Shown here: in pieces, positions 1 through 64,000 of the stretch
Layout of the letters: every line of letters starts with the position of its first letter
Position numbering within the stretch: position 1 is the first letter of the stretch
Source: Planctomycetota bacterium
GTDB lineage: Bacteria; Planctomycetota; Brocadiia; CAIUPP01
Direction of reading: 5' to 3'
NCBI GenBank assembly: GCA_022705425.1
Contig: JAKJEM010000001.1
Span: 260,515 to 324,514 of the forward strand
Length of the DNA stretch: 64,000 nucleotides
The notes under the pieces: model-generated
What the model was told of the DNA's origin: nothing
The model's database searches: none
What the model saw: only the letters and a program-made list of their open reading frames with translations
Made by a program: the position numbers and the translations under genes

Positions 1-318
1 GACGCCCTCTGCGCCGTCCCCGGGCTCGACGCCGTCTTCATGGGCCCCAACGATCTCAGCGTCTCGATGGGGATTCCCGAGGAGCGGGACAACCCGCTTT
101 TCATTGACGCCATGCAGCGGATCATCGCCGTGGCCGCACGCCACGGCGTGGCGGCCGGCGCGCACTTCTCGCACCTGCCGCATGCGCTTCGGATGATCCG
201 GCAAGGCGCGCGCTTCATCCCGTTCAGCAGCGATCTTCGTTTCGTCCAGCTTGGGCTTGTCGAGTCGCTGGCGGCGCTCCGCGGCGCATCCGGGCCGGCG
301 AAGGACCGGGTGATCTGA
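1..318 (+). CDS. HpcH/HpaI aldolase family protein (5'-partial)
   Basis: Frame open from base 1: DALCAVPGLDAVFMGPNDLSVSMG...AAG.H, the typical HpcH C-terminal half. Confidence 0.8.
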   Translation, partial: DALCAVPGLDAVFMGPNDLSVSMGIPEERDNPLFIDAMQRIIAVAARHGVAAGAHFSHLPHALRMIRQGARFIPFSSDLRFVQLGLVESLAALRGASGPAKDRVI

Positions 319-368
319 CGGGGACTGCGGGCGACGCACATCGAAACCTGATCTTGTGGAGGACGGCA

Positions 369-1337
369 ATGTCGCATCGGCGCTTTCTGTCGGCGGTCGT
401 CGCGATCCTTCTGGCGGCAACGGTATGGGCGGCGGGGGACGCGCCCGCTCCGGCGGCGTCGGCGGCGTCTCCCGCGCCGAAGGACGGCGTGACCGAGGGC
501 GGCCCCGTGGCCATACGCGTCGGGGTCTATGTCCTCAACCTCGGCAAACTGGACATCAGCACCGGCTCCTACACCGTGGATTTCTACATGTCCATGAAGT
601 CCGACCAGCCCATGAGCGAACCGGCTTTCGAGTTCACCAACGGGCGCGCCGCCAGCATCGAAAAGCTCGAAGACAAACCCACCGAGAAGTTCTACCGCAT
701 CCTGGCCAACCTCAACACCCCCATTGACCTTCGCAAGTTCCCCTACGACAAGCAGGAACTGCGCATCGTTATCGAGGACAAACGCGAGACGATCGAGAAG
801 CTCAAGTACGTCCCCAATCCCTCCGAAACGGCCATTGACCCCGCCATCGTCTTCCCCGGCTGGATTCTCGACGACTGGCGCGCCACGTCCGTCGAGCACG
901 ACTACCCCGTCTATGGCGAGAAGTACTCCCAGTACATCTTTGCCGTCCAGATTCACCGCATCAAAATGAACTCCTTCCTCAAGACCTTCCTGCCCGTCCT
1001 CTTCATCATGCTCATCGTCGTGTGCAGCTTCTTCATGGACGAGGACAAGATCATCACCCGCATGGCGACGATCAGCTCCGCCTTGATCGCCTCGGTGATG
1101 TTCCACGTGTCCATCTCGAACCAGATTCCTCCCGTCAGCTACGTCACCTTCGCCGACAAGTTCATGATGACCACCTATCTGGTCCTGTTGCTCTGCTACT
1201 TCCTGAGCCTGGCGGTCTTTGTGCTGCACGGCAAGGCCAGCGCCGAGCGCGCCAAGCGGCTTCACCGGATGGGCGAACTCATCGCCTTCTTCGGCGTGCC
1301 GGCGCTCTACTCGATCCTCTTCATCTTCCTGCGGTGA
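369..1337 (+). CDS. Prokaryotic pentameric ligand-gated ion channel (GLIC/ELIC-like)
   Basis: Signal peptide, beta-rich extracellular domain with LRKFPYDKQEL (Pro-loop), GW motif, pre-M1 Arg, M1 Pro (FLPVL), M2-M3 loop IPPVSYVT, four TM helices; ATG at 369 chosen as start. Confidence 0.85.
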   Translation: MSHRRFLSAVVAILLAATVWAAGDAPAPAASAASPAPKDGVTEGGPVAIRVGVYVLNLGKLDISTGSYTVDFYMSMKSDQPMSEPAFEFTNGRAASIEKLEDKPTEKFYRILANLNTPIDLRKFPYDKQELRIVIEDKRETIEKLKYVPNPSETAIDPAIVFPGWILDDWRATSVEHDYPVYGEKYSQYIFAVQIHRIKMNSFLKTFLPVLFIMLIVVCSFFMDEDKIITRMATISSALIASVMFHVSISNQIPPVSYVTFADKFMMTTYLVLLLCYFLSLAVFVLHGKASAERAKRLHRMGELIAFFGVPALYSILFIFLR

Positions 1338-1346
1338 GGCGGCGTC

Positions 1347-3083
1347 ATGGCCCCTGCGCGCATCCCGCGTCCCGAGCACCCCGAACCGCAGCGCCTCCGC
1401 GAGGATTGGCTGAACCTGAACGGCCCGTGGGAGTTCGAGTTTGACCCGGGCCTCAGCGGCGAGGAGCGCGGCTGGCACGAGGGCTCCTGCGCGTTCAGCC
1501 GCCGTATCCGGGCGCCGTTCTGCCCCGAAAGCGCGCTCTCCGGCGTCGGTTGCCGGGACTTCATGCCCGGCGTGTGGTACCGGCGGCACGTTGTCCTGCC
1601 TGCGGCATGGCGCGGGAAGCGGGTTCGCCTGCACGTCGGCGCGGCCGACTACGATACTGCCCTCTGGGTCAACGGGCGGCTCGCGGGGACGCATCGCGGC
1701 GGATATGTCCCCTTCGTCTTCGACGTGACCGACCTTGTCAAGGCCGGACGCAACACCATAACCCTTCGCGCGGCCGACGACACCCGCAGCCCCCTCCAGC
1801 CCACGGGCAAGCAGTCCCGCCGATACGAATCCCACGGCTGCCGCTACACCCGGACCACCGGCCTGTGGCAGACCGTCTGGCTCGAAGCCGTTGGACAGAC
1901 CTATCTGCGCGACTTCCGCTTCCTGCCGGCGTCGGGGCGGGTGACCGTTCTTGCCCGGCTTGAAGGCGACCCTTCGGGCCTCGTTCTTGATGTCGCCGTG
2001 ACCGCCGCCGGGCGCGCGGTCGGGCGCGCCGAGGCGCCCGCCGCCGGGACCACGGCCCTGACTGTGGATCTCTCCGAAACCCGCCTTTGGAACCCCGGCA
2101 AGCCCTTCCTGTATGATGTCCTCTTCACCTTGCGCCGCGGCGCGCGCGTCGTGGACCGCCTCCGCTCCTACTTCGGAATCCGCGACCTCCGCATCGCCGG
2201 ACGCCGGTTCCTCATCAACGACCGGCCCGTCTTCCAGCGCCTGGTCCTCGACCAGGGGTTCTATCCCGACGGCATCTACACCGCGCCCGACGATGCCGCT
2301 CTGCGGCGCGACATCGAACTCGCGCAGACGATGGGCTTCAACGGCGCGCGGCTGCACGAGAAAGTATTCGAGCCCCGTTTCCTCCACTGGGCCGACCGGC
2401 TCGGATATCTCGTGTGGGGTGAATATCCCAACTGGGGCCTGGACCACGCCCACCCGTCCGCGCTCGAGCGCATGCTGCCGGAGTGGACGGAGGTTGTGCA
2501 CCGCGACTGGAACCACCCCTGCCTCGTCGGCTGGTGTCCCTTCAACGAAACACCGGCGCACCAGAACCCCGAGCTGATCCGCGCCGTGTACCGCGCCACG
2601 AAGGCTCTCGACCCCACTCGTCCCGTCCTCGACACAAGCGGCTACCAGCACGTCGAGACGGACGTGGATGACTGCCACAGCTACGAGCAGGACCCCGCCG
2701 CCTTTGCCGCGCTCTTCGAGCCCATGAAGCGCGGCGGCCCCGTCTGGCACAACCGCGCCCAGGACGCGCCGAATCGGGGCCAACCCTACTTCGTCAGCGA
2801 GTACGGCGGCATCTGGTGGAACCCCGGCCAGGCCGATGACAGGGGCTGGGGCTACGGCGGCGCAGCCCGCCGTCCTCGCTCTGAGGCGGAGTTCCTCGCC
2901 CGTTATCGCGCGCTGACGGAGACCCTGCTGCGGCACCCGGAGATGTTCGGTTTCTGCTACACGCAGCTCTACGACGTGGAGCAGGAGGTCAACGGTCTCC
3001 ATACCTACTCCCGCCGCCCGAAGTTCGATCCCGCTGTCATCCGCGCCATCAATGCCCAGCGGGCGGCGATCGAGGGAGAATAG
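1347..3083 (+). CDS. Glycoside hydrolase family 2 (beta-galactosidase/beta-glucuronidase-like)
   Basis: WLNLNGPWEF, GLWQTVWLE, LVLDQGFYPDG, GFNGARLHEK, WNHPCLVGWCPFNE, SEYGG, TQLYDVEQEVNG. Confidence 0.9.
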   Translation: MAPARIPRPEHPEPQRLREDWLNLNGPWEFEFDPGLSGEERGWHEGSCAFSRRIRAPFCPESALSGVGCRDFMPGVWYRRHVVLPAAWRGKRVRLHVGAADYDTALWVNGRLAGTHRGGYVPFVFDVTDLVKAGRNTITLRAADDTRSPLQPTGKQSRRYESHGCRYTRTTGLWQTVWLEAVGQTYLRDFRFLPASGRVTVLARLEGDPSGLVLDVAVTAAGRAVGRAEAPAAGTTALTVDLSETRLWNPGKPFLYDVLFTLRRGARVVDRLRSYFGIRDLRIAGRRFLINDRPVFQRLVLDQGFYPDGIYTAPDDAALRRDIELAQTMGFNGARLHEKVFEPRFLHWADRLGYLVWGEYPNWGLDHAHPSALERMLPEWTEVVHRDWNHPCLVGWCPFNETPAHQNPELIRAVYRATKALDPTRPVLDTSGYQHVETDVDDCHSYEQDPAAFAALFEPMKRGGPVWHNRAQDAPNRGQPYFVSEYGGIWWNPGQADDRGWGYGGAARRPRSEAEFLARYRALTETLLRHPEMFGFCYTQLYDVEQEVNGLHTYSRRPKFDPAVIRAINAQRAAIEGE

Positions 3084-3153
3084 AGCGCGTCGCGCGCAAG
3101 GCCTGCGGCCGCATTCGGTCGGCCTTGGCCGTCACCGCATGAAAGGAACGGAG

Positions 3154-4224
3154 ATGGGCCTTCGCGAAGTCCAAGCGTCCGTGTGTGGGCTGAACGGTCT
3201 GCGGGTGGGGTTCGTCGGGCTCGGCCACAACGGCATCGCGCACGCGAAGGCGCACCGGCGGGTCGGGAAGTCCGTGGTGCAGGCGCTGTGCGATCGGAAC
3301 GCAACGCGGCTGGCCGAAGCCGGACGGGAACTCGGTGTGACGCGACTCTATGAGGGCGACGAAATCTACTCGGACCCGACAGTGGACGCGATCTCGATCC
3401 ACACCGGCGACCCGTTTCACGTCGAGCCGTTCCTCAAGGCGCTTGAGCACGGAAAACACGTGCTCGTCGAGAAGCCCGTGGCGAATAGCATCGAGCAGTT
3501 GCGGCAGATGGCCGACGCGGCAAGGCAGGCGGATCGGAGGCTGAAGATCCAGTGCGGGTACGTTCTGCGCTTTGACGCCGTATTCGAAGCCGTGCAGGAG
3601 CTATGCCGCAAGGGGATGATCGGGCGCATCTTCTACATGGAGGCCGACTACATCCACAATCTCCACTACCAGAAGGACCGGGCGGATCCGACGACGGGGC
3701 GGAACTGGTACCTGGAGGAGGAGCAGCCGATCGTGGGCGGCGGAAGCCATGAGCTGGACCTGCTCCGGTGGTTCAGCGGACGCGAGGTCGTCGAGACGAC
3801 CGGTTACGCGAACCATGTGGCCTTTCCCGAGATGCGTCATGACGACTTGCAGGTGGCGCTCTTCCGCTTCGACGACGGCGCCGTCGCGAAGGTCGCAGCG
3901 GCCTACGGTCCGATGACCGCGCGTCCGCCCTATGCCAATCTGGTCCTCTACGGCACGCGGGGGACGGTAAAGGACGACAGCGTCGCCATCGCAAGCGGCC
4001 CGCACAACGCGCATCCGGCCTTCAGGCCGATCGGCGGGCCGAGGACGAAGGGGCATCCTTTCGAGCCGGAGATCGCCGACTGGCTGGCGGCCATCGCGGA
4101 GGACCGGCCGACGCGCTGCGGCTTCTTCGACGGCGCGAACTCGACGGCGGCGACGCTCGTGGCCGTCGAGGCGATCGCGCAGCGGCGGCCGTTGCCCGTT
4201 CCGGTGTTCACACCGCATTCGTAG
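3154..4224 (+). CDS. Gfo/Idh/MocA family oxidoreductase
   Basis: VGFVGLGHNG Rossmann motif, HVLVEKP, GGGSHELD; SD-like AAAGGAACGGAG before ATG 3154. Confidence 0.9.
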   Translation: MGLREVQASVCGLNGLRVGFVGLGHNGIAHAKAHRRVGKSVVQALCDRNATRLAEAGRELGVTRLYEGDEIYSDPTVDAISIHTGDPFHVEPFLKALEHGKHVLVEKPVANSIEQLRQMADAARQADRRLKIQCGYVLRFDAVFEAVQELCRKGMIGRIFYMEADYIHNLHYQKDRADPTTGRNWYLEEEQPIVGGGSHELDLLRWFSGREVVETTGYANHVAFPEMRHDDLQVALFRFDDGAVAKVAAAYGPMTARPPYANLVLYGTRGTVKDDSVAIASGPHNAHPAFRPIGGPRTKGHPFEPEIADWLAAIAEDRPTRCGFFDGANSTAATLVAVEAIAQRRPLPVPVFTPHS

Positions 4225-4296
4225 CGCAGCGCGCAAGGCCGGGCGCGGGGGCGCGACGCCGTCGCCCGAGTTGTGGCGCGCTCCGCACAAATGCGC

Positions 4297-4328
4297 CGGG
4301 GAAGCGGCTCGCGCGAACCGCTTCCCCG
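4297..4328. terminator. Strong hairpin between convergent genes (possible bidirectional terminator)
   Basis: CGGGGAAGCGG...CCGCTTCCCCG, 11-bp perfect stem; no clear U-tract. Confidence 0.5.
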
Positions 4329-4348
4329 TCCATGTTTTCCGGCGTGCG

Positions 4349-5701
4349 CTACCGGCGGAAGAACTGCGGCAGCCACCGGCGGTTGGCTTCGAGCAGTTCC
4401 TCCATCATCTTCTCCATCTGGCGGAAGTCGCGGATCGAACCGCACATGGGGTCGTTGAGCATCACCTGCAAGACCATCTTCCGGTCGCCCGTCAGGGCCG
4501 CCTCGACGGTCATCTCCTGGTTGGCGGCATGGCGCTGGATCTGGGTCAGGATCGCCGGCGGCACGTCGCCCACGGGCAGGCCGTAAACGTGATCGCGCGA
4601 GATGAGGCCCATCGTCTCCACCACGACGCCGTTCGCGATGCCCGGCACCTGTCCCTCGTTGGGGATGTTGACGATGTCCTTCCATTCCGCCACGCCCGCC
4701 AGCGCGGCCACGACCTTGCTGGTGGCCTCCTGTGAGCACTCGGCCTTGATCGGCTCCTCGCTGGCGGTGATCTTGCGGACGCGCTCCTTCCAGCGCGGCG
4801 TGAAGCCGTTGCGGCGGTCCTCGATGCGCGTCAGCTTGACTCCGTACTCCTCGCACTGCTTTTCTTCGGTACAGAAGTAGGGGAAGAACTCGACGATGTG
4901 GCGGTCGCCGGCGGCCGGCAGGCAGCCGTAGGCCTGGAAGAGCTCAAACTTGACCTGATTGCTCCCGACGAGGGTCTCATCGAAAGCCGTGCCGGCGCCC
5001 TTCTTCGTGGAAAGCGCTGCCGTGTTCTTCGCCAGCGCCCGGCGGATGAGGGGGAAGGCGTCTTGTCCGTTGTACTTCAGGCGGGTGATCCACGGCATGT
5101 GGTTGACGCCCACGCTGACGCAATCGAAGTCCTTGCGCCAGTCCTTGGCCCCGAGGAGCTTCTGGAGGCGCGCCAGCGTGCCGTAGAGTTCGTGGCACAG
5201 GCCGATGCACCGAACGTCCGTCTCACGCCAGACACAGCGCGTGAGGGTCGTCATGGGGTTCGTGATGTTCAGGATCCAGGCGTCGGGGCAGTAGCGCTCC
5301 ATCTGCTTCGCCAGCTTGACGACGACGGGAATATTGCGCAGCGCGCGGCTGATGCCGCCGGGGCCGACGGTGTCGCCCACCGGTTGCCAGATGCCGTACT
5401 TGTACGGAATCTTCAGGTCGTTCTCCATGGCGTCGTAGGCCCCCGTCGTGATCGTCAGGATCACGTAGTCGGCGCCGCGCAGGGCCTTCTCCGCGCTGAG
5501 TGTGGCGCTCAGCTTGAACCGCCGCGTCTTGCCCAGCTGTCCCAGAATCGCCTTGCAGCAGGCGTGCAGGTCGCTCAGGTGCTTGGCGTTGATGTCCTGC
5601 AGGACGATCTCGGCCCCCTCCAGTCCCGGCGTGCAGATGAAGTCGCGAAAGAGCGTCGGCGTCCAGCAGTACGAACCTCCTCCCACCACGGTGATCTTCA
5701 T
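4349..5701 (-). CDS. Glycoside hydrolase family 4 (NAD+-dependent; alpha-galactosidase/alpha-galacturonidase-like)
   Basis: MKITVVGGGS, DTVGPGG, NITNPM, GLCHE, GVNH, GDRHIVEFFP. Confidence 0.9.
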   Translation of the reverse strand: MKITVVGGGSYCWTPTLFRDFICTPGLEGAEIVLQDINAKHLSDLHACCKAILGQLGKTRRFKLSATLSAEKALRGADYVILTITTGAYDAMENDLKIPYKYGIWQPVGDTVGPGGISRALRNIPVVVKLAKQMERYCPDAWILNITNPMTTLTRCVWRETDVRCIGLCHELYGTLARLQKLLGAKDWRKDFDCVSVGVNHMPWITRLKYNGQDAFPLIRRALAKNTAALSTKKGAGTAFDETLVGSNQVKFELFQAYGCLPAAGDRHIVEFFPYFCTEEKQCEEYGVKLTRIEDRRNGFTPRWKERVRKITASEEPIKAECSQEATSKVVAALAGVAEWKDIVNIPNEGQVPGIANGVVVETMGLISRDHVYGLPVGDVPPAILTQIQRHAANQEMTVEAALTGDRKMVLQVMLNDPMCGSIRDFRQMEKMMEELLEANRRWLPQFFRR

Positions 5702-5722
5702 GCGTTCTTCCTCGAAGAGAAC

Positions 5723-6637
5723 TCAGCCATAGAGCTTGTGGATTCGCGTCAGGACGTCCGCCTGCGTCAGGGGGATCGTCAGCGGCAGCAGGGCATAGCG
5801 CCCGTCCAGGTCCTTGCAGTCGAGGATGACATGCCGCGCGTTGGGCACGTGCAGCCCCTCCTTGCACGCCGTGTGTCCCACGATCAGCACGTCCGCGTCC
5901 AGGCGCGCGGCGAAGGCGTCCGCCGCCTCCGGTCGGTAGTCCCGCCCCCAGAGAAGGGAGAAGACCGGCCCCTCGCGCCGGAAGATTTCGTCGGGCGTCA
6001 CCCGGCGGAAGTAATCGAGGCTGAACGCCTCCGCCTTCTCCAACCGGGGCGTCGAGTGGCTCACCAGCAGGCGGTTTTCCGTGTGAATGGCCAGCGGACA
6101 ACTCCGCCAGAAGCGATGGTAGGCCTGGATCACGTCGTCGCTGCGGAAGCCGTAGGCCACCTCCACCCCGTCGCGAAAGGCGGAATTCAACTCGCGCCCG
6201 CGCTTGCCGATCTCCAGGTTCAACAACTCGGAGAACTCGTGATTTCCCAGGAGGATGTGGACCTGGTGGGGGAAGGTTGTCTTCAGGCGGGCGGCCATCT
6301 CGATCAACCGGTATGAGCGGCAGACTTCGGTGATCGAATCAAGCTCGTGGACGAGTTCCTGAAGGACGAGGTAGCGATCGCGATAGCGCTGGAGGTTCGC
6401 CAGTTGGGTAATGCGGCGCAGATTGGCCGTGTGGCCGTGCAGGTCGCCGGTGACCATGACTTCCCCCAGCGCCGGAAGTTCGATCAGGTACCCGCGACGG
6501 CAGGAGTCGTTGATGTTCGCCTTGGTTGCCGCGTCCATCAGGGCGATGGCCAGGTCGGCTCCCACAGGCAGTGCATCGTCTTCGGTCATCGGCGGCGCCG
6601 GGGTCTCAAAGGTCGGAAAGGCCGTCCCGCTACTCAT
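5723..6637 (-). CDS. Metallophosphoesterase (calcineurin-like) with variant motif II
   Basis: GDLHGH, LQELVH, LLGNHE, SHS, VGHT; ATG at 6637 overlaps the stop of the upstream small ORF. Confidence 0.8.
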   Translation of the reverse strand: MSSGTAFPTFETPAPPMTEDDALPVGADLAIALMDAATKANINDSCRRGYLIELPALGEVMVTGDLHGHTANLRRITQLANLQRYRDRYLVLQELVHELDSITEVCRSYRLIEMAARLKTTFPHQVHILLGNHEFSELLNLEIGKRGRELNSAFRDGVEVAYGFRSDDVIQAYHRFWRSCPLAIHTENRLLVSHSTPRLEKAEAFSLDYFRRVTPDEIFRREGPVFSLLWGRDYRPEAADAFAARLDADVLIVGHTACKEGLHVPNARHVILDCKDLDGRYALLPLTIPLTQADVLTRIHKLYG

Positions 6638-6758
6638 CGGGGCTGGGCACGGTAAGCGGCAGGGTCGGCCGGTCGGGCGTGGGCTCGACAATCTCGCCGG
6701 CGCAGCCGATCAGCGCCGCCAGCATCAACGCCGCCAGCAAGGCCCACACGCGCGCCAT
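6630..6758 (-). CDS. Small 42-aa putative lipoprotein (not in ORF track)
   Basis: MARVWALLAALMLAALIGCAGEIVEPTPDRPTLPLTVPSPDE*; SD GGAGGG 4 nt before ATG; lipobox LIGC; stop overlaps the next ATG (GATGAGTAG). Confidence 0.6.
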   Translation of the reverse strand: MARVWALLAALMLAALIGCAGEIVEPTPDRPTLPLTVPSPDE

Positions 6759-6892
6759 GTCACCCTCCGCGGTCACGCATTCCTCTGTCCTGATGCGGCT
6801 GTGCGTCCGAGAGGAGTTTAACCGTCCCGCCCGGCGGAGTCAACAATGCCCGGCCGCGAAATGGCGCCCGCCGCCGGGGACGCGCGCCTGTC

Positions 6893-6921
6893 TTGCGCCC
6901 GCGCCTCGTCGGGGGTATTCT
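6893..6921 (+). promoter_or_regulatory. sigma70-like promoter for recG
   Basis: TTGCGC-17-TATTCT. Confidence 0.45.
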
Positions 6922-6969
6922 GACCCCAGAACGCCGTGGATCAGGGCGCGTTCCCCTCGGAGGTTGCCC

Positions 6970-9036
6970 ATGCCCGGACTCGACGACTCGGTTCAGTACG
7001 CCAAGGGCGTCGGGCCGGCGCGCCTCGACATGCTTAACCGCCTCGGCGTTCACAGCATCCGCGACCTGCTCTTCTTCGTTCCGCGCGACTACGAAGACCG
7101 GAGTCGCATCACGCCCATCAAGGACCTCCGCGTCGGCGACAAGGCCACCGTCCGCGCCCGAGTCATCGCCGCCGAAACGTACCGCGGCGGGCGCGGGCGC
7201 GCCATGGCCCGCGTCGAGGTGGCTGACGACACGGGGCATCTGCTCTGCCAGTGGTTCAACGCCCGCTACTTCCGCGCCGACCTCTTCACGCCGGGCCGCG
7301 AGATGATCATCAGCGGTACGGTCAGCTTCTACCGCGGCGTCCAGATGGTCTCCCCCCAGTGCGACCCGACCGACGGCGGCGAGGCATTCTCCGCCGCCCG
7401 CATCCTGCCGGTCTATCCCCTGACCGAGGACCTCCCGCAGAGCGGCCTGCGCCGCGTGATCCGGAGCGCCGTCGAGCAGCACGCGTCCGACCTGCCCGAT
7501 CCCTTCGACGCCGAGTACCTCAAGACGCGCGATCTTCCCGCGCTTTCCGAGGCCGTGCGGGCCATTCACGTCCCCGAGTCCCTCGAACAGGCCGCGCGCG
7601 CCCGCCGGCGCCTGGCCTATGACGAGCTCTTCATCCTGGAACTGGCGATGGCCCTCCGCCGCCGCGGCGTCCGCGCCGAGGAGTCGGGCATTGCCTTCCG
7701 CCTGACCCCCGAGATTGACGCGCGCATCCGGCGGCGGTTCCCTTTCGCGCTCACCGGCGCTCAGCGTCGCGTCATCGAGGAGATCGGCCGCGACATGCAG
7801 GCGCCCAAGGCTATGAACCGCCTCCTTCAGGGCGACGTCGGTTCCGGCAAGACGGTCGTCGCCCTCTACGCCATGCTTCTGGCCGTGGCCAACAAGCGGC
7901 AGGCGGCGCTCATGGCCCCGACGGAAATCCTCGCCGCCCAGCACCACGACACGCTCCGGCGGTACCTGGCCGGCAGCCGTGTGCGCCTCGAACTGTTCGC
8001 CGGAGGGCGTCCGGCGCGCGAGCGCGAAGCCGCCAATCGCCGCCTGGCCGCCGGGGAGATAGACATCGCCCTCGGCACGCACGCGCTTGTCGAGGGGGAC
8101 GTCCGCTTCCAGAACCTGGGTCTTGTCGTCGTGGACGAACAGCACAAGTTCGGCGTCCTCCAGCGCGCCCGCCTGCGCCAGAAGAGCCTCCATCCCGACG
8201 TGCTGCTCATGACCGCCACCCCCATCCCCCGGACGCTCGCCCTCACCGTCTTCGGCGACCTCGACGTTTCGACGCTGGACGAGATGCCGCCGGGACGGCG
8301 TCCGGTCGCTTCGCGCTGGTACCCGCCGGAGAAGCTCCGCGACGCTCACGAGTTCATCCGCGCCCGCGTGGCCGCCGGCGAGCAGGCCTTCGTCGTCTAT
8401 CCCCTCGTCGAGGACTCCGAGACCCTCGACCTGAAGGCCGCCACCACCAGCGCCCTTCAGCTTCAGCGCGAGGTCTTCCCCGAGTTCCGGATCGGCCTCC
8501 TGCACGGGCGCATGAAGCCCGACGAAAAGGAACGCGTCATGGTCGAGTTCCGCGCCGGGCGCTACCACATCCTCGTCTCCACCATCGTCATCGAGGTCGG
8601 TATTGACGTGCCGAACTCCACGATCATGGTCATCGAACACGCCGAGCGCTACGGCCTGGCTCAACTGCATCAACTGCGCGGGCGGGTCGGCCGGGGCGAG
8701 AAGCCCTCCTTCTTCCTGCTCTTTGCCGAGCCGAAGAACGACGACGCCCGCCGCCGCCTGGACGTTATCTGCTCCACCACCGACGGTTTCAAGATCGCCG
8801 AGGAGGACCTTCGAATGCGCGGGCCGGGGGAGTTCTTCGGCACGCGCCAGCACGGTCTGCCGGAGCTGCGGCACGCCGACATTCTGCGCGATTTCCGGCT
8901 GCTGCAACTCGCCCGGCGCGACGCCTTCGATCGCGTCGCGCGCGATGCCCGCCTGGCCGATCCCGCCAATGCGCTCTTGCGGGCGCGCCTGGAGGAGACC
9001 TTCAAAGGGCGCATGGACCTGATCCAGGTCGGCTAG
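6970..9036 (+). CDS. recG: ATP-dependent DNA helicase RecG
   Basis: VQYAKGVG, RLLQGDVGSGKT, VDEQHKFG, MTATPIPRT, QLHQLRGRVGRG, DGFKIAEEDL.MRGPGE. Confidence 0.97.
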   Translation: MPGLDDSVQYAKGVGPARLDMLNRLGVHSIRDLLFFVPRDYEDRSRITPIKDLRVGDKATVRARVIAAETYRGGRGRAMARVEVADDTGHLLCQWFNARYFRADLFTPGREMIISGTVSFYRGVQMVSPQCDPTDGGEAFSAARILPVYPLTEDLPQSGLRRVIRSAVEQHASDLPDPFDAEYLKTRDLPALSEAVRAIHVPESLEQAARARRRLAYDELFILELAMALRRRGVRAEESGIAFRLTPEIDARIRRRFPFALTGAQRRVIEEIGRDMQAPKAMNRLLQGDVGSGKTVVALYAMLLAVANKRQAALMAPTEILAAQHHDTLRRYLAGSRVRLELFAGGRPAREREAANRRLAAGEIDIALGTHALVEGDVRFQNLGLVVVDEQHKFGVLQRARLRQKSLHPDVLLMTATPIPRTLALTVFGDLDVSTLDEMPPGRRPVASRWYPPEKLRDAHEFIRARVAAGEQAFVVYPLVEDSETLDLKAATTSALQLQREVFPEFRIGLLHGRMKPDEKERVMVEFRAGRYHILVSTIVIEVGIDVPNSTIMVIEHAERYGLAQLHQLRGRVGRGEKPSFFLLFAEPKNDDARRRLDVICSTTDGFKIAEEDLRMRGPGEFFGTRQHGLPELRHADILRDFRLLQLARRDAFDRVARDARLADPANALLRARLEETFKGRMDLIQVG

Positions 9037-11552
9037 CCCGGCTCCGAACGGGACGGGTGACGCCCCCGCGTCAATCGCCGTCCGGAATCGAGGAGCAGCA
9101 GGATGCTCTGCATCTTGTGCCATTCGCCGGCCAAGGCCGTGAACTGCGCCACCTTGCCGGGCTCGAAGAGGGGATAGCACTCGCGGAAACGGCGACGCCA
9201 GGCCGCGGGCAGGTCGGGCCACGGCACAACGAACGGCGCCGGACGGCTTGCCGCGCCGGGGCGTCCGTAGCGCGCCTCGGGCCGGGGGAGGAGCCGCAAG
9301 CGCGGTTCGCGCAGGTGCGCCCGCGCCCGGGCCGCCAGGGCCGCGTCGCCGGTCCGCGTCCACACGTAGGCGACCAGGTCGGCCAGGATGGTCGTCGCCC
9401 ACCGGTCGCTCAGCGCCGCCGCCTCCACCCGTTCGTCTCGGCGGCGGAGGTGTCGCGGCTGCAACTGGTAGCGCAGGAAGCGCGTCAGAGCCCCCCGCAA
9501 CGGCTCGTGGTCCAGCGTTTCCGCCAGTTCGATGTACGTCTGTGGACCGCCGAAGGAGCCGAACATCATGAGGCGGATCGGGGCCTCGCCCGGGACCGGA
9601 CGCGCCGTCCTCCGCGCGGCGTCCAACTCCACGGACGCCGCCATTCGGCCTGTCTCGTCCACAGCCTCCGCCAGGGCGTCGGCGATGCGCCGCAGCCACT
9701 CCGTGGTATCGGCCAGACCCGTCTCCCGGGCGAACAGCAGATTCGAGACGATCGCCGGGGCGTCGCACGTGCCGTTGGTGACGCGCGCCGGCGTGAAGCG
9801 CCGTGTCGTCGCCGCCAGGAAGACCTGCGCCAGGTCCAGAACCGATCGGTCGCCCGTCAGGTAATAGAGGAACCGCTTCCCGATCGGCTGGCTGATGCGC
9901 GTCTCGTGGCACTGGTCCCCCCAGTGGTTGACGTTGTGCCGCGACCCGAAGCCCGCCGCCGGCCCGATGTGGCGGCAGTCCACGTCCATCACGTGGCGCG
10001 TCATCGCCCGCGCCAGAGTGAAGGCGTCCTCGCGCCCGGTGATGAAGAACGCCTGCCACAGGCCCAGGCAGGGCAGGAGTTCGTCATTGCAGTAGCCGAG
10101 GCCCCCGTAATCGTGGCACCAGCGCCCCTGCGTCCAGTCGAAGCTGTGCGGCAGGTCGAAGTAGTCGAGGTACCCTGTGCCCCCCTCGCGCCGCATTGCT
10201 GCGCCCAGGAAGTCGAGCCACTCGTGGATCGCCGCCACGCGTTCCCGGTCGAAACGCCGCGCCGCCGGGTTGACCGCCCCCGTGTCCGCAAAGTAGTCCG
10301 GCGTCCAGCGCAGCTTCAGCGGCCGGTTCCACGAAAGCGTCGTCGCCGCCGGATTCGGTTCGTTGAACATGAGCAGGACGTCATGGGTCTTGCGGATGCC
10401 CCGCGCGTTGAAACGTTCTTTGTCGAAGGGGATGGGTTTCCGAGAAGTGTACGCCGGCGCTTCGTACATCTGCGGATAGACGAAGTCGCTGTAACGGCGC
10501 AGGTCGAGGCGGTCGGCCCGCGCCGGGTAGAGGCCGACGCGCATCTCCCCGGTGGCGGCGTCCGCCGAGAGCGCTTTGGGGTGATTCTGCGCGAACTCGC
10601 GCACGGCGACCGCCACGCGAGCGCCCGCTCCGGCCAGTTCCATCCAGCCGTCGGCGACAATGCCCTCCCGGCAGAAGACTTCACGCCGGTTGAGGTCCAC
10701 CCAGCGCCGGAGTCGCCAGTGCGTTACCGAGTCCTGATAGAGCTCCGCGTGTCGGAAATCGGGCGTCCACACCGGCGCGCGCTGCCGGGGAAAGCGCGTC
10801 TCGCGCCCGACGTCCGCCCCAAAGGCGAACAGCGCCGCCTTCCCGACCCGCGCTCTCAACCGAAGCTCCGACGCCCGGACGAAGTCGCGCTCGGGGTCTC
10901 CGTCGTAGATCACGCTGTGCGTCAGACGCAGGTCGCGGCGTCCGGCCAGGATCTCGAAGCGCAGTACATAGGGGGCGAAGGTTCGTCCGTCGGAGGAGCG
11001 GTGTTCCCCCCGCACGGCGACGACCGCCCGGAGGCGTCCGCTGACCTCGATCTCCAGGCGGCGCGGCGCGGCACCGGCGAAGTAGTCCGTGCGCGCGGCA
11101 TCGCGCTCAACGGTCATGACCGATTCCAGTCCCGTCGCGAGGCAGCGCCAGGCGCGGCCGCTCCGCGCCTCGATACGGCCCGTCAGCGGCCCGCGGCGGC
11201 GCAGGGTGAAGCGTAGCGCGCCTGTGTTCACGGTCACTCCGGCGGGCGTCGTCCGAAGGACCAGCCCCGGCCCACGTGCGGGACCTCCGACCGCCAGGCG
11301 CAACGTTCGCGTTGCGCCGGGGGCGATGTCGAAGTGCGGCGCGGCCAGGAGCGCCCATTTCCCGCTCCCGTCCGGCCAGCGCGCCAGGAACGCGGCTTCT
11401 GATTCGGTCCGCCGGCCAGCGGCGTCCGTCAGGTGCAACGTTTCCGCCTCTCTCGCAACGCCCTGCGGCAACGGCACGCCCCACACCAGGGGCGGGCGGG
11501 GGGCGGAGAAGCCCGTCTCTTCCCGCACCGTCAGCATCGTGATCGTCTTCAT
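9033..11552 (-). CDS. YetA/PcRGLX-like (PL26) exo-rhamnogalacturonan lyase family protein
   Basis: N-terminal WGVPLPQG; core DYFDLPHSFDWTQGRWCHDYGGLGYCNDE...MTRHVMDVD...GSRHNVNHW...RISQP resembles the PcRGLX/YetA catalytic region. Confidence 0.7.
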   Translation of the reverse strand: MKTITMLTVREETGFSAPRPPLVWGVPLPQGVAREAETLHLTDAAGRRTESEAAFLARWPDGSGKWALLAAPHFDIAPGATRTLRLAVGGPARGPGLVLRTTPAGVTVNTGALRFTLRRRGPLTGRIEARSGRAWRCLATGLESVMTVERDAARTDYFAGAAPRRLEIEVSGRLRAVVAVRGEHRSSDGRTFAPYVLRFEILAGRRDLRLTHSVIYDGDPERDFVRASELRLRARVGKAALFAFGADVGRETRFPRQRAPVWTPDFRHAELYQDSVTHWRLRRWVDLNRREVFCREGIVADGWMELAGAGARVAVAVREFAQNHPKALSADAATGEMRVGLYPARADRLDLRRYSDFVYPQMYEAPAYTSRKPIPFDKERFNARGIRKTHDVLLMFNEPNPAATTLSWNRPLKLRWTPDYFADTGAVNPAARRFDRERVAAIHEWLDFLGAAMRREGGTGYLDYFDLPHSFDWTQGRWCHDYGGLGYCNDELLPCLGLWQAFFITGREDAFTLARAMTRHVMDVDCRHIGPAAGFGSRHNVNHWGDQCHETRISQPIGKRFLYYLTGDRSVLDLAQVFLAATTRRFTPARVTNGTCDAPAIVSNLLFARETGLADTTEWLRRIADALAEAVDETGRMAASVELDAARRTARPVPGEAPIRLMMFGSFGGPQTYIELAETLDHEPLRGALTRFLRYQLQPRHLRRRDERVEAAALSDRWATTILADLVAYVWTRTGDAALAARARAHLREPRLRLLPRPEARYGRPGAASRPAPFVVPWPDLPAAWRRRFRECYPLFEPGKVAQFTALAGEWHKMQSILLLLDSGRRLTRGRHPSRSEPG

Positions 11553-11574
11553 GCCGAATGCCTTTCTCGGGGTC

Positions 11575-12336
11575 CTAGGACAGAAGCGGCGGCCCGCGCC
11601 GGATGGCGTCGCCGGCGTGTCGGAGTACGTGCGCCTCGAACTCGTCGAAGGAGCAGCGTCCCTCCTTGCGGGGGTGCGGGAACTCCCCGGTGGCCAGCAG
11701 CCGCGCCGCCCGTCCGGCGTGGAGGTGGCCGGTCTTATCTATGAACTGACCCCACCAGCCCCAGCCCGAGCGGTTCTCCGGAGGACTGGCGGCCAGGCCG
11801 GCCGCATAGGCCGGAGGGAAGAAGCTGAGGAAGACCGGCACGTCGTTGAGCCATGAACCGCAGGTGATCGTCCGTACCGCAAAGGGGCGCGTCCGAGCGT
11901 GCGCGCACAGGTCGCGCAGCCGCAGGAAACACTCCCTCCGGTCCTCGAAGCACGACCGCGGCATGGAGTTGTTCCGGATGTGCAGCGACACGCCCTCCCG
12001 TTCCGGGTGCGTGTCGTATCGGAAGGAGCCGAACCAGGTGTGGATGGCCGGGTCGCCGGCCAGACGTCCGGCGGCGAAGATCGGCCCCGCGTAGCGCGCC
12101 GCCGCCTCCGCCCGCGCCGGCTCAGAGTCCGCCGTCGTCAGCAGCGCAATCACCCGTTCCAGGAACTCCTCCCACGGCAGCCCGCCCACCGGCATCTGCG
12201 CCTTCCAGGGTGTCTGGGTTTCGATCAGCCGCAGGATCGGCTCGCCCGTTTCGCGGTGTCGGCGCAGGAGGAAACGCGCGTGCAGCCGGGCCGTGTCCGT
12301 GAACATGATCTCGGGAAATCGCGGATAGCTTGCCAT
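11575..12336 (-). CDS. Hypothetical protein (possible GNAT-like C-terminal domain)
   Basis: Coding-like codon use; SLHI...CGSWL...GWGWWGQF motifs; start chosen at ATG 12336. Confidence 0.55.
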   Translation of the reverse strand: MASYPRFPEIMFTDTARLHARFLLRRHRETGEPILRLIETQTPWKAQMPVGGLPWEEFLERVIALLTTADSEPARAEAAARYAGPIFAAGRLAGDPAIHTWFGSFRYDTHPEREGVSLHIRNNSMPRSCFEDRRECFLRLRDLCAHARTRPFAVRTITCGSWLNDVPVFLSFFPPAYAAGLAASPPENRSGWGWWGQFIDKTGHLHAGRAARLLATGEFPHPRKEGRCSFDEFEAHVLRHAGDAIRRGPPLLS

Positions 12337-12424
12337 CCGGGCCTCCGGGCCGTTAGAGTGTCGCCGTGCGCTGCCGATTATCGTTCGCCGGCCCGGTGAA
12401 AGCAAGGTGTTCGCGGAGGGAGCC

Positions 12425-13387
12425 ATGTTCAACGTTGCGCTCGTCGGCGCCGGGCGTCATTCCCGGCGCAATCATGCCGTTGCTCTGCAGCGGATTGCCA
12501 CGGAGTCGTCCGGAGAGGTCCGTCTGGCCGTTGTCTGCGACACCGATCTTGCTGCCGCCGAGCGCTGCCGCGCCGAGTACGGGTTCGAGAGCGCCGCCGG
12601 TTCCATCGAGGAGATGTTCGCCCGGACCGTGCCCGATGCGGTCGTTGCCGTGCTGCCGATCCGCGCCATCCTGCCGACCACCGAAGAACTCCTGCGCCAC
12701 GGGAAGCCGTTGATGATCGAAAAGCCGCTCGGGCGCGGGCCGGCGGAGGCCCGGCGCATCGCCGACGCCGTGCGCCATGCCGGCGTCCCGGTGCAGGTGT
12801 CGCTGAACCGCCGCTACGATCCCGGCTTGCGCCTGGCGCTGGATTGGGCGCGCGAGCAGGGACCCCTGACGTCCGTCCACGGGCGCATGTTGCGCCATCG
12901 CCGCCGCGAGCCCGACTTCCTCTGGGGTACCGCGCCTCACCTGCTCGACGCCCTCTGCCACGTCGCCGGCCCCCTCGAACTGCCGGAGGGGGGTGCGGTC
13001 GCCGTCCCGGGCAACACGCGCTGCAATCGCGTGGGGCGGCTGTGCGGTCCCGCCGGCATCGCGGTGACCTTTGAAATCCTGCCGGACTGCGGGCGGGTGG
13101 ACGAGCGCCTCACCCTGGCGGGCGCCGGCTTTCACGTCGAGGTTTCGACCGGTTCGGCCGCCGCGTGGCAGGCCGAAGCCTGGCGCGGCGGCGCGCTGGA
13201 GTGGTTCCGCGCCGCCGGCTCCGGCGACCCGGAGTTCCTGCGCAACGGGGCCTACGGGGAGATGAAGGCTTTCCTCGACAACCTGAGAGCGCGCCGTCCC
13301 GTGATGCCGGGCGTCGAGGACGCCCTGCACGCCACGCGCCTCGCCGAGGCGCTGGACCGCATGACCCCCGGCTTCGTCGAGGCCTGA
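12425..13387 (+). CDS. Gfo/Idh/MocA family oxidoreductase
   Basis: VALVGAG, MIEKP, NRRYDP, HLLD; SD GGAGGGAG. Confidence 0.85.
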   Translation: MFNVALVGAGRHSRRNHAVALQRIATESSGEVRLAVVCDTDLAAAERCRAEYGFESAAGSIEEMFARTVPDAVVAVLPIRAILPTTEELLRHGKPLMIEKPLGRGPAEARRIADAVRHAGVPVQVSLNRRYDPGLRLALDWAREQGPLTSVHGRMLRHRRREPDFLWGTAPHLLDALCHVAGPLELPEGGAVAVPGNTRCNRVGRLCGPAGIAVTFEILPDCGRVDERLTLAGAGFHVEVSTGSAAAWQAEAWRGGALEWFRAAGSGDPEFLRNGAYGEMKAFLDNLRARRPVMPGVEDALHATRLAEALDRMTPGFVEA

Positions 13388-13391
13388 GCCG

Positions 13392-14765
13392 CTACTCGGA
13401 CAGGTGGAAGGCCGCGGCCAGCGTGCGGCGCAGTTCGCGCGCCAGCTCCTGGCTCGCCTGTCGCACCGCGCTTTCGGCGGCGCGACGCGCCACCGGTTCG
13501 AAGGCGATGCTCTGCGGCACGAAATCGAGGAAGTACCCGGCCATGTCGCGCTGTTCCGGCGCGAAACCGATGGCGGCGGCGAGCTTCCCGCTGCGCAGAT
13601 CGAGGACCAGCGCCTGTGCCTCGGCCCGGTAGTAGTGCATCAGAATCCCCATCCACTTGCGCGTGGCCGCCTCCCGCGCGCTGAACCCCGCCAGCACCAG
13701 GCAATCCGTCTCGGCGCCCGCCAGTTCCCGGAAGTCGTCCAGCGCGCGCGAACGCGTCTCCTCGAAACTCATCTCCCACGGCGACTTCAGCGTGGTTACC
13801 GTGAACCCCAGGTCGCGCGTCGCCGGCGTCAACTCCGCCTCGGCCACGGACGTGGCCGAGGGCTTGCCGTCCACCTCGACGCAGACGAGCACCCCGATGC
13901 GGATACCTTCGCGGGCCTTCATGCCGGCCTTCCACAGGGCCATCAACTGGGGAGTTACCAACGGTCCTTCCGCCGCCTCGCGCGTCGGTTCAAGCGCCCG
14001 CCGCTGCGCGCGGAGACTCAGAAGGGTGACGGCGTTCTTTCCCGCGCGGCTCAACAACACCGCGGCCTCGAGAGTCCGCTTCGCCTCCAGGAGCCTTGTT
14101 CCCGTCGCCGCGTCCTCCTCCACGGAGGCTTGCAGCGTTCGGATCCGGCGCTCGGCGGCCTCGATCGCCGCCGGGCGGTCAATGGCGGCCAGAGCCCAGT
14201 AGGTGTCGCTTGCGGGATCGTACCAGCGGTCCGCGATGAAGACGCTTTCCAGCACCAGGTCCGCCTGGGCAATGACCTCTTGCGCCGCGCGCGTGTACCG
14301 CTCGCGGCTGATGCTCTCGCCCTCGGACGAAGCGCGCAGATCGCGCACGACCCGGTCGCATTGCGTCCGGACACGTTCGCGCACGACTTCCACCACCTGC
14401 ACGCGCGCCCGGTCCTCCGCCGTGCTCAGCGCCGAGTAGGCATTGCCCCGTCCGCGGTCGCACGAACCCGTGCCGGCAACCTCGACCGGAGGCGGGAACT
14501 GCGCCGATACCCCCGTCCGCACCCAATCCGGTCTGGGGCGTCCCGCGGCCATCTCCGGCGGCGGGGCCAGGGCCGGGGCGGTCAAACCGGGCACGGCGCG
14601 CAGATCATGGGCTCCCGGGCGCAGCCCCTCGAGTTCCCGCAGGGCGCGCGCCTTCTGGACGGCGGCGTCGCCCGTCGCGCGCGCGCCCGGTTCCGGCGAA
14701 AACAGCCCGCAGCCGGCCAGAAGGCCCGCCGCCAGGAGCGTCGCCGTTCTCTGCGCCCAGCGCAT
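13392..14765 (-). CDS. Lipoprotein with LPP20-like domain
   Basis: Lipobox LLAGC; PDWV...VAGTG...AEDRAR...WYD..SDTYWALA resembles LPP20. Confidence 0.7.
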   Translation of the reverse strand: MRWAQRTATLLAAGLLAGCGLFSPEPGARATGDAAVQKARALRELEGLRPGAHDLRAVPGLTAPALAPPPEMAAGRPRPDWVRTGVSAQFPPPVEVAGTGSCDRGRGNAYSALSTAEDRARVQVVEVVRERVRTQCDRVVRDLRASSEGESISRERYTRAAQEVIAQADLVLESVFIADRWYDPASDTYWALAAIDRPAAIEAAERRIRTLQASVEEDAATGTRLLEAKRTLEAAVLLSRAGKNAVTLLSLRAQRRALEPTREAAEGPLVTPQLMALWKAGMKAREGIRIGVLVCVEVDGKPSATSVAEAELTPATRDLGFTVTTLKSPWEMSFEETRSRALDDFRELAGAETDCLVLAGFSAREAATRKWMGILMHYYRAEAQALVLDLRSGKLAAAIGFAPEQRDMAGYFLDFVPQSIAFEPVARRAAESAVRQASQELARELRRTLAAAFHLSE

Positions 14766-14860
14766 TGCCGCGCGTCCTCCAAAGACCCGGCCACCGGCGT
14801 CCTCTATAGCATCCCGCCGGCGCGCCGCGCAAGAGCTTTCGCCGGCGGGCTTGAGGCCCC

Positions 14861-14889
14861 TTGCTCCGGCCGCGCGCGCCTGCTACCAT
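14861..14889 (+). promoter_or_regulatory. sigma70-like promoter for smpB (near-leaderless)
   Basis: TTGCTC-17-TACCAT with TGn extension; ends 9 nt before ATG; no SD. Confidence 0.6.
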
Positions 14890-14898
14890 CGTGCCGCC

Positions 14899-15384
14899 AT
14901 GAGCAAAGCACCGAAAGCCGGCGCCAAGGCGTCCGAAGACAACACGATCGCGCGTAACCGCAAGGCCGTCTTCGAGTACGAGATACTCGAGAAGTTCGAG
15001 GCCGGCATTGCGCTGGTCGGGTCGGAGGTCAAATCTCTCCGCAATCGCGATGTCAGCATCAACGAAGCTTTCGCCCGTCCGCGCGGAGGGGAGATCTTCC
15101 TCATCGGGATGAACATCAAGCCCTACGCGATGGCGAGCTACCTGAACCACGACCCCCTGCGCCCGCGCAAACTCCTGCTCCATCGTCGGGAGATCAACCG
15201 CATCATCGGCAAGGTAGCGGAACGAGGGTTTACGCTGATTCCGCTGAGTCTCTTCTGGAAGCACGGCATCGCCAAGTTGAGCCTGGCCGTCGCGCGGGGG
15301 AAGAAGAAGTACGACAAGCGCGATTCCATCCGCAAGCGCGAGGCCGACCGCGACATGAAGCGGCAGATGGGACGACGCCGGTAG
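14899..15384 (+). CDS. smpB: SsrA-binding protein SmpB
   Basis: IARNRKAVFEYEILEKFEAGIALVGSEVKSLR, RKLLLHRREI, RGKKKYDKR. Confidence 0.97.
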   Translation: MSKAPKAGAKASEDNTIARNRKAVFEYEILEKFEAGIALVGSEVKSLRNRDVSINEAFARPRGGEIFLIGMNIKPYAMASYLNHDPLRPRKLLLHRREINRIIGKVAERGFTLIPLSLFWKHGIAKLSLAVARGKKKYDKRDSIRKREADRDMKRQMGRRR

Positions 15385-15406
15385 CCGCGCGGGGCCGCCG
15401 CGGTGG

Positions 15407-16339
15407 CTACCCCTTCCGGGCGCTGCGCAGGAAGGCCTTCGTCTCCGGCAGGCTGGGAATGCCTGCCCGTCCGCCGAGCTTCCGGCACTTCAGCGCCGCC
15501 ACCGCCGCCGCCAGTTCCGCCGCCTTCTTCAACTCCATCTCCTGCGACAGCGCGTAGGCGAAGGCGCCGTGGAAGACGTCGCCGCAGCCGGTGGTGTCCA
15601 CGATCTTCGGCGGCTTGAAGGCGGGCTGGTGGAACTCGCCGCCGCGCCACACGAAATAGCTGCCCTTCGCTCCGGACGTCACGGCCACGACCTTGTCGGG
15701 GTCGGCGGCGCTCAGCTTGCGGAAGTACTTGCGCGCGGCGGTCTGGAAATCGCACTTGCCCACCCGGCTCTGCGCGAAACGCAGGCTGGCCACGACGTGG
15801 GTTGAAAGGGCCGCCAGCCGGTCGTTCTCCGGCGGCGTCAGCTCCGCGTCCATGAGGATCGCCATTCCCTCCTTGCGCGCGTACTCCGCCGCGCGGATCG
15901 CGGCGGCCACCTGGAACCCGTCCACGAACAGGACCTTGCCCGCGATCACATCCGCCCGGCGGACTTCGCCGGGGTTCACCACCGGGGCGTCGTCGAGGCA
16001 GTAGTAGAGGGTGCGGAAGCCCTTGGAGGGGTTGATGACGCCGATGGTTCGGATGGCCGACATGCCGGGGGCGGTGCGGATGCACGAGGTATCCACACCC
16101 TCGCTCCTGAACTCGTTCACGATAAAGCGGGCGTGGTCGTCGTCGCCGAGCTTGCCGATGAAACGAGCCCTGCCGCCCAGGCGCGCCACGGCCACGAGCC
16201 CCGTCGCCACCAGTCCGCCGCCCTGGCGCGTGGTCCCGTAGACCTGCATCTTCTGGTCTTCCTCGATGGGACCTTCATAGATGCCGAGCGTGTCCACGGC
16301 GCAGCAGCCCACGCCGACGACGTCAAAGGTCTCTTGCAT
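15407..16339 (-). CDS. PfkB family carbohydrate kinase
   Basis: GGGLVATGLVAVARLGG, VDTTGCGDVFHGAF; SD GAGGGA before ATG 16339 (alternative leaderless start at 16381). Confidence 0.9.
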   Translation of the reverse strand: MQETFDVVGVGCCAVDTLGIYEGPIEEDQKMQVYGTTRQGGGLVATGLVAVARLGGRARFIGKLGDDDHARFIVNEFRSEGVDTSCIRTAPGMSAIRTIGVINPSKGFRTLYYCLDDAPVVNPGEVRRADVIAGKVLFVDGFQVAAAIRAAEYARKEGMAILMDAELTPPENDRLAALSTHVVASLRFAQSRVGKCDFQTAARKYFRKLSAADPDKVVAVTSGAKGSYFVWRGGEFHQPAFKPPKIVDTTGCGDVFHGAFAYALSQEMELKKAAELAAAVAALKCRKLGGRAGIPSLPETKAFLRSARKG

Positions 16340-16387
16340 GGGGGATTCCCTCGTTCTTGCGATGGTCTCCGAGAGCGGCATGCCCGG

Positions 16388-16417
16388 AGTATAGGCCGCA
16401 CGCGCCCCCTCCGTCAA
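16388..16417 (-). promoter_or_regulatory. sigma70-like promoter for pfkB-type kinase
   Basis: TTGACG-18-TATACT on the minus strand, 6 nt upstream of ATG 16381. Confidence 0.65.
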
Positions 16418-16501
16418 GCGCGGCCGCGCCGCCGCGCTGTGCCACATTGCCCTCGCAACTGACCGGTTACGCGCGCCCCGTTTCGTCGCCCCGCGTCCGA
16501 C

Positions 16502-17674
16502 CTACGGGGTGTCTATCCCCGCCTGCGTGTCGAAATCGTGCCAGACGATGTTGTTGTTGGTGTCGTTATCGCGCCCCGTCGGCCAGTTGTCGTTCAGGGC
16601 GTTGTCGTGAATCCAGGAGGTGTAAAAGTGGTCGTAATAGTCGCCGTCTCCCACCCACCAGATGAAGCGCTGCTGCTGATCGGAGGCCCAGGCCACGTGG
16701 CCGTCGCCGTAGAGGACGTTGTAGCCCTCGCGGTGAGCGTAGTAGCCGCAGCCGGGCACTTCGCTGCCCTTCCACAACGGCGCGCCAGCAGGGATGTTGA
16801 CGTCCGGGCCGCCCTTCGAGAAGGAGTCCGAAAAGACCGAGCGACCGCCGAGTAGTTTGCTGGTCTTGAAGGGCGGGCAGCCGGGGATCGCGTAAACGAA
16901 CGGCTTCGTCCAGATGATCCGGTTGCGCGTCTTCGTCCAGGTTGTTCTGCCCGGATAGTTGGCCGCCGTGATGCCGGGATTGTCGCCCACGGCGTAGCGA
17001 TTGCCCATGAACGTCCCGCGGTAGTTGTAGGCGCATTGCACGGCCAGGCCGGTCGTGCCCTCCACCTTGCCCGCCCAGCCCCAGTCGCCGTAGCTCAGCG
17101 TCCGTCCGTCAAAGCCCCCCGCCCGCTTCCAGTGCCCCAGGCTGAAGAGGGTCATTCGCGTGTTCGGATTGTCCGGGCCCATCCCTTCCGACGAGGGGCA
17201 GTAGAAGACCCGCGCATCATTCAGGTAACCGGTGGTCAGAAGGTACCCCAGACCCTGTGGGGCGATGTTGAGTTGTCCGGCGGCAACCGGCATGTAGTCC
17301 AGCGTGCCGGTGGCGGGGTTGTAGCTTCGCCCGTATCCCAGGTTGCGCAGCAGCGGGCTGCCGTTCCAGATGATCTGCGCCGAGCCCTTGACGATCTTTC
17401 CGGTGTGGGGGTCGGCGTAGAGCCCGAAGCCGTAGTCGTAGGGGTCGTAGGAGTATCCCCAGCCGCCCCAGGAGGGGAAGTACTCGTCGTAGTCGGCCAG
17501 GTAGTTCATCAGGGCCTTGTTGACCTGGTCCATCTGTCCCATGCACGCCGAGCGGCGGGCCTTTTCCCGCGCGCTCGCCAGGGCGGGCAGGAGCATGGCG
17601 GCGAGAATGGCGATGATGGCGATAACGACCAGCAACTCGATCAGCGTGAATGCGCTCCATCGAATCCGCAACAT
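16502..17674 (-). CDS. Prepilin-type N-terminal cleavage/methylation protein with H-X9-DG motif (DUF1559-like), copy 1
   Basis: [35 protein letters not shown]; CPSS; GCPPFKTSK; [12 protein letters not shown]. Confidence 0.9.
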
Positions 17675-17736
17675 GGCGCCCTCCGCAGAAGAAGACGGCA
17701 GCGGCCCTTTCTGCTCCGCGTCGTGAGTTCAAGATA

Positions 17737-17766
17737 ATGTTATGGCTCTTCACGCGCGAAAGTCAA
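17737..17766 (-). promoter_or_regulatory. Putative promoter for DUF1559-like copy 1
   Basis: TTGACT-18-TAACAT on the minus strand in an AT-richer patch; overlaps imperfect palindrome ATAATGTTAT. Confidence 0.45.
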
Positions 17767-17829
17767 GGAAGATCTCGCCCGCAGCGGGAGAGGTGTCGGC
17801 GCACCGCCTTCCGCCCCGACGCCGGCCCT

Positions 17830-18624
17830 TCACTTGCGCGCAGGCAGGGTCGAGCTGCGGACCGAGCCGATGGTGAAGCCTCCGTCCACCAGGAAGAGTT
17901 CGCCGTTGACGTAGCCGGAGCACTCCGAGGCCAGGAAGACGGCGGCCGCCCCCATCTCCTCCGGCTCCGCGATCCGCCCCACGGGGATGCGCGTTGCGAT
18001 CGTCTTCACCCATTCCGGGTCCTCCCAGAGCACGCGCGTCTGCTCGGTGCGGCACCAGCCGGGGGCCAGGACGTTGCAGGTGATCCCCTGCGGCCCCCAC
18101 TCCGCCGCCAGGCTCTTGGTCATCTGCAGGATTCCGCCGCGGCTGGCGCAGTAGGCGGTGATATGCGGGTAAGCGTTCACGCAGGTGGCCGAGCCGATGT
18201 TGATGATCCGGCCCCATCCGCGCGCCAGCATCTGCGGCGCCAGCGCCTGGCTGCAGAAGAAGACGCCCTTCAAGTTCGTATCGAGGACGCGGTCCCACTG
18301 CTCCCAGGTCAGTTCCGTCGCCGGGGTGCGGATATTCATCCCGGCGTTGTTGACCAGGATGTCCACCCGCCCGTAGCGCTCGATCGCCCGCGCGGTCAGC
18401 GCGCGGATGTCGGCCTCGATCGTCACGTCGAGCTTCACCGCCAGCGCCTGGCGTCCCAGCGCTGCAATCTCCGCCGCCACCGGGGTCAGCACGGCGGGGT
18501 CGCGGCTGGTGATGACGACATCCGCCCCCGCGCCGGCCAGCGCCAGCGCGATGGCCTTGCCCAGCCCGCGACTGGACCCGGTGACAACGGCAACCTTGCC
18601 GGCAAGGTCTATGGTCATGGGCAT
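17830..18624 (-). CDS. Short-chain dehydrogenase/reductase (gluconate 5-dehydrogenase/KduD-like)
   Basis: VTGSSRGLG, NNAG, YCASR, NVLAPG, VDGG; SD AGGAG. Confidence 0.9.
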   Translation of the reverse strand: MPMTIDLAGKVAVVTGSSRGLGKAIALALAGAGADVVITSRDPAVLTPVAAEIAALGRQALAVKLDVTIEADIRALTARAIERYGRVDILVNNAGMNIRTPATELTWEQWDRVLDTNLKGVFFCSQALAPQMLARGWGRIINIGSATCVNAYPHITAYCASRGGILQMTKSLAAEWGPQGITCNVLAPGWCRTEQTRVLWEDPEWVKTIATRIPVGRIAEPEEMGAAAVFLASECSGYVNGELFLVDGGFTIGSVRSSTLPARK

Positions 18625-18641
18625 GTCCGGACTCCTTCGGA

Positions 18642-19658
18642 TCAGGGGATGACGACGGCCTTCAGGTCCGCGCCCTGGGGGCGGGCCAGGCGGTGGAAGG
18701 CCGCGACGGCTTCGGCCAGCGGGAAGCGCCTCACCCCCGCGCCGGGCCTCATCCGGCCTTCGGCCAGCAGTTGCGCCGCCAGCAGGAACTCCTCTTCCGT
18801 TGCGGCATACGAGCCGATAACGGTCTTCTGCGGCAGGGTGATGCCGTAGGTCGCCAGCGTCATGGCGTCCTCGTGCAGGCCGATCCAGCAGGCGCCGCCG
18901 CCGGGGCGGAGCATCGCCAGCGCCTGCGCCTTGGTGGCGGCGCTGCCCACGGCGTCTATGACGTAATCCACGCCGTCCTCGCCGGCGAAGTCCAGCCCGG
19001 CCTTCGCGGCATCCTCCTGCCGCGCGTTCACGGTGCGCTCCGCGCCCAGCTCGCGGGCGATGGCCAGGCGTTCGGCGCTGACGTCGGCCACGGCCACGCG
19101 CGCGCCGCACAACGCCCGCGCCGCCTGCGCGCACATCAGCCCGATCACCCCTGCGCCGAAGACGAAGACGCTGCGCTTCTCCAGGTGCGGCAGCAGCCGG
19201 GCGGCATGGACGCCGTTGGCCGCCGGCTCGACCAGCGCGCCCAGGACCGGGTCCATTCCCTTGGGCCGTTGATAGAGCACGGACGCCGGGGCCGCGACGT
19301 ACTCGGCGCACGCCCCCGGACGGTGCATGCCGAACAGGCGGCGCTCGGGGCACAGGTTCGTATCCCCGCGCCGGCAGGCAGGGCACGCGCGGCAGGGGAC
19401 GACGGAGTTGGCGATGACGGCATCGCCGGGGCGCAGCGTCGTGACGCCGGCCCCCACGCGCTCGACGCGCCCGCAGAACTCATGCCCCAGCACCAGCGGC
19501 GGCCGGCGTCGCGGAAGACGCTTCAGAAAGCACTCGATCTCGGACCCGCAGATCCCGCACGCCTCGACGCGGATGAGCGCCTCGCCCGCCTGGGGTTCGG
19601 GACAGGGGAGGTCTGCCAGCTCGAGAAGTTCCCAGTCCTTGTACAGAAGCGCCTTCAT
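18642..19658 (-). CDS. Zinc-dependent alcohol/sugar-alcohol dehydrogenase (MDR)
   Basis: CGICGSE, GHEF, CRACPAC...C structural Zn, GAGVIG. Confidence 0.9.
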   Translation of the reverse strand: MKALLYKDWELLELADLPCPEPQAGEALIRVEACGICGSEIECFLKRLPRRRPPLVLGHEFCGRVERVGAGVTTLRPGDAVIANSVVPCRACPACRRGDTNLCPERRLFGMHRPGACAEYVAAPASVLYQRPKGMDPVLGALVEPAANGVHAARLLPHLEKRSVFVFGAGVIGLMCAQAARALCGARVAVADVSAERLAIARELGAERTVNARQEDAAKAGLDFAGEDGVDYVIDAVGSAATKAQALAMLRPGGGACWIGLHEDAMTLATYGITLPQKTVIGSYAATEEEFLLAAQLLAEGRMRPGAGVRRFPLAEAVAAFHRLARPQGADLKAVVIP

Positions 19659-19718
19659 GGCAGATCACCCTTCCCTTCGACCTCGGCGTGCGGCAGCCAT
19701 TCCTGAGGATCCCCGGCC

Positions 19719-21488
19719 TCAGCGGCAGGCGGCCTTGAAGTTGCCGACGGCCTCGGAGGTCCGCAGGGCGCGACCATACAGCCTAAGCAGAAGCAGGCGT
19801 CCCTGCAAGCCTGTCGCCAGCCGCGCCTGGGGCGAGCCGTTGGCCGAGACGAACCAGGGGCTGAAGCGCCCCCAGCCGAAGGCGCGTTCCGCCCCGCCAT
19901 CGCCCAGCCGCCCGTCCACGACCAGGGTGATCACACGCGGCCCGCCATCCACCGTCACGACGACATGGCGCCGCCGTCCGGCCTCAAGAACCCCGACGTC
20001 ACTCGTCCAGCGGGCCTCGGTCTGGCCGTCGTTCAAGAGGACCTCGACCCTTCCCTGTTCAGCCGTGCGCACACACAGCCCTTGTCCGCCGGGGAGCCGG
20101 CTGTCCAGGATGCCCTGTCCCGGAGATGCGGCGGCGAAGTCCGCCATGAACTCGATGCTGAATCCGTGCCGCAGCGACAGCGCCCCGAAGTCCGGGCGGC
20201 TGCTGTCCCGCACGCAGAAGGCCGGCAGGGGGGGCATGGGGCGCTCTCCCGTCAGGCCCGCCTCGTCGGCGAAGGACACCAGCTCCTCGCCGGCAACGCG
20301 CCCCGCCGACTCGAACTGCCCCCACAGGCCTTCGACCAACTCGCGGCTGACTTCATGAACGCGCCCGAGATTTTTCTGGGTCTCGGTGATGAAGTAGCGC
20401 CCGCCGTCCTCGATCAGGTCGGGATAGCTGATTCGGACGAAGGGGTCGTCGTCATAGAGGACGATCTCCGGCTGCGACCAGCGGATCACGCGGCCCTCGG
20501 GGCCGTCGGCCTCGACACCGCCGGCGAGCCAGGCCGGATTGCGCCAGTCCCAACTGCGCCCGCCGTTGTGGTGGAACCAGAGCAGGAACTTCCCATTGGC
20601 GCAGCGCCAGGCGAAGCACGCCGCGCGGGGAGTCTTGATGCGGCGGCCATCCGCAAAGGCGGCATAGGCGGGAACGCTCCAGGTGCGACCGCCATCGCGG
20701 CTGTAGGCGCAGGCGGGGTGCCCGTCGCGCGTGCGGTAGATACAGTGAAAGGAGCCGTCGCTCAGGGGCGCAACGCTTTGCTCCTCGGCCACCGTTCCGC
20801 CGCCGGGGGGCGTCCGCAGTCCGACATCTCCCTCCGGCCAGGTATGCCACGCGGCCTTGGCGGGGTCGGACACCGTCAGCAGGTCGGGGCTGTGGAGCAG
20901 CGCGCCCTCGGACTGTCCGAACCCCATGTCGCGGAGTTTGATGAGCGGGCAGTACACCTCGCCCTTGTGGATGAAGGGCCGCCCGACGTTCCAGAAGAAG
21001 CGCACCTCCCCGCCGTAGAGGTTCTGGCGATCGCAGGCGAAATCCCGGACCGGAACGACGTAGCGTTCCCGCGACCAGGTGCGCCCGCCGTCGTCGGTGT
21101 ACCGGAAGACGTAGTCGCCCAGCGTGTCCACTCTGCGGCAAAGGCCGTCCTTGAAGGGCGGATTGCAGGCGCGGACCTCGCGGAGGTTGCGCGCGTTGTA
21201 GTTGTAGAAGCAGTAGATCCGTCCCCCTGGCGTCTTGAGGAGGACGGAGTAGGCCGATTCGGGGCCGTTCGGGCTCTCCAGCGGCACGGGTTCGGACCAG
21301 GTGCGTCCAAGGTCCGTGCTGCGCATCGAACGCACGTGCTGGCCCGGCTCCCCCTCATGGCCGGGGCCCGTCGTCACGGTGCACAGCCATGCGCCGTCCT
21401 CCGTGCGTACGACATAGGGCTGGTCGGCATAGCGAAGCGTCGGGAAGGGGTACCCTTCGACGATCAGGCGCGGGTCGCGCGGCGGCAT
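19719..21488 (-). CDS. BNR/Asp-box sialidase-like protein with C-terminal LamG-like domain
   Basis: Asp boxes STDLGRTW, TDDGGRTW, SRDGGRTW; C-terminal HVVVTVD...LVVDG...LRLYGRAL. Confidence 0.8.
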   Translation of the reverse strand: MPPRDPRLIVEGYPFPTLRYADQPYVVRTEDGAWLCTVTTGPGHEGEPGQHVRSMRSTDLGRTWSEPVPLESPNGPESAYSVLLKTPGGRIYCFYNYNARNLREVRACNPPFKDGLCRRVDTLGDYVFRYTDDGGRTWSRERYVVPVRDFACDRQNLYGGEVRFFWNVGRPFIHKGEVYCPLIKLRDMGFGQSEGALLHSPDLLTVSDPAKAAWHTWPEGDVGLRTPPGGGTVAEEQSVAPLSDGSFHCIYRTRDGHPACAYSRDGGRTWSVPAYAAFADGRRIKTPRAACFAWRCANGKFLLWFHHNGGRSWDWRNPAWLAGGVEADGPEGRVIRWSQPEIVLYDDDPFVRISYPDLIEDGGRYFITETQKNLGRVHEVSRELVEGLWGQFESAGRVAGEELVSFADEAGLTGERPMPPLPAFCVRDSSRPDFGALSLRHGFSIEFMADFAAASPGQGILDSRLPGGQGLCVRTAEQGRVEVLLNDGQTEARWTSDVGVLEAGRRRHVVVTVDGGPRVITLVVDGRLGDGGAERAFGWGRFSPWFVSANGSPQARLATGLQGRLLLLRLYGRALRTSEAVGNFKAACR

Positions 21489-21501
21489 GGCGGACTCCTT
21501 G

Positions 21502-24500
21502 TCATTCCAGAACGAGCACTTCGGCCTCTTCGAGGCGGGGCAGGCGAATCACAACGTCGTCGCCGCGACGCTCGAAGGGCATCTGCTCCCCCGACCAGGC
21601 GGAGCGAACGGCCTTGACCGCTCCGGCGTTGCGGATCGTAACCGCCGGCTGCTCAACCAGAGCCAGCAGCGTGCGGGCGCCGGGGAACTCCAGGGGGGAG
21701 TCGGGGCGTCCAGACATCGTGTCGTTCGAGTTGGCCGCCTTGTAGGCCCAGTTCAGGAGCACGACCGCGCGCGCGCCGGACACCGGATGGCGCAGGTAGA
21801 TCACCTCGGAGCAGGGCGCATCCAGGAGAACCGGCGGCTCGACCCCGGCCCGCAGCGCCGGGGCGGCGATGCAGGCGCGCTTGGCCGGACTGAAGTCGCG
21901 CGACATGTCGTAGCCGGGCTTGAGGATATCGGCGCTGTACTCGAGGCCGGGATAGAAGCCGGCCACATAGGCCGCGCCCTTCTGCCAGGGGTGCCGGGTG
22001 AGCGCCGGCTTGCCGTCGGCGAAGCGCGCCAGGACCTGCGCGCCGGGGCCGGGGTCCAGCGGCTCGCGCCCGACGGCCAGCGAAAACTCTCCGGCAAGGT
22101 CCCCTTCGCCGCGCAGGGCGGCCTCCGGCGGAAGGGGCTTGTCCTTCTGAAGCGGGTGGAAACTCGCCAGCGACACCGCACCGTAGCGGGAGACGGAACT
22201 CCACATTTCCAAAGGCGGGCGCGACGCCAGGCCCAGAGCCGGTTGCAGCGCGGCCAGCGGCCGTCCGGCTTCGTCGCGCGAAAGCCCCCCGGCGCTGGTG
22301 TAGAGCACGCCGCCCTGCGCCACCCACGCCGCCAGCTTCTCCGCCGAGGCGCGCCGCAGATGCGTGCCGCTGACGTAGATGACCTTGTAGGCGCCCAGGT
22401 CCTCCGACTCGATCAGGCCTTCATCGAGCGCGTCCACGGGGAGATGGGCGTGCATCAGCGCCGCGTACACCCACTTGCCGTTCTCCCACGAGGCGTTGTT
22501 TTCGAAGTACTCCGATGTCAGGGGCCGGACGACGGCGATGCGGGCCGGCACGGCCGGACGCGCGCCGTAGAGAGCTTCCTCCGCCGCGCCGATGAGCCGC
22601 GCCGCGCGGCTTGTGGCCGCCAGGGCCGTCGGACTGGCGGAGAAGCTGTCGCCCTTGGTCCAGTTGGGGCCGTAGGTGTACCAGAAGATGACCTTGCAGC
22701 CGTGCGCAACGGCCGTCAAGGCGCGCTGAATCGGCGCGCCCCGATGGGGTTTGACGTAGATGCCGAAGCGGGAGTTCAGCCGGCCCTCGATCGTGGCGCC
22801 CACGGCGCAGAGGTAGCTATCCCACTGCCAGACGCGGGCGTCGCGGTTCGAGGTTTCATACATGAACCCGTTGTCCGCCTGGCGGTAGAAATCGAAGAAA
22901 TCGAGACTTGCTCCGCCCATGAGGAAGGTGTTCCCGCGCAGGGAGTACGAGTAAACCCAGGGCTGCCGCGCCTCGGGGGAGTCCGGGCGGCCCTCGGCCA
23001 GGGCCTGCTTCTTGCGAGCGTTCTGCTCCTCAAAGTAGCGGCGCTGAGGGGCGAACATGGAGGCCGAGACGTCGTTATTGAATCGCCGCGTGCAGTAGGT
23101 CAACAGCGCGCGGCCCGATTCGGGCAGAGGGATCGGCGGGGGAGGGGCGACGGAAGTGTTGCGGCGGGCGGTCGAAGCGCGACGCGCCGGGGCCTCGTCG
23201 TCCCCCTGGTCCACCACGTTCGCATCCGGGTCATCGGCCTCGGCGGGGGCGGTTTCGCGCGGCTGGGTCGTTGCCGGAGGCGTTCGCGAGGGGGCGACTT
23301 CGAGCGCTTTGGCCAGTGCCTCGCGCTCCTGCCGGGCGCTTTCCGCTGTCTTGGCGGCGGTCTCGGCGGCCTTCTTCTCGGCGTACGGAATGTCCCAGTA
23401 CCCCCACACGGGGCGCACCGCTTCCCAGTCCGCCGCGCCGAAGTCGGCCAGTCCGTAACCCAGCTTCTGCACGTAGTCGCGGAAAGCCTTCCGGCAGTGC
23501 GGGCAGCAGCCCATGTGGCTCTTTCGCTCCGGCGTGCGGTCGAAGACCGAGCCGATCTCGTCCACGGTGAGGAACCAGTATTCCTCCACGGGCGTCTTGC
23601 GTACCGTTTCATCCATGAGCCTGGCCGCCGCCGCGCGGACGTTCTCGGCCAGGTTCGGGCGGGAAGGATGGAAGGGGCAGCCGGCCGTCGCGTCGGGGGC
23701 GTCGGGGTCGAATCCGGGCACGGGATAGCCGATGCCGTGCGACAGCCGCACGCGCGTGAACTCCGCGCCGATCCCCTCGCGCGCGCGGATCATCTCCGAG
23801 GCGAACCCCGGCGCGCCGCGCAGCCCGTTTACGCCGATCTGCCGTAGCGCGCGGAACTCGTTGAGCAGCGTCTGGCGATTGGTGGTCCGAATCCCGTAGC
23901 CCGCCCCGGCGCCATAGCCGTAACAGTCGGTGACGAAGGCGGTCCGGCGGGGGAGGGGCAGGCTCGCCCAGGGCAGGGCTTCCAGCCAGGCCACGCGCCG
24001 GTCGGCGTAAGCCGCCAGGCCCGTCGTTTCGGCCAGGAAGGCCTGGTCCGGCGTCTCGGCCACGCCCAGGCGATGGAGGGGAAGGTAGATGCCCACCGTC
24101 GGGCCGTCCGGTCCCGCCTCGGTGAAGGTCTTCAGTGTTCGCCCGCCTTGCGCCACCTCGAACTCGACGACGATCTGCTTGAGCGTTCCCCGACTGGCCC
24201 CGCGGCTCTTCATGCCCTCCAGGGTCACCGTCAGGAAGGTCCCCCCGCTGCGGCGGAACTCCGTCATCGGCACCGGCCAGGTCCAGACGCCCGGCTTGAG
24301 CCAGTAGGTGTCGCTCAGCCGCCCCTTCTCGATGAAGTAGTCCTTCTCCTCGCGGATGGGCCCGGCGCGCCCGTCGAGGTCGTCGAACAGCGCCTTGTCG
24401 TCGCTGTCCTTGCGTCCCGTGCCGGCCACGAACTCCTGCGAACTGGGGGCCTGGAGCGTCTTCGGGGAGACGACCGGGAAGATGCCGGAAACGACGTCGC

Positions 24501-24687
24501 CGCCGAGCCCCTCGCCGCCCCAGCGCCAGTGGAATCGCACCGGCTCGCGGGGGGTCATCTCGATGACGCGCAGGCGCAGGGTGACTTGCGGCAGCAGGGC
24601 GGAGGCCCTTCCGCGCGGCGCGGCGGCGGGCGCGCCGCACAGGCACAGGGCGGCTGCGACGGCCAGGCACAGGGCGGCTGCACGCAT
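21502..24687 (-). CDS. Large secreted protein with GH42-like/beta-galactosidase trimerisation-type C-terminus
   Basis: Signal peptide; TVDEIG..CCPHC; ARIAVV..., YKVIYVSG, WVAQGGVL, RHPWQKGAAY; internal low-complexity linker. Confidence 0.6.
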   Translation of the reverse strand: MRAAALCLAVAAALCLCGAPAAAPRGRASALLPQVTLRLRVIEMTPREPVRFHWRWGGEGLGGDVVSGIFPVVSPKTLQAPSSQEFVAGTGRKDSDDKALFDDLDGRAGPIREEKDYFIEKGRLSDTYWLKPGVWTWPVPMTEFRRSGGTFLTVTLEGMKSRGASRGTLKQIVVEFEVAQGGRTLKTFTEAGPDGPTVGIYLPLHRLGVAETPDQAFLAETTGLAAYADRRVAWLEALPWASLPLPRRTAFVTDCYGYGAGAGYGIRTTNRQTLLNEFRALRQIGVNGLRGAPGFASEMIRAREGIGAEFTRVRLSHGIGYPVPGFDPDAPDATAGCPFHPSRPNLAENVRAAAARLMDETVRKTPVEEYWFLTVDEIGSVFDRTPERKSHMGCCPHCRKAFRDYVQKLGYGLADFGAADWEAVRPVWGYWDIPYAEKKAAETAAKTAESARQEREALAKALEVAPSRTPPATTQPRETAPAEADDPDANVVDQGDDEAPARRASTARRNTSVAPPPPIPLPESGRALLTYCTRRFNNDVSASMFAPQRRYFEEQNARKKQALAEGRPDSPEARQPWVYSYSLRGNTFLMGGASLDFFDFYRQADNGFMYETSNRDARVWQWDSYLCAVGATIEGRLNSRFGIYVKPHRGAPIQRALTAVAHGCKVIFWYTYGPNWTKGDSFSASPTALAATSRAARLIGAAEEALYGARPAVPARIAVVRPLTSEYFENNASWENGKWVYAALMHAHLPVDALDEGLIESEDLGAYKVIYVSGTHLRRASAEKLAAWVAQGGVLYTSAGGLSRDEAGRPLAALQPALGLASRPPLEMWSSVSRYGAVSLASFHPLQKDKPLPPEAALRGEGDLAGEFSLAVGREPLDPGPGAQVLARFADGKPALTRHPWQKGAAYVAGFYPGLEYSADILKPGYDMSRDFSPAKRACIAAPALRAGVEPPVLLDAPCSEVIYLRHPVSGARAVVLLNWAYKAANSNDTMSGRPDSPLEFPGARTLLALVEQPAVTIRNAGAVKAVRSAWSGEQMPFERRGDDVVIRLPRLEEAEVLVLE

Positions 24688-24729
24688 CGCTCGCCTCTCC
24701 AGCGGTATGGCGTCTTTCGTCCGACCCGG

Positions 24730-27051
24730 CTACCGACCTGCCGGCGCTGCGGGGCGGGCCGCCGGCGGGGGCGGGGGCGCGGGGGGCTGGCCGGTGTAGA
24801 TCATCACCGGCTTGATGATGCCGCCCAGCAGCAATTCCGTAATCGAACGGTGGTCAACTTTGACGGCGACGACGTTCTCCTTGCCGGGAATGAGCTTGCC
24901 GGTGATCTCGACTTCGTTGGGCACGCGGCCCCGCGTGAACTCGCCGACCGGCTCGCCGTTGAGGAAGACCTTGGTGGGCCGCCCGTCAATCTCCGCGAAC
25001 CAGAGCGTCACCGGCCCCTGGGGAATCTGCGCCGGAGCGGTGAAGGACGTGCGGTACCACAGGAAAGTCAGCACTTCGGGAATGCCCTGCTGGCTGAGGG
25101 TATTGGAGTACGTCTTCACCTTGCGCCAGCCCTCGGCGGGAAGGTCCGGCTTCTGCCAGCCGGCGGCTTCGCCCTCATCCTTCGTATCGTAGCGGAAGAG
25201 CCACTCGTCGGGAAGCTGAAGGAGCATCTTGCAGTCGCCGGTCGTGCGGGCGAACCCCTGCTCGATCGGCTGAGACAGGAATCGCCGCGTGTAGCCCTGC
25301 TTGTACTCGCCGATGCTGTGGACACGCGCCGTGTAGGCCGCGTCCATGTGGGCCTGCCAGGCCGTCAGAATCTCCTTTGCCTTCACGAAATCGCACCGGT
25401 TCGTGGCCTCGCGCACGGCCAGGAAGCAGCGCGCATTCTCCAGGCCCATGCGGAACATCTCCACCCGCTTCCGAACGAGGTCCGTATCGGCGACGCGCGC
25501 CGCCGCGTCGAGGTCGGCGGTGCACGCCGCCAGCAACTGCGGCGTCCAGAAGACGTGGTTCGAGTAGAAACTTCCGGAGTGCGCCGGGCTCGTGGCTACG
25601 GCCTTGTCAATCCGCTCCCAGTAGGCCTTGACGTGCGGCGCCGCCGGCCCGCAGAAGCGCGTGTAGAAATCATCCATCACCGCGTCCACGTCCAGGTCGG
25701 CCTTCCACATCATGCGCGCGGCCAGGTAGGTGTGCGGCCCGTAGATGTGCCACATCGCCAGGCACTCGATGTTGACGCCCACGCAGCCGCGCTGCTTGAG
25801 GTAGGGGAAGTCGTGCCGCCACACGTTCACCTTGGAGAAGGGCACCGTCAGTTCGGCCACCTGGTAGTTGTACTCGCGCCAGCCGATCTTGGAGACGACG
25901 TTGCTCCAGCCCTCGACGACGCTCTTGCAGCGCTGGCGCGACTCGCACACGGGGCTGCCGAGGGGATGCAGGCGGCAGAAGCGCAGGGGCGCGATCCACG
26001 CGCAGAGGTTGTCCGGCGACTTGACGGGGCGCTTCGGGGGGATCGAGTAGTCGGCATAGGCGTAGAAGTTGAGCACGGCGTTCGGGTTGATCTTGCGCAC
26101 TCCCTCGGCCACGGCGTTGAAGAAGAGGATGTACCGGTCCGACATGGCCACGCGACCGGAGCTCACCTCGATGTTCGTCGGATCGTCGAGGGCCTTGCAG
26201 GTGTCGCATTCGCAATAGGCCGTACCGTCCGGCGGGGAAATGGAGATCGAGGCGAAGCCCTTGTCCTTGACCTGTTCGCCGATGGTCTCGATGAAGATGC
26301 GGATGACGTCGGGGTTGGTGGTGCAGACCCATCCGCCCGGCTTCCGCACGCCGCCGCGGAGGGCGTAGTACTCCGGGTGCTCCGCCGCGTATTTCTGCGG
26401 CGGCACGTTGCCCCAGGCATGCCCGGCGTTGGCCGGCAGGCCGCCCAGGCGGTTGCGGCGTCCCCAGACGGCCGAGCCGCCCCAGTTCGGCCCCCACATG
26501 CGGCGCGCGGCGAAGTCCGGCTTCTCCGCCGCATCCAGCTTGTCGGCCACGATGGTCTTCATCTCCGGGACGACCTCGCCGATCGGGTTGTCGAAGAACC
26601 AGCGGCAACCGAGCGTTTCGAGGAAATGGCTCACGGCGAAGGAGGTCGAATCCGGCGTTTCGCCGGCGAGCATCAGGAGGTTGTCGCGCACGAGGACGCG
26701 GTAACCGTCGCCGCTGATGGTTTCCGGCGGCTTGGGCATTCCCAGATCAAGCGCCAACGCTCCGACGATCACCGCCGGGCGCCCGGCCTCGGGGCGCGCG
26801 CCCTTCTCCACCGCCTTGACCTCCACGGCGGCCCCCGACATCATCTGAAGGTACTTGGCCAGTTCGCGGGCGGCGTCGGCGTCGCTCAGCGGGCGTCGCG
26901 CGGCGGGCCGCGCCGCGGAGGCGTCGGCATAGTGCCAGATGGCCGCCGCCGGCTGGCCGTCGCGGACGATCTCGACGGCCGCAGGGACGGAGGCCGGGGC
27001 CACAAACAAGGAGAGAAGGGCCGCCGCAGTCCACGCGCGCTGTGTCCTCAT
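24730..27051 (-). CDS. DUF4838-domain secreted protein with C-terminal sugar-binding jelly-roll
   Basis: Signal peptide; LETLGCRWF, HPEYYA, CTTNPDV, PPDG..YCECDTC, YL.ARMMW; C-terminal WLFRYD...WYRTSF..; real start is ATG 27051, not 28887. Confidence 0.8.
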   Translation of the reverse strand: MRTQRAWTAAALLSLFVAPASVPAAVEIVRDGQPAAAIWHYADASAARPAARRPLSDADAARELAKYLQMMSGAAVEVKAVEKGARPEAGRPAVIVGALALDLGMPKPPETISGDGYRVLVRDNLLMLAGETPDSTSFAVSHFLETLGCRWFFDNPIGEVVPEMKTIVADKLDAAEKPDFAARRMWGPNWGGSAVWGRRNRLGGLPANAGHAWGNVPPQKYAAEHPEYYALRGGVRKPGGWVCTTNPDVIRIFIETIGEQVKDKGFASISISPPDGTAYCECDTCKALDDPTNIEVSSGRVAMSDRYILFFNAVAEGVRKINPNAVLNFYAYADYSIPPKRPVKSPDNLCAWIAPLRFCRLHPLGSPVCESRQRCKSVVEGWSNVVSKIGWREYNYQVAELTVPFSKVNVWRHDFPYLKQRGCVGVNIECLAMWHIYGPHTYLAARMMWKADLDVDAVMDDFYTRFCGPAAPHVKAYWERIDKAVATSPAHSGSFYSNHVFWTPQLLAACTADLDAAARVADTDLVRKRVEMFRMGLENARCFLAVREATNRCDFVKAKEILTAWQAHMDAAYTARVHSIGEYKQGYTRRFLSQPIEQGFARTTGDCKMLLQLPDEWLFRYDTKDEGEAAGWQKPDLPAEGWRKVKTYSNTLSQQGIPEVLTFLWYRTSFTAPAQIPQGPVTLWFAEIDGRPTKVFLNGEPVGEFTRGRVPNEVEITGKLIPGKENVVAVKVDHRSITELLLGGIIKPVMIYTGQPPAPPPPPAARPAAPAGR

Positions 27052-27144
27052 GGAGTTGCTCCCGCTGCACTGGAAGGGGAAGAGAACAAAATCCATTATA
27101 CCGGAGACGCTCCGTCGTGCGCCACGTTTTGCGTCAGAAGGAAC

Positions 27145-27173
27145 TTGACTTGCTTTCGGGGCGATGCTACCAT
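27145..27173 (+). promoter_or_regulatory. sigma70-like promoter for LacI/DUF1559 operon
   Basis: TTGACT-17-TACCAT with TGn extension; a divergent TATAAT lies on the minus strand at 27095-27100. Confidence 0.7.
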
Positions 27174-27187
27174 GAATATATAGTACC

Positions 27188-27199
27188 GCTAACGTTAGC
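27188..27199. promoter_or_regulatory. LacI-type operator palindrome GCTAACGTTAGC
   Basis: Perfect 12-bp palindrome with central CG, 14 nt downstream of the -10 box and 32 nt upstream of the LacI ATG. Confidence 0.7.
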
Positions 27200-27231
27200 A
27201 TAACCGCGCGGCTTATGCAAGGCGCTTGGCG

Positions 27232-28224
27232 ATGCCGACGCTGAAGGACATTGCGGCGCAGACTGGGTACCACGTGACCACCGTGTCGCGGGTTCTCACG
27301 GACAAGGGCGACCGCGTGATCTCTCCCGCGGCGCGGGAACGCATTCTCGCCGTCGCGCAGGACCTTGACTATCAACCCCACTTCCTCGCCCGCAGCCTCC
27401 GGCGGCGTCGGACCTTCCTCATCGGCGTGGCCGGCTCCCTCTTCGGCTCCGAAACGCGCGCCATGCAGATGCGCAGTCTCGTCGGACCCTTCGAGAAACA
27501 CGGATACGGCCTCCTCTTCCAGGACTCCTACAACCTCTTCGCCGCCGAAAAGCGCGCCGTCCGCGAGCTGGTGACGAAGGGGGTCGAGGGCCTTATCCTT
27601 CAGTCCTACGCCGGCGAAGCGGAACTCGCCGAGATGCTGCCCGCGAACATCCCCTGCCTGCTGCTGGTCGAGCGTCCGGTCAAGGCGGCGCCTTGCGTGG
27701 TCATGGACTATGCCGCCGGGGCGGCGCTGGCGGTGCGGCGGCTGGCGGAGATGGGACATCGCCGGATCGCCTGGCTGCGCATCGGGCGCGTGACCGGCGC
27801 GCAGCGCTACGAGGGCTACTGCCGGGCGATGGAGGCGCTGGGCCTGCGCGACGACGCCCTGGCCCCGGAGATGACCGGCGAGCGCGGCTTCGTCCGGCAA
27901 TACGTCATCGAGCGCGCCGACTTCTTCCGCTCCGTCACCGCCATCCTGGCGCCCGGCGACCGCTGGGCGGGCGAGGCCGTCGGCGGCCTGCGCTGCATCG
28001 GGCTTCGCGTGCCCGAGGACGTCTCCGTCGTGGGCTATGACGATTCCGAGTTTGCCTTCGCCGCCGATCCGCCGCTGGCCTCGATCCGCCACCCGCATGA
28101 GGAGGTCGGCCAGACGGCAACGGCGATGATGCTGGCGCTGATCGAAGGGCGTCGTCCGGGACACGCCGTGCTGGCGCCGCAGTTTGTCGAGCGGGCCTCC
28201 GCAGGCCCGTGTCGTCGCGCGTGA
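27232..28224 (+). CDS. LacI family transcriptional regulator
   Basis: TLKDIAAQTGYHVTTVSRVL HTH; LDYQPHFLARSL; VPEDVSVVGYDD; LASIRHP. Confidence 0.95.
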   Translation: MPTLKDIAAQTGYHVTTVSRVLTDKGDRVISPAARERILAVAQDLDYQPHFLARSLRRRRTFLIGVAGSLFGSETRAMQMRSLVGPFEKHGYGLLFQDSYNLFAAEKRAVRELVTKGVEGLILQSYAGEAELAEMLPANIPCLLLVERPVKAAPCVVMDYAAGAALAVRRLAEMGHRRIAWLRIGRVTGAQRYEGYCRAMEALGLRDDALAPEMTGERGFVRQYVIERADFFRSVTAILAPGDRWAGEAVGGLRCIGLRVPEDVSVVGYDDSEFAFAADPPLASIRHPHEEVGQTATAMMLALIEGRRPGHAVLAPQFVERASAGPCRRA

Positions 28225-28266
28225 CGTCGCGCGGGCCGAAAGGTCCGAGCCGAAGGAGGGAGAGTC

Positions 28267-29407
28267 ATGGGCCGCACCCGAAGGTTCTTCGCCGCCTTTA
28301 CGTTGATTGAGCTGCTGGTTGTCATCGCCATCATCGCCATTCTCGCCGCGATGCTCCTGCCTGCCCTGGCGAGCGCGCGGGAGAAGGCCCGGCGAAGCAG
28401 TTGCACGAACAATCTGAAGCAGATCGGCCTCGCGCTCGAGGTTTACACCTCCGATTACGGGCAGTACTTCCCCGGTCTGCTGGCCTGGGGCGCCGACGCC
28501 GCGCGCCGCATGGTTTACACCGACGCCCAGGGGGGCACGGTGGCCTTCTGGGGGCCGGGGAGCTGGGCGGCCTGCTATGACGAGCGCATCTTCACCTGGC
28601 AATATCAGCACCTCCTCGGCATGGGCTTCTTCCATAACGATTCCAGTGCGGCAGACTACTTCCCCGCGCCTGCGCAGGGGACGAACGCCCTTCGCGTTGC
28701 TCCGGTGGGGCTGGGGTTGTTGACACTGACCTCCGGACTCGATGACGAGAAGAGTCTGCACTGTCCCAGCATGGGCCGGCAGTGGAACTGGCTGCGCTGG
28801 AAGATCGGCGCGCACGGCGGGCAGACCGGCGGAAACGAACTGGTGTGGAACGGCGGGGCGGAGGAATGGAAGCGCGCCGCCGGGCACGACGCTCCTCTAC
28901 GGCAACTGGGGACGCGGCCTCGGCTCCTACGACGGCGCCTGCCGCGTCGGCGGCGGGTCGGGCAACCTCTATCGCAACTGGTACATCCTGGGCGACTACA
29001 CCTACCTCAACTACCCCATCGGCGGCAGCACCGGCAACACGCCGCTGCCCTTCCGCCCGAACAACAACGTCCTCGACATCCCCTGGACGAAGCCCGTCGT
29101 CAAGAGCGACCACGGCTGCCCGCCCTTCAAGACGACCAAGCTGCTGGCCGGCCGCGCCCTCGTCTCCGACGGCATCATGCACTCCGAAAGCACCCCCACC
29201 GCCCCCGGCGTCGGCGTCTTTGCGCACGGCGAAGGTTACAACGTCCTCTACGGCGACGGCGGTTGCGCCTGGTACGGCGATTCCACCGAGCGCATCGCCT
29301 GGTGGGGGGACGAGATCAACAACACCCGGCACTACTCGCTGGCAGGAAACATGAACATGCCGCTCGTGCACAATCTGTTCAATCAGCTTCGTGACATTGA
29401 CCGGTAG
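28267..29407 (+). pseudogene. Prepilin-type H-X9-DG (DUF1559-like) protein, copy 2, frameshifted near 28885
   Basis: Frame 1 matches paralogs up to WKRAAG; homology (TTLLYGNW...GCPPFKTTK...[12 protein letters not shown]) continues in the +1 frame to stop 29407. Confidence 0.85.
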
Positions 29408-29458
29408 GGCCGCGCCGCCTCGGCGAGGCGGGCTCTTCTTGTCGAGGGAGGAAGACAC

Positions 29459-30646
29459 ATGCAACGGCTCCGGACGCGCCTGAAGAGGGCTTTCACGCTC
29501 ATCGAACTGCTGGTGGTGATCGCCATCATTGCTATTCTGGCCGCCATGCTCCTGCCCGCCCTGGCGAGCGCGCGGGAAAAGGCGCGGCGCGCCACGTGCA
29601 TGAACAACCTCAACCAGTTCGGCAAGAGCTTTGCGATCTACCTCTCCGAGTATGGCGAATACTACCCCGGCAACCTGGCTTGGGGAGAGGACGCCGCCGG
29701 GACGGCGCAGATGGTTTACACCGACCGCTTCGGCGCCACGGTCAACTACACCTCCTCCCGCCACTCCGTGGGCTACAAGGGGACGCAGCACTGCATCGGG
29801 GCGTCGTGCTTCTACGATGCCGGCGAGAACTTCTCCTGGATTACGGCGAACATGCTCAAGGTGGCGCCCACGGGTGTCGGCATGTTCCTCGAGATGGGGA
29901 TGCTCTCCGACGAGAAGAGCTACCTCTGCCCCTCGCTGATGACGGAGTGGCGCGACCTGCGGCTGTTGCTGGGCGACACGCAGCCGGCGAACGAGATCGG
30001 CTGGAACGGCGGAGCGGCCTGTTGGCGCAAGGCCGCCGCCGGCGCCAAGACGGGCGACTCCCGCAGTACCTTTCTCTACGGCAAATGGCCCGAGCGGACG
30101 CGCAACGGCGGGAGCTGGCGCGACTACATCCTCTTCATCTTCAACGACTACGCCTACCTGAACCATCCCGTTGCCGGCAGCTCCTGGTCGGTCAACGCCA
30201 ACTCCTTCGGCATCGGATGGACGCGCCCGACCGTGATGACCCGCTGGGGATGCCCGCCCTTCAAGACCAGCAAGAACCTCGGGGGCCGCGCCGTCATGTC
30301 CGACGGCTTCTTCCATCTCAACAACTCGAGCGCCGGTCTGGGAATCTACCACCATCGCGACGGCTACAACGTGCTCTACGGCGACGGTTCCTCCGCGTGG
30401 TACGGCGACTCGACACAGCAGATCGCCTGGTTTCCCGGCGGCGAGGACCCCGTCGTCAAATGGGCTGTCGGCAAAGGCTTGGGCTACACCTCCCACTATG
30501 CCAACAACACCAACGGTACCTTCCCGTGCAACGCCACCTCCGGGTCGTCATCCACCAACTGCGACGACGGGGCCTATAACACCCCGCGCATTCACAATCT
30601 ATTCAATACCGCTCAAGGCATAGACGTCACCGCGCAACCGTTCTGA
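29459..30646 (+). CDS. Prepilin-type H-X9-DG (DUF1559-like) protein, copy 3
   Basis: [15 protein letters not shown]..., [25 protein letters not shown]; SD GGAGG. Confidence 0.9.
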
Positions 30647-30747
30647 ACGTCTCGACGCCGGCGTCCCCGCGCCGCCAGGTCGCGAATTGCGCCGTGGGTT
30701 GTGGCCGCGTCCCCGGCGCCCGTATCCCGCGCCCCCATCGAGGAACT

Positions 30748-33700
30748 ATGAAACGCCTCTCCGCCATCGTCGCAATGTCGCTTCTGTGCGCGACCGCCCC
30801 TGCCGCCCCGCCGCCGAAGAGCGCCAAGCCCGCTCCCACCCCCGCCGTCCGACCCGCCGAAGGCGTCCTGCGTCTCGAGTTCACCGAGGCGACCACGCAG
30901 GGCGAGAACCCCGTCTGGCGGATCAAGAACTACGCCCTGGTTCCCGCAGGCTACGGAATGCCTCCGCGGCTCTCGCTGCGGCCCTTCCGCTCGGCGCAGA
31001 ACGCCGACCGGAACGTGGACGGTACGGCCACGACGACCTTCGCCGGTGCGGAGGGATACTACACCCTCGCGATCGAGTGCTTCGACAAGGACGCCGGCTG
31101 CGCGCGTTTCAGCCTGAAGGTGGACGGGAAGACCGTCTCGCGCTGGGCGGCCGGTAACAGCTTCTTCGGCGTCACGCCCCTGCGTCACGTCGTGCCGCAC
31201 GTTGCCCTCAGGAAGGGCAGCGTCATCGAGATCTCGGGGCAGACGAACGGCTACGATTTTGCCGACCTGAAGGCGTTGGAGATTGCCCCCGGCGCGCCGC
31301 GCCCGCCTGCGCCGCCTGTGGCGGTGGGGGGCGTCAAGTACTCCGAGACCCTCCTGCCGCTGGTCGAGCGGGTTCCCTGCCTCGATCCGGCGTTGATGAT
31401 CCCGCCGCCCTCGCGCGCCTGGCCCGACGCCGGCGCGCCCGCCGACCTTGCCGCCGCGCCGCTCTACCTCTTCCGGGCGGCGCAGGGGGAACGCTTCGAG
31501 GTTCAGGTGAACAACCCCGACATGAAGGATCGCGTCCACCTCTGGAGCGTCCGGCGTCGCCCTGTGGCTGAAGGGCCGGGATTTGACGGGCGGCTTGACG
31601 TGCCCGCCCAGGCCGGCGCGCGAATCCGTGTCGAGATTCCCCGCGACGGTCTCTACGAAATGCGGGTCGGGGGGAGCGTGACGGGGTTGACTCACGGCTT
31701 GACGCTGGCGTGGTCCGGACCCGTCGGCCACGGATGCTTCTTCGTTCCCGAGAAGACCGCCGGACTGCGCCTGAAGAGTTCCGACAAGTCCCGGCAGGGG
31801 GCGGAGGTCACCTTGCGGGACTCCTCCGGCGCGGTGGTGTGGGACGGCGATATCGCCGCGCACAAGCACGAAGACATCGCCGTTCCGCCCGGCAGGGACG
31901 GTATGCCCTGGACGCTGAGTTGTCCGCCGGGCCGGGGGGTGACGATCGAGGGCGTGCCGCCCTATCTCGCCCTGGCCGCAGCCGATCTGCTTGTGCCGGA
32001 AGAGGCGCTGCCGGCTCGCGCTACGCCGCCGGCCGCCGTCCCCCGCCTGCCGCTGCGCGTCAAGCCGCTGGCGGACGCGGCCATGATGAAGGGATGCGCC
32101 CCGGTTGTCCTCGTGCGCGACGGGCAGCCCGCCTGCGTCATCGTCACCCCGCCCGATCCCTCGCCGGCCCATCTCAAGGCCGCGCGGACCCTCCAGCAGT
32201 TCCTTCTGCGGATCAGCGGCGCCACCGTACCCCTTTCGGACCGGTTGCCCGATCGGGGGGCGGCCATCCTCCTCGGCGTGGCCGGAGACTTCCCCGCCGT
32301 CACGCCCCCGAAGGGCTTCGACGCCTTCAACGCCGAGGGCCTTTTCCTCCGCACCGGGGCGGACCGGCTGGCGATCATGGCGCGTTCGGCGGCGGGGCTT
32401 TCACCGGCGGTCCATACCTTCCTGCAGCGCCTCGGCTGCCGCTGGTATTTCGGCGACGAGGACTGGGAGGTCATCCCCCAGGCGCGCGACATCACCGTGG
32501 CGCTGGACGTCGCGACGCAGCCGGACTTCCTCCTTCGGAACATCACTTCCGGCACGCGCGCCATCGCCGGCGCGCGCGACATGGACCTGTGGTCCGAGCG
32601 CAACCGGCTCGGCAGCGGCATCCGCGGCGGAATCCACCATTCCTACTCGGGCTTCGTCCCCGATGCCCTCTTCAAGGAGCATCCGGAGTACTTCGCGCTG
32701 AAGGACACGAACAAGGACGGCGTCGGCGACGTCCGCACCCCGGCGCAACCCTGCACCACGCACCCGGAGGTGGTCAAGCTCTTCACCGCCGGCGCGGTGG
32801 CCCGCTTCGCCAAAGAACCGAACCTCGACCTGCTCCCCGTCAGTCCGAACGACGGCACCGTCAACATGTGCCGGTGCGAGCGCTGCCGCGCCGTGGGCAG
32901 CTACAGCGACTGCGCCTGGCTCCTGGCCCATCAGGTGGCCGACGCCGTCCGCGCGGCCATGCCCCGGCGGGCCTTCTGGATCGGCTTCTACGCCTACGGG
33001 GTCGTCTCAACCCCGCCCCGCCTCAAGGCCGAGGCCGATCCGAACATCGCCATCCAGATCGCCACGGCCTACAACCGCGTGTCGGTGGACACCATGTTCG
33101 ACGCGTGGCCGGCGTACGTCGGCGTTATCGGCGTGCGCGAGTACTTCGCCATCCCCCAGTGGGGCGCGAATGCGCCGGGGCGGGGCATCACCGTCTCCAA
33201 GGCGCGGCGCGTGATCCCCTACTACAAGAGCCGGAAGGCCATCATGCTGAACGCCGAGGCCTGCCCCGTGTGGGGCGGGGCCGGCATCGGCATGTACGTC
33301 GCGGCGCAACTGATGTGGGACTCGACCCAGAACCCCGATGCGCTGCTGGCGGAGTTCTACGCCGATTGCTTCGGCGCGGCAGCGTTGCCCATGCGGCGTT
33401 ACTTCGAGCGCTGGGAGCGCGAGGGGTTCAACCCCCGCACTGCCAAGCTGGCGCTCGGCGATCTGCGCGAGGCGCTCGACAAGGCCGACGACATCGAGTC
33501 CCGCCGCCGCGTCGCGCTCTGCGCCCTCTACATCCATGCCCTCCGAATTGATCAGGAATGGGCGGCGCTGGATGACAAGACGCCCCCGGAGCAGCGGGCG
33601 CGCTTCCAGCAGGAGGCGGGCATCTTCCTCTGGCGCAATCACCGCAACGGGCTCTACCGGCTCTTCGGCAGCGTCGCCGGCGCGCGCTTCGCGGCCCTGC

Positions 33701-34503
33701 CCTTCTTCACTTTCGAGGAGACACGGGGACTCGTTGAGCGCGACCTGGCCTTGCTGGCGGGGGTGGAGGCTGCCGACCTGGTGACGCAGTTCGGCGGGGC
33801 GATGACCCGCGTGCCGACGGAGGCTGTCGGGCAGCTTCGCGCGGCGGACGACGGGGCGGCCTTTCCCGCTGCGACGTGGATGGTCCTGGCGACGAAGGGG
33901 CGGCCCATCGTCATCGAGGCAACGGGCAAGGGTGGGCGGGTCGAGGCGCGTCTCCTGCGCCTCTCCGGCAACGATGCCGCCGAGCGGAAGGAACTCGTCC
34001 TGGCCGACGAGCGCGGCGAGATACGCCTGATCGCCCCGGAGGACGGGCCGTGCCGCCTCGCCATAGCGGCCGACAAGGCGCATTACCGCATTGTCGAGCC
34101 CGCAGCCTCCGCCATCGTTCTCGCGCGCGAGAAGAACCGCGAATGGTTCCGCATCAACCTCCCCTCGGGAACCAACGCCCTGTGCTTCTATGTGCCCATC
34201 GGCGCCGAGGCCATCCTCTTCGGCTTCGGCGGCAAGGCGCGGGGCGGGACGGTCATGGAACTCCAGGACAACAAGGGGCAGACGGTCCTGAGCGCCAGGG
34301 CCGACGCGCGCACCGGCCAGTTCGGTCTCTCGCCGCGCATTGTCCACGTGCCCCCCGGCGGCGATCATCAGGTCTGGCGCGTGCAGCTCGGCGCCCCCGT
34401 GTCCGATGCCGCCGTCTTCCTCAAGGGCGTGCCGCCCTACGCGCACCTCGACCCCGCGCGCCTCATCGTGCCCGAGCGCGGCGCGGACGACGACATGGAA
34501 TGA
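30748..34503 (+). CDS. Multidomain secreted DUF4838 protein with N-terminal CBM-like module
   Basis: Signal peptide; jelly-roll-like N-terminus; LQRLGCRWY, HPEYFA, PCTTHPEV, PNDG...CRCERC, YVAAQLMWD; SD GAGG. Confidence 0.8.
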   Translation: MKRLSAIVAMSLLCATAPAAPPPKSAKPAPTPAVRPAEGVLRLEFTEATTQGENPVWRIKNYALVPAGYGMPPRLSLRPFRSAQNADRNVDGTATTTFAGAEGYYTLAIECFDKDAGCARFSLKVDGKTVSRWAAGNSFFGVTPLRHVVPHVALRKGSVIEISGQTNGYDFADLKALEIAPGAPRPPAPPVAVGGVKYSETLLPLVERVPCLDPALMIPPPSRAWPDAGAPADLAAAPLYLFRAAQGERFEVQVNNPDMKDRVHLWSVRRRPVAEGPGFDGRLDVPAQAGARIRVEIPRDGLYEMRVGGSVTGLTHGLTLAWSGPVGHGCFFVPEKTAGLRLKSSDKSRQGAEVTLRDSSGAVVWDGDIAAHKHEDIAVPPGRDGMPWTLSCPPGRGVTIEGVPPYLALAAADLLVPEEALPARATPPAAVPRLPLRVKPLADAAMMKGCAPVVLVRDGQPACVIVTPPDPSPAHLKAARTLQQFLLRISGATVPLSDRLPDRGAAILLGVAGDFPAVTPPKGFDAFNAEGLFLRTGADRLAIMARSAAGLSPAVHTFLQRLGCRWYFGDEDWEVIPQARDITVALDVATQPDFLLRNITSGTRAIAGARDMDLWSERNRLGSGIRGGIHHSYSGFVPDALFKEHPEYFALKDTNKDGVGDVRTPAQPCTTHPEVVKLFTAGAVARFAKEPNLDLLPVSPNDGTVNMCRCERCRAVGSYSDCAWLLAHQVADAVRAAMPRRAFWIGFYAYGVVSTPPRLKAEADPNIAIQIATAYNRVSVDTMFDAWPAYVGVIGVREYFAIPQWGANAPGRGITVSKARRVIPYYKSRKAIMLNAEACPVWGGAGIGMYVAAQLMWDSTQNPDALLAEFYADCFGAAALPMRRYFERWEREGFNPRTAKLALGDLREALDKADDIESRRRVALCALYIHALRIDQEWAALDDKTPPEQRARFQQEAGIFLWRNHRNGLYRLFGSVAGARFAALPFFTFEETRGLVERDLALLAGVEAADLVTQFGGAMTRVPTEAVGQLRAADDGAAFPAATWMVLATKGRPIVIEATGKGGRVEARLLRLSGNDAAERKELVLADERGEIRLIAPEDGPCRLAIAADKAHYRIVEPAASAIVLAREKNREWFRINLPSGTNALCFYVPIGAEAILFGFGGKARGGTVMELQDNKGQTVLSARADARTGQFGLSPRIVHVPPGGDHQVWRVQLGAPVSDAAVFLKGVPPYAHLDPARLIVPERGADDDME

Positions 34504-34546
34504 CCGGACCCGCCCGCGACGCGCTTCTCGAATGGAGGATCGGTCT

Positions 34547-35848
34547 GTGAGCGTAGATGTCGCCCTTCAAGTGACGCGGCGTTCCGTGGCGCTGACCCTT
34601 CCCCCCGATGGCGGCGAGGGTCCGCCCCTGCGCTATGGACTATGTCTTCCCTTTCAGCTCGCTCCGCGCAAGGCGGCCCTGTTGTGCAACGTCCGCCGCC
34701 TCGGCGTCACCAGTATTGATTTCGAGTCCGGGGCGGACGTCATCCCCTTCGACTGCCTGGACGATATCTCCCCCGCCCGGGCGACGACGATCGGACGCAA
34801 CACGCGCGAGTGCCACCCGGCCGGCGGGCAGCCGCTCCTCATGGCGCGCCACCTCTGCTCGGGCGGCTTCGTTCCCCTCGGCGCGCGGTTGAAGGACGGC
34901 CGGCCCCATCCCCACGCCGGCACGGGCTTCATCGTGGGGACGACGGTCGCCTTTGCCGCCGACTTCTCGACGCGCCTTCACCGGGACCTGCCCGGCCCCT
35001 TCAGCCGGATGGAACTGCACCAGACGCTCTGGGACGGGGGGGCTTTCCACGTGACGCGCTCCGATTACTTCATCGGCGAGAGGATCCTGCCCGGGTGGAA
35101 CGTCGTCGGGCGCGGTCTGGGCGGCGCGATTCCCGACGGAGAAGACCTGTTGCACGGTCTGACCGTCCGCGAGGGGAACGGGTCCACTCAGTCCGGTCTG
35201 GCGCGCTGGCGGCGCGGCCCCGAAGGCTGGCGTCCCGTGTCCTTCACGCCGGTGACGCCGTCCGAGGGCTTCGGAGAGCCCTCGGTTCAGCGCGACGTGG
35301 ACGGCCGCCTGCTGTTCGCCGCGCGCGGGGCGCTGCATGTTTCCACCGACGGCGAGAGCTACGGGATCGCGATCTGGCGCTCCGGCGATGGCGGTGTTTC
35401 CTGGGAAGCGGTCGTCAGCGCCCCCGGCACGCGCGGCAACACCCCTACCATTCTGAACCAGGCGGCCGACGGAACGCCGTACGTCGCGGGCAACCCGTAC
35501 ACCCCCGGCGCGTGCGACGGCACGGGCCGCCGCATCAGCATCTGGTCGCACCGGCAGAAGGTGGCGCTCTGGCCCCTGCGCGCCGACCGCCGCGCGCTGC
35601 TGCCGCCCGTCCTCGCCCGCGACACTGCCGACTTCGGCCCGCCGCCGGAGGGGCGCGTCTGGTACGCCGATCATCCCCTGGGCGCCACCGTTCAACTGGC
35701 CGACGGGCGTTGGCGGCATCTCCTGGCCTGGCGCGTCCGCGAGAGCCAGCCCGCGCGCGATTCCTGCGAGCGCCCCACGCCCTTCACCGGGACCTTCATC
35801 GAGGAGGTTTCGACCCCCGGCGCGGGGCGTCCGCCGTGGGGGCTCTGA
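34547..35848 (+). CDS. Hypothetical Asp-box/beta-propeller (sialidase-like) protein
   Basis: WRSGDGGVSW Asp box, FGEPSVQRD.DG.LLF; SD GGAGG before GTG 34547. Confidence 0.6.
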   Translation: MSVDVALQVTRRSVALTLPPDGGEGPPLRYGLCLPFQLAPRKAALLCNVRRLGVTSIDFESGADVIPFDCLDDISPARATTIGRNTRECHPAGGQPLLMARHLCSGGFVPLGARLKDGRPHPHAGTGFIVGTTVAFAADFSTRLHRDLPGPFSRMELHQTLWDGGAFHVTRSDYFIGERILPGWNVVGRGLGGAIPDGEDLLHGLTVREGNGSTQSGLARWRRGPEGWRPVSFTPVTPSEGFGEPSVQRDVDGRLLFAARGALHVSTDGESYGIAIWRSGDGGVSWEAVVSAPGTRGNTPTILNQAADGTPYVAGNPYTPGACDGTGRRISIWSHRQKVALWPLRADRRALLPPVLARDTADFGPPPEGRVWYADHPLGATVQLADGRWRHLLAWRVRESQPARDSCERPTPFTGTFIEEVSTPGAGRPPWGL

Positions 35849-36275
35849 CACGGTCCGGCGGCGTGCTCGCCCGCGCCCGGAGCGGCTGCCGGAGCGTCTT
35901 CAGCAACCCCTCCAGCGCCCTGCGGTTCGCAAAGGCGTTGACGTAGATGTACTCGATGCGCTCCCCGTGTTTCAGATGCACGCCGTGGACGGTCTTCTGC
36001 GGGATTCGCACCACCATCCCGGCCCGCACGGAAATTCGACGGCGCCCCAGGAGGATTGTGCCCGCGCCCTTGAGAATCAGGTAGATCTGGTCCCATCCGT
36101 CGTGGCAGTCCAGGGCCTTTGTGGTCGGCCCTTTCGCGCGGACGCGCCCGGCGCTCATCAACCCCAGCGTACCGGGCGTTACGACGAACTGGTAGGCGAT
36201 GTTCGCGCCGCTGTCCTGTTCGTAGCGGGGGAGTTCCTCGAAACGCTCAACCGGCTTGCAGCGGGGACGGCCCAT
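35796..36275 (-). CDS. Cupin domain protein
   Basis: DCHDGWDQIYLILKGAG...VVRIPQKTVHGV. Confidence 0.8.
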   Translation of the reverse strand: MGRPRCKPVERFEELPRYEQDSGANIAYQFVVTPGTLGLMSAGRVRAKGPTTKALDCHDGWDQIYLILKGAGTILLGRRRISVRAGMVVRIPQKTVHGVHLKHGERIEYIYVNAFANRRALEGLLKTLRQPLRARASTPPDRVRAPTADAPRRGSKPPR

Positions 36276-36360
36276 CGTGTCCTCCCTTCCCTGAGAAAGC
36301 GCCCCGACCGGCAGCCGGGACGTTCCCGTACGGCTGCGCCTTCGGCTCGGCGTCTTTCAC

Positions 36361-37302
36361 TCATCCCCCATACCAGCGCGACAGCAGCCCCATGGCCACG
36401 GGGATCGAGACCAGCGAAAAGGCGAAGCTCCCGATCATGTACTGGCAGACGAAATTCCGGTCTCCCCCCTCGCGCTCGGCGATGATCGGCAGCGCTGTCA
36501 ACGGCGGCGCGGCGGCCTGAAGCACCAGCAGCAACGCCACCGACTGCGGCGGACGTATCAGCAGGATCAATCCAAGCGTCGCCAGTGGAAAGACGATGTT
36601 CTTGAAGAGGACGAACTTCGCCGTCTCCCCCCAGTGCAATCTGCCGCCGGCCTTCGCGTCGAGGTACAGGCTCCCCCCCAGCACCAGCATCAGCAACGGC
36701 GCGCTGGTGTCGCCGACCATCGAGATGGTGGTGAACGCGAAGCGAGGGAACCACTCGCGTGCGCCCACCAGTGCCGCCCCCACGCCGAGCAGCGTGGCCA
36801 CAGTCACCGGGTTGAAGACCCGCGCCCAGCGGATCGGCTGCCCGGCGTGGCCGAAGAACAGGTGCGCCCCGCCGAAGAACAGCGCCGGAAAGAGCAGCGT
36901 GAAGATGAACAACTCCGGCAGAAGCGCCGAGTTCCGCCCGAACGCTTCCGTGATGATGACCAGCGGCACGAAGATGGCGTTCTGGAAGAAGAGCCCCGCG
37001 GCGAACTCGCGGCGCGTTTCGCGACGTCCGAACCGCGCCAGGACCAGCGTCAGGAGCAGCGCCAGGAGGGTGAATCCGCCCCACCACGCCGGCAACAGCC
37101 ACCACCGCGCGTGCTCGGCCGGCTCGAAGTGATCGAGGATGTTCGCAAAGACCAGGCAGGGCACCGCTACGTCCACCGACAGCGTCGAAAGGGAGGCCAG
37201 GGCCTGATCGGGGATCACCCGGCGGCTGATGATCCAGAAGCCGGCCACTCCCAGCGCCAGCAGCACCGCCACGCCCTGAAAGGTCGCCAGAAGGAGGTCC
37301 AT
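36361..37302 (-). CDS. AEC (auxin efflux carrier-like) family transporter
   Basis: About 10 TM; PCLVF, NAIFVPL, APLLMLVLG, AAPP. Confidence 0.85.
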   Translation of the reverse strand: MDLLLATFQGVAVLLALGVAGFWIISRRVIPDQALASLSTLSVDVAVPCLVFANILDHFEPAEHARWWLLPAWWGGFTLLALLLTLVLARFGRRETRREFAAGLFFQNAIFVPLVIITEAFGRNSALLPELFIFTLLFPALFFGGAHLFFGHAGQPIRWARVFNPVTVATLLGVGAALVGAREWFPRFAFTTISMVGDTSAPLLMLVLGGSLYLDAKAGGRLHWGETAKFVLFKNIVFPLATLGLILLIRPPQSVALLLVLQAAAPPLTALPIIAEREGGDRNFVCQYMIGSFAFSLVSIPVAMGLLSRWYGG

Positions 37303-37308
37303 GATCCC

Positions 37309-37638
37309 TCACTTCTCCGCGCGCGGCGCGCTGCGTTCCGCCGCTGCCGCGTCTATCATCCGGTAGATCAGCGCCGCATGGATGCCGCTGATGGGGCCCA
37401 TGCGCCCGGGAGCGAACGGGATCGCCACTTCGGGCTGCCGGGTCCGGCGCTCCGCCGCCGCTTCAGCCGCCGCCGCGATCTCAGAAAGCGCCGTCCGAAG
37501 GGCCGGCAGGCGAGCGGCATAGGCCCGGAGCAGCGCATCGGCCGCGTTCTCCGCGCGCGCCGTCGGGCCCGCCGGCAGTTGCGCCGCCGGCAGGATGATT
37601 CCCGCGCCCCACACGCCGCCTCGCCGGGACAAGGACAT
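37309..37638 (-). CDS. Short hypothetical protein with Tat-like leader, possibly an internal-deletion remnant
   Basis: SRR twin-arginine-like leader; Ala-rich helix; C-terminal GPISGI motif. Confidence 0.4.
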   Translation of the reverse strand: MSLSRRGGVWGAGIILPAAQLPAGPTARAENAADALLRAYAARLPALRTALSEIAAAAEAAAERRTRQPEVAIPFAPGRMGPISGIHAALIYRMIDAAAAERSAPRAEK

Positions 37639-37773
37639 GAACGGCCTCCGCTCCAAAGGTTACGGCCAGCCTACACCGCCCGCCCCGGCGGCGTCAAACG
37701 CCCTCGCCACGCTGCGCCGCCTTGCGCGCGGCGGGGGCCGCCCGATAGACTGTGGCGGCGAAAGGAGACGCCG

Positions 37774-38985
37774 ATGGGCGCCGGAACGCGCGACGGTCGG
37801 ATTCATGTGGTGGAGATGCTGGACGCGACCGACGGGGGCACGCGCACGCATCTGCTTCAGATGCTCTACGGGCTGGACTCCCGGCGGTTCCGGCTGACGT
37901 TCATCACGTCCTGCGAGCGGAACCCGGTCTTCCGCGAGGACGTGGCGCGCCTGCGCGCCGCGGGGATCGCGGTGATCGAGGTCCCCATCGTGCGGCCGGT
38001 GTCACCGCTGCGTGACGCCCGCGCGCTGTGGCAACTCCTCCGCGCGCTGCGCGCGACCGAGTGCGATATTCTGCACACGCACGCCTCGAAGTCCGGCCTG
38101 CTGGGGCGGCTGGCGGCGCGGCTGACGGGCCGGCGCGCCGTCGTCCATACGCCGCACGCCTTCTACTTCCAGGGCAAGCGCGGCGCGGCGCGGCGGTTCT
38201 TCCGGGCGTTGGAGAAGGCGGCGCTGCGCTGGACGGCGCGGTTGATCTTGCTGAGCCCCATGCAGGCGGAACTGGCGCAGCGCGAACTCGGCGCCCCCGA
38301 GGCGCTCTGCGCGGTGATCGAGAACGGGGTGGACGCCGATCTCTTCTCTCCGGCGGAATCGCCTTCGGAAGCGCGGCACGCTATCGGGCTCGAAGGCGAA
38401 GGGCCGGTGGTGGGGACGCTGACGCGCTTTCTGCCGCAGAAGGCCACCGACGTGCTGCTGCGCGCCTGGGCGCGGCTGTTCCGGCTCGAACCGGCCTGCC
38501 GCGGGGTGATCGTCGGCCACGAGGGGGACCGAGCCGGAGCGCGGGCGCTGGCACGGGATCTGGGGATTGACGCGCGCATCTACTGGGTCGAGCGGACGGC
38601 GGAGCCCTGGACCTTCTATCGGGCGATGGACCTGTTCATGTTGGCCTCGCGCTACGAGGGGATGCCTTACACGCTGCTCGAGGCGATGGCCTGCGCCACG
38701 CCGGTGGTGGCCACGCGCATTCCCGGCTGCATCGAGGCGCTGGGCGAGGAAGCCGGACGTCTGGTTGCGCCGGAGGACCCGGAGGCGCTCGCCGGTGCAG
38801 CGCTGGAGCTGCTGCGCGCCCCGGCGCTGGCGCGCGCGATGGGCCGCGCCGGGCGCGAGCGCATCCTGCGCCGCTTCACCGTGCGCCGTTTCCTGGCGCA
38901 GACGGAGCAGTTGTACGAGAGTCTGGCGGTTCAAGGACCGTTGCCATCCAGTCCTCCCGACAAGGCCGGGCGCAGGACTGCATAG
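37774..38985 (+). CDS. Glycosyltransferase family 4
   Basis: GGT..H, LHTHASKSG, HTPHAF, NGVD, SRYEGMPYTLLEAMA; SD AAAGGAG. Confidence 0.92.
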   Translation: MGAGTRDGRIHVVEMLDATDGGTRTHLLQMLYGLDSRRFRLTFITSCERNPVFREDVARLRAAGIAVIEVPIVRPVSPLRDARALWQLLRALRATECDILHTHASKSGLLGRLAARLTGRRAVVHTPHAFYFQGKRGAARRFFRALEKAALRWTARLILLSPMQAELAQRELGAPEALCAVIENGVDADLFSPAESPSEARHAIGLEGEGPVVGTLTRFLPQKATDVLLRAWARLFRLEPACRGVIVGHEGDRAGARALARDLGIDARIYWVERTAEPWTFYRAMDLFMLASRYEGMPYTLLEAMACATPVVATRIPGCIEALGEEAGRLVAPEDPEALAGAALELLRAPALARAMGRAGRERILRRFTVRRFLAQTEQLYESLAVQGPLPSSPPDKAGRRTA

Positions 38986-39043
38986 CGCCGTACTGGAACG
39001 CACGATCAAGGCGCGTCCGTTCTGTGCAAGACCGGCGACGCGC

Positions 39044-39118
39044 CAGGCTGAGTTGAGGGCCGACTGGCAACTGGCTATGAATGGCGAGGAGCCGTGCCGG
39101 ATTCCGCCACTTCAGTAG
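39044..39118 (+). pseudogene. C-terminal remnant of DUF4160 (putative toxin)
   Basis: QAELRADWQLAMNGEEPCRIPPLQ* resembles the DUF4160 C-terminus, directly upstream of DUF2442; no N-terminal part or start found. Confidence 0.65.
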
Positions 39119-39131
39119 AAGGATGGTCGCC

Positions 39132-39500
39132 ATGTACCCGCGGGTCAAGAATGTGCAACCGACTGCACAGCACCGGCTGGTCCTCGGCTTCGACAACGGA
39201 GAACGGCGCATCTTTGACGTGACGCCGCTGCTGGGGGTGGGGCGTTTCCGCGCGCTGAAGTCGTCCCGGGAGTTCGAGAAGGTTCGCATTGCCTTTGACA
39301 CAGTCGAATGGGAAAACGGTTTGGACCTTGATCCGGAATACCTTTACGAACGGAGAGAGCCCCTGCCGTGCGAAGACGCCGTTACCACGGAGCCCGCGGG
39401 GCGCGGGCCGGCACGGCCTTGGCGACAGGTGGCCTCAGTGTGTGGGGCCAGTGACAACGGACCCATGCTCGTTTGCTTCCTCCGCCTGCCAGAGGGATGA
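39132..39500 (+). CDS. DUF2442 domain protein (putative antitoxin)
   Basis: MYPRVKNVQP...LVLGFDNGERRIFDV.PLL...F..V......TVEWENGLDLDPEYLY; atypical C-terminal extension. Confidence 0.85.
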   Translation: MYPRVKNVQPTAQHRLVLGFDNGERRIFDVTPLLGVGRFRALKSSREFEKVRIAFDTVEWENGLDLDPEYLYERREPLPCEDAVTTEPAGRGPARPWRQVASVCGASDNGPMLVCFLRLPEG

Positions 39501-39573
39501 TGCTCGCCAGCGGAGTCATAGCGGTCTCCGCCCGTCAGCCCGCCGAGAAGGATCAGCCGAAAGGACCCCCGAC

Positions 39574-40659
39574 ATGACGCAACGCGAGCGCTTCCTGCGC
39601 TGGATGAAGTTCGAGCGTGTGGACCGCGTCCCCCTGATGGAGATGGGCGTGTGGCCGGAGACGCTGGAACGCTGGCACGCCGAGGGACTGCCCCCCTGGG
39701 TCACGAACCTGCGCCAGCTCGAAGACCACCTCCGCCTCGACATCAGCTTCAACATGAACTGGCTGCCGATCAACGACCTCTTCCAGCCGCCCTTCGAGGA
39801 GAAGGTCCTCGAGGAAACGGCGGAAGAGCAGGTGATTCAGGACGACCGCGGGACGATCCTGCGGCGTCGAAGGCGCCTGGGCAGCATTCCGCAGTACCTG
39901 CGCTTTCCGGTGGAAACGGAGGCGGACTACGAGCGGCTGCTCCCGAGGCTCGACGGCGCCGCCCCGGCGCGCTATCCGCCGGGTTTCGACGAGGAACTCC
40001 GCCGCCGCCGGGCGCGGGGGGAAATCGTGGGCGTCCACTTCCGCAGCTTCTTCGGCTTCCCCCGAATCCTGATGGGGCTGGAGAATCTGAGCATCGCCTG
40101 GTACGAGCAGCCGGAGTTGACGCGGCGGATCATCGCGGACCGGGTGGTCTTCGCCAAGGCGCTGCTGGCGCGCGTTCTGAAGGAGCGGGCGGTGGATTTC
40201 GTGCAGGTGTGGGAGGATATGGCGTTCAAGACCGCGCCGCTCGTGTCGCCCAGGATCGTGCGCGAGCTCATGCTGCCGGCGTACGCGGAGTTGACGTCTC
40301 ACCTGCGGGCGAACGGGGTGCAGTTGGTCATGGTGGACTGCGACGGGCACGTGAACGACCTGCTGCCCCTCTACCGCGAGGCGGGGATGGACGGGGCGCA
40401 CCCGTGCGAGATCGCAGCCGGGGCGGACCCGAACGCGCTGCGGCGGCTGGACCCGCGGTGCGCGCTGATGGGGGGGATGGACAAGCGGGCGATCGCCGCC
40501 GGGCGCGAAGGGGTCGAGGCGGAGCTGCGCCGCGTCGAACCCGTCCTCCGGCAGGGGGCCTTCATTCCCTTCCTCGATCACTTCGTGCCGCCCGACGTGT
40601 CCTACGACACATACCGCTACTATGTCGAGCGGCGGCGGGAACTTCTGGCGCGCGTCTGA
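39574..40659 (+). CDS. Uroporphyrinogen decarboxylase-family (URO-D/MtaA-like) protein 1
   Basis: MTQRERF..., WEDMAFK..PLVSP, DCDG, GGMDK, DHFVPPDVS. Confidence 0.85.
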   Translation: MTQRERFLRWMKFERVDRVPLMEMGVWPETLERWHAEGLPPWVTNLRQLEDHLRLDISFNMNWLPINDLFQPPFEEKVLEETAEEQVIQDDRGTILRRRRRLGSIPQYLRFPVETEADYERLLPRLDGAAPARYPPGFDEELRRRRARGEIVGVHFRSFFGFPRILMGLENLSIAWYEQPELTRRIIADRVVFAKALLARVLKERAVDFVQVWEDMAFKTAPLVSPRIVRELMLPAYAELTSHLRANGVQLVMVDCDGHVNDLLPLYREAGMDGAHPCEIAAGADPNALRRLDPRCALMGGMDKRAIAAGREGVEAELRRVEPVLRQGAFIPFLDHFVPPDVSYDTYRYYVERRRELLARV

Positions 40660-40663
40660 CGGC

Positions 40664-41464
40664 TCACATCGCCAGGATCTTCCGGATGCTCCGGGCCGTC
40701 TCCTCGATCGGCGCCACGGCGGGGGGCACCTCGCTGATGAGGGCGTCGTCGTATCCGGCGGCGCGGAGTTCGCGCAGGATCGCCGGCCAGTCCACGCGCC
40801 CGGAGCCCTTCAGCAGCGCGGGCCAGCCGCCCTCCTTCAGGGCGCTGCCGGTCCAGTCCTTGGCGTGCATCATTCGGATGCGCTTGCCGAGAATCCGCGC
40901 CCAGTGGTGCGGGTAGTGGAAGACGGCCATGTTGCCGGGATCGAAGTAGAAGGCAATATGGCGGCTGCCGCACTCGCCGAGGAAGCGGTCCATCTCCAGG
41001 GGGCTGAAGAGGAAGCCGTTCCAGACGAACTCCACCGCGACGGCGACATCGAGTTCGGCGGCGGTGCGGGCGATCTCGCGGAGGGCGGCGACGCCGTTGC
41101 GGTAGGCGTCGTCGTAGTACAGATCCGGGCCGGGGCGTCCCAGGGTGTGCAGGGTGCAGCGTGCGCCCAGGGCGGCGGCAACCCGAAGCCCGGCAATCGT
41201 CTCTTCGATGCTGCGGCGGGCAGCCTCGCCGGACTCGAGCAGATTGCCGGTGCAATGACTATGCGTCATCGAAACGATGTCCAGCCTGCGCGCCCGGGCG
41301 AGCGCGACGATCCGCGCCAGGCCGGCGGCATCCGTCTCCGGGGTCAGTTCCCCCGCGCGCTTCAGGCAGAGCTCCACGCATTCATATCCTGCGGCGGCGG
41401 CCTGATCGAGAAAGGCTTCCATGGGAAGGTTGGGAAGGATCAACTGACTGATGCCGACTTTCAT
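40664..41464 (-). CDS. Sugar phosphate isomerase/epimerase (AP endonuclease 2 TIM barrel)
   Basis: AVEFVWN, YFDPGN, HAKD, G.G.VDW, ISE. Confidence 0.88.
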   Translation of the reverse strand: MKVGISQLILPNLPMEAFLDQAAAAGYECVELCLKRAGELTPETDAAGLARIVALARARRLDIVSMTHSHCTGNLLESGEAARRSIEETIAGLRVAAALGARCTLHTLGRPGPDLYYDDAYRNGVAALREIARTAAELDVAVAVEFVWNGFLFSPLEMDRFLGECGSRHIAFYFDPGNMAVFHYPHHWARILGKRIRMMHAKDWTGSALKEGGWPALLKGSGRVDWPAILRELRAAGYDDALISEVPPAVAPIEETARSIRKILAM

Positions 41465-41499
41465 GGCGGCTCCCTGCGTTCTCAGAGGACAGCGCGGAA

Positions 41500-42495
41500 T
41501 TACCACGTCACCTTGCGTGCGCTCCCGGCGCGCCCGGCCTTCAGGATGGCTTCGGCCACGGCTACAGCCTTGATGGCCTCGGTTCCGGGCGTCAGGCAGC
41601 GGGTCCGTCGGCGGATGCAATCGAGGAAGTGCCGCGCCTGCAGGATGTACATGTTGGGCTCGCGCGGCACGGAGAGGAGCGTCTCCTTGCCGGCGGCATC
41701 GGTCAGGCAGCAGAAGCTGCGCGTCTTGCGCTCCTCCTCCGCGACGGTCTGCTTGCCGATGCCGAACTGGATGAACCCCTTGGGGCCCAGGATGTCGTGC
41801 AGCGCGAGGCCCTTCACGGCCCAGCTCCAACTGACCAGGAGCTGATTGCCGGAGGGGTATTGGACGATGGCTGATCCGGTGTCGGCGGCGGTGACGGCAG
41901 GGTCCATCTTGACGGTGTTCGCCACGACGGAGACGGGATCGCCGAAGAGGGCGTTGGCGAAATCGTAGTTGTGGACGGCGCCGTCGAGGAGCGGTCCGCC
42001 GCCGAGGCGCTCATCCATGAACCACCGGCCCGGTCCGCGTCCGGCCATGACGTGCCGCCAGAGGACGGGGCGTCCGATGCGCCCGGCGGCCACGGCTTTG
42101 CGCCAGAGGCCCCAGTAGGGATCATAGCGGCGGCAGTGCGCGACCATCAGCAACGCCCCCGTGCGGTCGGCGAGGTCGTTCAGTCGGCGGCACTCGGCGG
42201 TCGTGCGCGCCATCGGTTTTTCCAGCAGCAGGGGCAGGCGCGCGCGAAGGACCTCTGCGCCGATGGAGGCGTGCAGGCCCGTCGGCGTGGCCAGGACCAC
42301 GGCATCCACCCCGGCGCGCAGCATCGCACGGTGGTCCTCGAACACGGTTGCGCCCGGGTGTTCCCTGGCGAACTCGGCGCGCGATTCCGGCGAGACGTCG
42401 GAGCCGGCCGCCACGGCACAGCCCTTGACCTTGGCAAACGCGCCCGCCTGGTAGCGGCCCATGCCGCCGAGACCGATGAACCCCACGCGAACCAT
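41500..42495 (-). CDS. Gfo/Idh/MocA family oxidoreductase
   Basis: VGFIGLGGMG, LEKPMA, GGGPLLDGAVHNYD. Confidence 0.9.
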   Translation of the reverse strand: MVRVGFIGLGGMGRYQAGAFAKVKGCAVAAGSDVSPESRAEFAREHPGATVFEDHRAMLRAGVDAVVLATPTGLHASIGAEVLRARLPLLLEKPMARTTAECRRLNDLADRTGALLMVAHCRRYDPYWGLWRKAVAAGRIGRPVLWRHVMAGRGPGRWFMDERLGGGPLLDGAVHNYDFANALFGDPVSVVANTVKMDPAVTAADTGSAIVQYPSGNQLLVSWSWAVKGLALHDILGPKGFIQFGIGKQTVAEEERKTRSFCCLTDAAGKETLLSVPREPNMYILQARHFLDCIRRRTRCLTPGTEAIKAVAVAEAILKAGRAGSARKVTW

Positions 42496-42623
42496 AGGTT
42501 TTCCTCTCAAGGAAGATGCCGCCGGCATCCCGGCGGGCCGGGGAAACGCAATAGCCCGGTATTCTCCGGCAACCGGCCCTTGAATGCAACCGTGCCACGC
42601 CCTTGGCGCGGGAAGTCCGCGCC

Positions 42624-42651
42624 TTGACTCGCGGGGGTGGGGGACTATAAT
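42624..42651 (+). promoter_or_regulatory. sigma70-like promoter for the hypothetical-his-alr operon
   Basis: TTGACT-16-TATAAT. Confidence 0.65.
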
Positions 42652-42682
42652 GAAGCCAACATCTTGCGACAAAGGAGCCGCC

Positions 42683-43108
42683 ATGCCGCTCATCGAAGGG
42701 AAGATCGCCCAGATTCTCTCGGACAAACACGTCATCATCAACGTCGGCGCGCGCGACGGCGTGCGGCCGGGGATGCGCTTTGCCGTCCTCTTTCAGGGCG
42801 AAGAGGTCAAGGATCCCGGTACCGGCGAGGCGCTGGGGCGCTGGGAAGTGCCGAAGGGCTTTGTGGCGGCGACGCACGTCCAGGACCGCCTGACGACTTG
42901 CGAGGCCGCTGCGGTTCCTGCGCCCGAAGGGCAGGACCCCTCGACTCAGGTGCTGTCGGCGGCCATGATAGACGCTTCGATGCGCCCGGAAATCTGGGGA
43001 GGAGGCGGCGGCAAGCTCAACGTCAACCGCGCCCAGTTCCGCGGGGCGCCGCAGATCGGACCGATCTCGATCGGCGACGCCGTCCGCGAGGTGCCCGCCG
43101 CTCGATAG
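42683..43108 (+). CDS. Hypothetical beta-barrel protein (FlgT C-terminal-like)
   Basis: EGKIAQI...VIINVG..DGV..GMRF.V....V.DP.TGE.LG; SD AAAGGAG. Confidence 0.65.
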   Translation: MPLIEGKIAQILSDKHVIINVGARDGVRPGMRFAVLFQGEEVKDPGTGEALGRWEVPKGFVAATHVQDRLTTCEAAAVPAPEGQDPSTQVLSAAMIDASMRPEIWGGGGGKLNVNRAQFRGAPQIGPISIGDAVREVPAAR

Positions 43109-43155
43109 CCGCCGAGAATATTAGCCATGTCTTCGCCGCTCCGTGGGTCCACGCA

Positions 43156-44490
43156 ATGAATATCGTCAGCGCCAAAACCGCCGATCTCTCCGCCGCGTTG
43201 TCCGCCCTGTCCGCCGCCCTCGGCGCGGGCGCGGGGATGGTCTCGCGCGAGGGGCAGGAGCGGACGCTGGCCGTCTTCGGGCGGGCGCTCAGCCCCGCCG
43301 AGGTCGTCCGCGAGTTGATCCGCGCCGTCCGCGAGCGCGGCGACGAGGCTCTGGTGGAGTACATCCGGAAGCTTGACGGCGCGACGCTGACGCCGGAGCG
43401 TCTCCGCGTGTCTCCCGGGATGCTCGGCGACGCCTGGGACCAGACGCCCCCGCCCGTGCGCGAGGCGCTGCAACGCGCGCGCGACAACATCCGGCGCTTT
43501 CAGGAGCATATCCGGCCCGCCCTGCCCCCCGCGCAGCGCAATGCCGAGGGGGGCTTCGTCAGTATCACGCACCGCCCCTTGCGGCGCGTCGGGCTCTATG
43601 TCCCGGCGGGGCTGGCCTCCACCGTCCTGATGACCGCCATCCCCGCGGCGGTCGCCGGCGTCCGCGAGGTGGCCCTGGCGACTCCCTGCAACCGGGAGGG
43701 AATGCCTAGCCGCGAGGTCCTGGCGGCGGCGCACCTGGCCGGGGTGGAGGAGGTCTATCGCATCGGCGGGGCGCTGGCGATTGCCGCTTTCGCCTGCGGC
43801 ACGCGCTCCGTTCCCCGCGTCGAGAAGATCTGCGGGCCGGGAAACACATTCGTAACTCTCGCCAAGAAAGAGCTTTACGGAACGGTTGACCTGGACATGC
43901 TGGCCGGGCCGAGCGAGGTGCTCATTATCGCCGACGCCAAGGCCGAGCCGCGGTTCATTGCCGCCGACATGCTCAGTCAGGCCGAGCACAACCCGGCGGC
44001 GGCGGTGCTCCTGACGCCCGAGGAGCGCATCGCCCGCAGGACGCTGGAGGAGATCGAAGCGCAGTTGCCGACGCTCTCGCGCGGCCCGGCGGCGCGGGAC
44101 TGTCTTGAGCGGTATGGCTTCATCGGCGTCACGCGCGACCTCGATCACGCCGTCGAGCTGGCGAATCAGTTCGCGCCGGAGCACTTGGAGCTGGCTGTCG
44201 CCCGGCCCGACGCCCTTCTGCCGAAGATCCACTCCGCCGGCGCGGTCTTCCTGGGCCAGTACACCCCGGAGCCGGTGGGCGACTACGTCGCCGGTCCCTC
44301 GCATGTCCTGCCCACGGGCGGCACGGCGCGATTCTTCAGCGGACTGAGTGTTCAGCATTTCCTGCGGACGATGAGCGTGATTCACTACGATCGCGACGCA
44401 CTTCGCAAGGCGGCGTCGGACGTCGCCGTCCTGGCCCGCGCCGAGGGGTTGGACGCCCACGCGCGGTCGGCCACGATCCGGTTCGAGTGA
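43156..44490 (+). CDS. hisD: Histidinol dehydrogenase
   Basis: GPGN.FV, DMLAGPSEV, SQAEH, APEHLEL, GDYVAGPSHVLPT. Confidence 0.95.
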   Translation: MNIVSAKTADLSAALSALSAALGAGAGMVSREGQERTLAVFGRALSPAEVVRELIRAVRERGDEALVEYIRKLDGATLTPERLRVSPGMLGDAWDQTPPPVREALQRARDNIRRFQEHIRPALPPAQRNAEGGFVSITHRPLRRVGLYVPAGLASTVLMTAIPAAVAGVREVALATPCNREGMPSREVLAAAHLAGVEEVYRIGGALAIAAFACGTRSVPRVEKICGPGNTFVTLAKKELYGTVDLDMLAGPSEVLIIADAKAEPRFIAADMLSQAEHNPAAAVLLTPEERIARRTLEEIEAQLPTLSRGPAARDCLERYGFIGVTRDLDHAVELANQFAPEHLELAVARPDALLPKIHSAGAVFLGQYTPEPVGDYVAGPSHVLPTGGTARFFSGLSVQHFLRTMSVIHYDRDALRKAASDVAVLARAEGLDAHARSATIRFE

Positions 44491-44508
44491 CGCGGCCTCG
44501 GAGAAGAC

Positions 44509-45573
44509 ATGGGCTGGTTCAGACCTAATATCGAGCAGATGCAAGGCTACGCCCCCGGCGAGCAGCCGCAGGAGAGGGGATTCATCAAGCTTAATACGAA
44601 TGAGTCCCCCTATCCGCCGACGCCGGCGGTGCTTCGGGCGCTCCGGGCGGCGGCGACGAAGGATGTCCGCCTTTACCCGGACCCGATGGCGAACGCCGTG
44701 CGGCGCGCGGCCTCCGAGGTCTTCGGGCTGCCGGTGGGTCGCATCCTGGCGGGGAACGGCTCCGACGACCTGTTGACGATGATCCTGCGCGCCGTGGTGG
44801 GGCCGGGGCGGACGCTGGCCTATCCCGTGCCCACATACACCCTGTACCGCACCCTGGCGCAGATCGAAAACGCGCGCGCGCGCGAGGTTCCCTTCCCTCC
44901 GGACTTCCGCCTGCCGCGCGGCCTCTTCCGCAGGGGGGACGCGGCAACGATTGTGGCGAACCCGAACAGCCCCACCGGCACGGCCGTTTCCAATGCGGAG
45001 TTGTCGCGCCTGGCGCGGGCGATCGGCGGGCTGCTGGTGGTGGACGAGGCGTACGCGGACTTCGCCGACGAACACGCGCTGAGCCTGGTCGAGCGCCACC
45101 GCAATGTCATTGTGCTTCGGACCTTCTCGAAATCCTTCTCTCTCTGCGGAGTGCGGCTGGGGCTGGCCTTTGCGCGCGAGGAGGTCATCGAGGGCCTGGC
45201 AAAGGTGAAGGACAGCTACAACGTCAACCGTTTTGCGATTGCGGCGGGCGTTGCGGCGCTGAAGGACATCGAAGCGATGCGCGCCAACGCGCAACGTATC
45301 CGGGCGACGCGCCGACGCCTGGCCCGCGCCCTCGAGGACATGGGGTGGCGTCCCCTCCCATCGCAGAGCAACTTCCTTTTTGCGCGCGCGCCGAAGGGGG
45401 CGGGGTACACCGCAGGGGAGATGTACCGCGCGTTGAAGGCGCGCCGGGTCCTTGTGCGCTACTTCGACGCGCCGGGGCTGGACGACGGGCTGCGGATCAC
45501 GATCGGCAACGACCGGGAGATTGACGCGCTGTTGCGCCACATGAAGACGATTGCCGCGTCGCGCGCCGGCTGA
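44509..45573 (+). CDS. hisC: Histidinol-phosphate aminotransferase
   Basis: KLNTNESPYP, GNGSDD, NPNSPTG, DEAY, RTFSKSFSL.G.RLG. Confidence 0.95.
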   Translation: MGWFRPNIEQMQGYAPGEQPQERGFIKLNTNESPYPPTPAVLRALRAAATKDVRLYPDPMANAVRRAASEVFGLPVGRILAGNGSDDLLTMILRAVVGPGRTLAYPVPTYTLYRTLAQIENARAREVPFPPDFRLPRGLFRRGDAATIVANPNSPTGTAVSNAELSRLARAIGGLLVVDEAYADFADEHALSLVERHRNVIVLRTFSKSFSLCGVRLGLAFAREEVIEGLAKVKDSYNVNRFAIAAGVAALKDIEAMRANAQRIRATRRRLARALEDMGWRPLPSQSNFLFARAPKGAGYTAGEMYRALKARRVLVRYFDAPGLDDGLRITIGNDREIDALLRHMKTIAASRAG

Positions 45574-45605
45574 ACCGGCGCGCACGCATTCATCAGGAGC
45601 AGGCC

Positions 45606-46196
45606 ATGGCATTGCGGCAGGCGGAGATCAAGCGCAAGACGAAGGAGACGGACATCACCCTGGCCCTCGAGGTGGACGGCGAGGGGCGCAGCGAGATCGC
45701 CACGGGCGTGGGCTTCCTCGACCACATGCTCGACCTCTTCGCGCGGCACGGCCTCTTCAACCTGCGCGTGAAGGCCTCCGGCGACACGCACGTGGACGCG
45801 CACCACACCGTCGAGGACGTCGGCATCTGCCTCGGCGCCGCCTTCCATCAGGCGCTGGGCGACCGCCGGGGCATCCGGCGCTTTGCGGACGTCTCCGTGC
45901 CGATGGAGGACTCGCTCGCGCAGGTCGTCATTGACCTCGGCGGGCGTGGCGCGCTGGTCTATCGGGCCGAGTACCCCAGCCCCAAGACCGGCGAGTTCGA
46001 CGTGGAACTCGTCGAGGAGTTCCTGCGCGCTTTTTCGTCGAATGCCGGGATGAATTTGCACGTGCACGCGCCGTACGGGCGCAACAGCCATCACATGGCG
46101 GAGGCCGTCTTCAAGGCCCTGGCGCGGGCGATGGACGCCGCCACGCAGATTGACCCGCGCGTCAAGGGCGTGCCTTCGACCAAGGACGTGCTGTAG
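45606..46196 (+). CDS. hisB: Imidazoleglycerol-phosphate dehydratase
   Basis: RKTKETDI, FLDHML, DAHHTVED, NSHHMAEA.FKA, PSTK. Confidence 0.97.
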   Translation: MALRQAEIKRKTKETDITLALEVDGEGRSEIATGVGFLDHMLDLFARHGLFNLRVKASGDTHVDAHHTVEDVGICLGAAFHQALGDRRGIRRFADVSVPMEDSLAQVVIDLGGRGALVYRAEYPSPKTGEFDVELVEEFLRAFSSNAGMNLHVHAPYGRNSHHMAEAVFKALARAMDAATQIDPRVKGVPSTKDVL

Positions 46197-46292
46197 CGCC
46201 GGCGAGTCCTTCGTCCGGTCCTGTCGTCCCTCGGGCGGCGCGGTTCGTTCGCCCGCCCGCCGCGTCCTGCACTCCGCAAGGCCGAGCGTTCC

Positions 46293-47420
<1,128 letters not shown>

Positions 47421-47453
47421 CCGGGACATCGGCCCGCGCATTGGGAGGGCGCC

Positions 47454-48356
47454 GTGACGCCGCAACCGGTGAACGTCTTCGTGGGCGTGGCGGGCTGGTC
47501 CTATCCGGACTGGGCCGGCATCGTCTATCCCGAACGCCGCTCGCGCGGCTTCTCCGAACTCGCCTTCCTGGCGAACTACGTGGACGGCATCGAGGTCAAC
47601 AGCACCTTCTACCGGCCCGCTTCCCCGGCAGCGGCCGAGGGGTGGCTGCGCCAGGTCGAGAAGCGCCCGGACTTCCTCTTCACGGCCAAGCTCTGGCAGC
47701 GCTTCACGCACGACCCCGCGACGGAATGGACGGCGGAGGAGGCGCAGACGGTCCGGCGCGGGCTGCAACCCCTGCAACGCGCCGGACGTCTCGGCGCCGT
47801 CCTTGCCCAGTTCCCCTGGAGCTTCCACCCGGAGGCCGCCGCCTTCGCCCGCCTTCGCCGCCTCGCGGAGGAGTTCCGCGACCTGCCCCTCGTCGTCGAG
47901 GTGCGCCACGCCGACTGGAACGGCGCCGAGGGCCTGGCCTTCCTGCGCGAGCGCGGGATGGGCTTCTGCAACGTGGATCAGCCCGCCCTGCGCACGAACC
48001 TCGCGCCCACGGGGGTCGTCACCGGCCCGGTGGGCTACTGCCGCTTTCATGGGCGCAACGCGCAGGCCTGGTTCGCCCGCGACGCCGGACGCGACCGGCG
48101 CTACGACTACCTCTACAGCGAGAACGAACTGGCCCCCTGGGTGGAGAAGATCGCGCGCATGGCCGGCGAGGCGCAGAAGCTTTTCGTGATGACCAACAAC
48201 CATTACCGCGGGCAGGAACTCGTCAACGCCATTGAGATGAAGTCCATGCTCTCCGGCAACGCGCGCCTGCCCGTGCCCGAGGGGCTCCTGGCGCACTACC
48301 CCCGCCTGCGCGCGCGGGCGCTGCCGGTCCAGACGCAGGGGGCGCTGGCGTTCTGA
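47454..48356 (+). CDS. DUF72 domain protein
   Basis: GWSY.DW, EVNSTFY, QFP.SF, EVRH..W, Y.RFHGRN, YDYLYS. Confidence 0.92.
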   Translation: MTPQPVNVFVGVAGWSYPDWAGIVYPERRSRGFSELAFLANYVDGIEVNSTFYRPASPAAAEGWLRQVEKRPDFLFTAKLWQRFTHDPATEWTAEEAQTVRRGLQPLQRAGRLGAVLAQFPWSFHPEAAAFARLRRLAEEFRDLPLVVEVRHADWNGAEGLAFLRERGMGFCNVDQPALRTNLAPTGVVTGPVGYCRFHGRNAQAWFARDAGRDRRYDYLYSENELAPWVEKIARMAGEAQKLFVMTNNHYRGQELVNAIEMKSMLSGNARLPVPEGLLAHYPRLRARALPVQTQGALAF

Positions 48357-48465
48357 CCGCCCTCCGCCCCGCCTCGCGGCTGCGCCCACGCGCCCTTATC
48401 GGGCGGGACGTCTTTCTCTTCGCTCGGCGGCAGGCTAGAATCCCCCCACAGGAAAGGAGTCGGCC

Positions 48466-49653
48466 ATGCGGCATAAAGACCGGGTGATGAGCGCGTTTCG
48501 GGGGGAGTGGGCGGACCGGCCGGGGATTTTCGAGCAGGCCTTTGCATCGAGCGTGGCCTCGAAGATCCTCGGGCGTCGCGCGCTGACGGGCTCCACCTCG
48601 CTGCACTACGAGGAATCGCGCGCGTGGATGCGCGGCGAGTCCGCCCACGCGGAGTTCCTCGACCGGGTGTACGAGGACACGGTGGCCCTGGCGCGCGCGC
48701 TGGACCTCGACGCCATCTATCCCCCCTGGCGCTTCGGCACACGCCCGACGCGTCAGGTGGACGAGTACACCTTCCTCTACGGTGACGAATCCGGCGACGG
48801 GTGGGTGAAGATGTCCTTCGACCCCGCCTCGGAGACCTACGGCGTCGTGGCGCGCGGGCGCGAACCGACGTCCGAGGACGTGGCCCAGACGATGCGCGCC
48901 GCCATCGCCGCCGCCGCGCGCGAGCCCGCGCCCTCGACCGAGCGGCTGGACCCCTTCCTCCGGCGGCTGTTGCGCGAGCACGGCGGCGAGTATGCCATCC
49001 CCACCGGCGGGGCCGGGCTCTCCATCCCTATCCAGCGGGCCTGGCTCGAAGCCACCCTCCTCGACCGCGCGCTGGTGGAGGAATACCTCGACGCCCGCGT
49101 CGAGAGCAACCTGCGCTGGCTGCCGGTGTACAAGGCCGCCGGGGCCGATTACATCAACGGCGGCGGCGATTTCGCCGACAAGAACGGCCCGGTGTACTCG
49201 CCGCGCTTCTTCTGCCAGGTCATGGCCCCGCGCTGGCAGCGCATCTTCCAGGCCTGCCGCGCCGTGGGCCTGCCCTACGTCATGCGCTCCGATGGGAACC
49301 TCTGGCCGGTGGCGGAGGAACTCTTCGGGCAGTGCCGCCCCGAGGGATACGGCGAGGTGGACTGGGACGCGGGCATGGACCCCGCCCGCGTGCGCGCGGC
49401 CTTCCCGGAGCTGGTGATCTTCGGCAGCGTGCCCTGCGGCGGCGTGCTCCTGCGCGGCACGCCGCGGCAGGTGGCCGAGACGGCCGAATACTGCCTGCGC
49501 GCCGCCGGGCCGCGCGTCGTCCTCGGCAGCTCGAACGCCATTCTCCACGGAACCCCGCCGGAGAACGTCCACGCCCTCTTCGAGGTCGCGCGGCGCTTCA
49601 AGCCCCCGCGACGGCGGACGCCCCCGCGCGCGCCGGCCCGGGCCGCACGCTGA
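48466..49653 (+). CDS. URO-D-family protein 2
   Basis: GGGDFADKNGPVYSP, MRSDGNLW, LVIFGSV, LGSSNAI..GTPPENV. Confidence 0.8.
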   Translation: MRHKDRVMSAFRGEWADRPGIFEQAFASSVASKILGRRALTGSTSLHYEESRAWMRGESAHAEFLDRVYEDTVALARALDLDAIYPPWRFGTRPTRQVDEYTFLYGDESGDGWVKMSFDPASETYGVVARGREPTSEDVAQTMRAAIAAAAREPAPSTERLDPFLRRLLREHGGEYAIPTGGAGLSIPIQRAWLEATLLDRALVEEYLDARVESNLRWLPVYKAAGADYINGGGDFADKNGPVYSPRFFCQVMAPRWQRIFQACRAVGLPYVMRSDGNLWPVAEELFGQCRPEGYGEVDWDAGMDPARVRAAFPELVIFGSVPCGGVLLRGTPRQVAETAEYCLRAAGPRVVLGSSNAILHGTPPENVHALFEVARRFKPPRRRTPPRAPARAAR

Positions 49654-49696
49654 GGCCGCCTCCGGAGTGAAGATCTTCTGGATGGAGGGAAACGCA

Positions 49697-50263
49697 ATGA
49701 AGACACTCGAAATCGGCGTCGTGCTGTCCGCCCTCCTTCTCGCCGGATGCGCCGGCGTTCCCTCGGGCGTCCGCGTTGTCGAGGGCTTCGACCTCCAGCG
49801 CTACCTGGGGACATGGCACGAAATCGCGCGCCTGGACCATCCCTTCGAGCGCGGCCTGACGCGCGTCACCGCGACCTATTCCCGCAACGAGGACGGCTCA
49901 GTCGCCGTACACAACCGGGGCTACGACCCGAAGAGCGGAGCGTGGAAGGAGGTCCGCGGGCGCGCGCAGTTCGTCGCGGAACCGGACAAGGGCCGCCTCA
50001 AGGTCACCTTCTTCCGGCCCTTCTACGGCGCGTACAACGTCATCGCCCTTGACAGGGATGCGTACTCCTACGCCATGGTCTGCGGTCCCAGCCGGTCCTA
50101 TCTGTGGATTCTCGCCCGCGAGAAGACGCTGCCGGCCTCCGTCCTCGACGGCCTGATCGCCGAGGCCCGCCGGCTCGGCTTCCCCACCGACGGCCTGCTC
50201 CTCGTCCCGCACGACGGCGACACCCCCACGCCCGCCGCCCCCGCCCCCGCAGTCGCCCCGTAG
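49697..50263 (+). CDS. blc: Bacterial lipocalin Blc (lipoprotein)
   Basis: Lipobox LLAGC; FDLQRYLGTWHEIARL..FE.G; LKVTFF.PFYG.Y; YLWILAR. Confidence 0.9.
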   Translation: MKTLEIGVVLSALLLAGCAGVPSGVRVVEGFDLQRYLGTWHEIARLDHPFERGLTRVTATYSRNEDGSVAVHNRGYDPKSGAWKEVRGRAQFVAEPDKGRLKVTFFRPFYGAYNVIALDRDAYSYAMVCGPSRSYLWILAREKTLPASVLDGLIAEARRLGFPTDGLLLVPHDGDTPTPAAPAPAVAP

Positions 50264-50305
50264 CCCCACCGCCCAGGCGCGCTCCCCGGCCCGGCGAGCA
50301 GGGCA

Positions 50306-51478
50306 TCACGTTCCCGTCACGCCCTTCTCCACCCCCGTAATATCCCCCACCGGCACGACGTACACGTGCGAACGTCCGGAGCAGTCGGAGGTGTAGTGGA
50401 CGTAGCGTCCGGTGCGGCTGTAGCCGGGGTGGGTGTCGGTGTCGGTGTGGGGGGGCAGGTCGGGGCGGCGGGCGGCCATCGAGATTTGTTTGATGCTGGC
50501 GTTCGGCCAGCAGAGCAGGTGCGTCTCGGGGCGTTCGGTGCTGAGCAGAAGGAGGATGTTCTCGGGGCGGTCCTGGCTGTCGGAGACGATCCAGCGTTCG
50601 TCGGGGCTGGGGGCGCAGTGGCCGAGGCGGTGGGCGGCGGTTTCGTGATAGATTCGCCGGTCGCCGCCGTTGCGGTCCACGGAGCCGATGGCCGTGGGGA
50701 CCCATTGCGGCACGGTCTTCTTGTGGAAGTAGAAGCGTCGCCCGGAGGGCCCCCACAGGCAGTGTGTGGCGCGGAAGCCGGGGGGCATGAGCACGAGGGG
50801 GCTCATGCGCCCGGTGTCGAGTTCCATGCGCCACTGGGCGGTGCGGTGGTCGGGCGTTTCCTGGGGGGTGTTCTGCCGGTCGGGGTAGCCGTGGAAGGAG
50901 ACGAGGTTGTTGTCGGCGGGGCAGAAGAGTTCGTGGCCGGGGGCGATGTCGGCGCGCGGCAGGGGGACGAGGCGCAGGTCGTTGCTGCCGTCGGTCGGGG
51001 CGAGGGCGAGGGCGGGGTGTCCGTCGGCGGTCTTGTGGGAGAAGAGGCAGAGGCGTCCATCGCCGCTGAGAACGGCGGCGGCGCCCTTGTGTCCGGGGCC
51101 GTCGCCGAAGAGGCGGCGGAAGTCCACAGCGCGGCGAGCGGCGAGCGTTTCCGGGCGGATGGCGAGGTAGCTGCCGGCGTCCTCGACGAAGACTTCATCG
51201 AGCGCCGGGGAATAGACGATGGAGCGAAAGAGGGCGTTGCGGACGCGGGCGAGCTGCTGCGCGCGTCCGGTGGATAGTTCGAGGCGATAGGGCTGCCAGG
51301 CGCCGCTTCGGTTGCACATGAAGAAGAGGAAGCGGTCGTCTCTGGACCAGGCGGGCTTGTCCATGTACGGGGCCACGCACTCGAAATCGCCGTCGGTCAC
51401 CTGCCAGACGAGGCGTCCGGTGCGGGGGTCGCGGAACTCGCGGCGGGGGAGGAGGAAGGCGTCCAGGGGTTCGTGCAT
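50306..51478 (-). CDS. Oligogalacturonate lyase-family (PL22-like) beta-propeller
   Basis: DPRTG..V.QVT, WS.D, H.LF.P, FCHE-like elements, HCAPSPDERWIVSD, HP.YS..G.YV.YTSD..G. Confidence 0.7.
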   Translation of the reverse strand: MHEPLDAFLLPRREFRDPRTGRLVWQVTDGDFECVAPYMDKPAWSRDDRFLFFMCNRSGAWQPYRLELSTGRAQQLARVRNALFRSIVYSPALDEVFVEDAGSYLAIRPETLAARRAVDFRRLFGDGPGHKGAAAVLSGDGRLCLFSHKTADGHPALALAPTDGSNDLRLVPLPRADIAPGHELFCPADNNLVSFHGYPDRQNTPQETPDHRTAQWRMELDTGRMSPLVLMPPGFRATHCLWGPSGRRFYFHKKTVPQWVPTAIGSVDRNGGDRRIYHETAAHRLGHCAPSPDERWIVSDSQDRPENILLLLSTERPETHLLCWPNASIKQISMAARRPDLPPHTDTDTHPGYSRTGRYVHYTSDCSGRSHVYVVPVGDITGVEKGVTGT

Positions 51479-51493
51479 GGCGGCTCCGTGGGA

Positions 51494-52906
51494 TCAGTCC
51501 ACGCCGTTGGCGCGGATCACGTCGCGGTACCAGAAGGCGCTGTCCTTCCAGGTGCGGCGCTGGGTGGCGAAGTCGTTGTGAATCAGACCGCAGCGCACGC
51601 GGAAGCCGGCGGCCCATTCGAGGTTGTCCATGAGCGTCCAGACCATGTAGCCGCGCAGGTCCACGCCGTCGCGCATGGCGCGGCGGGCGGCCTTGAAGTG
51701 CTCGCGGAGGTAGTGGATGCGGTAGGCGTCGTGGACGCTGCCGTCGGGGCCGGGGGCGTCGAAGCCGGCGGCGTTGTTTTCGGTGATGTAGAACTCATGG
51801 TTGCCGTAGCGGCGGCGCGCCCAGGTCAGGGTGTCGTACAGCCCCTGCGGGCAGACGGCCCAGCCCATCGGCGTCAGGCGCTCGCCGCGCTTGCCGAACT
51901 CGGGAACGGGGGCCTTGGCGAAGCTCGATTGCGCCGGGGAGGCGTTCTCCGGCAGCGCCTTGGGCTCCCAGGCGGGCACCCCGCGGCTCTGGAGGCCGGG
52001 CACACTCGGATCGTGCGTCACGCGCCACTGGCTGTAGTAGTTCACGCCGATCAGGTCGAGCGGGCGGCTGATGAGGGGCAGGTCCGCCTCGTAGTCCGGC
52101 GGCAGGAGGTGGCCGAACATCTGCAGGAAGCGGGGGGGATACTCGCCCAGGTGGATCGGGTCGCAGAATCGGCGGGAGTAGGCGCCGTTTCGGCGCGCGG
52201 CGGCGCGGTCCTCGCGCGTGTCCTCCTCGGGCAGGTTCGGGCCGAGGGCGAAGGCGACGCCGATGCGCCCCCTGGGGTCAATCGCGCGCAGCGCCTCGAC
52301 GGCGCGCCCATGTCCGCGCATCAGGTTATGCCCGCCGACGACCATCGCGCGCCAGTCCTTCAGGCCGGGGGCGTGGACGCCCTTGCGCAGGCCGCAATCG
52401 GTGAAGACCGCCGGTTCGTTCAGCGTCAGCCACAGCTTCACGCGGTCGGCGTAGCGGCGGAAGGCCAGGGCGGCGTATTCGCCGAACCACTCCGCCGAAT
52501 CGCGTTCGAGCAGCCCGCCGCGGTCCCACAGCGCCTGGGGATAGTCCCAGTGGAAGAGGGTGATCATCGGCGTGATGTCGCGGCGCAGCAGTTCGTCAAT
52601 CAGGCGGCTGTAGAAATCCACCCCCGCCGTGTTCTCGCGCCCGACGCCCTCGGGCAGCAGGCGGCACCAGGACAGGGAGAATCGGTACGCGCGCAGGCCC
52701 ATTTCGGCCATCAGCGCCACGTCCTCCTTCCAGCGCCGGTAGTGGTCGCAGGCCACGTCGCCCGTGTCGCCGCATTCGGTCTTGCCCGGCGTGTGGACGA
52801 AGCGGTGCCAGATGCTCTCCCCGGCCCCATCGGCCAGGGGGGAACCTTCGACCTGAAAGGAGGCGCTGGCAGCGCCCCAGAGGAAACGGCGCGGGAATCG
52901 AGTCAC
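51494..52906 (-). CDS. Glycoside hydrolase family 1 (beta-glucosidase)
   Basis: FLWGAASASFQVEG, DHY.RW.ED, YRFSLSW, TLNEP acid/base, YITENN nucleophile, DNLEWA.G. Confidence 0.95.
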   Translation of the reverse strand: MTRFPRRFLWGAASASFQVEGSPLADGAGESIWHRFVHTPGKTECGDTGDVACDHYRRWKEDVALMAEMGLRAYRFSLSWCRLLPEGVGRENTAGVDFYSRLIDELLRRDITPMITLFHWDYPQALWDRGGLLERDSAEWFGEYAALAFRRYADRVKLWLTLNEPAVFTDCGLRKGVHAPGLKDWRAMVVGGHNLMRGHGRAVEALRAIDPRGRIGVAFALGPNLPEEDTREDRAAARRNGAYSRRFCDPIHLGEYPPRFLQMFGHLLPPDYEADLPLISRPLDLIGVNYYSQWRVTHDPSVPGLQSRGVPAWEPKALPENASPAQSSFAKAPVPEFGKRGERLTPMGWAVCPQGLYDTLTWARRRYGNHEFYITENNAAGFDAPGPDGSVHDAYRIHYLREHFKAARRAMRDGVDLRGYMVWTLMDNLEWAAGFRVRCGLIHNDFATQRRTWKDSAFWYRDVIRANGVD

Positions 52907-53129
52907 GGCGGCGGCTCCATGTCGGCAGGTCAGTGCGGCTCCGTAACGGGGGAGGGCCGATGCGCGGCACGGGCGTCACTATCCGAAGTCCGGGGGAGGA
53001 TGTCAAGGCCGCTGCGGCGCAGCGCCTGTGTTGACCTGATGAAGCCACTCCCACAGCCGGGGCGGCTGTGCCACACTCTCCGAAGACTGAACGGTCGCGC
53101 CTGCGGAGTGCGGAGCGCGCTGTATGTGG

Positions 53130-53158
53130 TTGATTCCCCGCCCCGTGCGCGATATCCT
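53130..53158 (+). promoter_or_regulatory. sigma70-like promoter
   Basis: TTGATT-17-TATCCT. Confidence 0.5.
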
Positions 53159-53214
53159 GATGTCAGGTGACGCGCCCGGCATCCTCGTCCGGCCCGGCCA
53201 CAAGGAGAGCGACC

Positions 53215-54852
53215 ATGCGGAAGATCATCCTCGTCGGCGTCGCGATGGTCTGCGTTTTCGCGTGCGGCGTTGTTGCGGCCCAGGAGGGGCCGGCCTCCGG
53301 CGACCGCCCCGCGCCCGCGGCGGTTCCTCGTCCGCCGCTCGTGCCGCCGCAGACGGCCTTCGACCTCCAGGCGCGCTACTTCTTCCCCTCGGCCGAGGTC
53401 CGCAAGAAGCTCGACGCCCTGCGCCTCGAGTGGGCGGCGGAGCGCAACGCCAACGCCGACCGTATGGACCAGGAACTCGACGCGCGGTTCGGCGCCGTCG
53501 TGGTCGCCGATCTGGACGACAAGCAGAAGGCCGACTTCGCCCGCCTGGCGGAAGCGGTCAAGGTCTTCTGGGCCGCCGCGCAGCAGGCGGACAAGGAGTA
53601 CATCCAGGCCCTGGGCCAATCGGGCGTGTCCGCGCCGCTGCAATGGCTCCCGGACGATCCGGTGATGCTGCTTCACCTTCTGCCGCGCGTTCAGGGGCAG
53701 CCCTCGACCCTCGGCGCGCTCGTTGGGGAGTACCAGACCACCCTGATGCGCGAACGCGCCAAGGCGCGCGAGGCCGCCATGGCGCCCCAGGATGCCGACG
53801 ACAAGACCACGCCGACCGAACGCCACCGGCGCGCGGAGAAGGCCGATGCCGATCTCGTCGAGAAGCTGCGGGCCGAGTTCGCCGAGAAGGCGCTGGCGGC
53901 GGTGAAGGGAAGCCCGCAGGAGAAGACGTACAGTGACCTCCTGACGGCGCAACGGGCCTGGCAGATTCGCAAGACGGCGGCTCGTGAAGCCTTGCTCAAG
54001 GAACTCCCCGAGACGTCCGGCGCGCAGTCTCCGTCCGCGCTTCGCCCCGGCCCGCAGGGGGATTTCGCGCTGGCGCCGCGCCGCTCCGTCGAGATCGTGG
54101 CGCGCTACCTCACGCTGACGCGCGAGCAGCAGGCCAAGCTTCAGAGCCTCCGCGCCGATTGGGACAGAGAACAGCAGCAGATGCGCGGCGAAACCGAGCG
54201 CGCGCTGGACGCGCGGTACGCCGACCGCATCGCCGAGACGCTCGAAGAGCCGCAGAAGGGCAACTTCAAGCGCGCCTATGAGGCCATTTCCGCCTATCGG
54301 GCCGCCGTGTCGGAATCCGATGCCGCCTGGCGCGAAGCCTACGCAAAGGCCGGAATCCGCCGCCCCTTCTGGCCCGGCGTCTCCGGGATGCAGATGGCCA
54401 CTGCGCTGCCGGGCCTCAGCGACGAGCAGCAGCGCGCGCTGAGCCGGTTGAGTGTCGAGTGCACGCAAGCCATGAACCGTGAGCGCTCCAAGGCCTATGA
54501 ATCGCTGCGTTCGACCGATCCGGCCGGTCCGCCCACGCACGGACCCGCCCAGGCCGCCCAGGCGCGCCAGGCGGCCGAAGCCGCCGAGAGGCAGGTGGAC
54601 GCGGAGTACGTCGAGAAGGCCCTGGCTCTCCTGGGCGATACGGAAGCGGCCCAGACGCTGCGGACGGCGAACGAAGCGCGGCTGGCCTGCGCGGCCCGCA
54701 AGAAGGCGCTTCTCGACACCGTCACCGAAGAGTTGAAGACCGTCATCGGGGAAGACCGGCTCTGGCCGCGTCCGCCCGCGCCGCGTCCACCGCCGCCTCC
54801 GACGAAGGTTCCTGCCCCCAAACCGCCGTCGTCCGCTCCCGCGCCGGGCTGA
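53215..54852 (+). CDS. Secreted all-alpha protein with internal ~243-aa duplication (Spy/CpxP-like LTxEQ elements)
   Basis: SD AAGGAG; signal peptide; two aligned helical units; Pro-rich termini. Confidence 0.75.
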   Translation: MRKIILVGVAMVCVFACGVVAAQEGPASGDRPAPAAVPRPPLVPPQTAFDLQARYFFPSAEVRKKLDALRLEWAAERNANADRMDQELDARFGAVVVADLDDKQKADFARLAEAVKVFWAAAQQADKEYIQALGQSGVSAPLQWLPDDPVMLLHLLPRVQGQPSTLGALVGEYQTTLMRERAKAREAAMAPQDADDKTTPTERHRRAEKADADLVEKLRAEFAEKALAAVKGSPQEKTYSDLLTAQRAWQIRKTAAREALLKELPETSGAQSPSALRPGPQGDFALAPRRSVEIVARYLTLTREQQAKLQSLRADWDREQQQMRGETERALDARYADRIAETLEEPQKGNFKRAYEAISAYRAAVSESDAAWREAYAKAGIRRPFWPGVSGMQMATALPGLSDEQQRALSRLSVECTQAMNRERSKAYESLRSTDPAGPPTHGPAQAAQARQAAEAAERQVDAEYVEKALALLGDTEAAQTLRTANEARLACAARKKALLDTVTEELKTVIGEDRLWPRPPAPRPPPPPTKVPAPKPPSSAPAPG

Positions 54853-54894
54853 TGCTCCGCCGGGCGAGGCGCGCTTTCGTCTGGAGTCCGTGCC

Positions 54895-56019
54895 ATGACC
54901 TTTCACCTGTCGCTGCCGCGTCGCGTGCTCTTCGGCCCGGGTGTCTATGCCCGGCTGGGGGAGGTCGCCCGCACGATGGGCCGCCGTGCGCTGCTGGTCA
55001 CGGGCCGCTCCGCCCTGCGGCGCTCGGGGCGGTTGCAGCAGGCCGAGGACATGCTGCGCGAGCAGGGGGTGGATTACCTCCTCATCGAGGGCGTTGAGAA
55101 TGACCCCAGCCTGACGACCTGCGTCCATGCCATTCACACCGCCCGACGCGAACGGTGCGACTTCGTCCTCTCGATCGGCGGCGGGAGCGCGCTGGACGCC
55201 GGAAAGGCCGCCGCCGCCGTGGCGCCCCAGGCCGGCGACCTGGAGGCGTACTTTCACGGAGGGCGCAAGCTCGAAAGGAATCCCCTCCCGCACCTGGCCG
55301 TTCCCACCACCGCCGGCACCGGCAGCGAATCCACCCCGAACGCCGTCCTCACCGACACGGCGCGCGGCATCAAGAAGAGCCTGCGCGACGAGCGGATGGT
55401 CCCCGATGCGGCCCTGGCCGACCCGGAGCTGACGCTTTCCGCCCCGCCCGATGTCACGGCCCAGGCCGGGATGGACGCCCTGACGCAAGCCATCGAATGT
55501 TGCGTCTCGCGCGATGCCAATCCCTTTTCGGACGCGCTGGCTCTGCGCGCGATCGAACTCCTGGCGCGTCACCTGCCGGGGGCGGTGGCCGAGGGCTCGG
55601 ATCTGGCGCATCGCGAGCCGGTGGCCCTGGCCAGCCTCCTGACGGGCATCGCCTTCGGCAATGCCGGACTCGGGGCCGTCCACGGCTTCGCCAATCCGCT
55701 GGGCGCGGCCCTTCATGCCCCGCACGGGCTGATCTGCGCGGCGCTGCTGCCGCACGTCTGCGAGTTCAACCTGCCCGCCGCCGAGCGGAAGTTCGGCGAT
55801 GTGGCGCGCGCGCTCGGGCTGCACGCCGCCGGGGAGGTCCCCGCCGCTCTGGCCGCCCTGAACCACCGGCTCGGCATTCCGGCGCGCCTGGACGGATTCG
55901 GCCTGACCGAAGAGGCGCTGCCGGCCTTGGCGGCGGCCTCGCGCTCCGGCAGTATGCTCAAGAACCCGCGCTCGGCGACAGACGACGAACGGGTCGGCCT
56001 CCTGCGCAAGGTGCTTTGA
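54895..56019 (+). CDS. Iron-containing alcohol dehydrogenase
   Basis: IGGGSALDAGK, PTTAGTGSE, GMDALTQAIE, GAVHG, HG. Confidence 0.92.
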   Translation: MTFHLSLPRRVLFGPGVYARLGEVARTMGRRALLVTGRSALRRSGRLQQAEDMLREQGVDYLLIEGVENDPSLTTCVHAIHTARRERCDFVLSIGGGSALDAGKAAAAVAPQAGDLEAYFHGGRKLERNPLPHLAVPTTAGTGSESTPNAVLTDTARGIKKSLRDERMVPDAALADPELTLSAPPDVTAQAGMDALTQAIECCVSRDANPFSDALALRAIELLARHLPGAVAEGSDLAHREPVALASLLTGIAFGNAGLGAVHGFANPLGAALHAPHGLICAALLPHVCEFNLPAAERKFGDVARALGLHAAGEVPAALAALNHRLGIPARLDGFGLTEEALPALAAASRSGSMLKNPRSATDDERVGLLRKVL

Positions 56020-56038
56020 ACCTTTCCTCTTCCGGGAG

Positions 56039-56374
56039 ATGACGGTGCAGAAGATCAACGAGAAGGACAGCCCTTTCCGCAACGGCGATTGCGGCGTGAA
56101 GTATTTCATGCGGGGCCCCCGGCTCGACTGGGGCCTCATCCTCCTCAAGCCGGGCCAGGTCATGGGACCGCACGGCCACCGCCAGACGGAGGAGACCTTC
56201 CACTGCCTGGAAGGGACGCCCACGCTGGTAGTGGACGGGCGCGACGTGCCGATGGTCGCCGGCGACGTCGTGCGGCTGGACCCCCTCGAGAAGCACGACC
56301 TGCGCAACGACGGCGCAACGAACGCCCGCATCATCTTCATCAAGACGCCCTATCTCCCCGACGACCGCTTCTGA
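56039..56374 (+). CDS. Cupin domain protein
   Basis: PHGHRQTEETF..LEG...KHDLRN. Confidence 0.85.
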   Translation: MTVQKINEKDSPFRNGDCGVKYFMRGPRLDWGLILLKPGQVMGPHGHRQTEETFHCLEGTPTLVVDGRDVPMVAGDVVRLDPLEKHDLRNDGATNARIIFIKTPYLPDDRF

Positions 56375-56403
56375 GTCACGCCGCTTTCCTTCTGGAGAAG
56401 AAT

Positions 56404-57711
56404 ATGGCATCCCTTCGCTACGAGATTTCGCGCGACATTCCCGTCATTGTCGAGGCCGACGTCCTGGTCGTCGGCGGCGGTCCGGGCGGGCTCGGCGCCG
56501 CCGTCATGGCCGCCCGCGCCGGCGCGCGCACCGCGCTGGTCGAACGCTACGGGTTCCTCGGCGGCATGGCCGTTTCCGGCGAAGTCCACCCCTTCATGTC
56601 GAACCACGCTCGCCGTATCTCCCTCGACAAGCCCGTGTATATCGAATGGACCGAGCGCATCCGGCGCTACCTTCCCCCGTCCGCCCAGTGTCCGCCCGAT
56701 GCCGAAGCCGCCTCCGGGCCCTCGCGCCTGATCAGCAAGGACGCCGCGATGCTCGCGGCCGAGGACCTCTGCCTCGAAGCCGGGGTGCGGCTGCTCTATC
56801 ATCACACCCTGGTGGACGCCCTGCGCGCGGAGGGGAAGATCGCGGCGGCGGTCTTCCACTCGAAGTCCGGCTTCGTTGCCGCCCGCGCCGGCTGCTACGT
56901 GGACTGCACCGGCGACGGCGACTTGGCCGTGGCCGCCGGGTGCGCCTTCGATCAGGGGGGGGCTTCGGGACATTGCCAGCCGATGACCCTGTGCTTCAAG
57001 CTGAGCCACGTCGAGAAGTCCCGAATGCCCGACCGCGCGGCCATCAACGCCCTGTACGACGAGGCGCGCCGTCGCGGCGAGGTCCGCTGCCCGCGCGAGA
57101 ACGTTCTCCTCTTCGGCGCGTTCGACGACGACGTGGTCCACTTCAACACCACGCGCGTCATCCACAAGAGCGGCGTCAACGGGCAGGAGCTTTCCGAGGC
57201 GGAGATCGAGGGCCGGCGACAGTTGCGCGACTACCTGGCCTGGCTGCGCCGTTGCGTCCCCGGCTTCGAGCAGGCCCGCCTTCACTCGATCGCGCACCAC
57301 ATCGGCGTGCGCGAGACGCGTCGCATCCGCGGGCGCGCCTGCATCACGCGCGCAGACTTCGAGGTCCAGCGCAAGTTCCCCGATGCCATCGCCCGCGCCT
57401 CCTACCCCATAGACATCCACAACCCCGACGGCAGCGGCACGGAGATCGTCTGCGTTCCCGAAGGGGACTTTTACGAAATCCCCTACGGCTGCATCGTGGC
57501 CGCCGACGTGGAGAACCTGCTCGTCGGCGGACGTCCGATCTCGGCGGACCACGCCGTCCACAGCAGTATGCGTGTCATGCCGCCGGCCTGCTCCGTGGGC
57601 CAGGCGGCAGGCATGGCCGCCGCGCTGGCGGCGCTCTCCGGCAGGTCTCCCGCTGAACTGGACGGGCGCGAGGTCCGGCGTCGTCTGGTCGAGAAGGGCG
57701 CGAACCTGTGA
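56404..57711 (+). CDS. FAD-dependent oxidoreductase (FAD_oxidored family)
   Basis: DVLVVGGGPGG, DCTGDGD, GVRETRRI, YPIDIH, YEIPY, GR.IS. Confidence 0.9.
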   Translation: MASLRYEISRDIPVIVEADVLVVGGGPGGLGAAVMAARAGARTALVERYGFLGGMAVSGEVHPFMSNHARRISLDKPVYIEWTERIRRYLPPSAQCPPDAEAASGPSRLISKDAAMLAAEDLCLEAGVRLLYHHTLVDALRAEGKIAAAVFHSKSGFVAARAGCYVDCTGDGDLAVAAGCAFDQGGASGHCQPMTLCFKLSHVEKSRMPDRAAINALYDEARRRGEVRCPRENVLLFGAFDDDVVHFNTTRVIHKSGVNGQELSEAEIEGRRQLRDYLAWLRRCVPGFEQARLHSIAHHIGVRETRRIRGRACITRADFEVQRKFPDAIARASYPIDIHNPDGSGTEIVCVPEGDFYEIPYGCIVAADVENLLVGGRPISADHAVHSSMRVMPPACSVGQAAGMAAALAALSGRSPAELDGREVRRRLVEKGANL

Positions 57712-57793
57712 CGCCGCTTGCCCCCGTGCCGCGCAGACCCTGCCGGGAAGGCGTCCCGGCGAAGACCCCCGCGTCCGCGTTCTTCGAGCGCCC

Positions 57794-58231
57794 ATGAACA
57801 CCCCGGCCATCTTTCTGTGGATCTACGCGGCCATGATCGCCATGGCCTTCTGGGAAGCCTATGCCGAGGGGCGCAACGCCTGGGACAAGGGCAAGGTGGG
57901 CTGGCGCGTCCGCGTCGGCCGGTACGTCGTCGTCAGCGGCTATCACTTCTTCCTCGTCTGGGTCATGCTGCCGATGCTGATCTTCCTGCCCCTGGTGACC
58001 CACGGATGGAACACGCGGCTCTTCGGGATTCTCCTGAGCGCCTACGCCTCCGGGCTGGTGATCGAGGACTTCATGTGGTACGTCGTCAGCCCCGTCGTCA
58101 AGTTCAGCGAGTTCAACGCCGAGTGGGCCGACCACTACCCGTGGATCAAGGTCGGACGCTTCGCCGTGCCGCTCTACTACGCCTTCGGTCTGCTGATTGC
58201 CCTTGCTTCCTGGTGGTTCCTGTGGAGATGA
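57794..58231 (+). CDS. Hypothetical integral membrane protein
   Basis: About 4 TM helices; polar motifs E...EG..W, YH, EDF.W. Confidence 0.75.
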   Translation: MNTPAIFLWIYAAMIAMAFWEAYAEGRNAWDKGKVGWRVRVGRYVVVSGYHFFLVWVMLPMLIFLPLVTHGWNTRLFGILLSAYASGLVIEDFMWYVVSPVVKFSEFNAEWADHYPWIKVGRFAVPLYYAFGLLIALASWWFLWR

Positions 58232-58235
58232 CGCC

Positions 58236-59309
58236 ATGACCCCGCGCGAACGCATCCTGACGGCGCTGCGCCGCCGCGAGCCTGATCGCCTGCCCTTTTC
58301 CTTCGCCATGACCGGCCCGGTGCGGCAGGAGTTCCGCCGCCGCACGGGCGCGCGCGATCACTTCGAGCATTACGACCTCGAACACCGCCCCGTCTCGCCC
58401 CGCCCCTCGCCGCATCCGGCAGACTTCTCCGGCTACTACCGCGGGCGCGTCTTCAGCGGCCCGGTCCGTTTCGACCCCGACTGGGGCTATGCCATGGTGG
58501 ACCAGGCCGGGCACGACCACCTGCGCCACTGGGAGAGCCCCTTTGACGGGCGCGAGTTCACCGTGCGCGACGCGCTGGACTACCCCATCCCCGACCTGGA
58601 CGCGCCGGCCCGCTACGAAGGCGTTGCCGAAGCGAACGCCGCCTGGCACGCCAAGGGCTACGCCACGCTCTACGTCTCCGGCTTTTCCACCTACGACCTC
58701 TCCTGGCTGATCCGGGGCTACGAGCCCTTTCTGCTGGACATGGCCGCGCGGACGGAGGCCTCGCAGACGTTGATGGACCGCGTGTGCGACGCCGTTGCCG
58801 CGCAGTTGCGCCAGATGGCCGGGCGCGGGACGGACATCGTCGGCTTCGGCGAGGACGTCGGCAGCCAGACGGCGCTGATGATGAGCCCCGCTCTCTGGCG
58901 CGAGCAGATCAAGCCCCGCTTCGCCCGGATCGTGCGCGCCGCCAAGACCGCCCGCCCGGACGTGCTCTTCTTCTATCACAGCGACGGGCAGATCGAGTCC
59001 ATCATCCCGGACCTGATCGAGGTCGGCGTGGACATCCTGAACCCCGTGCAGCCGGAGTGCATGGACCCGGCCGCCATCAAGAGCCGCTACGGCGACCGCC
59101 TGGCCTTCTGGGGGGCGGTGGGGACGCAGACGACGATGCCCTACGGCACGCCGGCCGAGGTGCGGGCCTGCGTCCGCCGGCTCTTCGAGACTGTGGGCCG
59201 AGGCGGGGGCTTCGTCTGCGCGCCCAGCCACGTTCTCGAACCGGAGGTCCCGTGGGAGAACGTGGAAGCCTTCGTCGCCGCCTGCCGGGAGTGCCTTTAC
59301 GCGCGATAG
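58236..59309 (+). CDS. URO-D-family protein 3
   Basis: MTPRER, GEDVGSQ..LMMSP..WRE, YHSDG, LNPVQP, GAVGTQ, APSHVLEPEVPWENV. Confidence 0.88.
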   Translation: MTPRERILTALRRREPDRLPFSFAMTGPVRQEFRRRTGARDHFEHYDLEHRPVSPRPSPHPADFSGYYRGRVFSGPVRFDPDWGYAMVDQAGHDHLRHWESPFDGREFTVRDALDYPIPDLDAPARYEGVAEANAAWHAKGYATLYVSGFSTYDLSWLIRGYEPFLLDMAARTEASQTLMDRVCDAVAAQLRQMAGRGTDIVGFGEDVGSQTALMMSPALWREQIKPRFARIVRAAKTARPDVLFFYHSDGQIESIIPDLIEVGVDILNPVQPECMDPAAIKSRYGDRLAFWGAVGTQTTMPYGTPAEVRACVRRLFETVGRGGGFVCAPSHVLEPEVPWENVEAFVAACRECLYAR

Positions 59310-59417
59310 TTCGTTGAGGGCCGCCGATGGAAGGGAACCTTCGCTGCCCGATCGCCGGCGCGGCCATCGCCGCCGCCATCCTGCTCCTGTGGAGGCTGGG
59401 AGCGCCGCGCGGCCGTC

Positions 59418-60605
59418 CTAGTCCGCCGTCTGCAGGGAGTACTTGGTGGCGTTCGTGTTCGCGGCCTTGTCGAAGGTGATAGCCAGTTGCACCGTTGCGC
59501 CCGGCGACACGGTGCGCGCGGAGGCATCACCGGTCAGGGTGAGCGCTGTCGGCGAGGATGAGACCGATCCCGACCAGACCGTTGTTCCACCCACGGCCAC
59601 CGCGTTGAGGAACTTGTTCGACGTCGGCCAGCCGATGGTTACGGAACGGATCACATAGGGGGAGCCGCCGACATTGGTAAGGCTGTAGAACGCGCGCGTG
59701 CCGTTGAAGGTGGGTCCGGCGACGGTCAGGCTGCCCGGCGTCACGATGGTCTCCTTGGGCCGCGCGTATGTTCCGGAGCGTCCGGCCATCAGGAAGGTCT
59801 GCCCCGAGGCGGGGTAGCCGCCGTCAATCGCCACCGTGCCCTCGGTCACGTTGACCTGGGTGACGTACTCGGAGGCGGACTCGGAGGTCGTCACGCGGAA
59901 GCGCGTGCCCCGCACTCCCGCTGTGCAGGCCGGCGTGGCCACGTCGAAGTGGGTGCCGTGGGCGGCCTGGACATCAAGGCTGCCGACGGCGCCGCCTTCC
60001 ACGCGGATGGCGCTGTAGATCTTCCCCTGCGCCTCCTCGAAGGAAACGACGACCACCACCTGCAACCCGGCCGATACGGTCACCGTCGTTCCGTCGGCAA
60101 AGCGCAGCGTTCCGCCGACAACCTCCGTACCCGGCTTCACCGGGTTGCCGTTCCAGGTGACCGGCGCGGTCTTGCCGCTCTGCGCCCGCCCCCCGGCAAA
60201 GGCCGCCGGCGTCACGGAAGCGCCGGTGTGATTCGCGCACCCGAGCAGGAAACTCTCCGCGCGTCCGGGAATCTGCGGAACGTAGTACTGGCTGTAGCTG
60301 TCCATCGCGGCGCTGCCCTGGACGGGGCAAACGAAGACGCGCGGGTCATTGATGTACGTCGCCAGCACCGTGGGCAGGCTGCCGTCCATCAGCGATGCCA
60401 TCGCCCGGTGGTCGGCGTAGTAGGCCGTCAGGGCGGTCGAGATCTGCCGGAGGTTGTTCATGCAGGAGATCGTCCGCGCCGACTGGCGCATCGGCACCAT
60501 CGCCCCGGCCAGGATCGCCGCCAGGATGCCGAGAATCCCCAACACGACCAGCATCTCAACAATCGTCCAGCCGTGAATCCGGCCTTCGCGCGTGTCTGAC
60601 CTCAT
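59418..60605 (-). CDS. Type IV pilin-like protein fused to a FecR domain and Ig-like C-terminus
   Basis: G|WTIVEMLVVLGILGIL prepilin site; CMNNLRQI..AL..Y; FVCP; FDVATPACTAGVRGTRFRV...V.V.EGTV (FecR). Confidence 0.75.
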   Translation of the reverse strand: MRSDTREGRIHGWTIVEMLVVLGILGILAAILAGAMVPMRQSARTISCMNNLRQISTALTAYYADHRAMASLMDGSLPTVLATYINDPRVFVCPVQGSAAMDSYSQYYVPQIPGRAESFLLGCANHTGASVTPAAFAGGRAQSGKTAPVTWNGNPVKPGTEVVGGTLRFADGTTVTVSAGLQVVVVVSFEEAQGKIYSAIRVEGGAVGSLDVQAAHGTHFDVATPACTAGVRGTRFRVTTSESASEYVTQVNVTEGTVAIDGGYPASGQTFLMAGRSGTYARPKETIVTPGSLTVAGPTFNGTRAFYSLTNVGGSPYVIRSVTIGWPTSNKFLNAVAVGGTTVWSGSVSSSPTALTLTGDASARTVSPGATVQLAITFDKAANTNATKYSLQTAD

Positions 60606-60885
60606 TGTCCGGCTCTCCTCCACAGGGGGTGCTGCACCTCCGCACTTTTCATAGCAACGGCCGTACCGAAAGGATGGAGCGGACGCTCGTAATCTGTAAC
60701 ACGCTTAGCTGTTATGTGTTAGGACAACGTGCGGCAGCAGCCTCGCCAGGGACTCGCCCCCCAAACCCGAAGCGTTATGCGAATGCAGTGTGCCATTTCG
60801 GGACAAGCCGTGACGTGGCACATCAGCGGGCACGGTGCGGAGAGCAGTTCCCGCCGGCAGCAGCGCTGCGGGCGAAGGGGCGCGT

Positions 60886-61890
60886 TCAGCGCGCCATGCG
60901 GGCGAGCTTCCGCGCCACCTGGCGCACGAAGTTACGCCCGAGGAGTTCGTAGCCGTCGCCGTTCGGATGGAGATGGTCGGGAAGGTAGCCGGTTTCGCCG
61001 GGCCCGAAGAGGTCGAGCCCGGAGACGTAGAAGATGCGGCGGTCGCCGGCGGCAACGAGGCGGGCGACGGCATCCTGCACCTGCTCGCGCATGAGGGTCA
61101 AAGTCATGCCCACGGCGTTCGGCGTCGTCTCGCGCGGCGGCGAGATGATCGGCGATACGACGGCCAGGGGGGTGCGCGGGTGCTTCTCGCGGATGATCTT
61201 GACCAGTCCGATGACCGCCGGCCGGAAGGAACGGCGGTTCAGGCTGCCGCTGCCCATCACGTTGATACCGAGCTTGAGGGAGATGAAATCGGCCGGCAGA
61301 TCGCGGATCATGCGCGCAACCATCGGGTCGAGATGGCACTGTCCGCCGTAGCCCAGGCAGGTCAGGTTCCAGTCCATGGCGCGGGCGATGGTGGCCGGCC
61401 AGGTGCGGGCGGGGCTGTGCGCCTCGCCGCAGTGGGTGATGGAGCTGCCGTAGGCGACCCATTTCGGGCGGCGGTCGGGGGCGGGGCGCGCCGTTGCCCC
61501 GGCGGGCAGCAGCAGCCGACGGACGACGGCGAGTTTCCGCTGCGGCAGCCAGAGTTCCACGACTTTGCGCCCGGCGGGAAGGTTCTCGAAGAGGACGTCC
61601 GTGGCGTTCTCGTCGAGGGCGGCGGTGGCCAGGAGCTTCGGGCCGAGCGTCAGGTCGAAGAGGCGCTTCTCATTGCGCGCGGCGCAACGCAGGCCGAGGG
61701 CGCGCGCCTCCGTCTCGAAGCGCAGCCGCACCCCGGCGGGCATCTCCGCGCGCGCGAGAAGGCCCTCGTCCGGCGACGGGAAGAGCCCGCGCTCCGACAC
61801 CGGCAGGCGCCAGGGCCTCAAACCACCCTCGGCGCGTTCAAAGGACACGGCTCCTGCGAACCACTTCGGCGTTACGGCAATGGCTTTCAT
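60886..61890 (-). CDS. SGNH/GDSL hydrolase with N-terminal jelly-roll (SsfX3-like)
   Basis: YGSSITHC, LGYGGQC.LDP, KLGIN, D.LHPN..GY; SD GGAGG. Confidence 0.9.
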   Translation of the reverse strand: MKAIAVTPKWFAGAVSFERAEGGLRPWRLPVSERGLFPSPDEGLLARAEMPAGVRLRFETEARALGLRCAARNEKRLFDLTLGPKLLATAALDENATDVLFENLPAGRKVVELWLPQRKLAVVRRLLLPAGATARPAPDRRPKWVAYGSSITHCGEAHSPARTWPATIARAMDWNLTCLGYGGQCHLDPMVARMIRDLPADFISLKLGINVMGSGSLNRRSFRPAVIGLVKIIREKHPRTPLAVVSPIISPPRETTPNAVGMTLTLMREQVQDAVARLVAAGDRRIFYVSGLDLFGPGETGYLPDHLHPNGDGYELLGRNFVRQVARKLARMAR

Positions 61891-61909
61891 GGCAGCCTCC
61901 GGTAAGGGG

Positions 61910-62049
61910 GACGACGGACGACGGACGGCAGACGACGGACGGCAGACGACGGACGACAGACGACGGACGACGGACGACAGACGACAGACGACGGACGACA
62001 GACGACAGACGGCAGACGACGGACGACGGACGGCAGACGACGGACGGCG
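61910..62049. repeat. Tandem heptamer array, 20 units of GACG(A/G)C(G/A)
   Basis: Units GACGACG, GACGGCA, GACGACA (final GACGGCG), exactly in phase over 140 bp. Confidence 0.95.
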
Positions 62050-62087
62050 GCTCCTGACTCGCGGCCATCGGCCATCAGGCCCAAGGG

Positions 62088-62093
62088 ATTATA
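62088..62093 (-). promoter_or_regulatory. Consensus -10 box (TATAAT) for the SGNH gene
   Basis: Plus-strand ATTATA; no convincing -35. Confidence 0.45.
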
Positions 62094-62174
62094 GCGAGTG
62101 GACGTCCGCCGCGCACACAACGGCGTCCGGAAGGTCGCACGCCTGCCCCCGGCGGGTCCGGTTACACTCGCGGG

Positions 62175-62203
62175 TTGACAGTATCGCCGTGACGCACTAT
62201 CTT
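62175..62203 (+). promoter_or_regulatory. sigma70-like promoter for STAS-acs
   Basis: TTGACA-17-TATCTT. Confidence 0.7.
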
Positions 62204-62339
62204 CTCCGCCGTCGTTGTTCTTCGGATTGTGGGGCGGCTTCCGCGCGCAGGCCGCCAAGGTCAAGGAGTGCGTAGCGCCCGGGGGGTGTCTCGATGATGT
62301 CCCACGCCAACTCCGACACAGGCATCGAGGAGGCCGCCA

Positions 62340-64000
62340 ATGGAAACCCGGTTCGACGCCGAGAGGGGGACGCTGACCTGTTCGTTCGAGGGTTCGATCC
62401 GCAGCGACGAATGCCCGGCGATCCATGCGGAGGTACTGGCGAAACTGGAGGCACTCGGGGCGCGTGCAGGGAGCGCGCCGCCCGATGGGCTCAAGGTCGT
62501 CTTCGACCTCGGCAGCGTGGAGTATGTCTCATCGGCCTTTCTCAGTGTGCTGCTGATGACGGCGCGACGGGTGAAGAAGGGCAATCTGGCGATCTCCAAC
62601 GCGAACGCGTTCGTTCACGACATTCTGACGACGGTCGGGCTTGATCGTCTGGCCCGGATCACCTCGTTGAAACGTGACGCGGCGTCCTTTCCGCCCCCGC
62701 CGGCCTTCGCGGCGACGGCGCGATTGTCTTCGGCGGCGGAACGGGCGCGGTTGCACGCCGAGTCGCTGGCCGATCCCGAGGGGTTCTGGGGGAGAATGGC
62801 GGGGAAACATCTGGCGTGGTTCAAACCCTGGGAGCGGGTTCTCGACTGGCAACCGCCCAATGCCAAGTGGTTCGTGGGGGGGCGACTGAATGCCTGCTAC
62901 AACTGCCTTGACCGGCACCTGGGCACCCCGACGGAGCACAAGGCGGCCCTCATCTGGGAGGGGGAGATGGAAGGCCGCCCGGGGCAGGAGCGGGTGCTGA
63001 CCTATCGAGAGCTCTTCACGGAGGTGTGCCGGTTCGCGAATGCGCTGAAGCGGCTGGGGGTGGGCAAGGGCGACCGCGTCTTGATCTACATGCCGATGAC
63101 CCCCGAAGCCTGTGTGGCGATGCTCGCCTGCGCACGGATCGGGGCGATTCATTCCGTGGTGTTCGGCGGATTCAGCGCGCAAGCCGTGGCTGAACGGGTT
63201 CAGGACTGCGGCGCAAAGGCCGTTGTGACGGCCGATGGCGGCCGGCGGCGCGGAGAGATCGTGCCGTTGAAGGCGAACGTGGACGCGGCCATGACGCTGC
63301 GCGACGATGCGGGACGGATGAGTTGCGCCACGGTGCGCCACGTGGTGGTGCTTCGGCAGGTCGGGGTCGAGACGCCGATGACGGCGGGCCGGGACGTCTG
63401 GTGGCACGAGATCGTCGCGGGTGTCTCGGCGGACTGCCCGCCCGAGGTCCTGGACAGCGAGGACGTGCTGTTTATCCTCTACACCAGCGGCTCGACGGGC
63501 AAACCCAAGGGGGTCTTCCACACGACGGCGGGCTATCTGCTCGGTGTCAAGCTGACGCACGAACACATCTTCGACATTCGCGACAGCGACGTCTACTGGT
63601 GTACGGCCGACATCGGATGGATCACCGGCCACAGTTACGTGGTCTACGGCCCTTTGGCCAACGGCGCGACGGTGGTTATCTACGAGGGCGCGCCGAACTA
63701 CCCGAGCCCGGACCGGTTCTGGCGCATCGTCGCCAAGCGGCGCGTCACGATCCTTTACACCGCGCCGACGGCCATCCGGGCTTTCATGAAGTGGGGAGAC
63801 GAATGGCCGGCACGGCATGACCTTTCCTCGTTGCGGCTGCTCGGAACGGTCGGCGAGCCGATCAACCCGGAGGCGTGGCTCTGGTATCACCGCGTGATCG
63901 GCGGGGGGCGGTGCCCGATCGTGGATACGTGGTGGCAGACGGAGACCGGCGCCATCATGATCGCGCCCCTGCCCGGCGCCACGGCGACGAAGCCGGGATC
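62340..64000 (+). CDS. acs: STAS domain-acetyl-CoA synthetase fusion (3'-partial)
   Basis: Hand-translated with no stop from ATG 62340 (SD GGAGG) to the window end: STAS ([16 protein letters not shown]..., aa 1-107), then [57 protein letters not shown]. Confidence 0.92.

Follow-up and report, generated by a model that had tools for sequence, protein, structure and literature searches.

[quoted passage not shown] ELIC, from Erwinia/Dickeya, is a Cys-less member of this group that is gated by small primary amines and GABA through an aromatic and acidic orthosteric pocket. In the proton-gated channel GLIC of Gloeobacter violaceus (PDB 3eam), the activation residues are E26, D32, E35, D122, E222, H235, E243 and H277, with E35 as the key sensor (Nemecz 2017, PMC5760087), and R85 and R105 belong to crystallographic carboxylate pockets (PMC10859675). 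The Pro-loop receptor inventory of Jaiteh et al. 2016 (PMC4795631) names Euryarchaeota and Thaumarchaeota as the only archaeal groups with members, and its main text nowhere names Planctomycetes. [quoted passage not shown]

Here we analyse such a gene in a 64,000-nucleotide stretch of genomic DNA (the window) from a Planctomycetota bacterium of anaerobic sludge and digesters. An earlier note, made from the sequence alone, had recognised the gene as a GLIC/ELIC-type channel and had taken its place among sugar-catabolic genes as a hint to its ligand. GLIC is also its best-scoring solved relative (~1e-24 with a family profile), at an identity of only ~17-20%.

Results

Gene and protein layout

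The channel gene occupies positions 369..1337 on the + strand (ATG at 369, TGA at 1335-1337) and encodes 322 aa plus stop. A Shine-Dalgarno sequence, GGAGGA, can be read 5 nt 5' of the ATG (358..363, + strand), and the same gene call is present in two independent public assemblies. Its GC3 of 0.89 is similar to that of the neighbouring genes, which marks it as native to this genome; recent horizontal acquisition into the operon was considered and ruled out by the neighbour-like GC3 together with a GH2 neighbour that is kept in a 79%-identical relative. No second channel paralog was found within the window.

All parts of the protein are given here with their + strand coordinates. Sequence and structural model together predict a Sec signal peptide (aa 1-21, MSHRRFLSAVVAILLAATVWA; 369..431), with a basic N-terminus, a modelled hydrophobic helix at residues 2-19 and a small-residue VWA motif after it. 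The Ala/Pro-rich low-complexity linker that follows (aa 22-45; 432..503) is modelled at pLDDT ~50, is unaligned and varies in length across the family. Model strands delimit a compact extracellular (periplasmic) beta-sandwich domain (ECD; aa 46-198; 504..962), within which alignments to homologs and to GLIC place the Pro-loop F124-P125-Y126-D127 (738..749), the equivalent of the Cys-loop without its cysteines. The membrane domain begins with M1 (aa 199-220; 963..1028), which contains the invariant P209 and has the pre-M1 R197 just upstream. The M2 pore helix (aa 225-252; 1041..1124), positioned by alignment to GLIC M2 and by family statistics, leads into the M2-M3 coupling loop I-P-P-V-S-Y (aa 253-258; 1125..1142), which aligns with GLIC P247 and Y251. 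M3 (aa 259-288) and M4 (aa 292-321; together 1143..1331) are linked in the AF2 model by a 3-residue turn, and a cytoplasmic domain is absent.

Assignment to the pLGIC superfamily

Profile searches with the channel protein matched NCBIfam LGIC_1 (2.3e-18) and TIGR00860 (9e-16). The LGIC_1 score (NF033918, 66.6 bits) lies below the curated cut-off of 500 bits, and the protein appears to be related to that subfamily rather than a member of it. The HMM search that the earlier note had suggested succeeded in part: Pfam domains for both the ECD and the transmembrane domain were detected, although neither reached its gathering score (23.7 vs 28.1 and 18.4 vs 26 bits), which is probably why every named relative is annotated 'hypothetical protein'. 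A single-sequence query matched GLIC chains at E~1e-11, and a family-profile query matched them at 1e-24 to 7e-28, covering GLIC 15-314. The AF2 monomer model (pLDDT 84.9, pTM 0.71) consists of a beta-sandwich of 9 strands plus four helices, and its best 50 Foldseek PDB matches are all pLGIC chains (probability 1.00), with GlyR alpha2/alpha3, GABA-A beta3 and RDL as top matches alongside GLIC (E~3e-20, TM ~0.65).

The similarity to pLGICs thus far exceeds chance, and the product of 369-1337 is a bacterial member of the pLGIC (Pro-loop receptor) superfamily, of the GLIC/ELIC type. The profiles, the fold and the structural matches bear out the earlier identification, and every motif on which it had relied is present: the FPYD Pro-loop, the pre-M1 Arg and the M1 Pro as given above, the hydrophobic 9' Ile (I240, aligned to GLIC I233) and the PPVSY of the M2-M3 loop (P254-P255-V256-S257-Y258).

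The channel resembles GLIC in fold and size, in having neither a cytoplasmic domain nor Cys-loop cysteines, and in its Pro-loop, pre-M1 Arg, M1 Pro, Ser 6', hydrophobic 9', M2-M3 Pro/Tyr, loop B Gly-Trp and Arg at the positions of R85 and R105. It differs in carrying Glu at R77 and Tyr at E177 and E181 (loop C), and in a pore with Met 13', Arg 0' and no -2' Glu. It also differs in the ECD, which had already been noticed to look short: its core (G52-R197) is 146 aa vs 172 aa in GLIC (G21-R192), about 26 residues shorter, through deletions of 20+3+3 residues. The main 20-residue loss matches GLIC ~54-73, and the channel has no counterpart of the beta2-beta3 loop or of beta3. A core of 145-148 aa is found in most of 120 homologs, whereas the ECD of ELIC is full-length. 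Cys residues occur only in M1 and M3, none in the ECD, and the Cys pair that flanks the beta6-beta7 loop of eukaryote-type Cys-loop receptors is absent. Like the anionic Cys-loop receptors (GlyR alpha2/alpha3, GABA-A beta3, RDL), the channel has Arg 0' and no -1' Glu; unlike them, it lacks the disulfide, Pro(-2')-Ala(-1'), the M3-M4 cytoplasmic loop and the N-terminal helix, and identity to them is 14-20%.

Pore and putative ligand pocket

Residue statistics refer to an alignment of 120 homologs. The GLIC sequence used in the global alignment agrees with database GLIC fragments and with published residue numbers. The elements that couple the ECD to the pore are all present, namely the beta1-beta2 loop K60/D62, the FPxD of the Pro-loop, the pre-M1 Arg and the M2-M3 Pro/Tyr. 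Pro and Asp of the Pro-loop are kept in 120/120 homologs, with D127 aligned to GLIC D122; R197 matches GLIC R192, while P254 and Y258, which match GLIC P247 and Y251, are each found in 120/120.

Along M2 we mapped T230 to -1', R231 to 0', A233 to 2', S237 to 6', I240 to 9', M244 to 13', V247 to 16' and N251 to 20'. The pore gate is hydrophobic at 9', 13' and 16' (I, M and V; the 9' residue is V or I in 112/120 homologs), with Ser at 6' and Arg at 0'. I229 stands at -2' and T230 at -1', next to R231 at 0', and the acidic ring is absent at -1'/-2', in agreement with the earlier remark that no Glu sits there; family members have T/A/V/S at -2', Thr at -1' (117/120) and Arg at 0' (119/120). The pore carries neither the cationic -1' Glu nor the anionic Pro(-2')-Ala(-1')-Arg(0') signature. 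Because it has neither the -1' Glu of cation channels nor the Pro-Ala of anion channels, it appears atypical, and its sequence gives no reading of ion selectivity.

Each of the six binding loops contains residues that are invariant across the clade: loop A (E88, F89), loop B (E136, D137, K138), loop C (H177, Y179, Y182, Y186), loop D (D71, Y73), loop E (K107, Y109, R110) and loop F (D157). R93, the equivalent of GLIC R85, is Arg in 118/120 homologs, and R110, the equivalent of R105, in 120/120. GLIC R77 aligns with the invariant E88, at a site beside indels where a 3-residue gap differs between the two alignments. We also considered N-G-R93 as the counterpart of R77, the carboxylate-pocket pivot, and rejected this assignment; profile alignment and counting place R93 at R85 and an invariant Glu at the R77 position.

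Distribution of the clade

The homolog search returned 568 matches, the best 120 of which all scored <1e-94 at 46-79% identity; at the level of 50%-identity clusters, 349 were matched at <1e-30, within 7,502 pLGIC-like clusters. Scanning genome contigs with the single protein gave no match, and genome-contig homologs were found by an alignment-based scan instead. At 50-60% identity the clade consists mostly of DPANN archaea, together with Planctomycetota and other PVC bacteria, and is unannotated. Roughly 70 DPANN-archaeal genomes carry members whose binding-loop residues are equally invariant. Compared with the inventory of Jaiteh et al. 2016 (PMC4795631), the channel fits the definition, with a conserved Pro-loop, sporadic distribution and archaea-bacteria lateral transfer.

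Gene neighbourhood

Upstream of the channel lies an HpcH/HpaI-family aldolase gene whose 3' end is cut by the window start (1..318, + strand; Pfam HpcH_HpaI, 6.3e-9). The full gene, of 265 aa, is present on a public contig (L001) and is also called in a second (L002); against NCBIfam the aldolase gave weak keto-deoxy-sugar-acid aldolase matches only, far under cut-off. Downstream is a 578-aa GH2 glycoside hydrolase (1347..3083, + strand; Pfam Glyco_hydro_2_N, Glyco_hydro_2 and Glyco_hydro_2_C), whose best NCBIfam match, beta-glucuronidase (4e-45), is likewise under cut-off. The same-strand cluster ends with a gene for a GFO/IDH/MocA oxidoreductase (3154..4224, + strand; Pfam, and an L002 gene call at 8592-9662). 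The earlier description of aldolase, channel and GH2 on one strand was accurate: 50 nt separate the aldolase from the channel and 9 nt the channel from GH2, whose ribosome-binding site, GAGG, overlaps the channel stop codon.

No terminator-like signal above shuffled background was detected between the cluster genes, and assembled contigs from RNA-type runs, at 2-8x depth, cross both junctions (X15, 1174-1538; X2, 483-1529; X3, 1-710). One of these runs is labelled TRANSCRIPTOMIC and three of the four METAGENOMIC RNA-Seq, and some DNA may have been carried over. As to a possible regulatory RNA in the 50-nt leader, Rfam gave no match anywhere in the window. Carbohydrate-active functions are assigned to about 10 of the window's first 16 genes. 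At this density, a channel adjacent to sugar genes is expected by chance, and the adjacency carries little information.

Neighbourhoods were compared by ORF-free tblastn and Pfam-labelled public gene calls, and for AT-rich archaeal loci by ORF-based neighbour clusters. With HpcH, GH2, GFO, GH4, Metallophos and PcRGLX as tblastn queries against 96 channel loci (L001-L096, 1.05 Mb), the window's own contigs (L001-L004) gave matches, and elsewhere GH2 alone did so, beside the 79%-identical relative (L094, L095), where the channel-GH2 gap is 277 nt. At the ~90 other homolog loci tblastn detected no relative of the flanking genes. Conversely, 0/80 GH2-ortholog loci had a channel.

Other homologs adjoin ClpC/McsB, a FecCD ABC transporter, UxaC with PMT_2, PTS-EIIA/HTH with MotA, UppS or CNNM-CBS. 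Where recurrent neighbours are present in archaea, they are a type-II P-type cation ATPase (L032, L050, L060, L082, L088, L092) or a Na/H exchanger (L060, L083, L086, L087), and a CNNM-CBS divalent-cation transporter adjoins the channel in L026. In a second planctomycete lineage (L011, L019, L021), UxaC (uronate isomerase) lies directly upstream of the channel on the same strand. Two planctomycete lineages thus have the channel beside uronate or sugar-acid genes, which could be a real, clade-restricted link that our reading discounts.

The earlier note had named random neighbourhoods among homologs as the finding that would speak against it, and beyond the closest relative neighbourhoods are essentially random. 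What holds of its interpretation is that a prokaryotic pLGIC lies physically within a same-strand sugar cluster; the use of that context as a hint to the ligand or to glycan catabolism is not supported. The sugar-gene position is peculiar to this lineage and is a poor guide to the gating stimulus.

Discussion

We favour the reading, at a probability of roughly 0.6, that the gene encodes the subunit of a homopentameric ligand-gated channel with a predicted periplasmic small-molecule site, which would not be a GLIC-type proton sensor and whose genomic context would be lineage-specific. The subunit would assemble as a homopentamer, with Sec export placing the ECD in the periplasm. A small molecule, most likely the gating stimulus, would bind between neighbouring subunits, where the clade-invariant loop residues would form its pocket; binding would open the pore and so alter the ion content or the membrane potential. 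Within the window lineage the gene would be co-expressed with the glycan and sugar-acid catabolic cluster, a wiring that may be recent and lineage-specific and that would not define the ligand. Because the pocket mixes acidic, basic and aromatic side chains, an amine, amino acid or other zwitterionic ligand may fit best, which we offer as a lead only. For a Tyr-rich, invariant loop C combined with an acidic loop B, ELIC would be the nearest functional counterpart; the class of ligand is proposed by analogy with the sites of ELIC, GlyR and GABA-A.

The earlier note had looked to the operon for the stimulus, and in its fullest form this would make the channel a sensor or release path for a pathway product: a sugar acid, uronate or carboxylate produced by GH2 and the aldolase would gate it, and membrane potential or ion flux would thereby be tied to the breakdown of glycans. 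The tight same-strand arrangement, the RNA-type contigs across the junctions, the GH2 adjacency retained in the 79% relative, the independent lineage with UxaC upstream and the invariant Arg at the GLIC R85/R105 positions all speak for it. We nevertheless consider it rather improbable, as the binding loops are equally invariant in ~70 DPANN genomes and in bacteria with sugar-unrelated neighbourhoods, GH2 pairing is confined to that one relative, with its wider gap, and is found at 0/80 GH2 loci, and over half of the genes in the region are carbohydrate genes, so that chance adjacency is likely. The alignment of R77 with an invariant Glu further weakens a carboxylate reading. A carboxylate ligand may keep a residual point in its favour, because UxaC lies upstream in the second planctomycete lineage and Arg is invariant at R85/R105.

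Protons, the other stimulus hinted at, are the agonist of the closest solved relative; the host lives in anaerobic digesters with fluctuating pH, where acidogenic sugar fermentation, for example, could acidify the periplasm, and invariant His is present in the ECD (H177) and in M2 (H246, ~15'). Seven of the eight GLIC activation residues are replaced, however (E26 by N57, D32 by I63, E35 by G66, E222 by I229, H235 by S242, E243 by S250 and H277 by F284; the first three equivalents come from a local profile alignment, the global hmmalign having left the GLIC beta1-beta2 region unaligned). The one retained, D122 as D127, is the universally conserved Pro-loop Asp, and at the position of the key sensor E35 a Gly is found in 120/120 homologs. 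Because of these replacements GLIC-like proton gating seems unlikely, and opening on periplasmic acidification is a long shot. Nor is pH gating transferable by homology, given the alkaline-gated and Ca-modulated prokaryotic pLGICs sTeLIC and DeCLIC. The cation transporters beside some homologs point instead to a leak or valve in cation homeostasis, working with cation pumps and antiporters under the control of an inorganic ion (Ca2+ or another divalent, gating or inhibitory). Only type-II P-type ATPases and Na/H exchangers are found again and again as neighbours in several lineages, beside channels just 57-69% identical to one another; CNNM-CBS in L026 and the invariant acidic ECD residues D71, E88, E136 and D157 are consistent with such a role. 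Yet this adjacency is seen at only ~10/84 loci, which are phylogenetically non-independent and none of which belongs to the window lineage, and a loop C so rich in aromatic residues (Y179, Y182, Y186) is commoner in organic-ligand sites; we regard this valve as unlikely.

For annotation, the lesson of this gene is that operon context inside a glycan-utilisation island is weak functional evidence. The clade is large and unusually conserved, is missed by current Pfam thresholds, has a trimmed ECD and an exceptionally conserved putative pocket, and spans two domains of life, all of which recommends it for de-orphanisation and structure determination. More doubtfully, the members at 50-60% identity across DPANN and PVC bacteria may form an undescribed minimal-ECD clade that is so conserved because a single universal small metabolite is recognised. 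If this is true, the channel would let genome-reduced, host-dependent DPANN archaea sense chemicals in their environment or host rapidly, in some cases in connection with cation pumps, and some planctomycetes would have recruited it into operons for the catabolism of uronates and glycans. Among natural pLGIC scaffolds it would be the smallest, and it would offer a new model of ligand gating.

[quoted passage not shown]

The open reading frame at window positions 369-1337 (+) runs from an ATG at 369 to a TGA at 1335-1337, encodes 322 aa, and is preceded by a Shine-Dalgarno sequence (GGAGGA) 5 nt upstream of the ATG on the same strand. The identical gene is called on a JGI metagenome contig and on an NCBI MAG contig, which come from separate public assemblies made independently. 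GC3 in this gene (0.89) matches that of its neighbours (0.85-0.92) and so gives no hint that the gene was acquired recently.

[quoted passage not shown] The protein matched the NCBIfam models LGIC_1 (2.3e-18) and TIGR00860 (9e-16), and its best solved relatives were GLIC chains, at about 1e-11 in a single-sequence search and at 1e-24 to 7e-28 when a profile of 31 family sequences was used, which covered GLIC 15-314. Both Pfam Neur_chan domains were detected at scores below gathering, which is probably why the named database relatives are all called 'hypothetical protein'. An AlphaFold2 model from the family alignment (mean pLDDT 84.9, pTM 0.71) retrieved pLGIC chains (GlyR, GLIC, GABA-A, RDL) as all 50 of the 50 best Foldseek matches in the PDB, with probability 1.00, E of about 3e-20 and TM of about 0.65. 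The N-terminus is a typical predicted export signal, MSHRRFLSAVVAILLAATVWA, followed in the model by an Ala/Pro-rich linker of low confidence, a beta-strand region of about 150 residues and then four long helices.

Every motif previously named was found at its expected GLIC position: the Pro-loop F124-P125-Y126-D127 (D127 being GLIC D122), the pre-M1 Arg R197 (GLIC R192), the M1 Pro P209 (given without a GLIC equivalent), the M2 9' residue I240 (GLIC I233), and P254 and Y258 of the M2-M3 loop (GLIC P247 and Y251). The absence of Glu from M2 -2' and -1' was likewise confirmed, these positions being I229 and T230. We assigned pore positions by alignment to GLIC M2 and took the family pattern from the 120 best-matching homologs. 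The window protein has Ile at -2' (Thr, Ala, Val or Ser in the family), Thr at -1' (117/120), Arg at 0' (119/120), Ala at 2' (Ala, Gly or Thr), Ser at 6' (119/120), Ile at 9' (16/120, with Val in 96/120), Met at 13' (119/120), Val at 16' (Val or Ile) and Asn at 20' (Asn, Gly or Ser). This alignment gives a hydrophobic gate; M2 shows neither the -1' Glu that marks cation-selective pores nor the Pro-Ala-Arg that marks anion-selective ones.

A compact extracellular domain with remodelled pockets

The extracellular domain (ECD) had been thought shorter than that of GLIC, and it is: measured between the first invariant Gly and the pre-M1 Arg, its core spans 146 aa, versus 172 aa in GLIC. Profile alignment placed a 20-residue deletion at GLIC ~54-73, comprising the beta2-beta3 loop and beta3, together with two 3-residue trims. 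A core of 145-148 aa was present in 101 of the 120 homologs, which makes compactness a clade-level trait. A C-x3-C pair that could form a non-canonical disulfide lies between Y73 and E88, within the shortened beta2-beta4 connector, in 66 of the 120 homologs, most of them archaeal; at this place the window protein lacks Cys.

Gating by protons, one of the possibilities raised earlier, is not supported in its GLIC form. Activation of GLIC is altered by ECD residues E26, D32, E35 and D122 and by transmembrane residues E222, H235, E243 and H277, with E35 the key proton sensor (Nemecz et al., PMC5760087). D122 alone of these eight is kept (D127); the others correspond to N57, I63, G66 (Gly in 120/120), I229, S242, S250 and F284, respectively. 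Crystallography of GLIC also defined an inter-subunit carboxylate pocket (R77, R105, E181, N152) and a vestibular one (R85, Y102, E104) (PMC10859675). R85 and R105 are still Arg (R93 and R110), and the other pocket residues are replaced (E181 by Y186, N152 by D157, Y102 by K107, E104 by Y109, and R77 by an invariant Glu, E88, in an alignment-dependent match), so that the pocket is remodelled rather than conserved.

All six canonical binding loops hold residues invariant or nearly so among the 120 homologs: D71 and Y73 (loop D), E88 and F89 (A), K107, Y109 and R110 (E), E136, D137 and K138 (B), D157 (F), and H177, Y179, Y182 and Y186 (C). Such a combination of acidic, basic and aromatic residues may recall the amine and amino-acid sites of ELIC, GlyR and GABA-A receptors, a resemblance offered as a lead only.

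A conserved clade spanning archaea and bacteria

Searched against 5.8 billion proteins, the window protein gave 568 matches, the best 120 all below 1e-94 and at 46-79% identity. When 1.84 billion cluster representatives were scanned exhaustively with a profile, 349 clusters fell below 1e-30, inside a continuum of 7,502 pLGIC-like clusters. In species-representative genomes we confirmed 112 channel loci; among the best 80, about 70 were archaeal and about 10 bacterial. The archaeal loci were mostly DPANN (Woese-, Pace-, Nano- and Aenigmatarchaeota), with some bins labelled Methanosarcinales, and the bacterial ones came from Planctomycetota including 'Brocadiia', Victivallales, Chlamydiae and one low-GC bin labelled Alphaproteobacteria. 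The Methanosarcinales bins and the Alphaproteobacteria bin (L047, 34% GC) may be mis-binned or mislabelled. One Chlamydiae MAG locus (L079) has two same-strand tandem paralogs, at 3533-4570 and 4654-5742, the upstream one with a weak Neur_chan_LBD match.

Archaeal channels are 50-60% identical to the planctomycete protein, a level implying both transfer between the two domains and strong constraint. Forty-five positions are identical in at least 118 of the 120 homologs, including a block around M2-M3 (M244-F245-H246 ... Q252-x-P254 ... Y258-x-T260 ... D263). A 2016 inventory of Pro-loop receptors places archaeal members in Euryarchaeota and Thaumarchaeota only, and its main text never names Planctomycetes (PMC4795631). 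Full-text literature searches found no paper for 'ligand-gated' with DPANN or Woesearchaeota, nor for 'pentameric ligand-gated ion channel' with Planctomycetes.

The local cluster and its host

Public gene calls upheld the reported same-strand arrangement. A 1,426-aa protein, an HpcH aldolase, the channel (after 50 nt), a GH2 (after 9 nt) and a GFO/IDH/MocA protein follow one another, and the ribosome-binding site of the GH2 overlaps the channel stop codon. The 1,426-aa protein, which had no Pfam match, heads the cluster upstream of the window start, at 641-4921 of the JGI contig (L001), 38 nt before the aldolase gene. Contigs assembled from RNA-type runs cross the aldolase/channel junction (X3 1-710) and the channel/GH2 junction (X2 483-1529; X3 1211-1423; X11 1268-1498; X15 1174-1538, from a run labelled TRANSCRIPTOMIC). 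They fit co-transcription and expression in situ, at low depth and with DNA carry-over possible. Promoter and terminator scans gave nothing above shuffled background, and no Rfam family reached its gathering score anywhere in the window (1-64000). L001 departs from both the window and the NCBI MAG by an indel that breaks the GH2 reading frame close to its 5' end (~6785-7000, window ~1347-1560); the GH2 call there begins 225 nt late, and the tblastn match is split over two frames. The indel is probably an assembly error or strain variant.

The window RecG has its closest match, at 72% identity, in the 'Candidatus Brocadiia' MAG that contains channel locus L021; identity to the RecG of other Planctomycetota is ~50-55%. 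Planctomycete-typical DUF1559/N-methyl proteins lie at 16505-17674 (-) and 29459-30643 (+). Sequencing runs holding the channel locus were anaerobic-digester and sludge metagenomes.

Gene context carries little functional information

From the operon, the earlier note had suggested gating by a sugar acid or a link to glycan catabolism. We examined context both around channel homologs and around GH2 orthologs, and this inference was largely not supported. Pfam-labelled public gene calls showed unrelated neighbourhoods around the homologs: ClpC/McsB beside homolog P0003, a FecCD-type ABC transporter beside P0023, UxaC and PMT_2 around P0042, and at other bacterial loci PTS-EIIA/HTH and MotA, UppS, or CNNM-CBS-EIIA. 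When the window HpcH, GH2, GFO, GH4, metallophosphoesterase and PcRGLX were searched by tblastn against 96 channel loci (1.05 Mb), matches were confined to the window's own contigs with one exception, a GH2 at 75% identity adjoining, across 277 nt, the 79%-identical channel P0002. Among these loci the pairing recurs only there. Conversely, none of 80 GH2-ortholog loci (49-68% identity, many phyla) held a channel, and only one held HpcH. Identity at this level across very distant phyla (Latescibacterota, Chloroflexota, Paenibacillus, Clostridia, even Bathyarchaeia) suggests that the window GH2 (1347-3083, 578 aa) belongs to a subfamily moving readily between genomes; its best NCBIfam match, beta-glucuronidase, is far below cut-off.

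The background is also rich in sugar genes. About 10 of the first 16 window genes are carbohydrate-active (HpcH, GH2, two GFO/IDH/MocA, GH4, PcRGLX, PfkB, BNR and two DUF4838 proteins, one with a GH2_N-like part), so almost any gene placed there would adjoin sugar genes. Positions 9036-34500 form a dense glycan-utilisation island, with a PcRGLX-like rhamnogalacturonan lyase (9036-11552, -), a PfkB kinase (15410-16447, -), a BNR/Laminin_G protein (19722-21488, -) and two giant DUF4838 proteins (24733-28887, -; 30694-34500, +). The sole point favouring a sugar-acid link is the uronate isomerase directly upstream of the channel in a second planctomycete lineage (L011, L019, L021). Homolog P0042 has this UxaC upstream and PMT_2 downstream, and the order is conserved in three 'Brocadiia'-type genomes (L011 4407-8734; L019 6282-10590; L021 6334-10527); at L012 the PMT_2 gene overlaps the channel stop codon by 4 nt.

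Among archaeal loci, cation transporters alone recur as functional neighbours: a type-II P-type ATPase at six loci and a Na/H exchanger at four, across lineages in which the channels share just 57-69% identity with one another. Those directly beside the channel lie at L050 5222-7822, L060 5236-7863 and 8904-10103, L082 5202-7841, L092 5058-7697, L032 918-3566, L083 740-2620 and L086 6871-7713. At L060 an ATPase and an exchanger occupy either side of the channel, and one archaeal exchanger has a TrkA_N domain.

Most likely, the protein would form a homopentameric channel facing the periplasm, opened by a small molecule at the conserved predicted inter-subunit site, and in this planctomycete lineage it would simply happen to be expressed together with a cluster for glycan and sugar-acid catabolism. 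The gene adds a new, uncharacterised protein to a known superfamily. Its clade stands out for a compact ECD and for extreme conservation between archaeal and bacterial members, and is missing from annotation and from the literature that can be searched.

Follow-up and report, generated by a model that had tools for sequence, protein, structure and literature searches.

How planctomycetes take up whole polysaccharides without transporters of the SusC/SusD type has been a long-standing question since fibre-associated dextran uptake, and the protein components of their polysaccharide-binding fibres were still listed as unknown in a 2025 review (PMC12673574). The DUF1559/H-X9-DG proteins, among the largest paralogue families of PVC bacteria, are without an assigned function. 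Three such proteins with pilin-like N-termini lie among the enzyme genes of one locus (positions 15407-36275) of a Planctomycetota bacterium, and it may be asked what they do there. The locus belongs to a stretch of 64,000 nucleotides, all of which was analysed and which is called the window below. It is tentatively read as two divergent operons under LacI control that serve to break down a complex glycan, and in which the pilin-like proteins would be glycan-capturing fibre subunits with heads matched to the locus, encoded together with the enzymes; as a whole, this explanation is held to be possible rather than probable.

Table 1. Genes and sites of the glycan locus and other features of the window
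Feature	Position	Strand	Evidence and remarks
PfkB-family sugar kinase	15407..16447	-	Pfam PfkB E=2e-40; final gene of the minus-strand operon
H-X9-DG pilin-like protein 1	16502..17674	-	390 aa; leader MLRIRWSA/FTLIELL (cut after A); Pfam, NCBIfam
Promoter-like site upstream of pilin-like gene 1	17766-17737	-	consensus match only
Short-chain dehydrogenase (SDR)	17830..18624	-	Pfam adh_short_C2 E=6e-67
Zn-dependent alcohol/polyol dehydrogenase	18642..19658	-	Pfam ADH_N and ADH_zinc_N
BNR_2 (sialidase-fold) propeller, C-terminal LamG	19719..21488	-	Pfam BNR_2 E=1e-12, Laminin_G_3 E=4.5e-7
1061-aa predicted exported protein, no family placed	21502..24687	-	signal peptide at the N-terminus
Predicted exported DUF4838 protein with GH2_N-like sugar-binding domain	24730..27096	-	Pfam DUF4838 E=7e-49; signal-peptide-like N-terminus
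Promoter-like site for the lacI operon, TTGACT-17-TACCAT with TG	27145..27173	+	consensus match only
Perfect 12-bp palindrome GCTAACGTTAGC, putative LacI operator	27188..27199	.	in the 129-bp divergent intergenic region
LacI-family regulator	27226..28224	+	Pfam LacI, Peripla_BP_1, Peripla_BP_3
H-X9-DG pilin-like protein 2	28267..29407	+	begins 42 nt after lacI; frameshifted in the window
Terminator-like GC hairpin between paralogues 2 and 3	29415..29431	+	consensus match only
H-X9-DG pilin-like protein 3	29459..30646	+	395 aa; the one modelled by AlphaFold; Pfam, NCBIfam
Large predicted exported DUF4838 protein	30694..34503	+	about 1251-1269 aa; Pfam; signal-peptide-like N-terminus
433-aa protein without family match	34547..35848	+	
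Cupin_2/AraC_binding-type small protein	35796..36275	-	family match
AEC-family (Mem_trans) permease	36361..37302	-	Pfam Mem_trans E=1e-25
Fourth prepilin-type protein, FecR domain joined to a pilin helix of this kind	59418..60623	-	Pfam FecR, SBP_bac_10, N_methyl

The layout of the locus is summarized in Table 1. Family matches confirmed the two dehydrogenases, the kinase and the cupin named in an earlier note on this DNA, as well as its two DUF4838 proteins, divergent and flanking the LacI gene, which have signal-peptide-like N-termini. DUF4838 is a GH163/GH185-type catalytic domain (family assignment, PMC10570127), and the target glycan probably contains HexNAc. The minus-strand DUF4838 gene probably has its real start at the methionine of MRTQRAW, near 27051; the plus-strand protein is a member of a cluster of 36 DUF4838 proteins encoded downstream of pilin arrays. 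Two further labels of the note survived in part. The 1061-aa protein, a homologue of a 904-aa protein of related cassettes, has the size ascribed to it and a signal peptide, but the name GH42-like is not supported, the sole GH42M match being sub-threshold (E=2e-4; 21.4 bits where 25.8 would be needed). As for the two sialidase-like propellers, the minus-strand protein is kept by its BNR_2 match, with weak PDB sialidase matches and no signal peptide by the heuristic applied, whereas the 433-aa protein formerly called the second sialidase gave no Pfam, NCBIfam or PDB match and no similarity to the first. A CAZyme gene cluster is defined by CAZymes together with a transcription factor and/or transporter (after PMC11131199); the LacI gene, the two DUF4838 (GH163/GH185-type) genes and the BNR_2 gene form such a cluster, with at least one CAZyme lying within two genes of a regulator or of more CAZymes.

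No gene for an ABC or MFS transporter, a TonB-dependent receptor or SusD was found among the proteins scanned in 15407-36275 or in the rest of the 64-kb window. This agrees with what had been claimed for the ~21 kb, but an AEC-family permease gene begins 86 bp past the end of that region, upstream of the cupin gene and on the same strand, and the absence of a transporter is therefore partly a matter of boundary placement. The LacI gene and the perfect palindrome described as its operator were both recovered, the operator role being putative. The palindrome sits just downstream of the promoter-like site of the lacI operon and is present as a single copy, a regulon search of the 64-kb window having found no second one.

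The three pilin-like proteins are paralogues, as had been proposed; they share the blocks CPS and GCPPFKT.K, and their heads are 34-46% identical. The second of them, however, is disrupted in the window by a 26-bp deletion after 28882, which causes a frameshift; L244 and L245, two further assemblies of this organism that are 99.7% identical to the window over 15 kb, carry the gene intact, with an ORF of 388 aa. The proteins match Pfam N_methyl, TIGR02532 and DUF1559 above the cut-offs, N_methyl and DUF1559 over the N-terminal part only; the latter (PF07596) scores 35.8 and 28.5 bits (cut-off 23.3) over profile positions 2-45 and 2-37 of 268. The His-X9-Asp-Gly motif is present near the C-terminus; in the 80 sequences compared, His299 is invariant and Asp309 nearly so. 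TIGR04294 was not among the NCBIfam matches at E<=0.01, in a release whose inclusion of that model is uncertain. The gene pair with the FecR-fused pilin is also present on L243.

The heads are rich in W/Y/G/N, as the note had observed, W+Y making up 9.8% of their residues but 4.8% of those in the remaining proteins encoded in these loci, a twofold enrichment of Trp/Tyr; their aromatic residues showed no concentration in variable columns. The AlphaFold model of paralogue 3 is of high confidence, with a pLDDT of 86 for the head. On the note's question of lectin-like pockets, Foldseek of this head against the PDB returned no lectin, CBM, SusD or solute-binding fold, and indeed no solved-structure match whatever, and family searches gave no lectin- or CBM-type match in the head. 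Likewise, neither Foldseek nor the PDB sequence profile gave a match to solute-binding proteins, and ABC sugar permeases are almost absent near the arrays; the combination of an SBP-fold head with an ABC transporter is not seen here. A head-only profile found only 2,214 representatives among 1.84 billion. On this basis we provisionally read the heads as a distinct subfamily of ~400-aa proteins with the CPS and GCPPFKT.K blocks, the comparison having covered the head profile and the partial Pfam match.

The locus is one copy of a stereotyped cassette composed of a sugar-responsive regulator, one to three ~400-aa pilin-like genes and co-directional, mostly exported enzymes, with no transporter. 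The survey covered 90 arrays of this head subfamily in ~1.1 Mb, mostly from two related MAGs, with at least 41-44 sampled paralogues per MAG. At position -1, a LacI/PBP-type regulator is encoded in 37/74 arrays, compared with 10/681 genes elsewhere (odds ratio 67, p=6e-33). When all transcription factors are counted the number rises to 47/74, the ten extra ones being GntR-SBP, GntR-FCD, ROK or AraC; different regulator families thus hold the same position. Where regulator and pilin gene share a strand, the median distance between them is about 50 nt, and in four pairs the two genes overlap by 4 nt. At position +1 the gene is co-directional in 70/82 arrays and encodes at least 600 aa in 40/82, and the downstream genes include DUF4838 (36), PcRGLX, beta-helix, GH42-like, GH123, GH78, GH38 and CBMs. 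Signal-peptide-like N-termini were found, by a heuristic, in 29/56 of the +1 genes versus 2/40 regulators, and in 59% of the large adjacent genes. The same gene order was obtained for L081, L083, L246 and L247 from database gene calls and Pfam, independently of our own gene caller. Of transporters adjacent in orthologous loci, which by the note's own account would count against its proposal, none of sugar type adjoins the related cassettes L081, L082, L083, L246 and L247. Nor was transporter enrichment found near the arrays in about 1.1 Mb, where few of the 35 multi-TM proteins are of sugar type (3 MFS, 2 BPD_transp_1).

The linkage of H-X9-DG genes to LacI and CAZyme genes rather than to transporters, for which the note had proposed a genome-wide test, holds for this head subfamily, over about 90 arrays from several genomes, but not for DUF1559 in general. 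In a broad PVC sample of 80 loci, a LacI-type gene lies directly upstream of 9/109 pilin-like ORFs, and all of these nine with a named taxon come from Lentisphaerota, where a similar cassette occurs. The extension to all DUF1559 or pilin-like genes was rejected on these counts, the cassette not being seen for other Planctomycetota or Verrucomicrobiota pilin-like genes of the broad sample. A search of the literature on DUF1559, H-X9-DG and pseudopilins with CAZyme links in Planctomycetes found no description of such an arrangement.

The N-terminus of these proteins bears the characteristic features of a class III signal peptide: (i) a short, basic leader; (ii) Ala (74/82) or Gly (7/82) at -1, together 81/82; (iii) Phe at +1; (iv) an effectively invariant Glu5; (v) a hydrophobic helix, with Pro22 in 82/82. 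Over mature residues 1-33, 80 paralogues share 90% identity, compared with 30% for the heads, while synonymous codons are randomised (0.45 identical vs 0.42 expected); the conservation of the helix is therefore due to purifying selection and not to gene conversion. In a PDB sequence profile search, solved type IV pilins and GspG were matched over the first 60-100 residues, and nothing beyond the N-terminal helix was matched. The near-identical helix, kept despite randomised synonymous sites, and the conserved Glu5 and Pro22 indirectly support a common assembly machine. The note's "shared T4P/T2SS-like machine encoded elsewhere" is to that extent indirectly supported, but no machinery gene accompanies the locus: neither pilB, pilC or pilD nor secretin genes were found in the 64-kb window, and the only machinery gene seen encodes a T2SSE ATPase and lies six genes away from an array in L234.

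The same helix could instead serve for export and anchoring, giving periplasmic proteins tethered to the inner membrane that never form a fibre and whose head is an oligosaccharide binder, an enzyme chaperone or scaffold, or a sensor. The large head, awkward for filament packing, would suit such proteins, as would the fusion of the helix to FecR in the window, a domain that classically acts as a sensor in the periplasm and is anchored by a single membrane pass. DUF1559 moreover carries the Pfam name SBP_bac_10 and is called a solute-binding protein family in PMC2754498. A mere anchor, however, would need neither 90% identity over 33 residues nor an effectively invariant Glu5 and an invariant Pro22 among paralogues with saturated synonymous sites; the fold is without similarity to solute-binding proteins, and a cognate ABC or other transporter for substrate hand-over is lacking. 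Tethering without a fibre is regarded as quite improbable.

Among NCBIfam models, the N-terminus is matched best by that of the T2SS major pseudopilin GspG (E=1.6e-10 to 3e-8, below cut-off), the match being limited to residues ~8-68 and to 33.8-41.2 bits against the 88.85 of the full-length equivalog TIGR01710. This would agree with cargo-specific T2SS pseudopilins, whose heads recognise the co-encoded folded enzymes in the periplasm while a shared T2SS pushes them out via the secretin. Signal-peptide-like N-termini in about half of the adjacent genes, and more often in the large ones, point in that direction, and both the co-transcription with enzymes and the conserved helix suit secretion as well as uptake. 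On the other hand, many cassette genes encode cytoplasmic products (dehydrogenases, kinase, the BNR protein without signal peptide), the pilin gene is placed with the regulator and not with a given enzyme, which argues against one-to-one cargo pairing, and co-divergence of heads with DUF4838 is weak (r=0.14, p=0.02). We know of no T2SS that uses cargo-specific major-type pseudopilins, and in planctomycete reports the polymer enters an enlarged periplasm (PMC5394234). Enzyme secretion is accordingly judged unlikely.

Between heads and regulators the divergence is not significantly correlated (Mantel r=-0.13); at an identity of ~30% both co-divergence tests are uninformative. A third to a half of the arrays have no adjacent regulator (27/74 at -1). 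Both observations would fit general adhesins or structural pilins without glycan specificity, placed in the cassettes by co-regulated attachment and feeding or by cassette duplication, and type IV pili commonly attach to polymers. Yet generic adhesion hardly accounts for over 40 divergent paralogues in a genome, every one of them in an enzyme cassette of its own. Regulators of at least five families are found at the same -1 position, and the saturation of synonymous sites indicates that the arrangement is old and maintained. Adhesins of this general kind are therefore considered very improbable.

Under the preferred reading, that of locus-specific glycan-capture fibres, the steps would act in sequential order. 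The pilin-like protein would be made with its short basic leader, cleaved between Ala and Phe by a prepilin peptidase, and admitted through its near-identical N-terminal helix to a common type-IV-filament machine (T2SS- or T4P-like, encoded elsewhere). The divergent, aromatic-rich head would give the fibre a specificity suited to the locus and capture the cognate glycan at the cell surface, and retraction may draw this glycan as far as the outer membrane or across it, to be acted on there by the exported enzymes of the cassette. Since the regulator would share its transcript with the first pilin gene, some pilin, at a basal "sentinel" level, may exist before induction. Several observations count against fibres: the head of ~350 aa is very large for a filament subunit; the residue at -1 is Ala and not the canonical Gly; the head has no structural match and no concentration of aromatic residues in its variable columns; the window has no machinery; the divergence of the heads does not follow that of the regulators and follows that of DUF4838 only weakly; and some arrays lack a regulator. 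In addition, the cytoplasmic enzymes of the locus still require an inner-membrane transporter, and the AEC permease adjoins. Somewhat doubtful is a broader version, a PVC-specific import system in which each sugar regulator has its own substrate-specific pilin, the pilins use the common helix to co-assemble as the thick, polysaccharide-binding fibres seen in crateriform structures, and whole polymers are reeled into the periplasm. If true, type-IV-filament machinery would do the work of SusC/SusD both in Lentisphaerota (Victivallales) and in at least one clade of Planctomycetota.

The pilin-like proteins are thus candidates for the sugar-binding fibres of planctomycetes, and the cassette supplies a concrete set of genes to test, for which the accompanying regulator and enzymes give clues to the substrate in each case. 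As the same arrangement is present in Victivallales, an order with cultured members, it is open to laboratory testing. If the heads bind glycans, they would constitute a new family of carbohydrate-binding modules and markers for CAZyme clusters missed by transporter-based PUL finders.

Compared with known systems, the proteins resemble DUF1559/SBP_bac_10 (PF07596) of PVC bacteria in the prepilin N-terminus, the DUF1559 match, H-X9-DG and heavy paralogue expansion; they differ in that only profile positions 2-45 of 268 are covered and that, by our own reading, the ~400-aa heads are a separate subfamily. The few papers found that mention the DUF1559/H-X9-DG family give no function for it. With GspG and type IV pilins they share the class III signal peptide, Glu5, Pro22 and a long N-terminal helix of matching sequence. 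In contrast, they reach 41 rather than 88.85 bits, have a head of about 350 aa instead of about 100, and are encoded away from machinery as dozens of paralogues, each in a catabolic operon.

The Neisseria minor pilin ComP is a DNA receptor, and pilus retraction imports the bound polymer through the secretin. In Caldicellulosiruptor, the xylan-induced pilin CbPilA binds xylan and cellulose (10.1101/614800). The common element is a pilin induced by or specific for the macromolecule that it binds (induction and binding being putative here); those, however, are single pilins encoded with or near pilus genes, whereas here dozens of locus-specific paralogues stand behind sugar regulators. Sulfolobus solfataricus has a bindosome whose sugar-binding proteins carry class III signal peptides and depend on the type-IV-pilus-like assembly Bas (PMC3047682). 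A pilin-type signal is found in both cases, and the sugar acquisition and shared pilus-like assembly known there are putative here; the bindosome is archaeal and combines ABC-type SBP heads with ABC transporters, while here the head does not resemble an SBP and an ABC transporter is not linked. In planctomycetal crateriform structures, 12-nm pili-like fibres bind gold-labelled dextran, and periplasmic uptake needs energy (Boedeker et al. 2017, PMC5394234). These belong to the same phylum, and no transporter has been assigned there either; the fibres were seen in model species, and any link of the present genes to the fibre proteins is putative. The Bacteroidota PUL is distinguished by its pair of SusC/TonB-dependent transporter and SusD. 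Since this defining feature is absent among the window proteins scanned, the locus is PUL-like only in its logic, namely a modular cassette, present in many copies per genome, that joins a regulator and a non-catalytic surface component (putative here) to exported CAZymes.

Because the G+C content of the window is about 69%, gene calling relied on a codon log-odds model together with statistics of codon position, and annotation on Pfam and NCBIfam. The glycan locus (15407-36275) consists of two divergent operons flanking a 129-bp control region, and the intergenic gaps of the minus-strand operon are 13-60 nt, except one of 155 nt. A perfect operator had been claimed at the LacI gene, and the control region indeed contains a perfect palindrome, GCTAACGTTAGC, which occurs once within the window and, being CG-centred like LacI-family operators, is a putative operator; a promoter-like site lies just upstream of it. 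A terminator-like, GC-rich hairpin separates paralogues 2 and 3, so that a short transcript of their own may cover lacI and paralogue 2. The 155-nt gap preceding paralogue 1 contains a second promoter-like site. Hairpin and second site are consensus matches only.

Features of the window, with coordinates and strand
Feature	Coordinates	Strand	Remark
Ion-channel-like multi-TM protein	354-1337	+	
CAZyme-type gene	1347-3083	+	
CAZyme-type gene	4349-5701	-	
CAZyme-type gene	9033-11552	-	
PfkB kinase	15407-16447	-	
Pilin-like paralogue 1	16502-17674	-	
Promoter-like site	17766-17737	-	
SDR	17830-18624	-	
Zn-dependent dehydrogenase	18642-19658	-	
BNR_2 propeller with LamG	19719-21488	-	
1061-aa exported protein	21502-24687	-	
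DUF4838 protein with GH2_N-like domain	24730-27096	-	
Promoter-like site	27145-27173		
Palindrome GCTAACGTTAGC	27188-27199		putative operator
LacI	27226-28224	+	
Pilin-like paralogue 2	28267-29407	+	starts 42 nt after lacI
Terminator-like hairpin	29415-29431	+	
Pilin-like paralogue 3	29459-30646	+	
Large DUF4838 protein	30694-34503	+	
433-aa protein without family assignment	34547-35848	+	
AEC-family (Mem_trans) permease	36361-37302	-	upstream of cupin gene, same strand
URO-D-like paralogue	39451-40659		
URO-D-like paralogue	48466-49653		
CAZyme-type gene	50306-52906	-	
URO-D-like paralogue	58197-59309		
Prepilin-type FecR fusion	59418-60623	-	
GDSL esterase	60886-61890		
AMP-binding enzyme	62298-64000	+	

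The enzymes of the locus include two DUF4838 proteins; in CAZy GH163 and GH185, distant GH20 relatives acting on GlcNAc linkages, the catalytic domain is DUF4838 (PMC10570127). The "GH42-like" label of the 1061-aa protein is not supported, its sole basis being a single sub-threshold match; the protein is clearly homologous to a 904-aa protein of related cassettes (E=1e-80). From the pair of sialidase-like propellers proposed in the earlier note the BNR_2 protein is retained, and the 433-aa protein has no detectable family (Pfam, NCBIfam, PDB) and does not resemble the BNR protein. The reported lack of transporters holds for sugar transporters, in the region as well as in the whole 64 kb, with the qualification that the gene for an AEC-family permease, the one multi-pass permease detected in the window, starts 86 bp beyond the region. 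The other multi-TM protein of the window weakly matches the transmembrane region of pentameric ligand-gated ion channels. CAZyme-type genes outside the locus encode a PcRGLX-like lyase/hydrolase, GH2, GH4, an oligogalacturonate-lyase-like protein and GH1; in L081 and L082, two related cassettes, PcRGLX likewise comes after the pilin arrays. The sugar-metabolism genes are interspersed with three paralogues of the uroporphyrinogen decarboxylase family (URO-D-like), and related genomes, too, have URO-D matches among the genes that follow their pilin arrays. An N-terminal STAS domain is present in the AMP-binding enzyme, which is of the acetyl-CoA-synthetase type. Comparison of HisD places a Planctomycetota MAG with the label "Candidatus Brocadiia" nearest among named genomes, at 66% identity.

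Pilin-like paralogues 1-3 possess a short basic leader, Ala at residue -1 followed by Phe-Thr-Leu-Ile-Glu, and a long hydrophobic helix. Pfam N_methyl and DUF1559 match above threshold, the DUF1559 alignment not extending beyond profile position ~45; the score against GspG (NCBIfam) is well under that model's cut-off. The heads (the ~350 residues after the helix) are 34-46% identical and have the CPS, GCPPFKT.K and H-X9-DG blocks in common. The claim of three paralogous prepilin-type genes stands for these blocks and the shared helix, with the correction that paralogue 2 is frameshifted in the window. Two other assemblies of the locus (JGI 3300010344 and GCA_029549465.1), 99.7% identical to it, encode paralogue 2 as an intact 388-aa ORF, and alignment with them locates the disruption to a 26-bp deletion after 28882 (28882/28883), explained by strain variation or else by an error in assembly. 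A search of 1.84 billion representatives with a profile of the heads alone retrieved 2,214 proteins (1,014 with E<=1e-30), the matches starting near residue 45-50 in almost all hits listed. The heads, on which the profile was built instead of canonical DUF1559 heads, can be read as a compact subfamily inside the much larger DUF1559 family.

Among 80 paralogues, mature residues 1-33 show a mean identity of 90% versus 30% for the heads, in agreement with the nearly identical helix and divergent loops noticed before. Glu5 is effectively invariant, Pro22 is present in 82/82 sequences, and residue -1 is Ala in 74/82 and Gly in 7/82. Codon identity at identical residues is at chance level (0.45 vs 0.42 expected; 80 paralogues), which indicates purifying selection and not recent gene conversion. 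Judged from sequence, the conservation of this 33-residue helix is far beyond what a membrane anchor would need, and is as expected if all paralogues were to pack in one filament core and use the same peptidase and platform. No filament-machinery genes were found in the window. A fourth prepilin-type gene has the N_methyl and DUF1559 N-terminus fused to a FecR domain in place of an H-X9-DG head, and adjoins a GDSL esterase gene, a pair that recurs on L243, a Logan contig. In this organism, then, heads of more than one type are joined to the pilin helix. The FecR fusion hints that the pilin-like proteins could be membrane-tethered periplasmic proteins that never assemble, an explanation opposed by the helix conservation and held to be improbable.

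Close homologues of the locus on long metagenomic contigs encode a GntR-HTH and Peripla_BP regulator, three tandem pilin-like genes, then PcRGLX-like, 904-aa and BNR genes; a divergent DUF4838 gene lies upstream, and transporters are absent. Further loci were sampled using nothing but head motifs (GYNVLYGD plus one other block), which avoids bias toward neighbour genes. The sample comprises 79 loci (~1.1 Mb; 868 genes, 107 head-domain genes), of which two Planctomycetota MAGs supply most and the "Brocadiia" relative and Hydrogenedentota a few, and yields 90 unique arrays of adjacent head-domain genes (79 single, 8 double, 3 triple). The gene directly upstream (position -1) is a LacI/PBP-type regulator in 37/74 arrays (29 co-directional, 8 divergent), compared with 10/681 elsewhere (odds ratio 67, p = 6e-33) and at most 7% at any other position; the two main MAGs taken separately give 21/40 and 13/25. 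The proposed linkage of H-X9-DG genes to LacI and CAZymes, as against transporters, is thus positive for this head subfamily. The other 35 upstream genes include 8 GntR, 1 ROK and 1 AraC regulators, so that a small-molecule-responsive transcription factor directly precedes 47/74 arrays (64%). As several unrelated regulator families occupy this position, repeated copying of one ancestral pair does not account for the arrangement. Regulator and pilin gene on the same strand are separated by a median of ~50 nt and overlap by 4 nt in four pairs. Among the GntR regulators at -1, three carry FCD and four (L165:807-2279 and three others) a helix-turn-helix fused to an extracellular solute-binding domain (SBP_bac_1/SBP_bac_8), an unusual sensor for a cytoplasmic regulator.

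The gene directly downstream (+1) is co-directional in 70/82 arrays and encodes at least 600 aa in 40/82. The 167 unique operon partners include 36 in one DUF4838 cluster with the large DUF4838 protein of the window; among the others are PcRGLX, beta-helix, GH42-like, GH123, GH78, GH38, GH4, CBM9 and CBM4_9 proteins, GDSL esterases and many unassigned. Multi-TM proteins amount to ~3% at every position, without enrichment near arrays, and the whole ~1.1-Mb sample contains only 3 MFS and 2 ABC-permease proteins. The database's own gene calls with Pfam reproduce the cassette order in loci L246 and L247, and give enzyme-only contexts in L249. The regulator–pilin–enzyme pattern is strongly supported by these gene neighbourhoods. 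By a crude heuristic, signal-peptide-like N-termini occur in 52% of +1 genes, 59% of the large ones and 5% of regulators. That the pilin-like proteins are cargo-specific T2SS pseudopilins exporting the neighbouring enzymes is considered unlikely. Compared at ~30% identity, head divergence correlated with regulator divergence at r=-0.13 (not significant) and with DUF4838 divergence at r=0.14 (p=0.02).

A second sample, fetched by the pilin helix alone, covers 80 loci across the PVC superphylum with 109 pilin-like ORFs. A LacI-type gene lies directly upstream of only 9/109, the named taxa all being Lentisphaerota (mostly Victivallales), and of none in the sampled Verrucomicrobiota, Pirellulales and Planctomycetaceae loci; the cassette is therefore not a general DUF1559 property. 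In the Lentisphaerota loci (L088, L109, L111, L118, L119, L132, L133, L139, L146) the regulator is co-directional with a shorter pilin-like gene (~230-290 aa), followed by sulfatases, DUF4838, GH78, GH123_N and LamG proteins, which looks like a parallel cassette in a second PVC phylum. The cassette is thus shared by two or more PVC lineages, each with a different pilin-like subfamily.

For the function of the cassette it is tentatively proposed that the pilin-like proteins are subunits, specific to their locus, of a type-IV-filament machine common to them all. The head of each subunit would capture the cognate glycan, retraction would help to move it to the exported enzymes, and the regulator-proximal pilin would supply a basal "sentinel" level. 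In LacI-type sugar operons the slot of these pilins is normally taken by uptake genes, which counts for glycan capture, as does the twofold enrichment of Trp+Tyr in the heads (9.8% vs 4.8% in other proteins of the same loci). Also in favour, dextran is bound by 12-nm pili-like fibres on planctomycetes (PMC5394234; PMC12673574). A role as non-specific adhesins is regarded as very improbable.

Full-text literature searches returned few mentions of DUF1559, with no function assigned, and no description of pilin-like genes in planctomycetal CAZyme clusters; according to a 2024 survey these clusters are without functional characterisation. Precedents for the proposed capture are the xylan-induced, polysaccharide-binding pilin of Caldicellulosiruptor (10.1101/614800) and the Sulfolobus bindosome (PMC3047682). 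On the features tested, the pilin-like proteins qualify as type IV pilins and as members of the DUF1559/H-X9-DG family. They differ from GspG and from bindosome-type binding proteins, their heads match no lectin or CBM family, and the locus differs from Bacteroidota PULs. The subunit class itself is known; the novelty would lie in the proposed use of type-IV-filament subunits as cassette-specific parts of glycan utilisation loci.

What the first reader, a model, noticed from the sequence alone, without database searches (positions are those of the whole stretch)
62340..64000. Acetyl-CoA synthetase with an in-frame N-terminal STAS (anti-anti-sigma-type) domain
Seen: one uninterrupted frame from ATG 62340 (SD GGAGG). 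aa 1-107 are a STAS domain (L.C.FEGSI..., [25 protein letters not shown]...GLD.L..I), joined without a linker to the Acs N-terminus (FPPP at aa 117). There is no SD-backed internal start. Ser65 aligns with the phospho-acceptor of SpoIIAA/RsbV (YMDS), but the following Gly is replaced by Phe. The ORF track omits this gene. Established: Acs is normally regulated by Lys acetylation, STAS domains act in partner-switching, and the STAS of a bacterial SLC26 transporter binds acyl carrier protein. Inference: an Acs regulated by phosphorylation or partner switching, or a sensor coupling acetate/acetyl-CoA flux to a sigma-factor cascade. I am not aware of a characterised example.
Basis: partly seen in the sequence, partly recalled or inferred. 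Interest (0 to 1): 0.78.

Follow-up and report, generated by a model that had tools for sequence, protein, structure and literature searches.

The report
Acetyl-CoA synthetase with fused STAS domain
The gene is a real, conserved fusion of a small STAS signalling domain to the acetate-activating enzyme acetyl-CoA synthetase, and its free-standing relatives sit beside another acetyl-CoA enzyme and often beside a kinase/phosphatase pair, so this central enzyme may be controlled by a phosphorylation switch that has not been described for it.

Summary
ATG 62340 (AGGAGG 6 nt upstream) opens one frame that runs off the window. The full protein is 765 aa: STAS (aa 1-110), a 6-residue linker, then a complete acetate--CoA ligase that passes the NCBIfam equivalog cut-off.

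The fusion is not an assembly artefact. At least 64 protein clusters of 747-795 aa share it, and they form one clade among Acs sequences. The records are named Planctomycetota, Verrucomicrobiota, Kiritimatiellae and Myxococcales.

The domain folds as an anti-sigma-antagonist STAS. Its invariant Ser65 aligns with SpoIIAA Ser58.

New here: the domain belongs to a distinct STAS subfamily (motif S-x-F-x-R). Free-standing members lie next to a CoA-acylating acetaldehyde dehydrogenase gene in 71 of 73 metagenomic loci. In 17 of 80 loci they also lie beside an RsbW-like kinase, several with a PP2C phosphatase. Some operons read ALDH-STAS-[STAS-Acs].

No kinase or phosphatase gene lies in the window or beside any fusion, so phospho-control of Acs is inferred, not shown.

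The closest precedent is Anabaena All4160, a STAS-glycosyltransferase. I found no paper on STAS-Acs.

Verdict: a new variant of a known kind, moderately to highly interesting.

The parts
62175..62203 (+). Sigma-70-like promoter candidate (TTGACA, 17 nt, TATCTT), about 135 nt upstream of the ATG
   Evidence: 10 of 12 hexamer positions match. One site was found against a mean of 0.0 in shuffles. This is a consensus match only; function was not tested.
62328..62333 (+). Shine-Dalgarno AGGAGG, 6 nt before the start codon
   Evidence: Read directly from the sequence.
62340..64000 (+). STAS-Acs fusion gene, first 553 of 765 codons. The gene continues about 637 nt past the window end.
   Evidence: Searches show the open frame and the upstream stop. 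P0001 is the full 765-aa product and is 100% identical over the window part. It was recovered on two other records, L005 and L006. The full-length protein scores 974.7 bits against TIGR02188 (cut-off 724.95).
62340..62669 (+). STAS domain, aa 1-110 (strand-strand-helix-strand-helix-strand-helix-strand)
   Evidence: Pfam STAS_2 and STAS are both above their gathering scores. The AF2 model of the domain alone has pLDDT 94.6. The best PDB fold matches are anti-sigma-factor antagonists 4hyl, SpoIIAA 1th8_B and RsbV 6m36, with TM 0.72-0.74 normalised to the query. The domain scores 91.8 bits against an HMM built from the free-standing ALDH-linked STAS subfamily, whereas classical STAS genes in neighbouring loci score about 40-46 bits.
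62532..62534 (+). Ser65 codon (TCG), the candidate phospho-acceptor, within the family motif Y-x-S-S-x-F-L-R
   Evidence: Ser65 is invariant in 64 fusions. The equivalent Ser is invariant in 71 free-standing relatives. It aligns with SpoIIAA Ser58. Phe67 is invariant. Position 69 is Arg in at least 90% of fusions but Ser in this protein and in its closest relative P0002.
62670..62687 (+). Short linker, aa 111-116 (KRDAAS), with no stop and no SD-backed internal start
   Evidence: The linker is 6 to about 14 residues across the family. Model confidence is lower here, with pLDDT block means of 61-75.
62688..64000 (+). AMP-forming acetyl-CoA synthetase portion, from aa 117 (FPPPP). ACAS_N is at 62748-62906 and AMP-binding at 62937-63977. 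The C-terminal domain with the catalytic/acetylatable Lys727 (PKTRSGK) lies beyond the window.
   Evidence: It is 50-51% identical to Salmonella Acs structures 1pg4 and 5jrh in the fold search. K727 and the WWQTETG motif are invariant in the family.

Best explanation
Shown: the gene encodes a single 765-aa protein. A STAS domain of the anti-sigma-factor-antagonist type is fused, through a 6-residue linker, to the N-terminus of a complete, apparently acetate-specific AMP-forming acetyl-CoA synthetase. The fusion arose once and is conserved.

Shown: its STAS domain belongs to a distinct subfamily (motif FD...Y-x-S-S-x-F-x-R). Free-standing members of that subfamily are almost always encoded 9-15 nt downstream of a CoA-acylating acetaldehyde dehydrogenase gene. 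In a fraction of loci an RsbW-type serine kinase also lies beside them, and in several of those a SpoIIE/PP2C phosphatase.

Inferred mechanism: the fused STAS domain is the receiver of a partner-switching-like phospho-switch. An RsbW-type kinase encoded elsewhere in the genome phosphorylates Ser65 and a PP2C phosphatase removes the phosphate. The phosphorylation state, or the binding of the kinase or of a free STAS paralogue, changes how the STAS domain sits on or associates with the Acs body, and so turns acetate activation up or down.

Inferred role: together with the ALDH-linked paralogue, this would place the acetate / acetyl-CoA / acetaldehyde(-ethanol) node under one post-translational signal. 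It would add to or replace the usual Lys acetylation of Acs.
For: Fusion is real and under selection:
- At least 64 clusters of 747-795 aa cover 98-100% of the query (three 747-aa clusters 91-95%). They come from different assemblies.
- Several STAS positions are invariant: F55, S65, F67 and F91 in the domain alignment; F55, S65 and F67 across all 64 full-length proteins.
- All 64 fusions fall on one side of a single split in an NJ tree of Acs cores.

STAS identity.

Acs identity: the protein passes the TIGR02188 equivalog cut-off, and the catalytic Lys and WWQTETG are invariant.

Subfamily link: an exhaustive profile search finds about 100-110-aa free-standing proteins as the best non-fragment hits, and they carry the same S-x-F-x-R motif. 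The fused clade is sister to the free-standing clade, and both sit apart from classical STAS.

Context of free-standing members:
- ALDH lies directly upstream in 68 of 73 loci, plus 2 just downstream and 1 at 323 nt.
- The ALDH is AdhE-N-terminal-like, i.e. acetylating.
- RsbW-like HATPase_c_2 occurs in 17 of 80 loci; several also carry a SpoIIE/PP2C phosphatase, as a separate HAMP-SpoIIE gene or fused with the kinase domain.

Bridging operons: ALDH-STAS-[STAS-Acs] in L012 and L015; ALDH-[STAS-Acs]-STAS-STAS in L101; STAS-[STAS-Acs] in L010.

Precedent: All4160, an N-terminal STAS fused to a glycosyltransferase, is controlled by kinase Alr3423 and PP2C phosphatase HenR (PMC13555669).
Against: - No kinase, PP2C phosphatase, ALDH or free STAS gene lies in the 64-kb window. 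No kinase or phosphatase lies within 7-10 kb of any of the 12 distinct fusion genes examined.
- The Gly two residues after the Ser, typical of phosphorylatable SpoIIAA/RsbV, is Phe.
- The TIGR00377 anti-sigma-antagonist model scores only 31.6 bits against a cut-off of 53.45.
- A Ser at the N-cap of helix 2 could be conserved for structural reasons.
- Only 4 conservative residue differences separate fusion from non-fusion Acs cores, so there is no sign of a co-evolved docking surface.
- Only about a fifth of the free-standing loci show a kinase nearby.
- The nearly family-wide Arg69 is Ser in this particular protein.
- I could not inspect domain contacts in the full-length model, because neither coordinates nor PAE are returned.
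Confidence: 0.48

Rival explanations
1. The STAS domain is an assembly or scaffolding module and is not phosphorylated. It mediates stable protein-protein contacts, either STAS-STAS or STAS-ALDH. This would tether Acs to the acylating acetaldehyde dehydrogenase or to free STAS paralogues and form a complex around acetyl-CoA. The conserved Ser/Phe/Arg would be interface or structural residues.
For: ALDH and STAS genes are spaced 9-15 nt apart, or 6 nt for ALDH-[STAS-Acs] in L101, which fits translational coupling of complex subunits. The pair is near-obligate, 71 of 73 loci, while kinases are seen in only 17 of 80. Extra STAS-only genes flank fusions with no kinase in L010, L012, L015, L101 and L001.
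Against: STAS domains of this fold class are best known as kinase/phosphatase substrates. When other signalling genes are present beside the free-standing members, they are exactly RsbW-type kinases and PP2C phosphatases. The window fusion and six of the other eleven fusion contexts have neither an ALDH nor a STAS gene nearby. No conserved fusion-specific surface appears on the Acs core.
Confidence: 0.25
2. Acs acts as a sensor feeding a transcriptional partner-switching cascade. The fused STAS binds and sequesters an anti-sigma-type kinase, depending on the catalytic or ligand state of Acs. Acetate/acetyl-CoA/ATP status would then be relayed to a sigma factor or another output.
For: The fold matches SpoIIAA/RsbV in complex with their anti-sigma kinases. 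The related free-standing genes sit with RsbW-like proteins.
Against: No sigma-factor gene is consistently linked to either the fused or the free-standing form. The only sigma gene seen, an ECF sigma with FecR in L011, belongs to a TonB/SusD unit. The ALDH linkage points to enzymes, not transcription, as the partners.
Confidence: 0.12
3. The STAS domain is a small-molecule or ACP-binding regulatory domain. It would bind a nucleotide, CoA thioester, fatty acid or acyl carrier protein, as proposed for some SulP STAS domains, and give allosteric feedback on Acs.
For: Both enzymes linked to this STAS subfamily handle CoA and acetyl-CoA. The YchM STAS-ACP structure 3ny7 is a detectable fold match (rank 48).
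Against: SulP-type STAS structures match clearly worse (TM 0.54-0.64) than anti-sigma antagonists (0.72-0.77). There is no sequence evidence of a ligand site. The kinase/phosphatase linkage of relatives is unexplained by this model.
Confidence: 0.1
4. The fusion is an artefact: two adjacent genes (STAS and acs) joined by a sequencing or assembly error, or the Acs is translated from an internal start so that the STAS part is not attached in vivo.
For: One gene caller did start the Kiritimatiellae orthologue internally, at 667 aa (L012). Split arrangements with a free STAS directly upstream of acs do exist.
Against: The identical architecture, with no stop, occurs in at least 64 clusters from independent assemblies and on three records of this organism. 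There is no Met and no SD-backed start between aa 73 and 152. In L012 the open frame in fact includes a full STAS domain upstream of the called start. The STAS part shows protein-level purifying selection.
Confidence: 0.03

Closest known systems
All4160 of Anabaena sp. PCC 7120 (N-terminal STAS domain fused to a glycosyltransferase; kinase Alr3423, PP2C phosphatase HenR; PMC13555669)
   Same: Both have an N-terminal STAS domain fused directly to an enzyme, so a partner-switching-like module would act on enzyme activity rather than on a sigma factor. In both cases the kinase and phosphatase genes are not necessarily adjacent.
   Different: The enzyme differs: a central-metabolic adenylate-forming CoA ligase here, a sugar transferase there. 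The lineages differ: Planctomycetota, Verrucomicrobiota and Kiritimatiellae records and other uncultured anaerobes here, cyanobacteria there. The STAS subfamily differs (S-x-F-x-R motif). No kinase or phosphatase has been identified for the Acs fusion, and phosphorylation is untested.
SpoIIAA / RsbV anti-sigma-factor antagonists (Bacillus partner switching)
   Same: They share the fold (TM 0.72-0.74), a Ser aligned with the phospho-acceptor Ser58 and the G-x-hydrophobic-D-type strand2-helix1 segment. Free-standing relatives are encoded with RsbW-type kinases and SpoIIE-type phosphatases.
   Different: The domain is fused to an enzyme. The Gly of DSSG is Phe. It scores below the TIGR00377 cut-off. 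No sigma or anti-sigma partner is evident.
Canonical bacterial Acs regulated by Lys acetylation (Salmonella Acs Lys609 with Pat/CobB; Bacillus AcsA with AcuA/AcuC) - from established knowledge
   Same: It has the same catalytic core, 50-51% identical to Salmonella Acs. The acetylatable catalytic Lys sits in PKTRSGK (K727), so acetylation control remains possible.
   Different: It has an extra 116-residue N-terminal segment (STAS domain plus linker). No acetyltransferase or deacetylase was seen nearby.
STAS proteins that regulate non-sigma outputs (e.g. SiaC controlling the diguanylate cyclase SiaD; SypA/SypE; reviewed in PMC8256260)
   Same: A STAS protein controlled by phosphorylation acts on an enzyme or process rather than on transcription. 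SiaC (6kkp) is a weak fold match (rank 47).
   Different: Those STAS proteins are free-standing and bind their targets non-covalently. Here the target is covalently attached.
SulP/SLC26 transporter STAS domains (YchM/DauA STAS-ACP complex, 3ny7)
   Same: The STAS fold is fused to a larger protein with a link to carboxylate or acyl metabolism.
   Different: Those domains are C-terminal and attached to a membrane transporter. The fold match is weaker, and no transmembrane domain is present here.

Membership tests
AMP-forming acetyl-CoA synthetase (acetate--CoA ligase, TIGR02188 / PRK00174) | Whole-protein score above the curated equivalog cut-off | tested here: met
   Full-length P0001 scores 974.7 bits against TIGR02188 (cut-off 724.95) and 1011.7 against PRK00174 (cut-off 657). 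The propionate--CoA ligase models score below their cut-offs.
AMP-forming acetyl-CoA synthetase (acetate--CoA ligase, TIGR02188 / PRK00174) | Domain set ACAS_N + AMP-binding + AMP-binding_C | tested here: met
   (PF16177, PF00501, PF13193).
AMP-forming acetyl-CoA synthetase (acetate--CoA ligase, TIGR02188 / PRK00174) | Catalytic/acetylatable Lys in the PKTRSGK motif and Trp in the acetate pocket (WWQTETG) | tested here: met
   K727 and W531/W532 are invariant in 64 family members. Their equivalence to Salmonella K609 and W414 comes from my own knowledge of the family, not from an alignment made here.
AMP-forming acetyl-CoA synthetase (acetate--CoA ligase, TIGR02188 / PRK00174) | Acetate-dependent acetyl-CoA formation | not testable with these tools
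   Needs an enzyme assay.
STAS domain (Pfam PF01740 / PF13466) | Profile score above the gathering cut-off | tested here: met
   STAS_2 scores 34.9 (cut-off 29.2) and STAS 23.8 (cut-off 22.6) on the window protein. Of 29 family members, 28 match PF01740 and 25 match PF13466 at E <= 0.01.
STAS domain (Pfam PF01740 / PF13466) | SpoIIAA-like alpha/beta fold | tested here: met
   The AF2 model has pLDDT 94.6. All top 17 Foldseek PDB hits at E <= 1e-3 are anti-sigma antagonists.
Phosphorylatable anti-sigma-factor antagonist (SpoIIAA/RsbV type, TIGR00377) | Ser/Thr at the position of SpoIIAA Ser58 | tested here: met
   Ser65 aligns with Ser58. It is invariant in the fused and free-standing subfamily.
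Phosphorylatable anti-sigma-factor antagonist (SpoIIAA/RsbV type, TIGR00377) | Curated family score and the D-S-S-G loop (Gly at +2) | tested here: not met
   TIGR00377 scores 31.6 bits against a cut-off of 53.45. Position +2 is an invariant Phe.
Phosphorylatable anti-sigma-factor antagonist (SpoIIAA/RsbV type, TIGR00377) | Cognate RsbW/SpoIIAB-type kinase and PP2C phosphatase encoded with it | tested here: not met
   Neither is present in the window or in the flanks of 12 fusion loci. RsbW-like kinase genes are present beside free-standing subfamily members in 17 of 80 loci, several with a PP2C phosphatase. Whole genomes could not be searched.
Phosphorylatable anti-sigma-factor antagonist (SpoIIAA/RsbV type, TIGR00377) | Reversible phosphorylation and binding to an anti-sigma kinase | not testable with these tools
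   Needs biochemistry.
STAS-fused enzymes under partner-switching-like control (All4160 type) | N-terminal STAS domain in one polypeptide with a catalytic domain | tested here: met
STAS-fused enzymes under partner-switching-like control (All4160 type) | [quoted passage not shown] | not testable with these tools
   This is inferred only. The precedent is described in PMC13555669.
SulP/SLC26 transporter STAS | C-terminal STAS domain attached to a SulP membrane domain | tested here: not met
   There is no transporter domain and the STAS is N-terminal. SulP STAS structures are weaker fold matches.

The most novel reading that the evidence does not exclude
This STAS subfamily may be a dedicated post-translational control module for the acetyl-CoA node of anaerobic bacteria. 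Its free-standing form would partner with the CoA-acylating acetaldehyde dehydrogenase and its fused form with Acs. An RsbW-type kinase and a PP2C phosphatase, receiving signals through dCache/HAMP or receiver domains, would set the phosphorylation state of the conserved Ser. That state would switch carbon between the acetate and the acetaldehyde/ethanol branches. This would be partner switching acting on central metabolic enzymes instead of sigma factors, and a second, acetylation-independent way to regulate Acs.
Probability: 0.3. Interest if true: 0.8.

Novelty: new variant of a known kind. Interest (0 to 1): 0.62.

Why it matters
Acs is a textbook enzyme, and its known post-translational control is acetylation of one lysine. 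A conserved, single-origin Acs lineage with a built-in STAS domain suggests a second control mode that had gone unnoticed, because annotation pipelines name these proteins simply 'acetate--CoA ligase'.

The same STAS subfamily is almost always paired with an acetylating acetaldehyde dehydrogenase, and it is sometimes flanked by a sensor-linked kinase/phosphatase pair. This points to a signalling module dedicated to the acetate / acetyl-CoA / acetaldehyde branch point in poorly studied anaerobes (records named Planctomycetota, Verrucomicrobiota, Kiritimatiellae and others).

The finding gives partner-switching research a new enzyme output class, and the hypothesis can be tested with recombinant proteins. 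It is also a caution for metabolic models of these organisms.

Tried and rejected
1. A word-index protein search with the STAS region alone found nothing. The exhaustive profile search was needed.
2. The first NJ tree was midpoint-rooted and seemed to split the fusions. An unrooted split analysis showed they are one group.
A 9-sequence alignment, A4, worked.
4. One literature query failed on syntax.
5. A search for residues that distinguish fusion from non-fusion Acs cores, as a proxy for a docking surface, gave only four conservative changes: I/V428, A/C620, S/A641, E/D713. This was uninformative.
6. The full-length AF2 model (pLDDT 83.6, pTM 0.77) could not be used to judge STAS-Acs contacts, because neither coordinates nor PAE are returned.
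7. The two-gene/frameshift artefact was considered and rejected.
8. SulP-type/ACP-binding STAS was considered and ranked low.
9. Searching whole genomes of fusion carriers for kinases was not possible.
10. The 50%-identity representative library hides full-length fusions. None appears among the 150 best hits, probably because they cluster with ordinary Acs (an inference), so family size could not be counted there. The lower bound is 64 clusters at 90% identity.
Full report
**1. The observation**

The + strand frame that starts at ATG 62340 is open to the end of the window, 553 codons. An in-frame stop lies 14 codons upstream, with no alternative start codon between it and the ATG. AGGAGG sits at 62328-62333. 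A promoter-like TTGACA-17-TATCTT lies at 62175-62203.

Pfam places STAS_2 (aa 18-102) and STAS (aa 52-107) above their gathering scores, followed by ACAS_N (137-189) and AMP-binding (200-546). The NCBIfam acetate--CoA ligase profile begins at aa 110, at profile position 5. The STAS domain is therefore attached only a few residues before the normal Acs N-terminus (FPPPP at 117-121).

The ORF lister omits the gene only because the ORF runs off the window end.

**2. It is a real, conserved fusion**

A search with the 553 residues returned the organism's own full-length product (P0001, 765 aa) and a 78%-identical 765-aa relative. It also returned about 60 further 90%-identity clusters of 747-795 aa that cover nearly all of the query. 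Many of these carry precomputed STAS hits. Ordinary 667-670-aa Acs proteins cover only 81%.

Using a conserved Acs motif as an anchor, 65 of the 120 best hits have a 150-200-residue N-terminal segment. One is truncated, and 64 were aligned. In an NJ tree of the Acs cores all 64 fall on one side of a single split, together with one 717-aa protein that probably has a mis-called start. This indicates a single origin.

P0001 is encoded on two further records of the same organism, a JGI metagenome contig and a contig of NCBI assembly GCA_029549465.1. A sequencing artefact is therefore excluded for practical purposes.

Records carrying fusions are named Planctomycetota, Verrucomicrobiota, Kiritimatiellae and Myxococcales.

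**3. The two halves**

*Acs half.* Full-length P0001 passes the TIGR02188 equivalog cut-off (974.7 against 724.95), whereas the propionate--CoA ligase models do not pass theirs. The catalytic/acetylatable Lys (K727 in PKTRSGK) and the WWQTETG motif are invariant. The predicted structure matches Salmonella and fungal Acs structures at 47-51% identity.

*STAS half.*
- A profile of 29 family STAS regions hits SpoIIAA, TM1442 and other anti-sigma antagonists in the PDB.
- The domain alone models at pLDDT 94.6 with strand-strand-helix-strand-helix-strand-helix-strand topology.
- Its best fold matches are anti-sigma antagonists (4hyl, SpoIIAA 1th8_B, RsbV 6m36; TM 0.72-0.74). SulP STAS domains and the YchM-ACP complex rank lower.
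- Invariant or nearly invariant STAS positions are F16, G18, F55, D56, S65, F67, R69, F91, G100 and I107.
- Ser65 aligns with the SpoIIAA phospho-acceptor Ser58.
- The Gly two residues later is an invariant Phe.
- Arg69 is nearly universal, but it is Ser in this protein and in its closest relative.

**4. The STAS domain belongs to a distinct subfamily with a striking gene linkage**

An exhaustive profile search of 1.84 billion representatives gave 4604 hits at E <= 1e-3 and 366 at E <= 1e-10. After a few fragments of fusions, the best hits are free-standing proteins of about 100-120 aa with the same FD...Y-x-[SA]-S-x-F-x-R-[IV]-C motif.

The window's STAS scores 91.8 bits against an HMM of these free-standing proteins. 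Classical STAS genes found in neighbouring loci score about 40-46 bits. In a domain tree the fused clade is sister to the free-standing clade, and both are separate from classical STAS.

Gene neighbourhoods of four free-standing members all showed the STAS gene 9-15 nt downstream of a 476-492-aa aldehyde dehydrogenase. That enzyme is 53-55% identical to the N-terminal half of an AdhE in the same locus. Its best NCBIfam matches are the acetylating acetaldehyde dehydrogenase families, although below their cut-offs.

A metagenome scan gave 80 further loci:
- Of the 73 loci with upstream sequence, 68 have this ALDH ending directly upstream of the STAS gene. Two more have it 20-25 nt downstream, and one has it 323 nt upstream.
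- Seventeen of the 80 also carry an RsbW-like HATPase_c_2 domain. It is either a separate kinase gene close to the STAS gene, followed in several loci by a HAMP-SpoIIE phosphatase gene, or part of a fused dCache-HAMP-SpoIIE-HATPase_c_2 protein upstream of the ALDH. Pfam confirmed the domains in three loci.

The Gly-to-Phe change is therefore shared by members that sit inside partner-switching gene sets.

**5. Bridging arrangements**

Twelve distinct fusion neighbourhoods were examined:
- L012 (Kiritimatiellae) and L015: ALDH - free STAS - [STAS-Acs]. In L012 the gene caller started the Acs internally, but the open frame contains the full STAS domain.
- L101: ALDH - [STAS-Acs] - subfamily STAS - classical STAS, with a 6-nt ALDH-fusion gap.
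- L010: subfamily STAS - [STAS-Acs].
- L001: [STAS-Acs] - classical STAS.
- The window, L007, L008, L009, L011 and L100 show the fusion without these partners. L004, on a short 5.9-kb contig, showed no second STAS or ALDH hit.

None of the 12 has an RsbW-like kinase or a related PP2C phosphatase within 7-10 kb, and neither does the 64-kb window.

The window does carry Fe-ADH, Cupin_2 and FAD_oxidored genes about 6 kb upstream, at 54895-57711. All three families also appear around the L101 fusion.

**6. Mechanism**

*Shown:* one polypeptide; an anti-sigma-antagonist-type STAS domain; a bona fide Acs; a single origin; and membership of a STAS subfamily tied to acetyl-CoA-forming enzymes and, in part, to kinase/phosphatase pairs.

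*Inferred (confidence about 0.5):* the fused STAS is the input of a partner-switching-like phospho-switch on Ser65 that modulates Acs. This parallels All4160 of Anabaena, an N-terminal STAS-glycosyltransferase regulated by kinase Alr3423 and PP2C phosphatase HenR (PMC13555669).

*Main rival (about 0.25):* the STAS is a non-phosphorylated assembly module that tethers Acs, ALDH and free STAS proteins. The tight ALDH-STAS spacing and the absence of kinases next to fusions favour this reading.

*Weaker rivals:* a relay to a sigma cascade (no linked sigma genes), a ligand/ACP sensor, and an artefact.

A comparison of fusion and non-fusion Acs cores found only four conservative differences. That gives no evidence for a co-evolved docking surface. 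Domain contacts in the model could not be inspected.

**7. Comparison with what is known, and novelty**

No paper in the searchable library combines 'STAS domain' with acetyl-CoA synthetase. The two papers that combine 'anti-sigma factor antagonist' with acetyl-CoA synthetase are unrelated expression and proteome studies by title and abstract. None of the four papers that combine 'STAS domain' with 'aldehyde dehydrogenase' concerns a bacterial acylating ALDH. Further searches on partner-switching combined with acetaldehyde dehydrogenase, acetyl-CoA or RsbW surfaced nothing relevant.

A review of STAS-only proteins names All4160 as an example of a STAS fusion outside the SulP family (PMC8256260). 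Public annotation calls these proteins simply 'acetate--CoA ligase'.

The protein is a full member of the Acs family and of the STAS superfamily. It fails the curated anti-sigma-antagonist family score and lacks the DSSG Gly. It should therefore be described as working like, rather than being, an RsbV/SpoIIAA-type antagonist.

I rate it a new variant of a known kind (a STAS-fused enzyme), with interest 0.62. The ALDH-STAS linkage found along the way is at least as noteworthy as the fusion itself.

Noticed in passing
window 61909-62050: A 7-bp tandem repeat, GGACGAC x 20.3 with 84% matches. It lies in the divergent intergenic region between the GDSL-lipase gene (60886-61890, minus strand, ATG about 20 nt away) and the STAS-Acs promoter region. 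The copy number is the same on two other records of this organism (L005, L006).
   Followed up: partly
L020-L099 (metagenome loci), e.g. L090 885-4874, L086 4473-8598, L020 2195-6306: A conserved gene pair: a CoA-acylating acetaldehyde dehydrogenase followed within a few nt by a free-standing STAS gene of about 105 aa (71 of 73 loci). In 17 of 80 loci an RsbW-like HATPase_c_2 kinase gene (followed in several by a HAMP-SpoIIE phosphatase gene), or a fused dCache-HAMP-SpoIIE-HATPase_c_2 protein, lies beside it. I found no description of this in the literature searched.
   Followed up: yes
window 54895-57711 (+); compare L101 366-2051 and 14530-15989: Fe-ADH, Cupin_2 and FAD_oxidored genes lie about 6 kb upstream of the fusion in the window. 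The same three families flank the ALDH-[STAS-Acs] operon in L101. This suggests a recurring alcohol/aldehyde/acetate gene neighbourhood.
   Followed up: partly
L012 8290-10674 (Kiritimatiellae JAQUMN010000027.1): The deposited gene call starts this Acs internally (667 aa), although the open frame encodes a full N-terminal STAS domain. Fusions of this family are probably under-counted in annotations.
   Followed up: partly
L011 10628-12874; L017-L019 1-1023: Large proteins with STAS + TCAD9 + APH (phosphotransferase-like) domains occur near both a fusion locus and an ALDH-STAS locus. In L017 they sit beside a 497-aa HATPase_c_2 protein, a classical STAS gene, an RsbW-like kinase and a receiver-SpoIIE phosphatase.
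   Followed up: no
window 62544-62546 (codon 69): The Arg that is nearly invariant in the subfamily motif S-x-F-x-R is Ser in this protein and in its 78%-identical relative P0002. The consequence is unknown.
   Followed up: no
L012 13184-15664: A membrane H+-pyrophosphatase gene lies a few kb downstream of the ALDH-STAS-[STAS-Acs] operon. This would matter if Acs runs in the ATP-forming, PPi-consuming direction in these anaerobes. That idea is speculative and was not tested.
   Followed up: no
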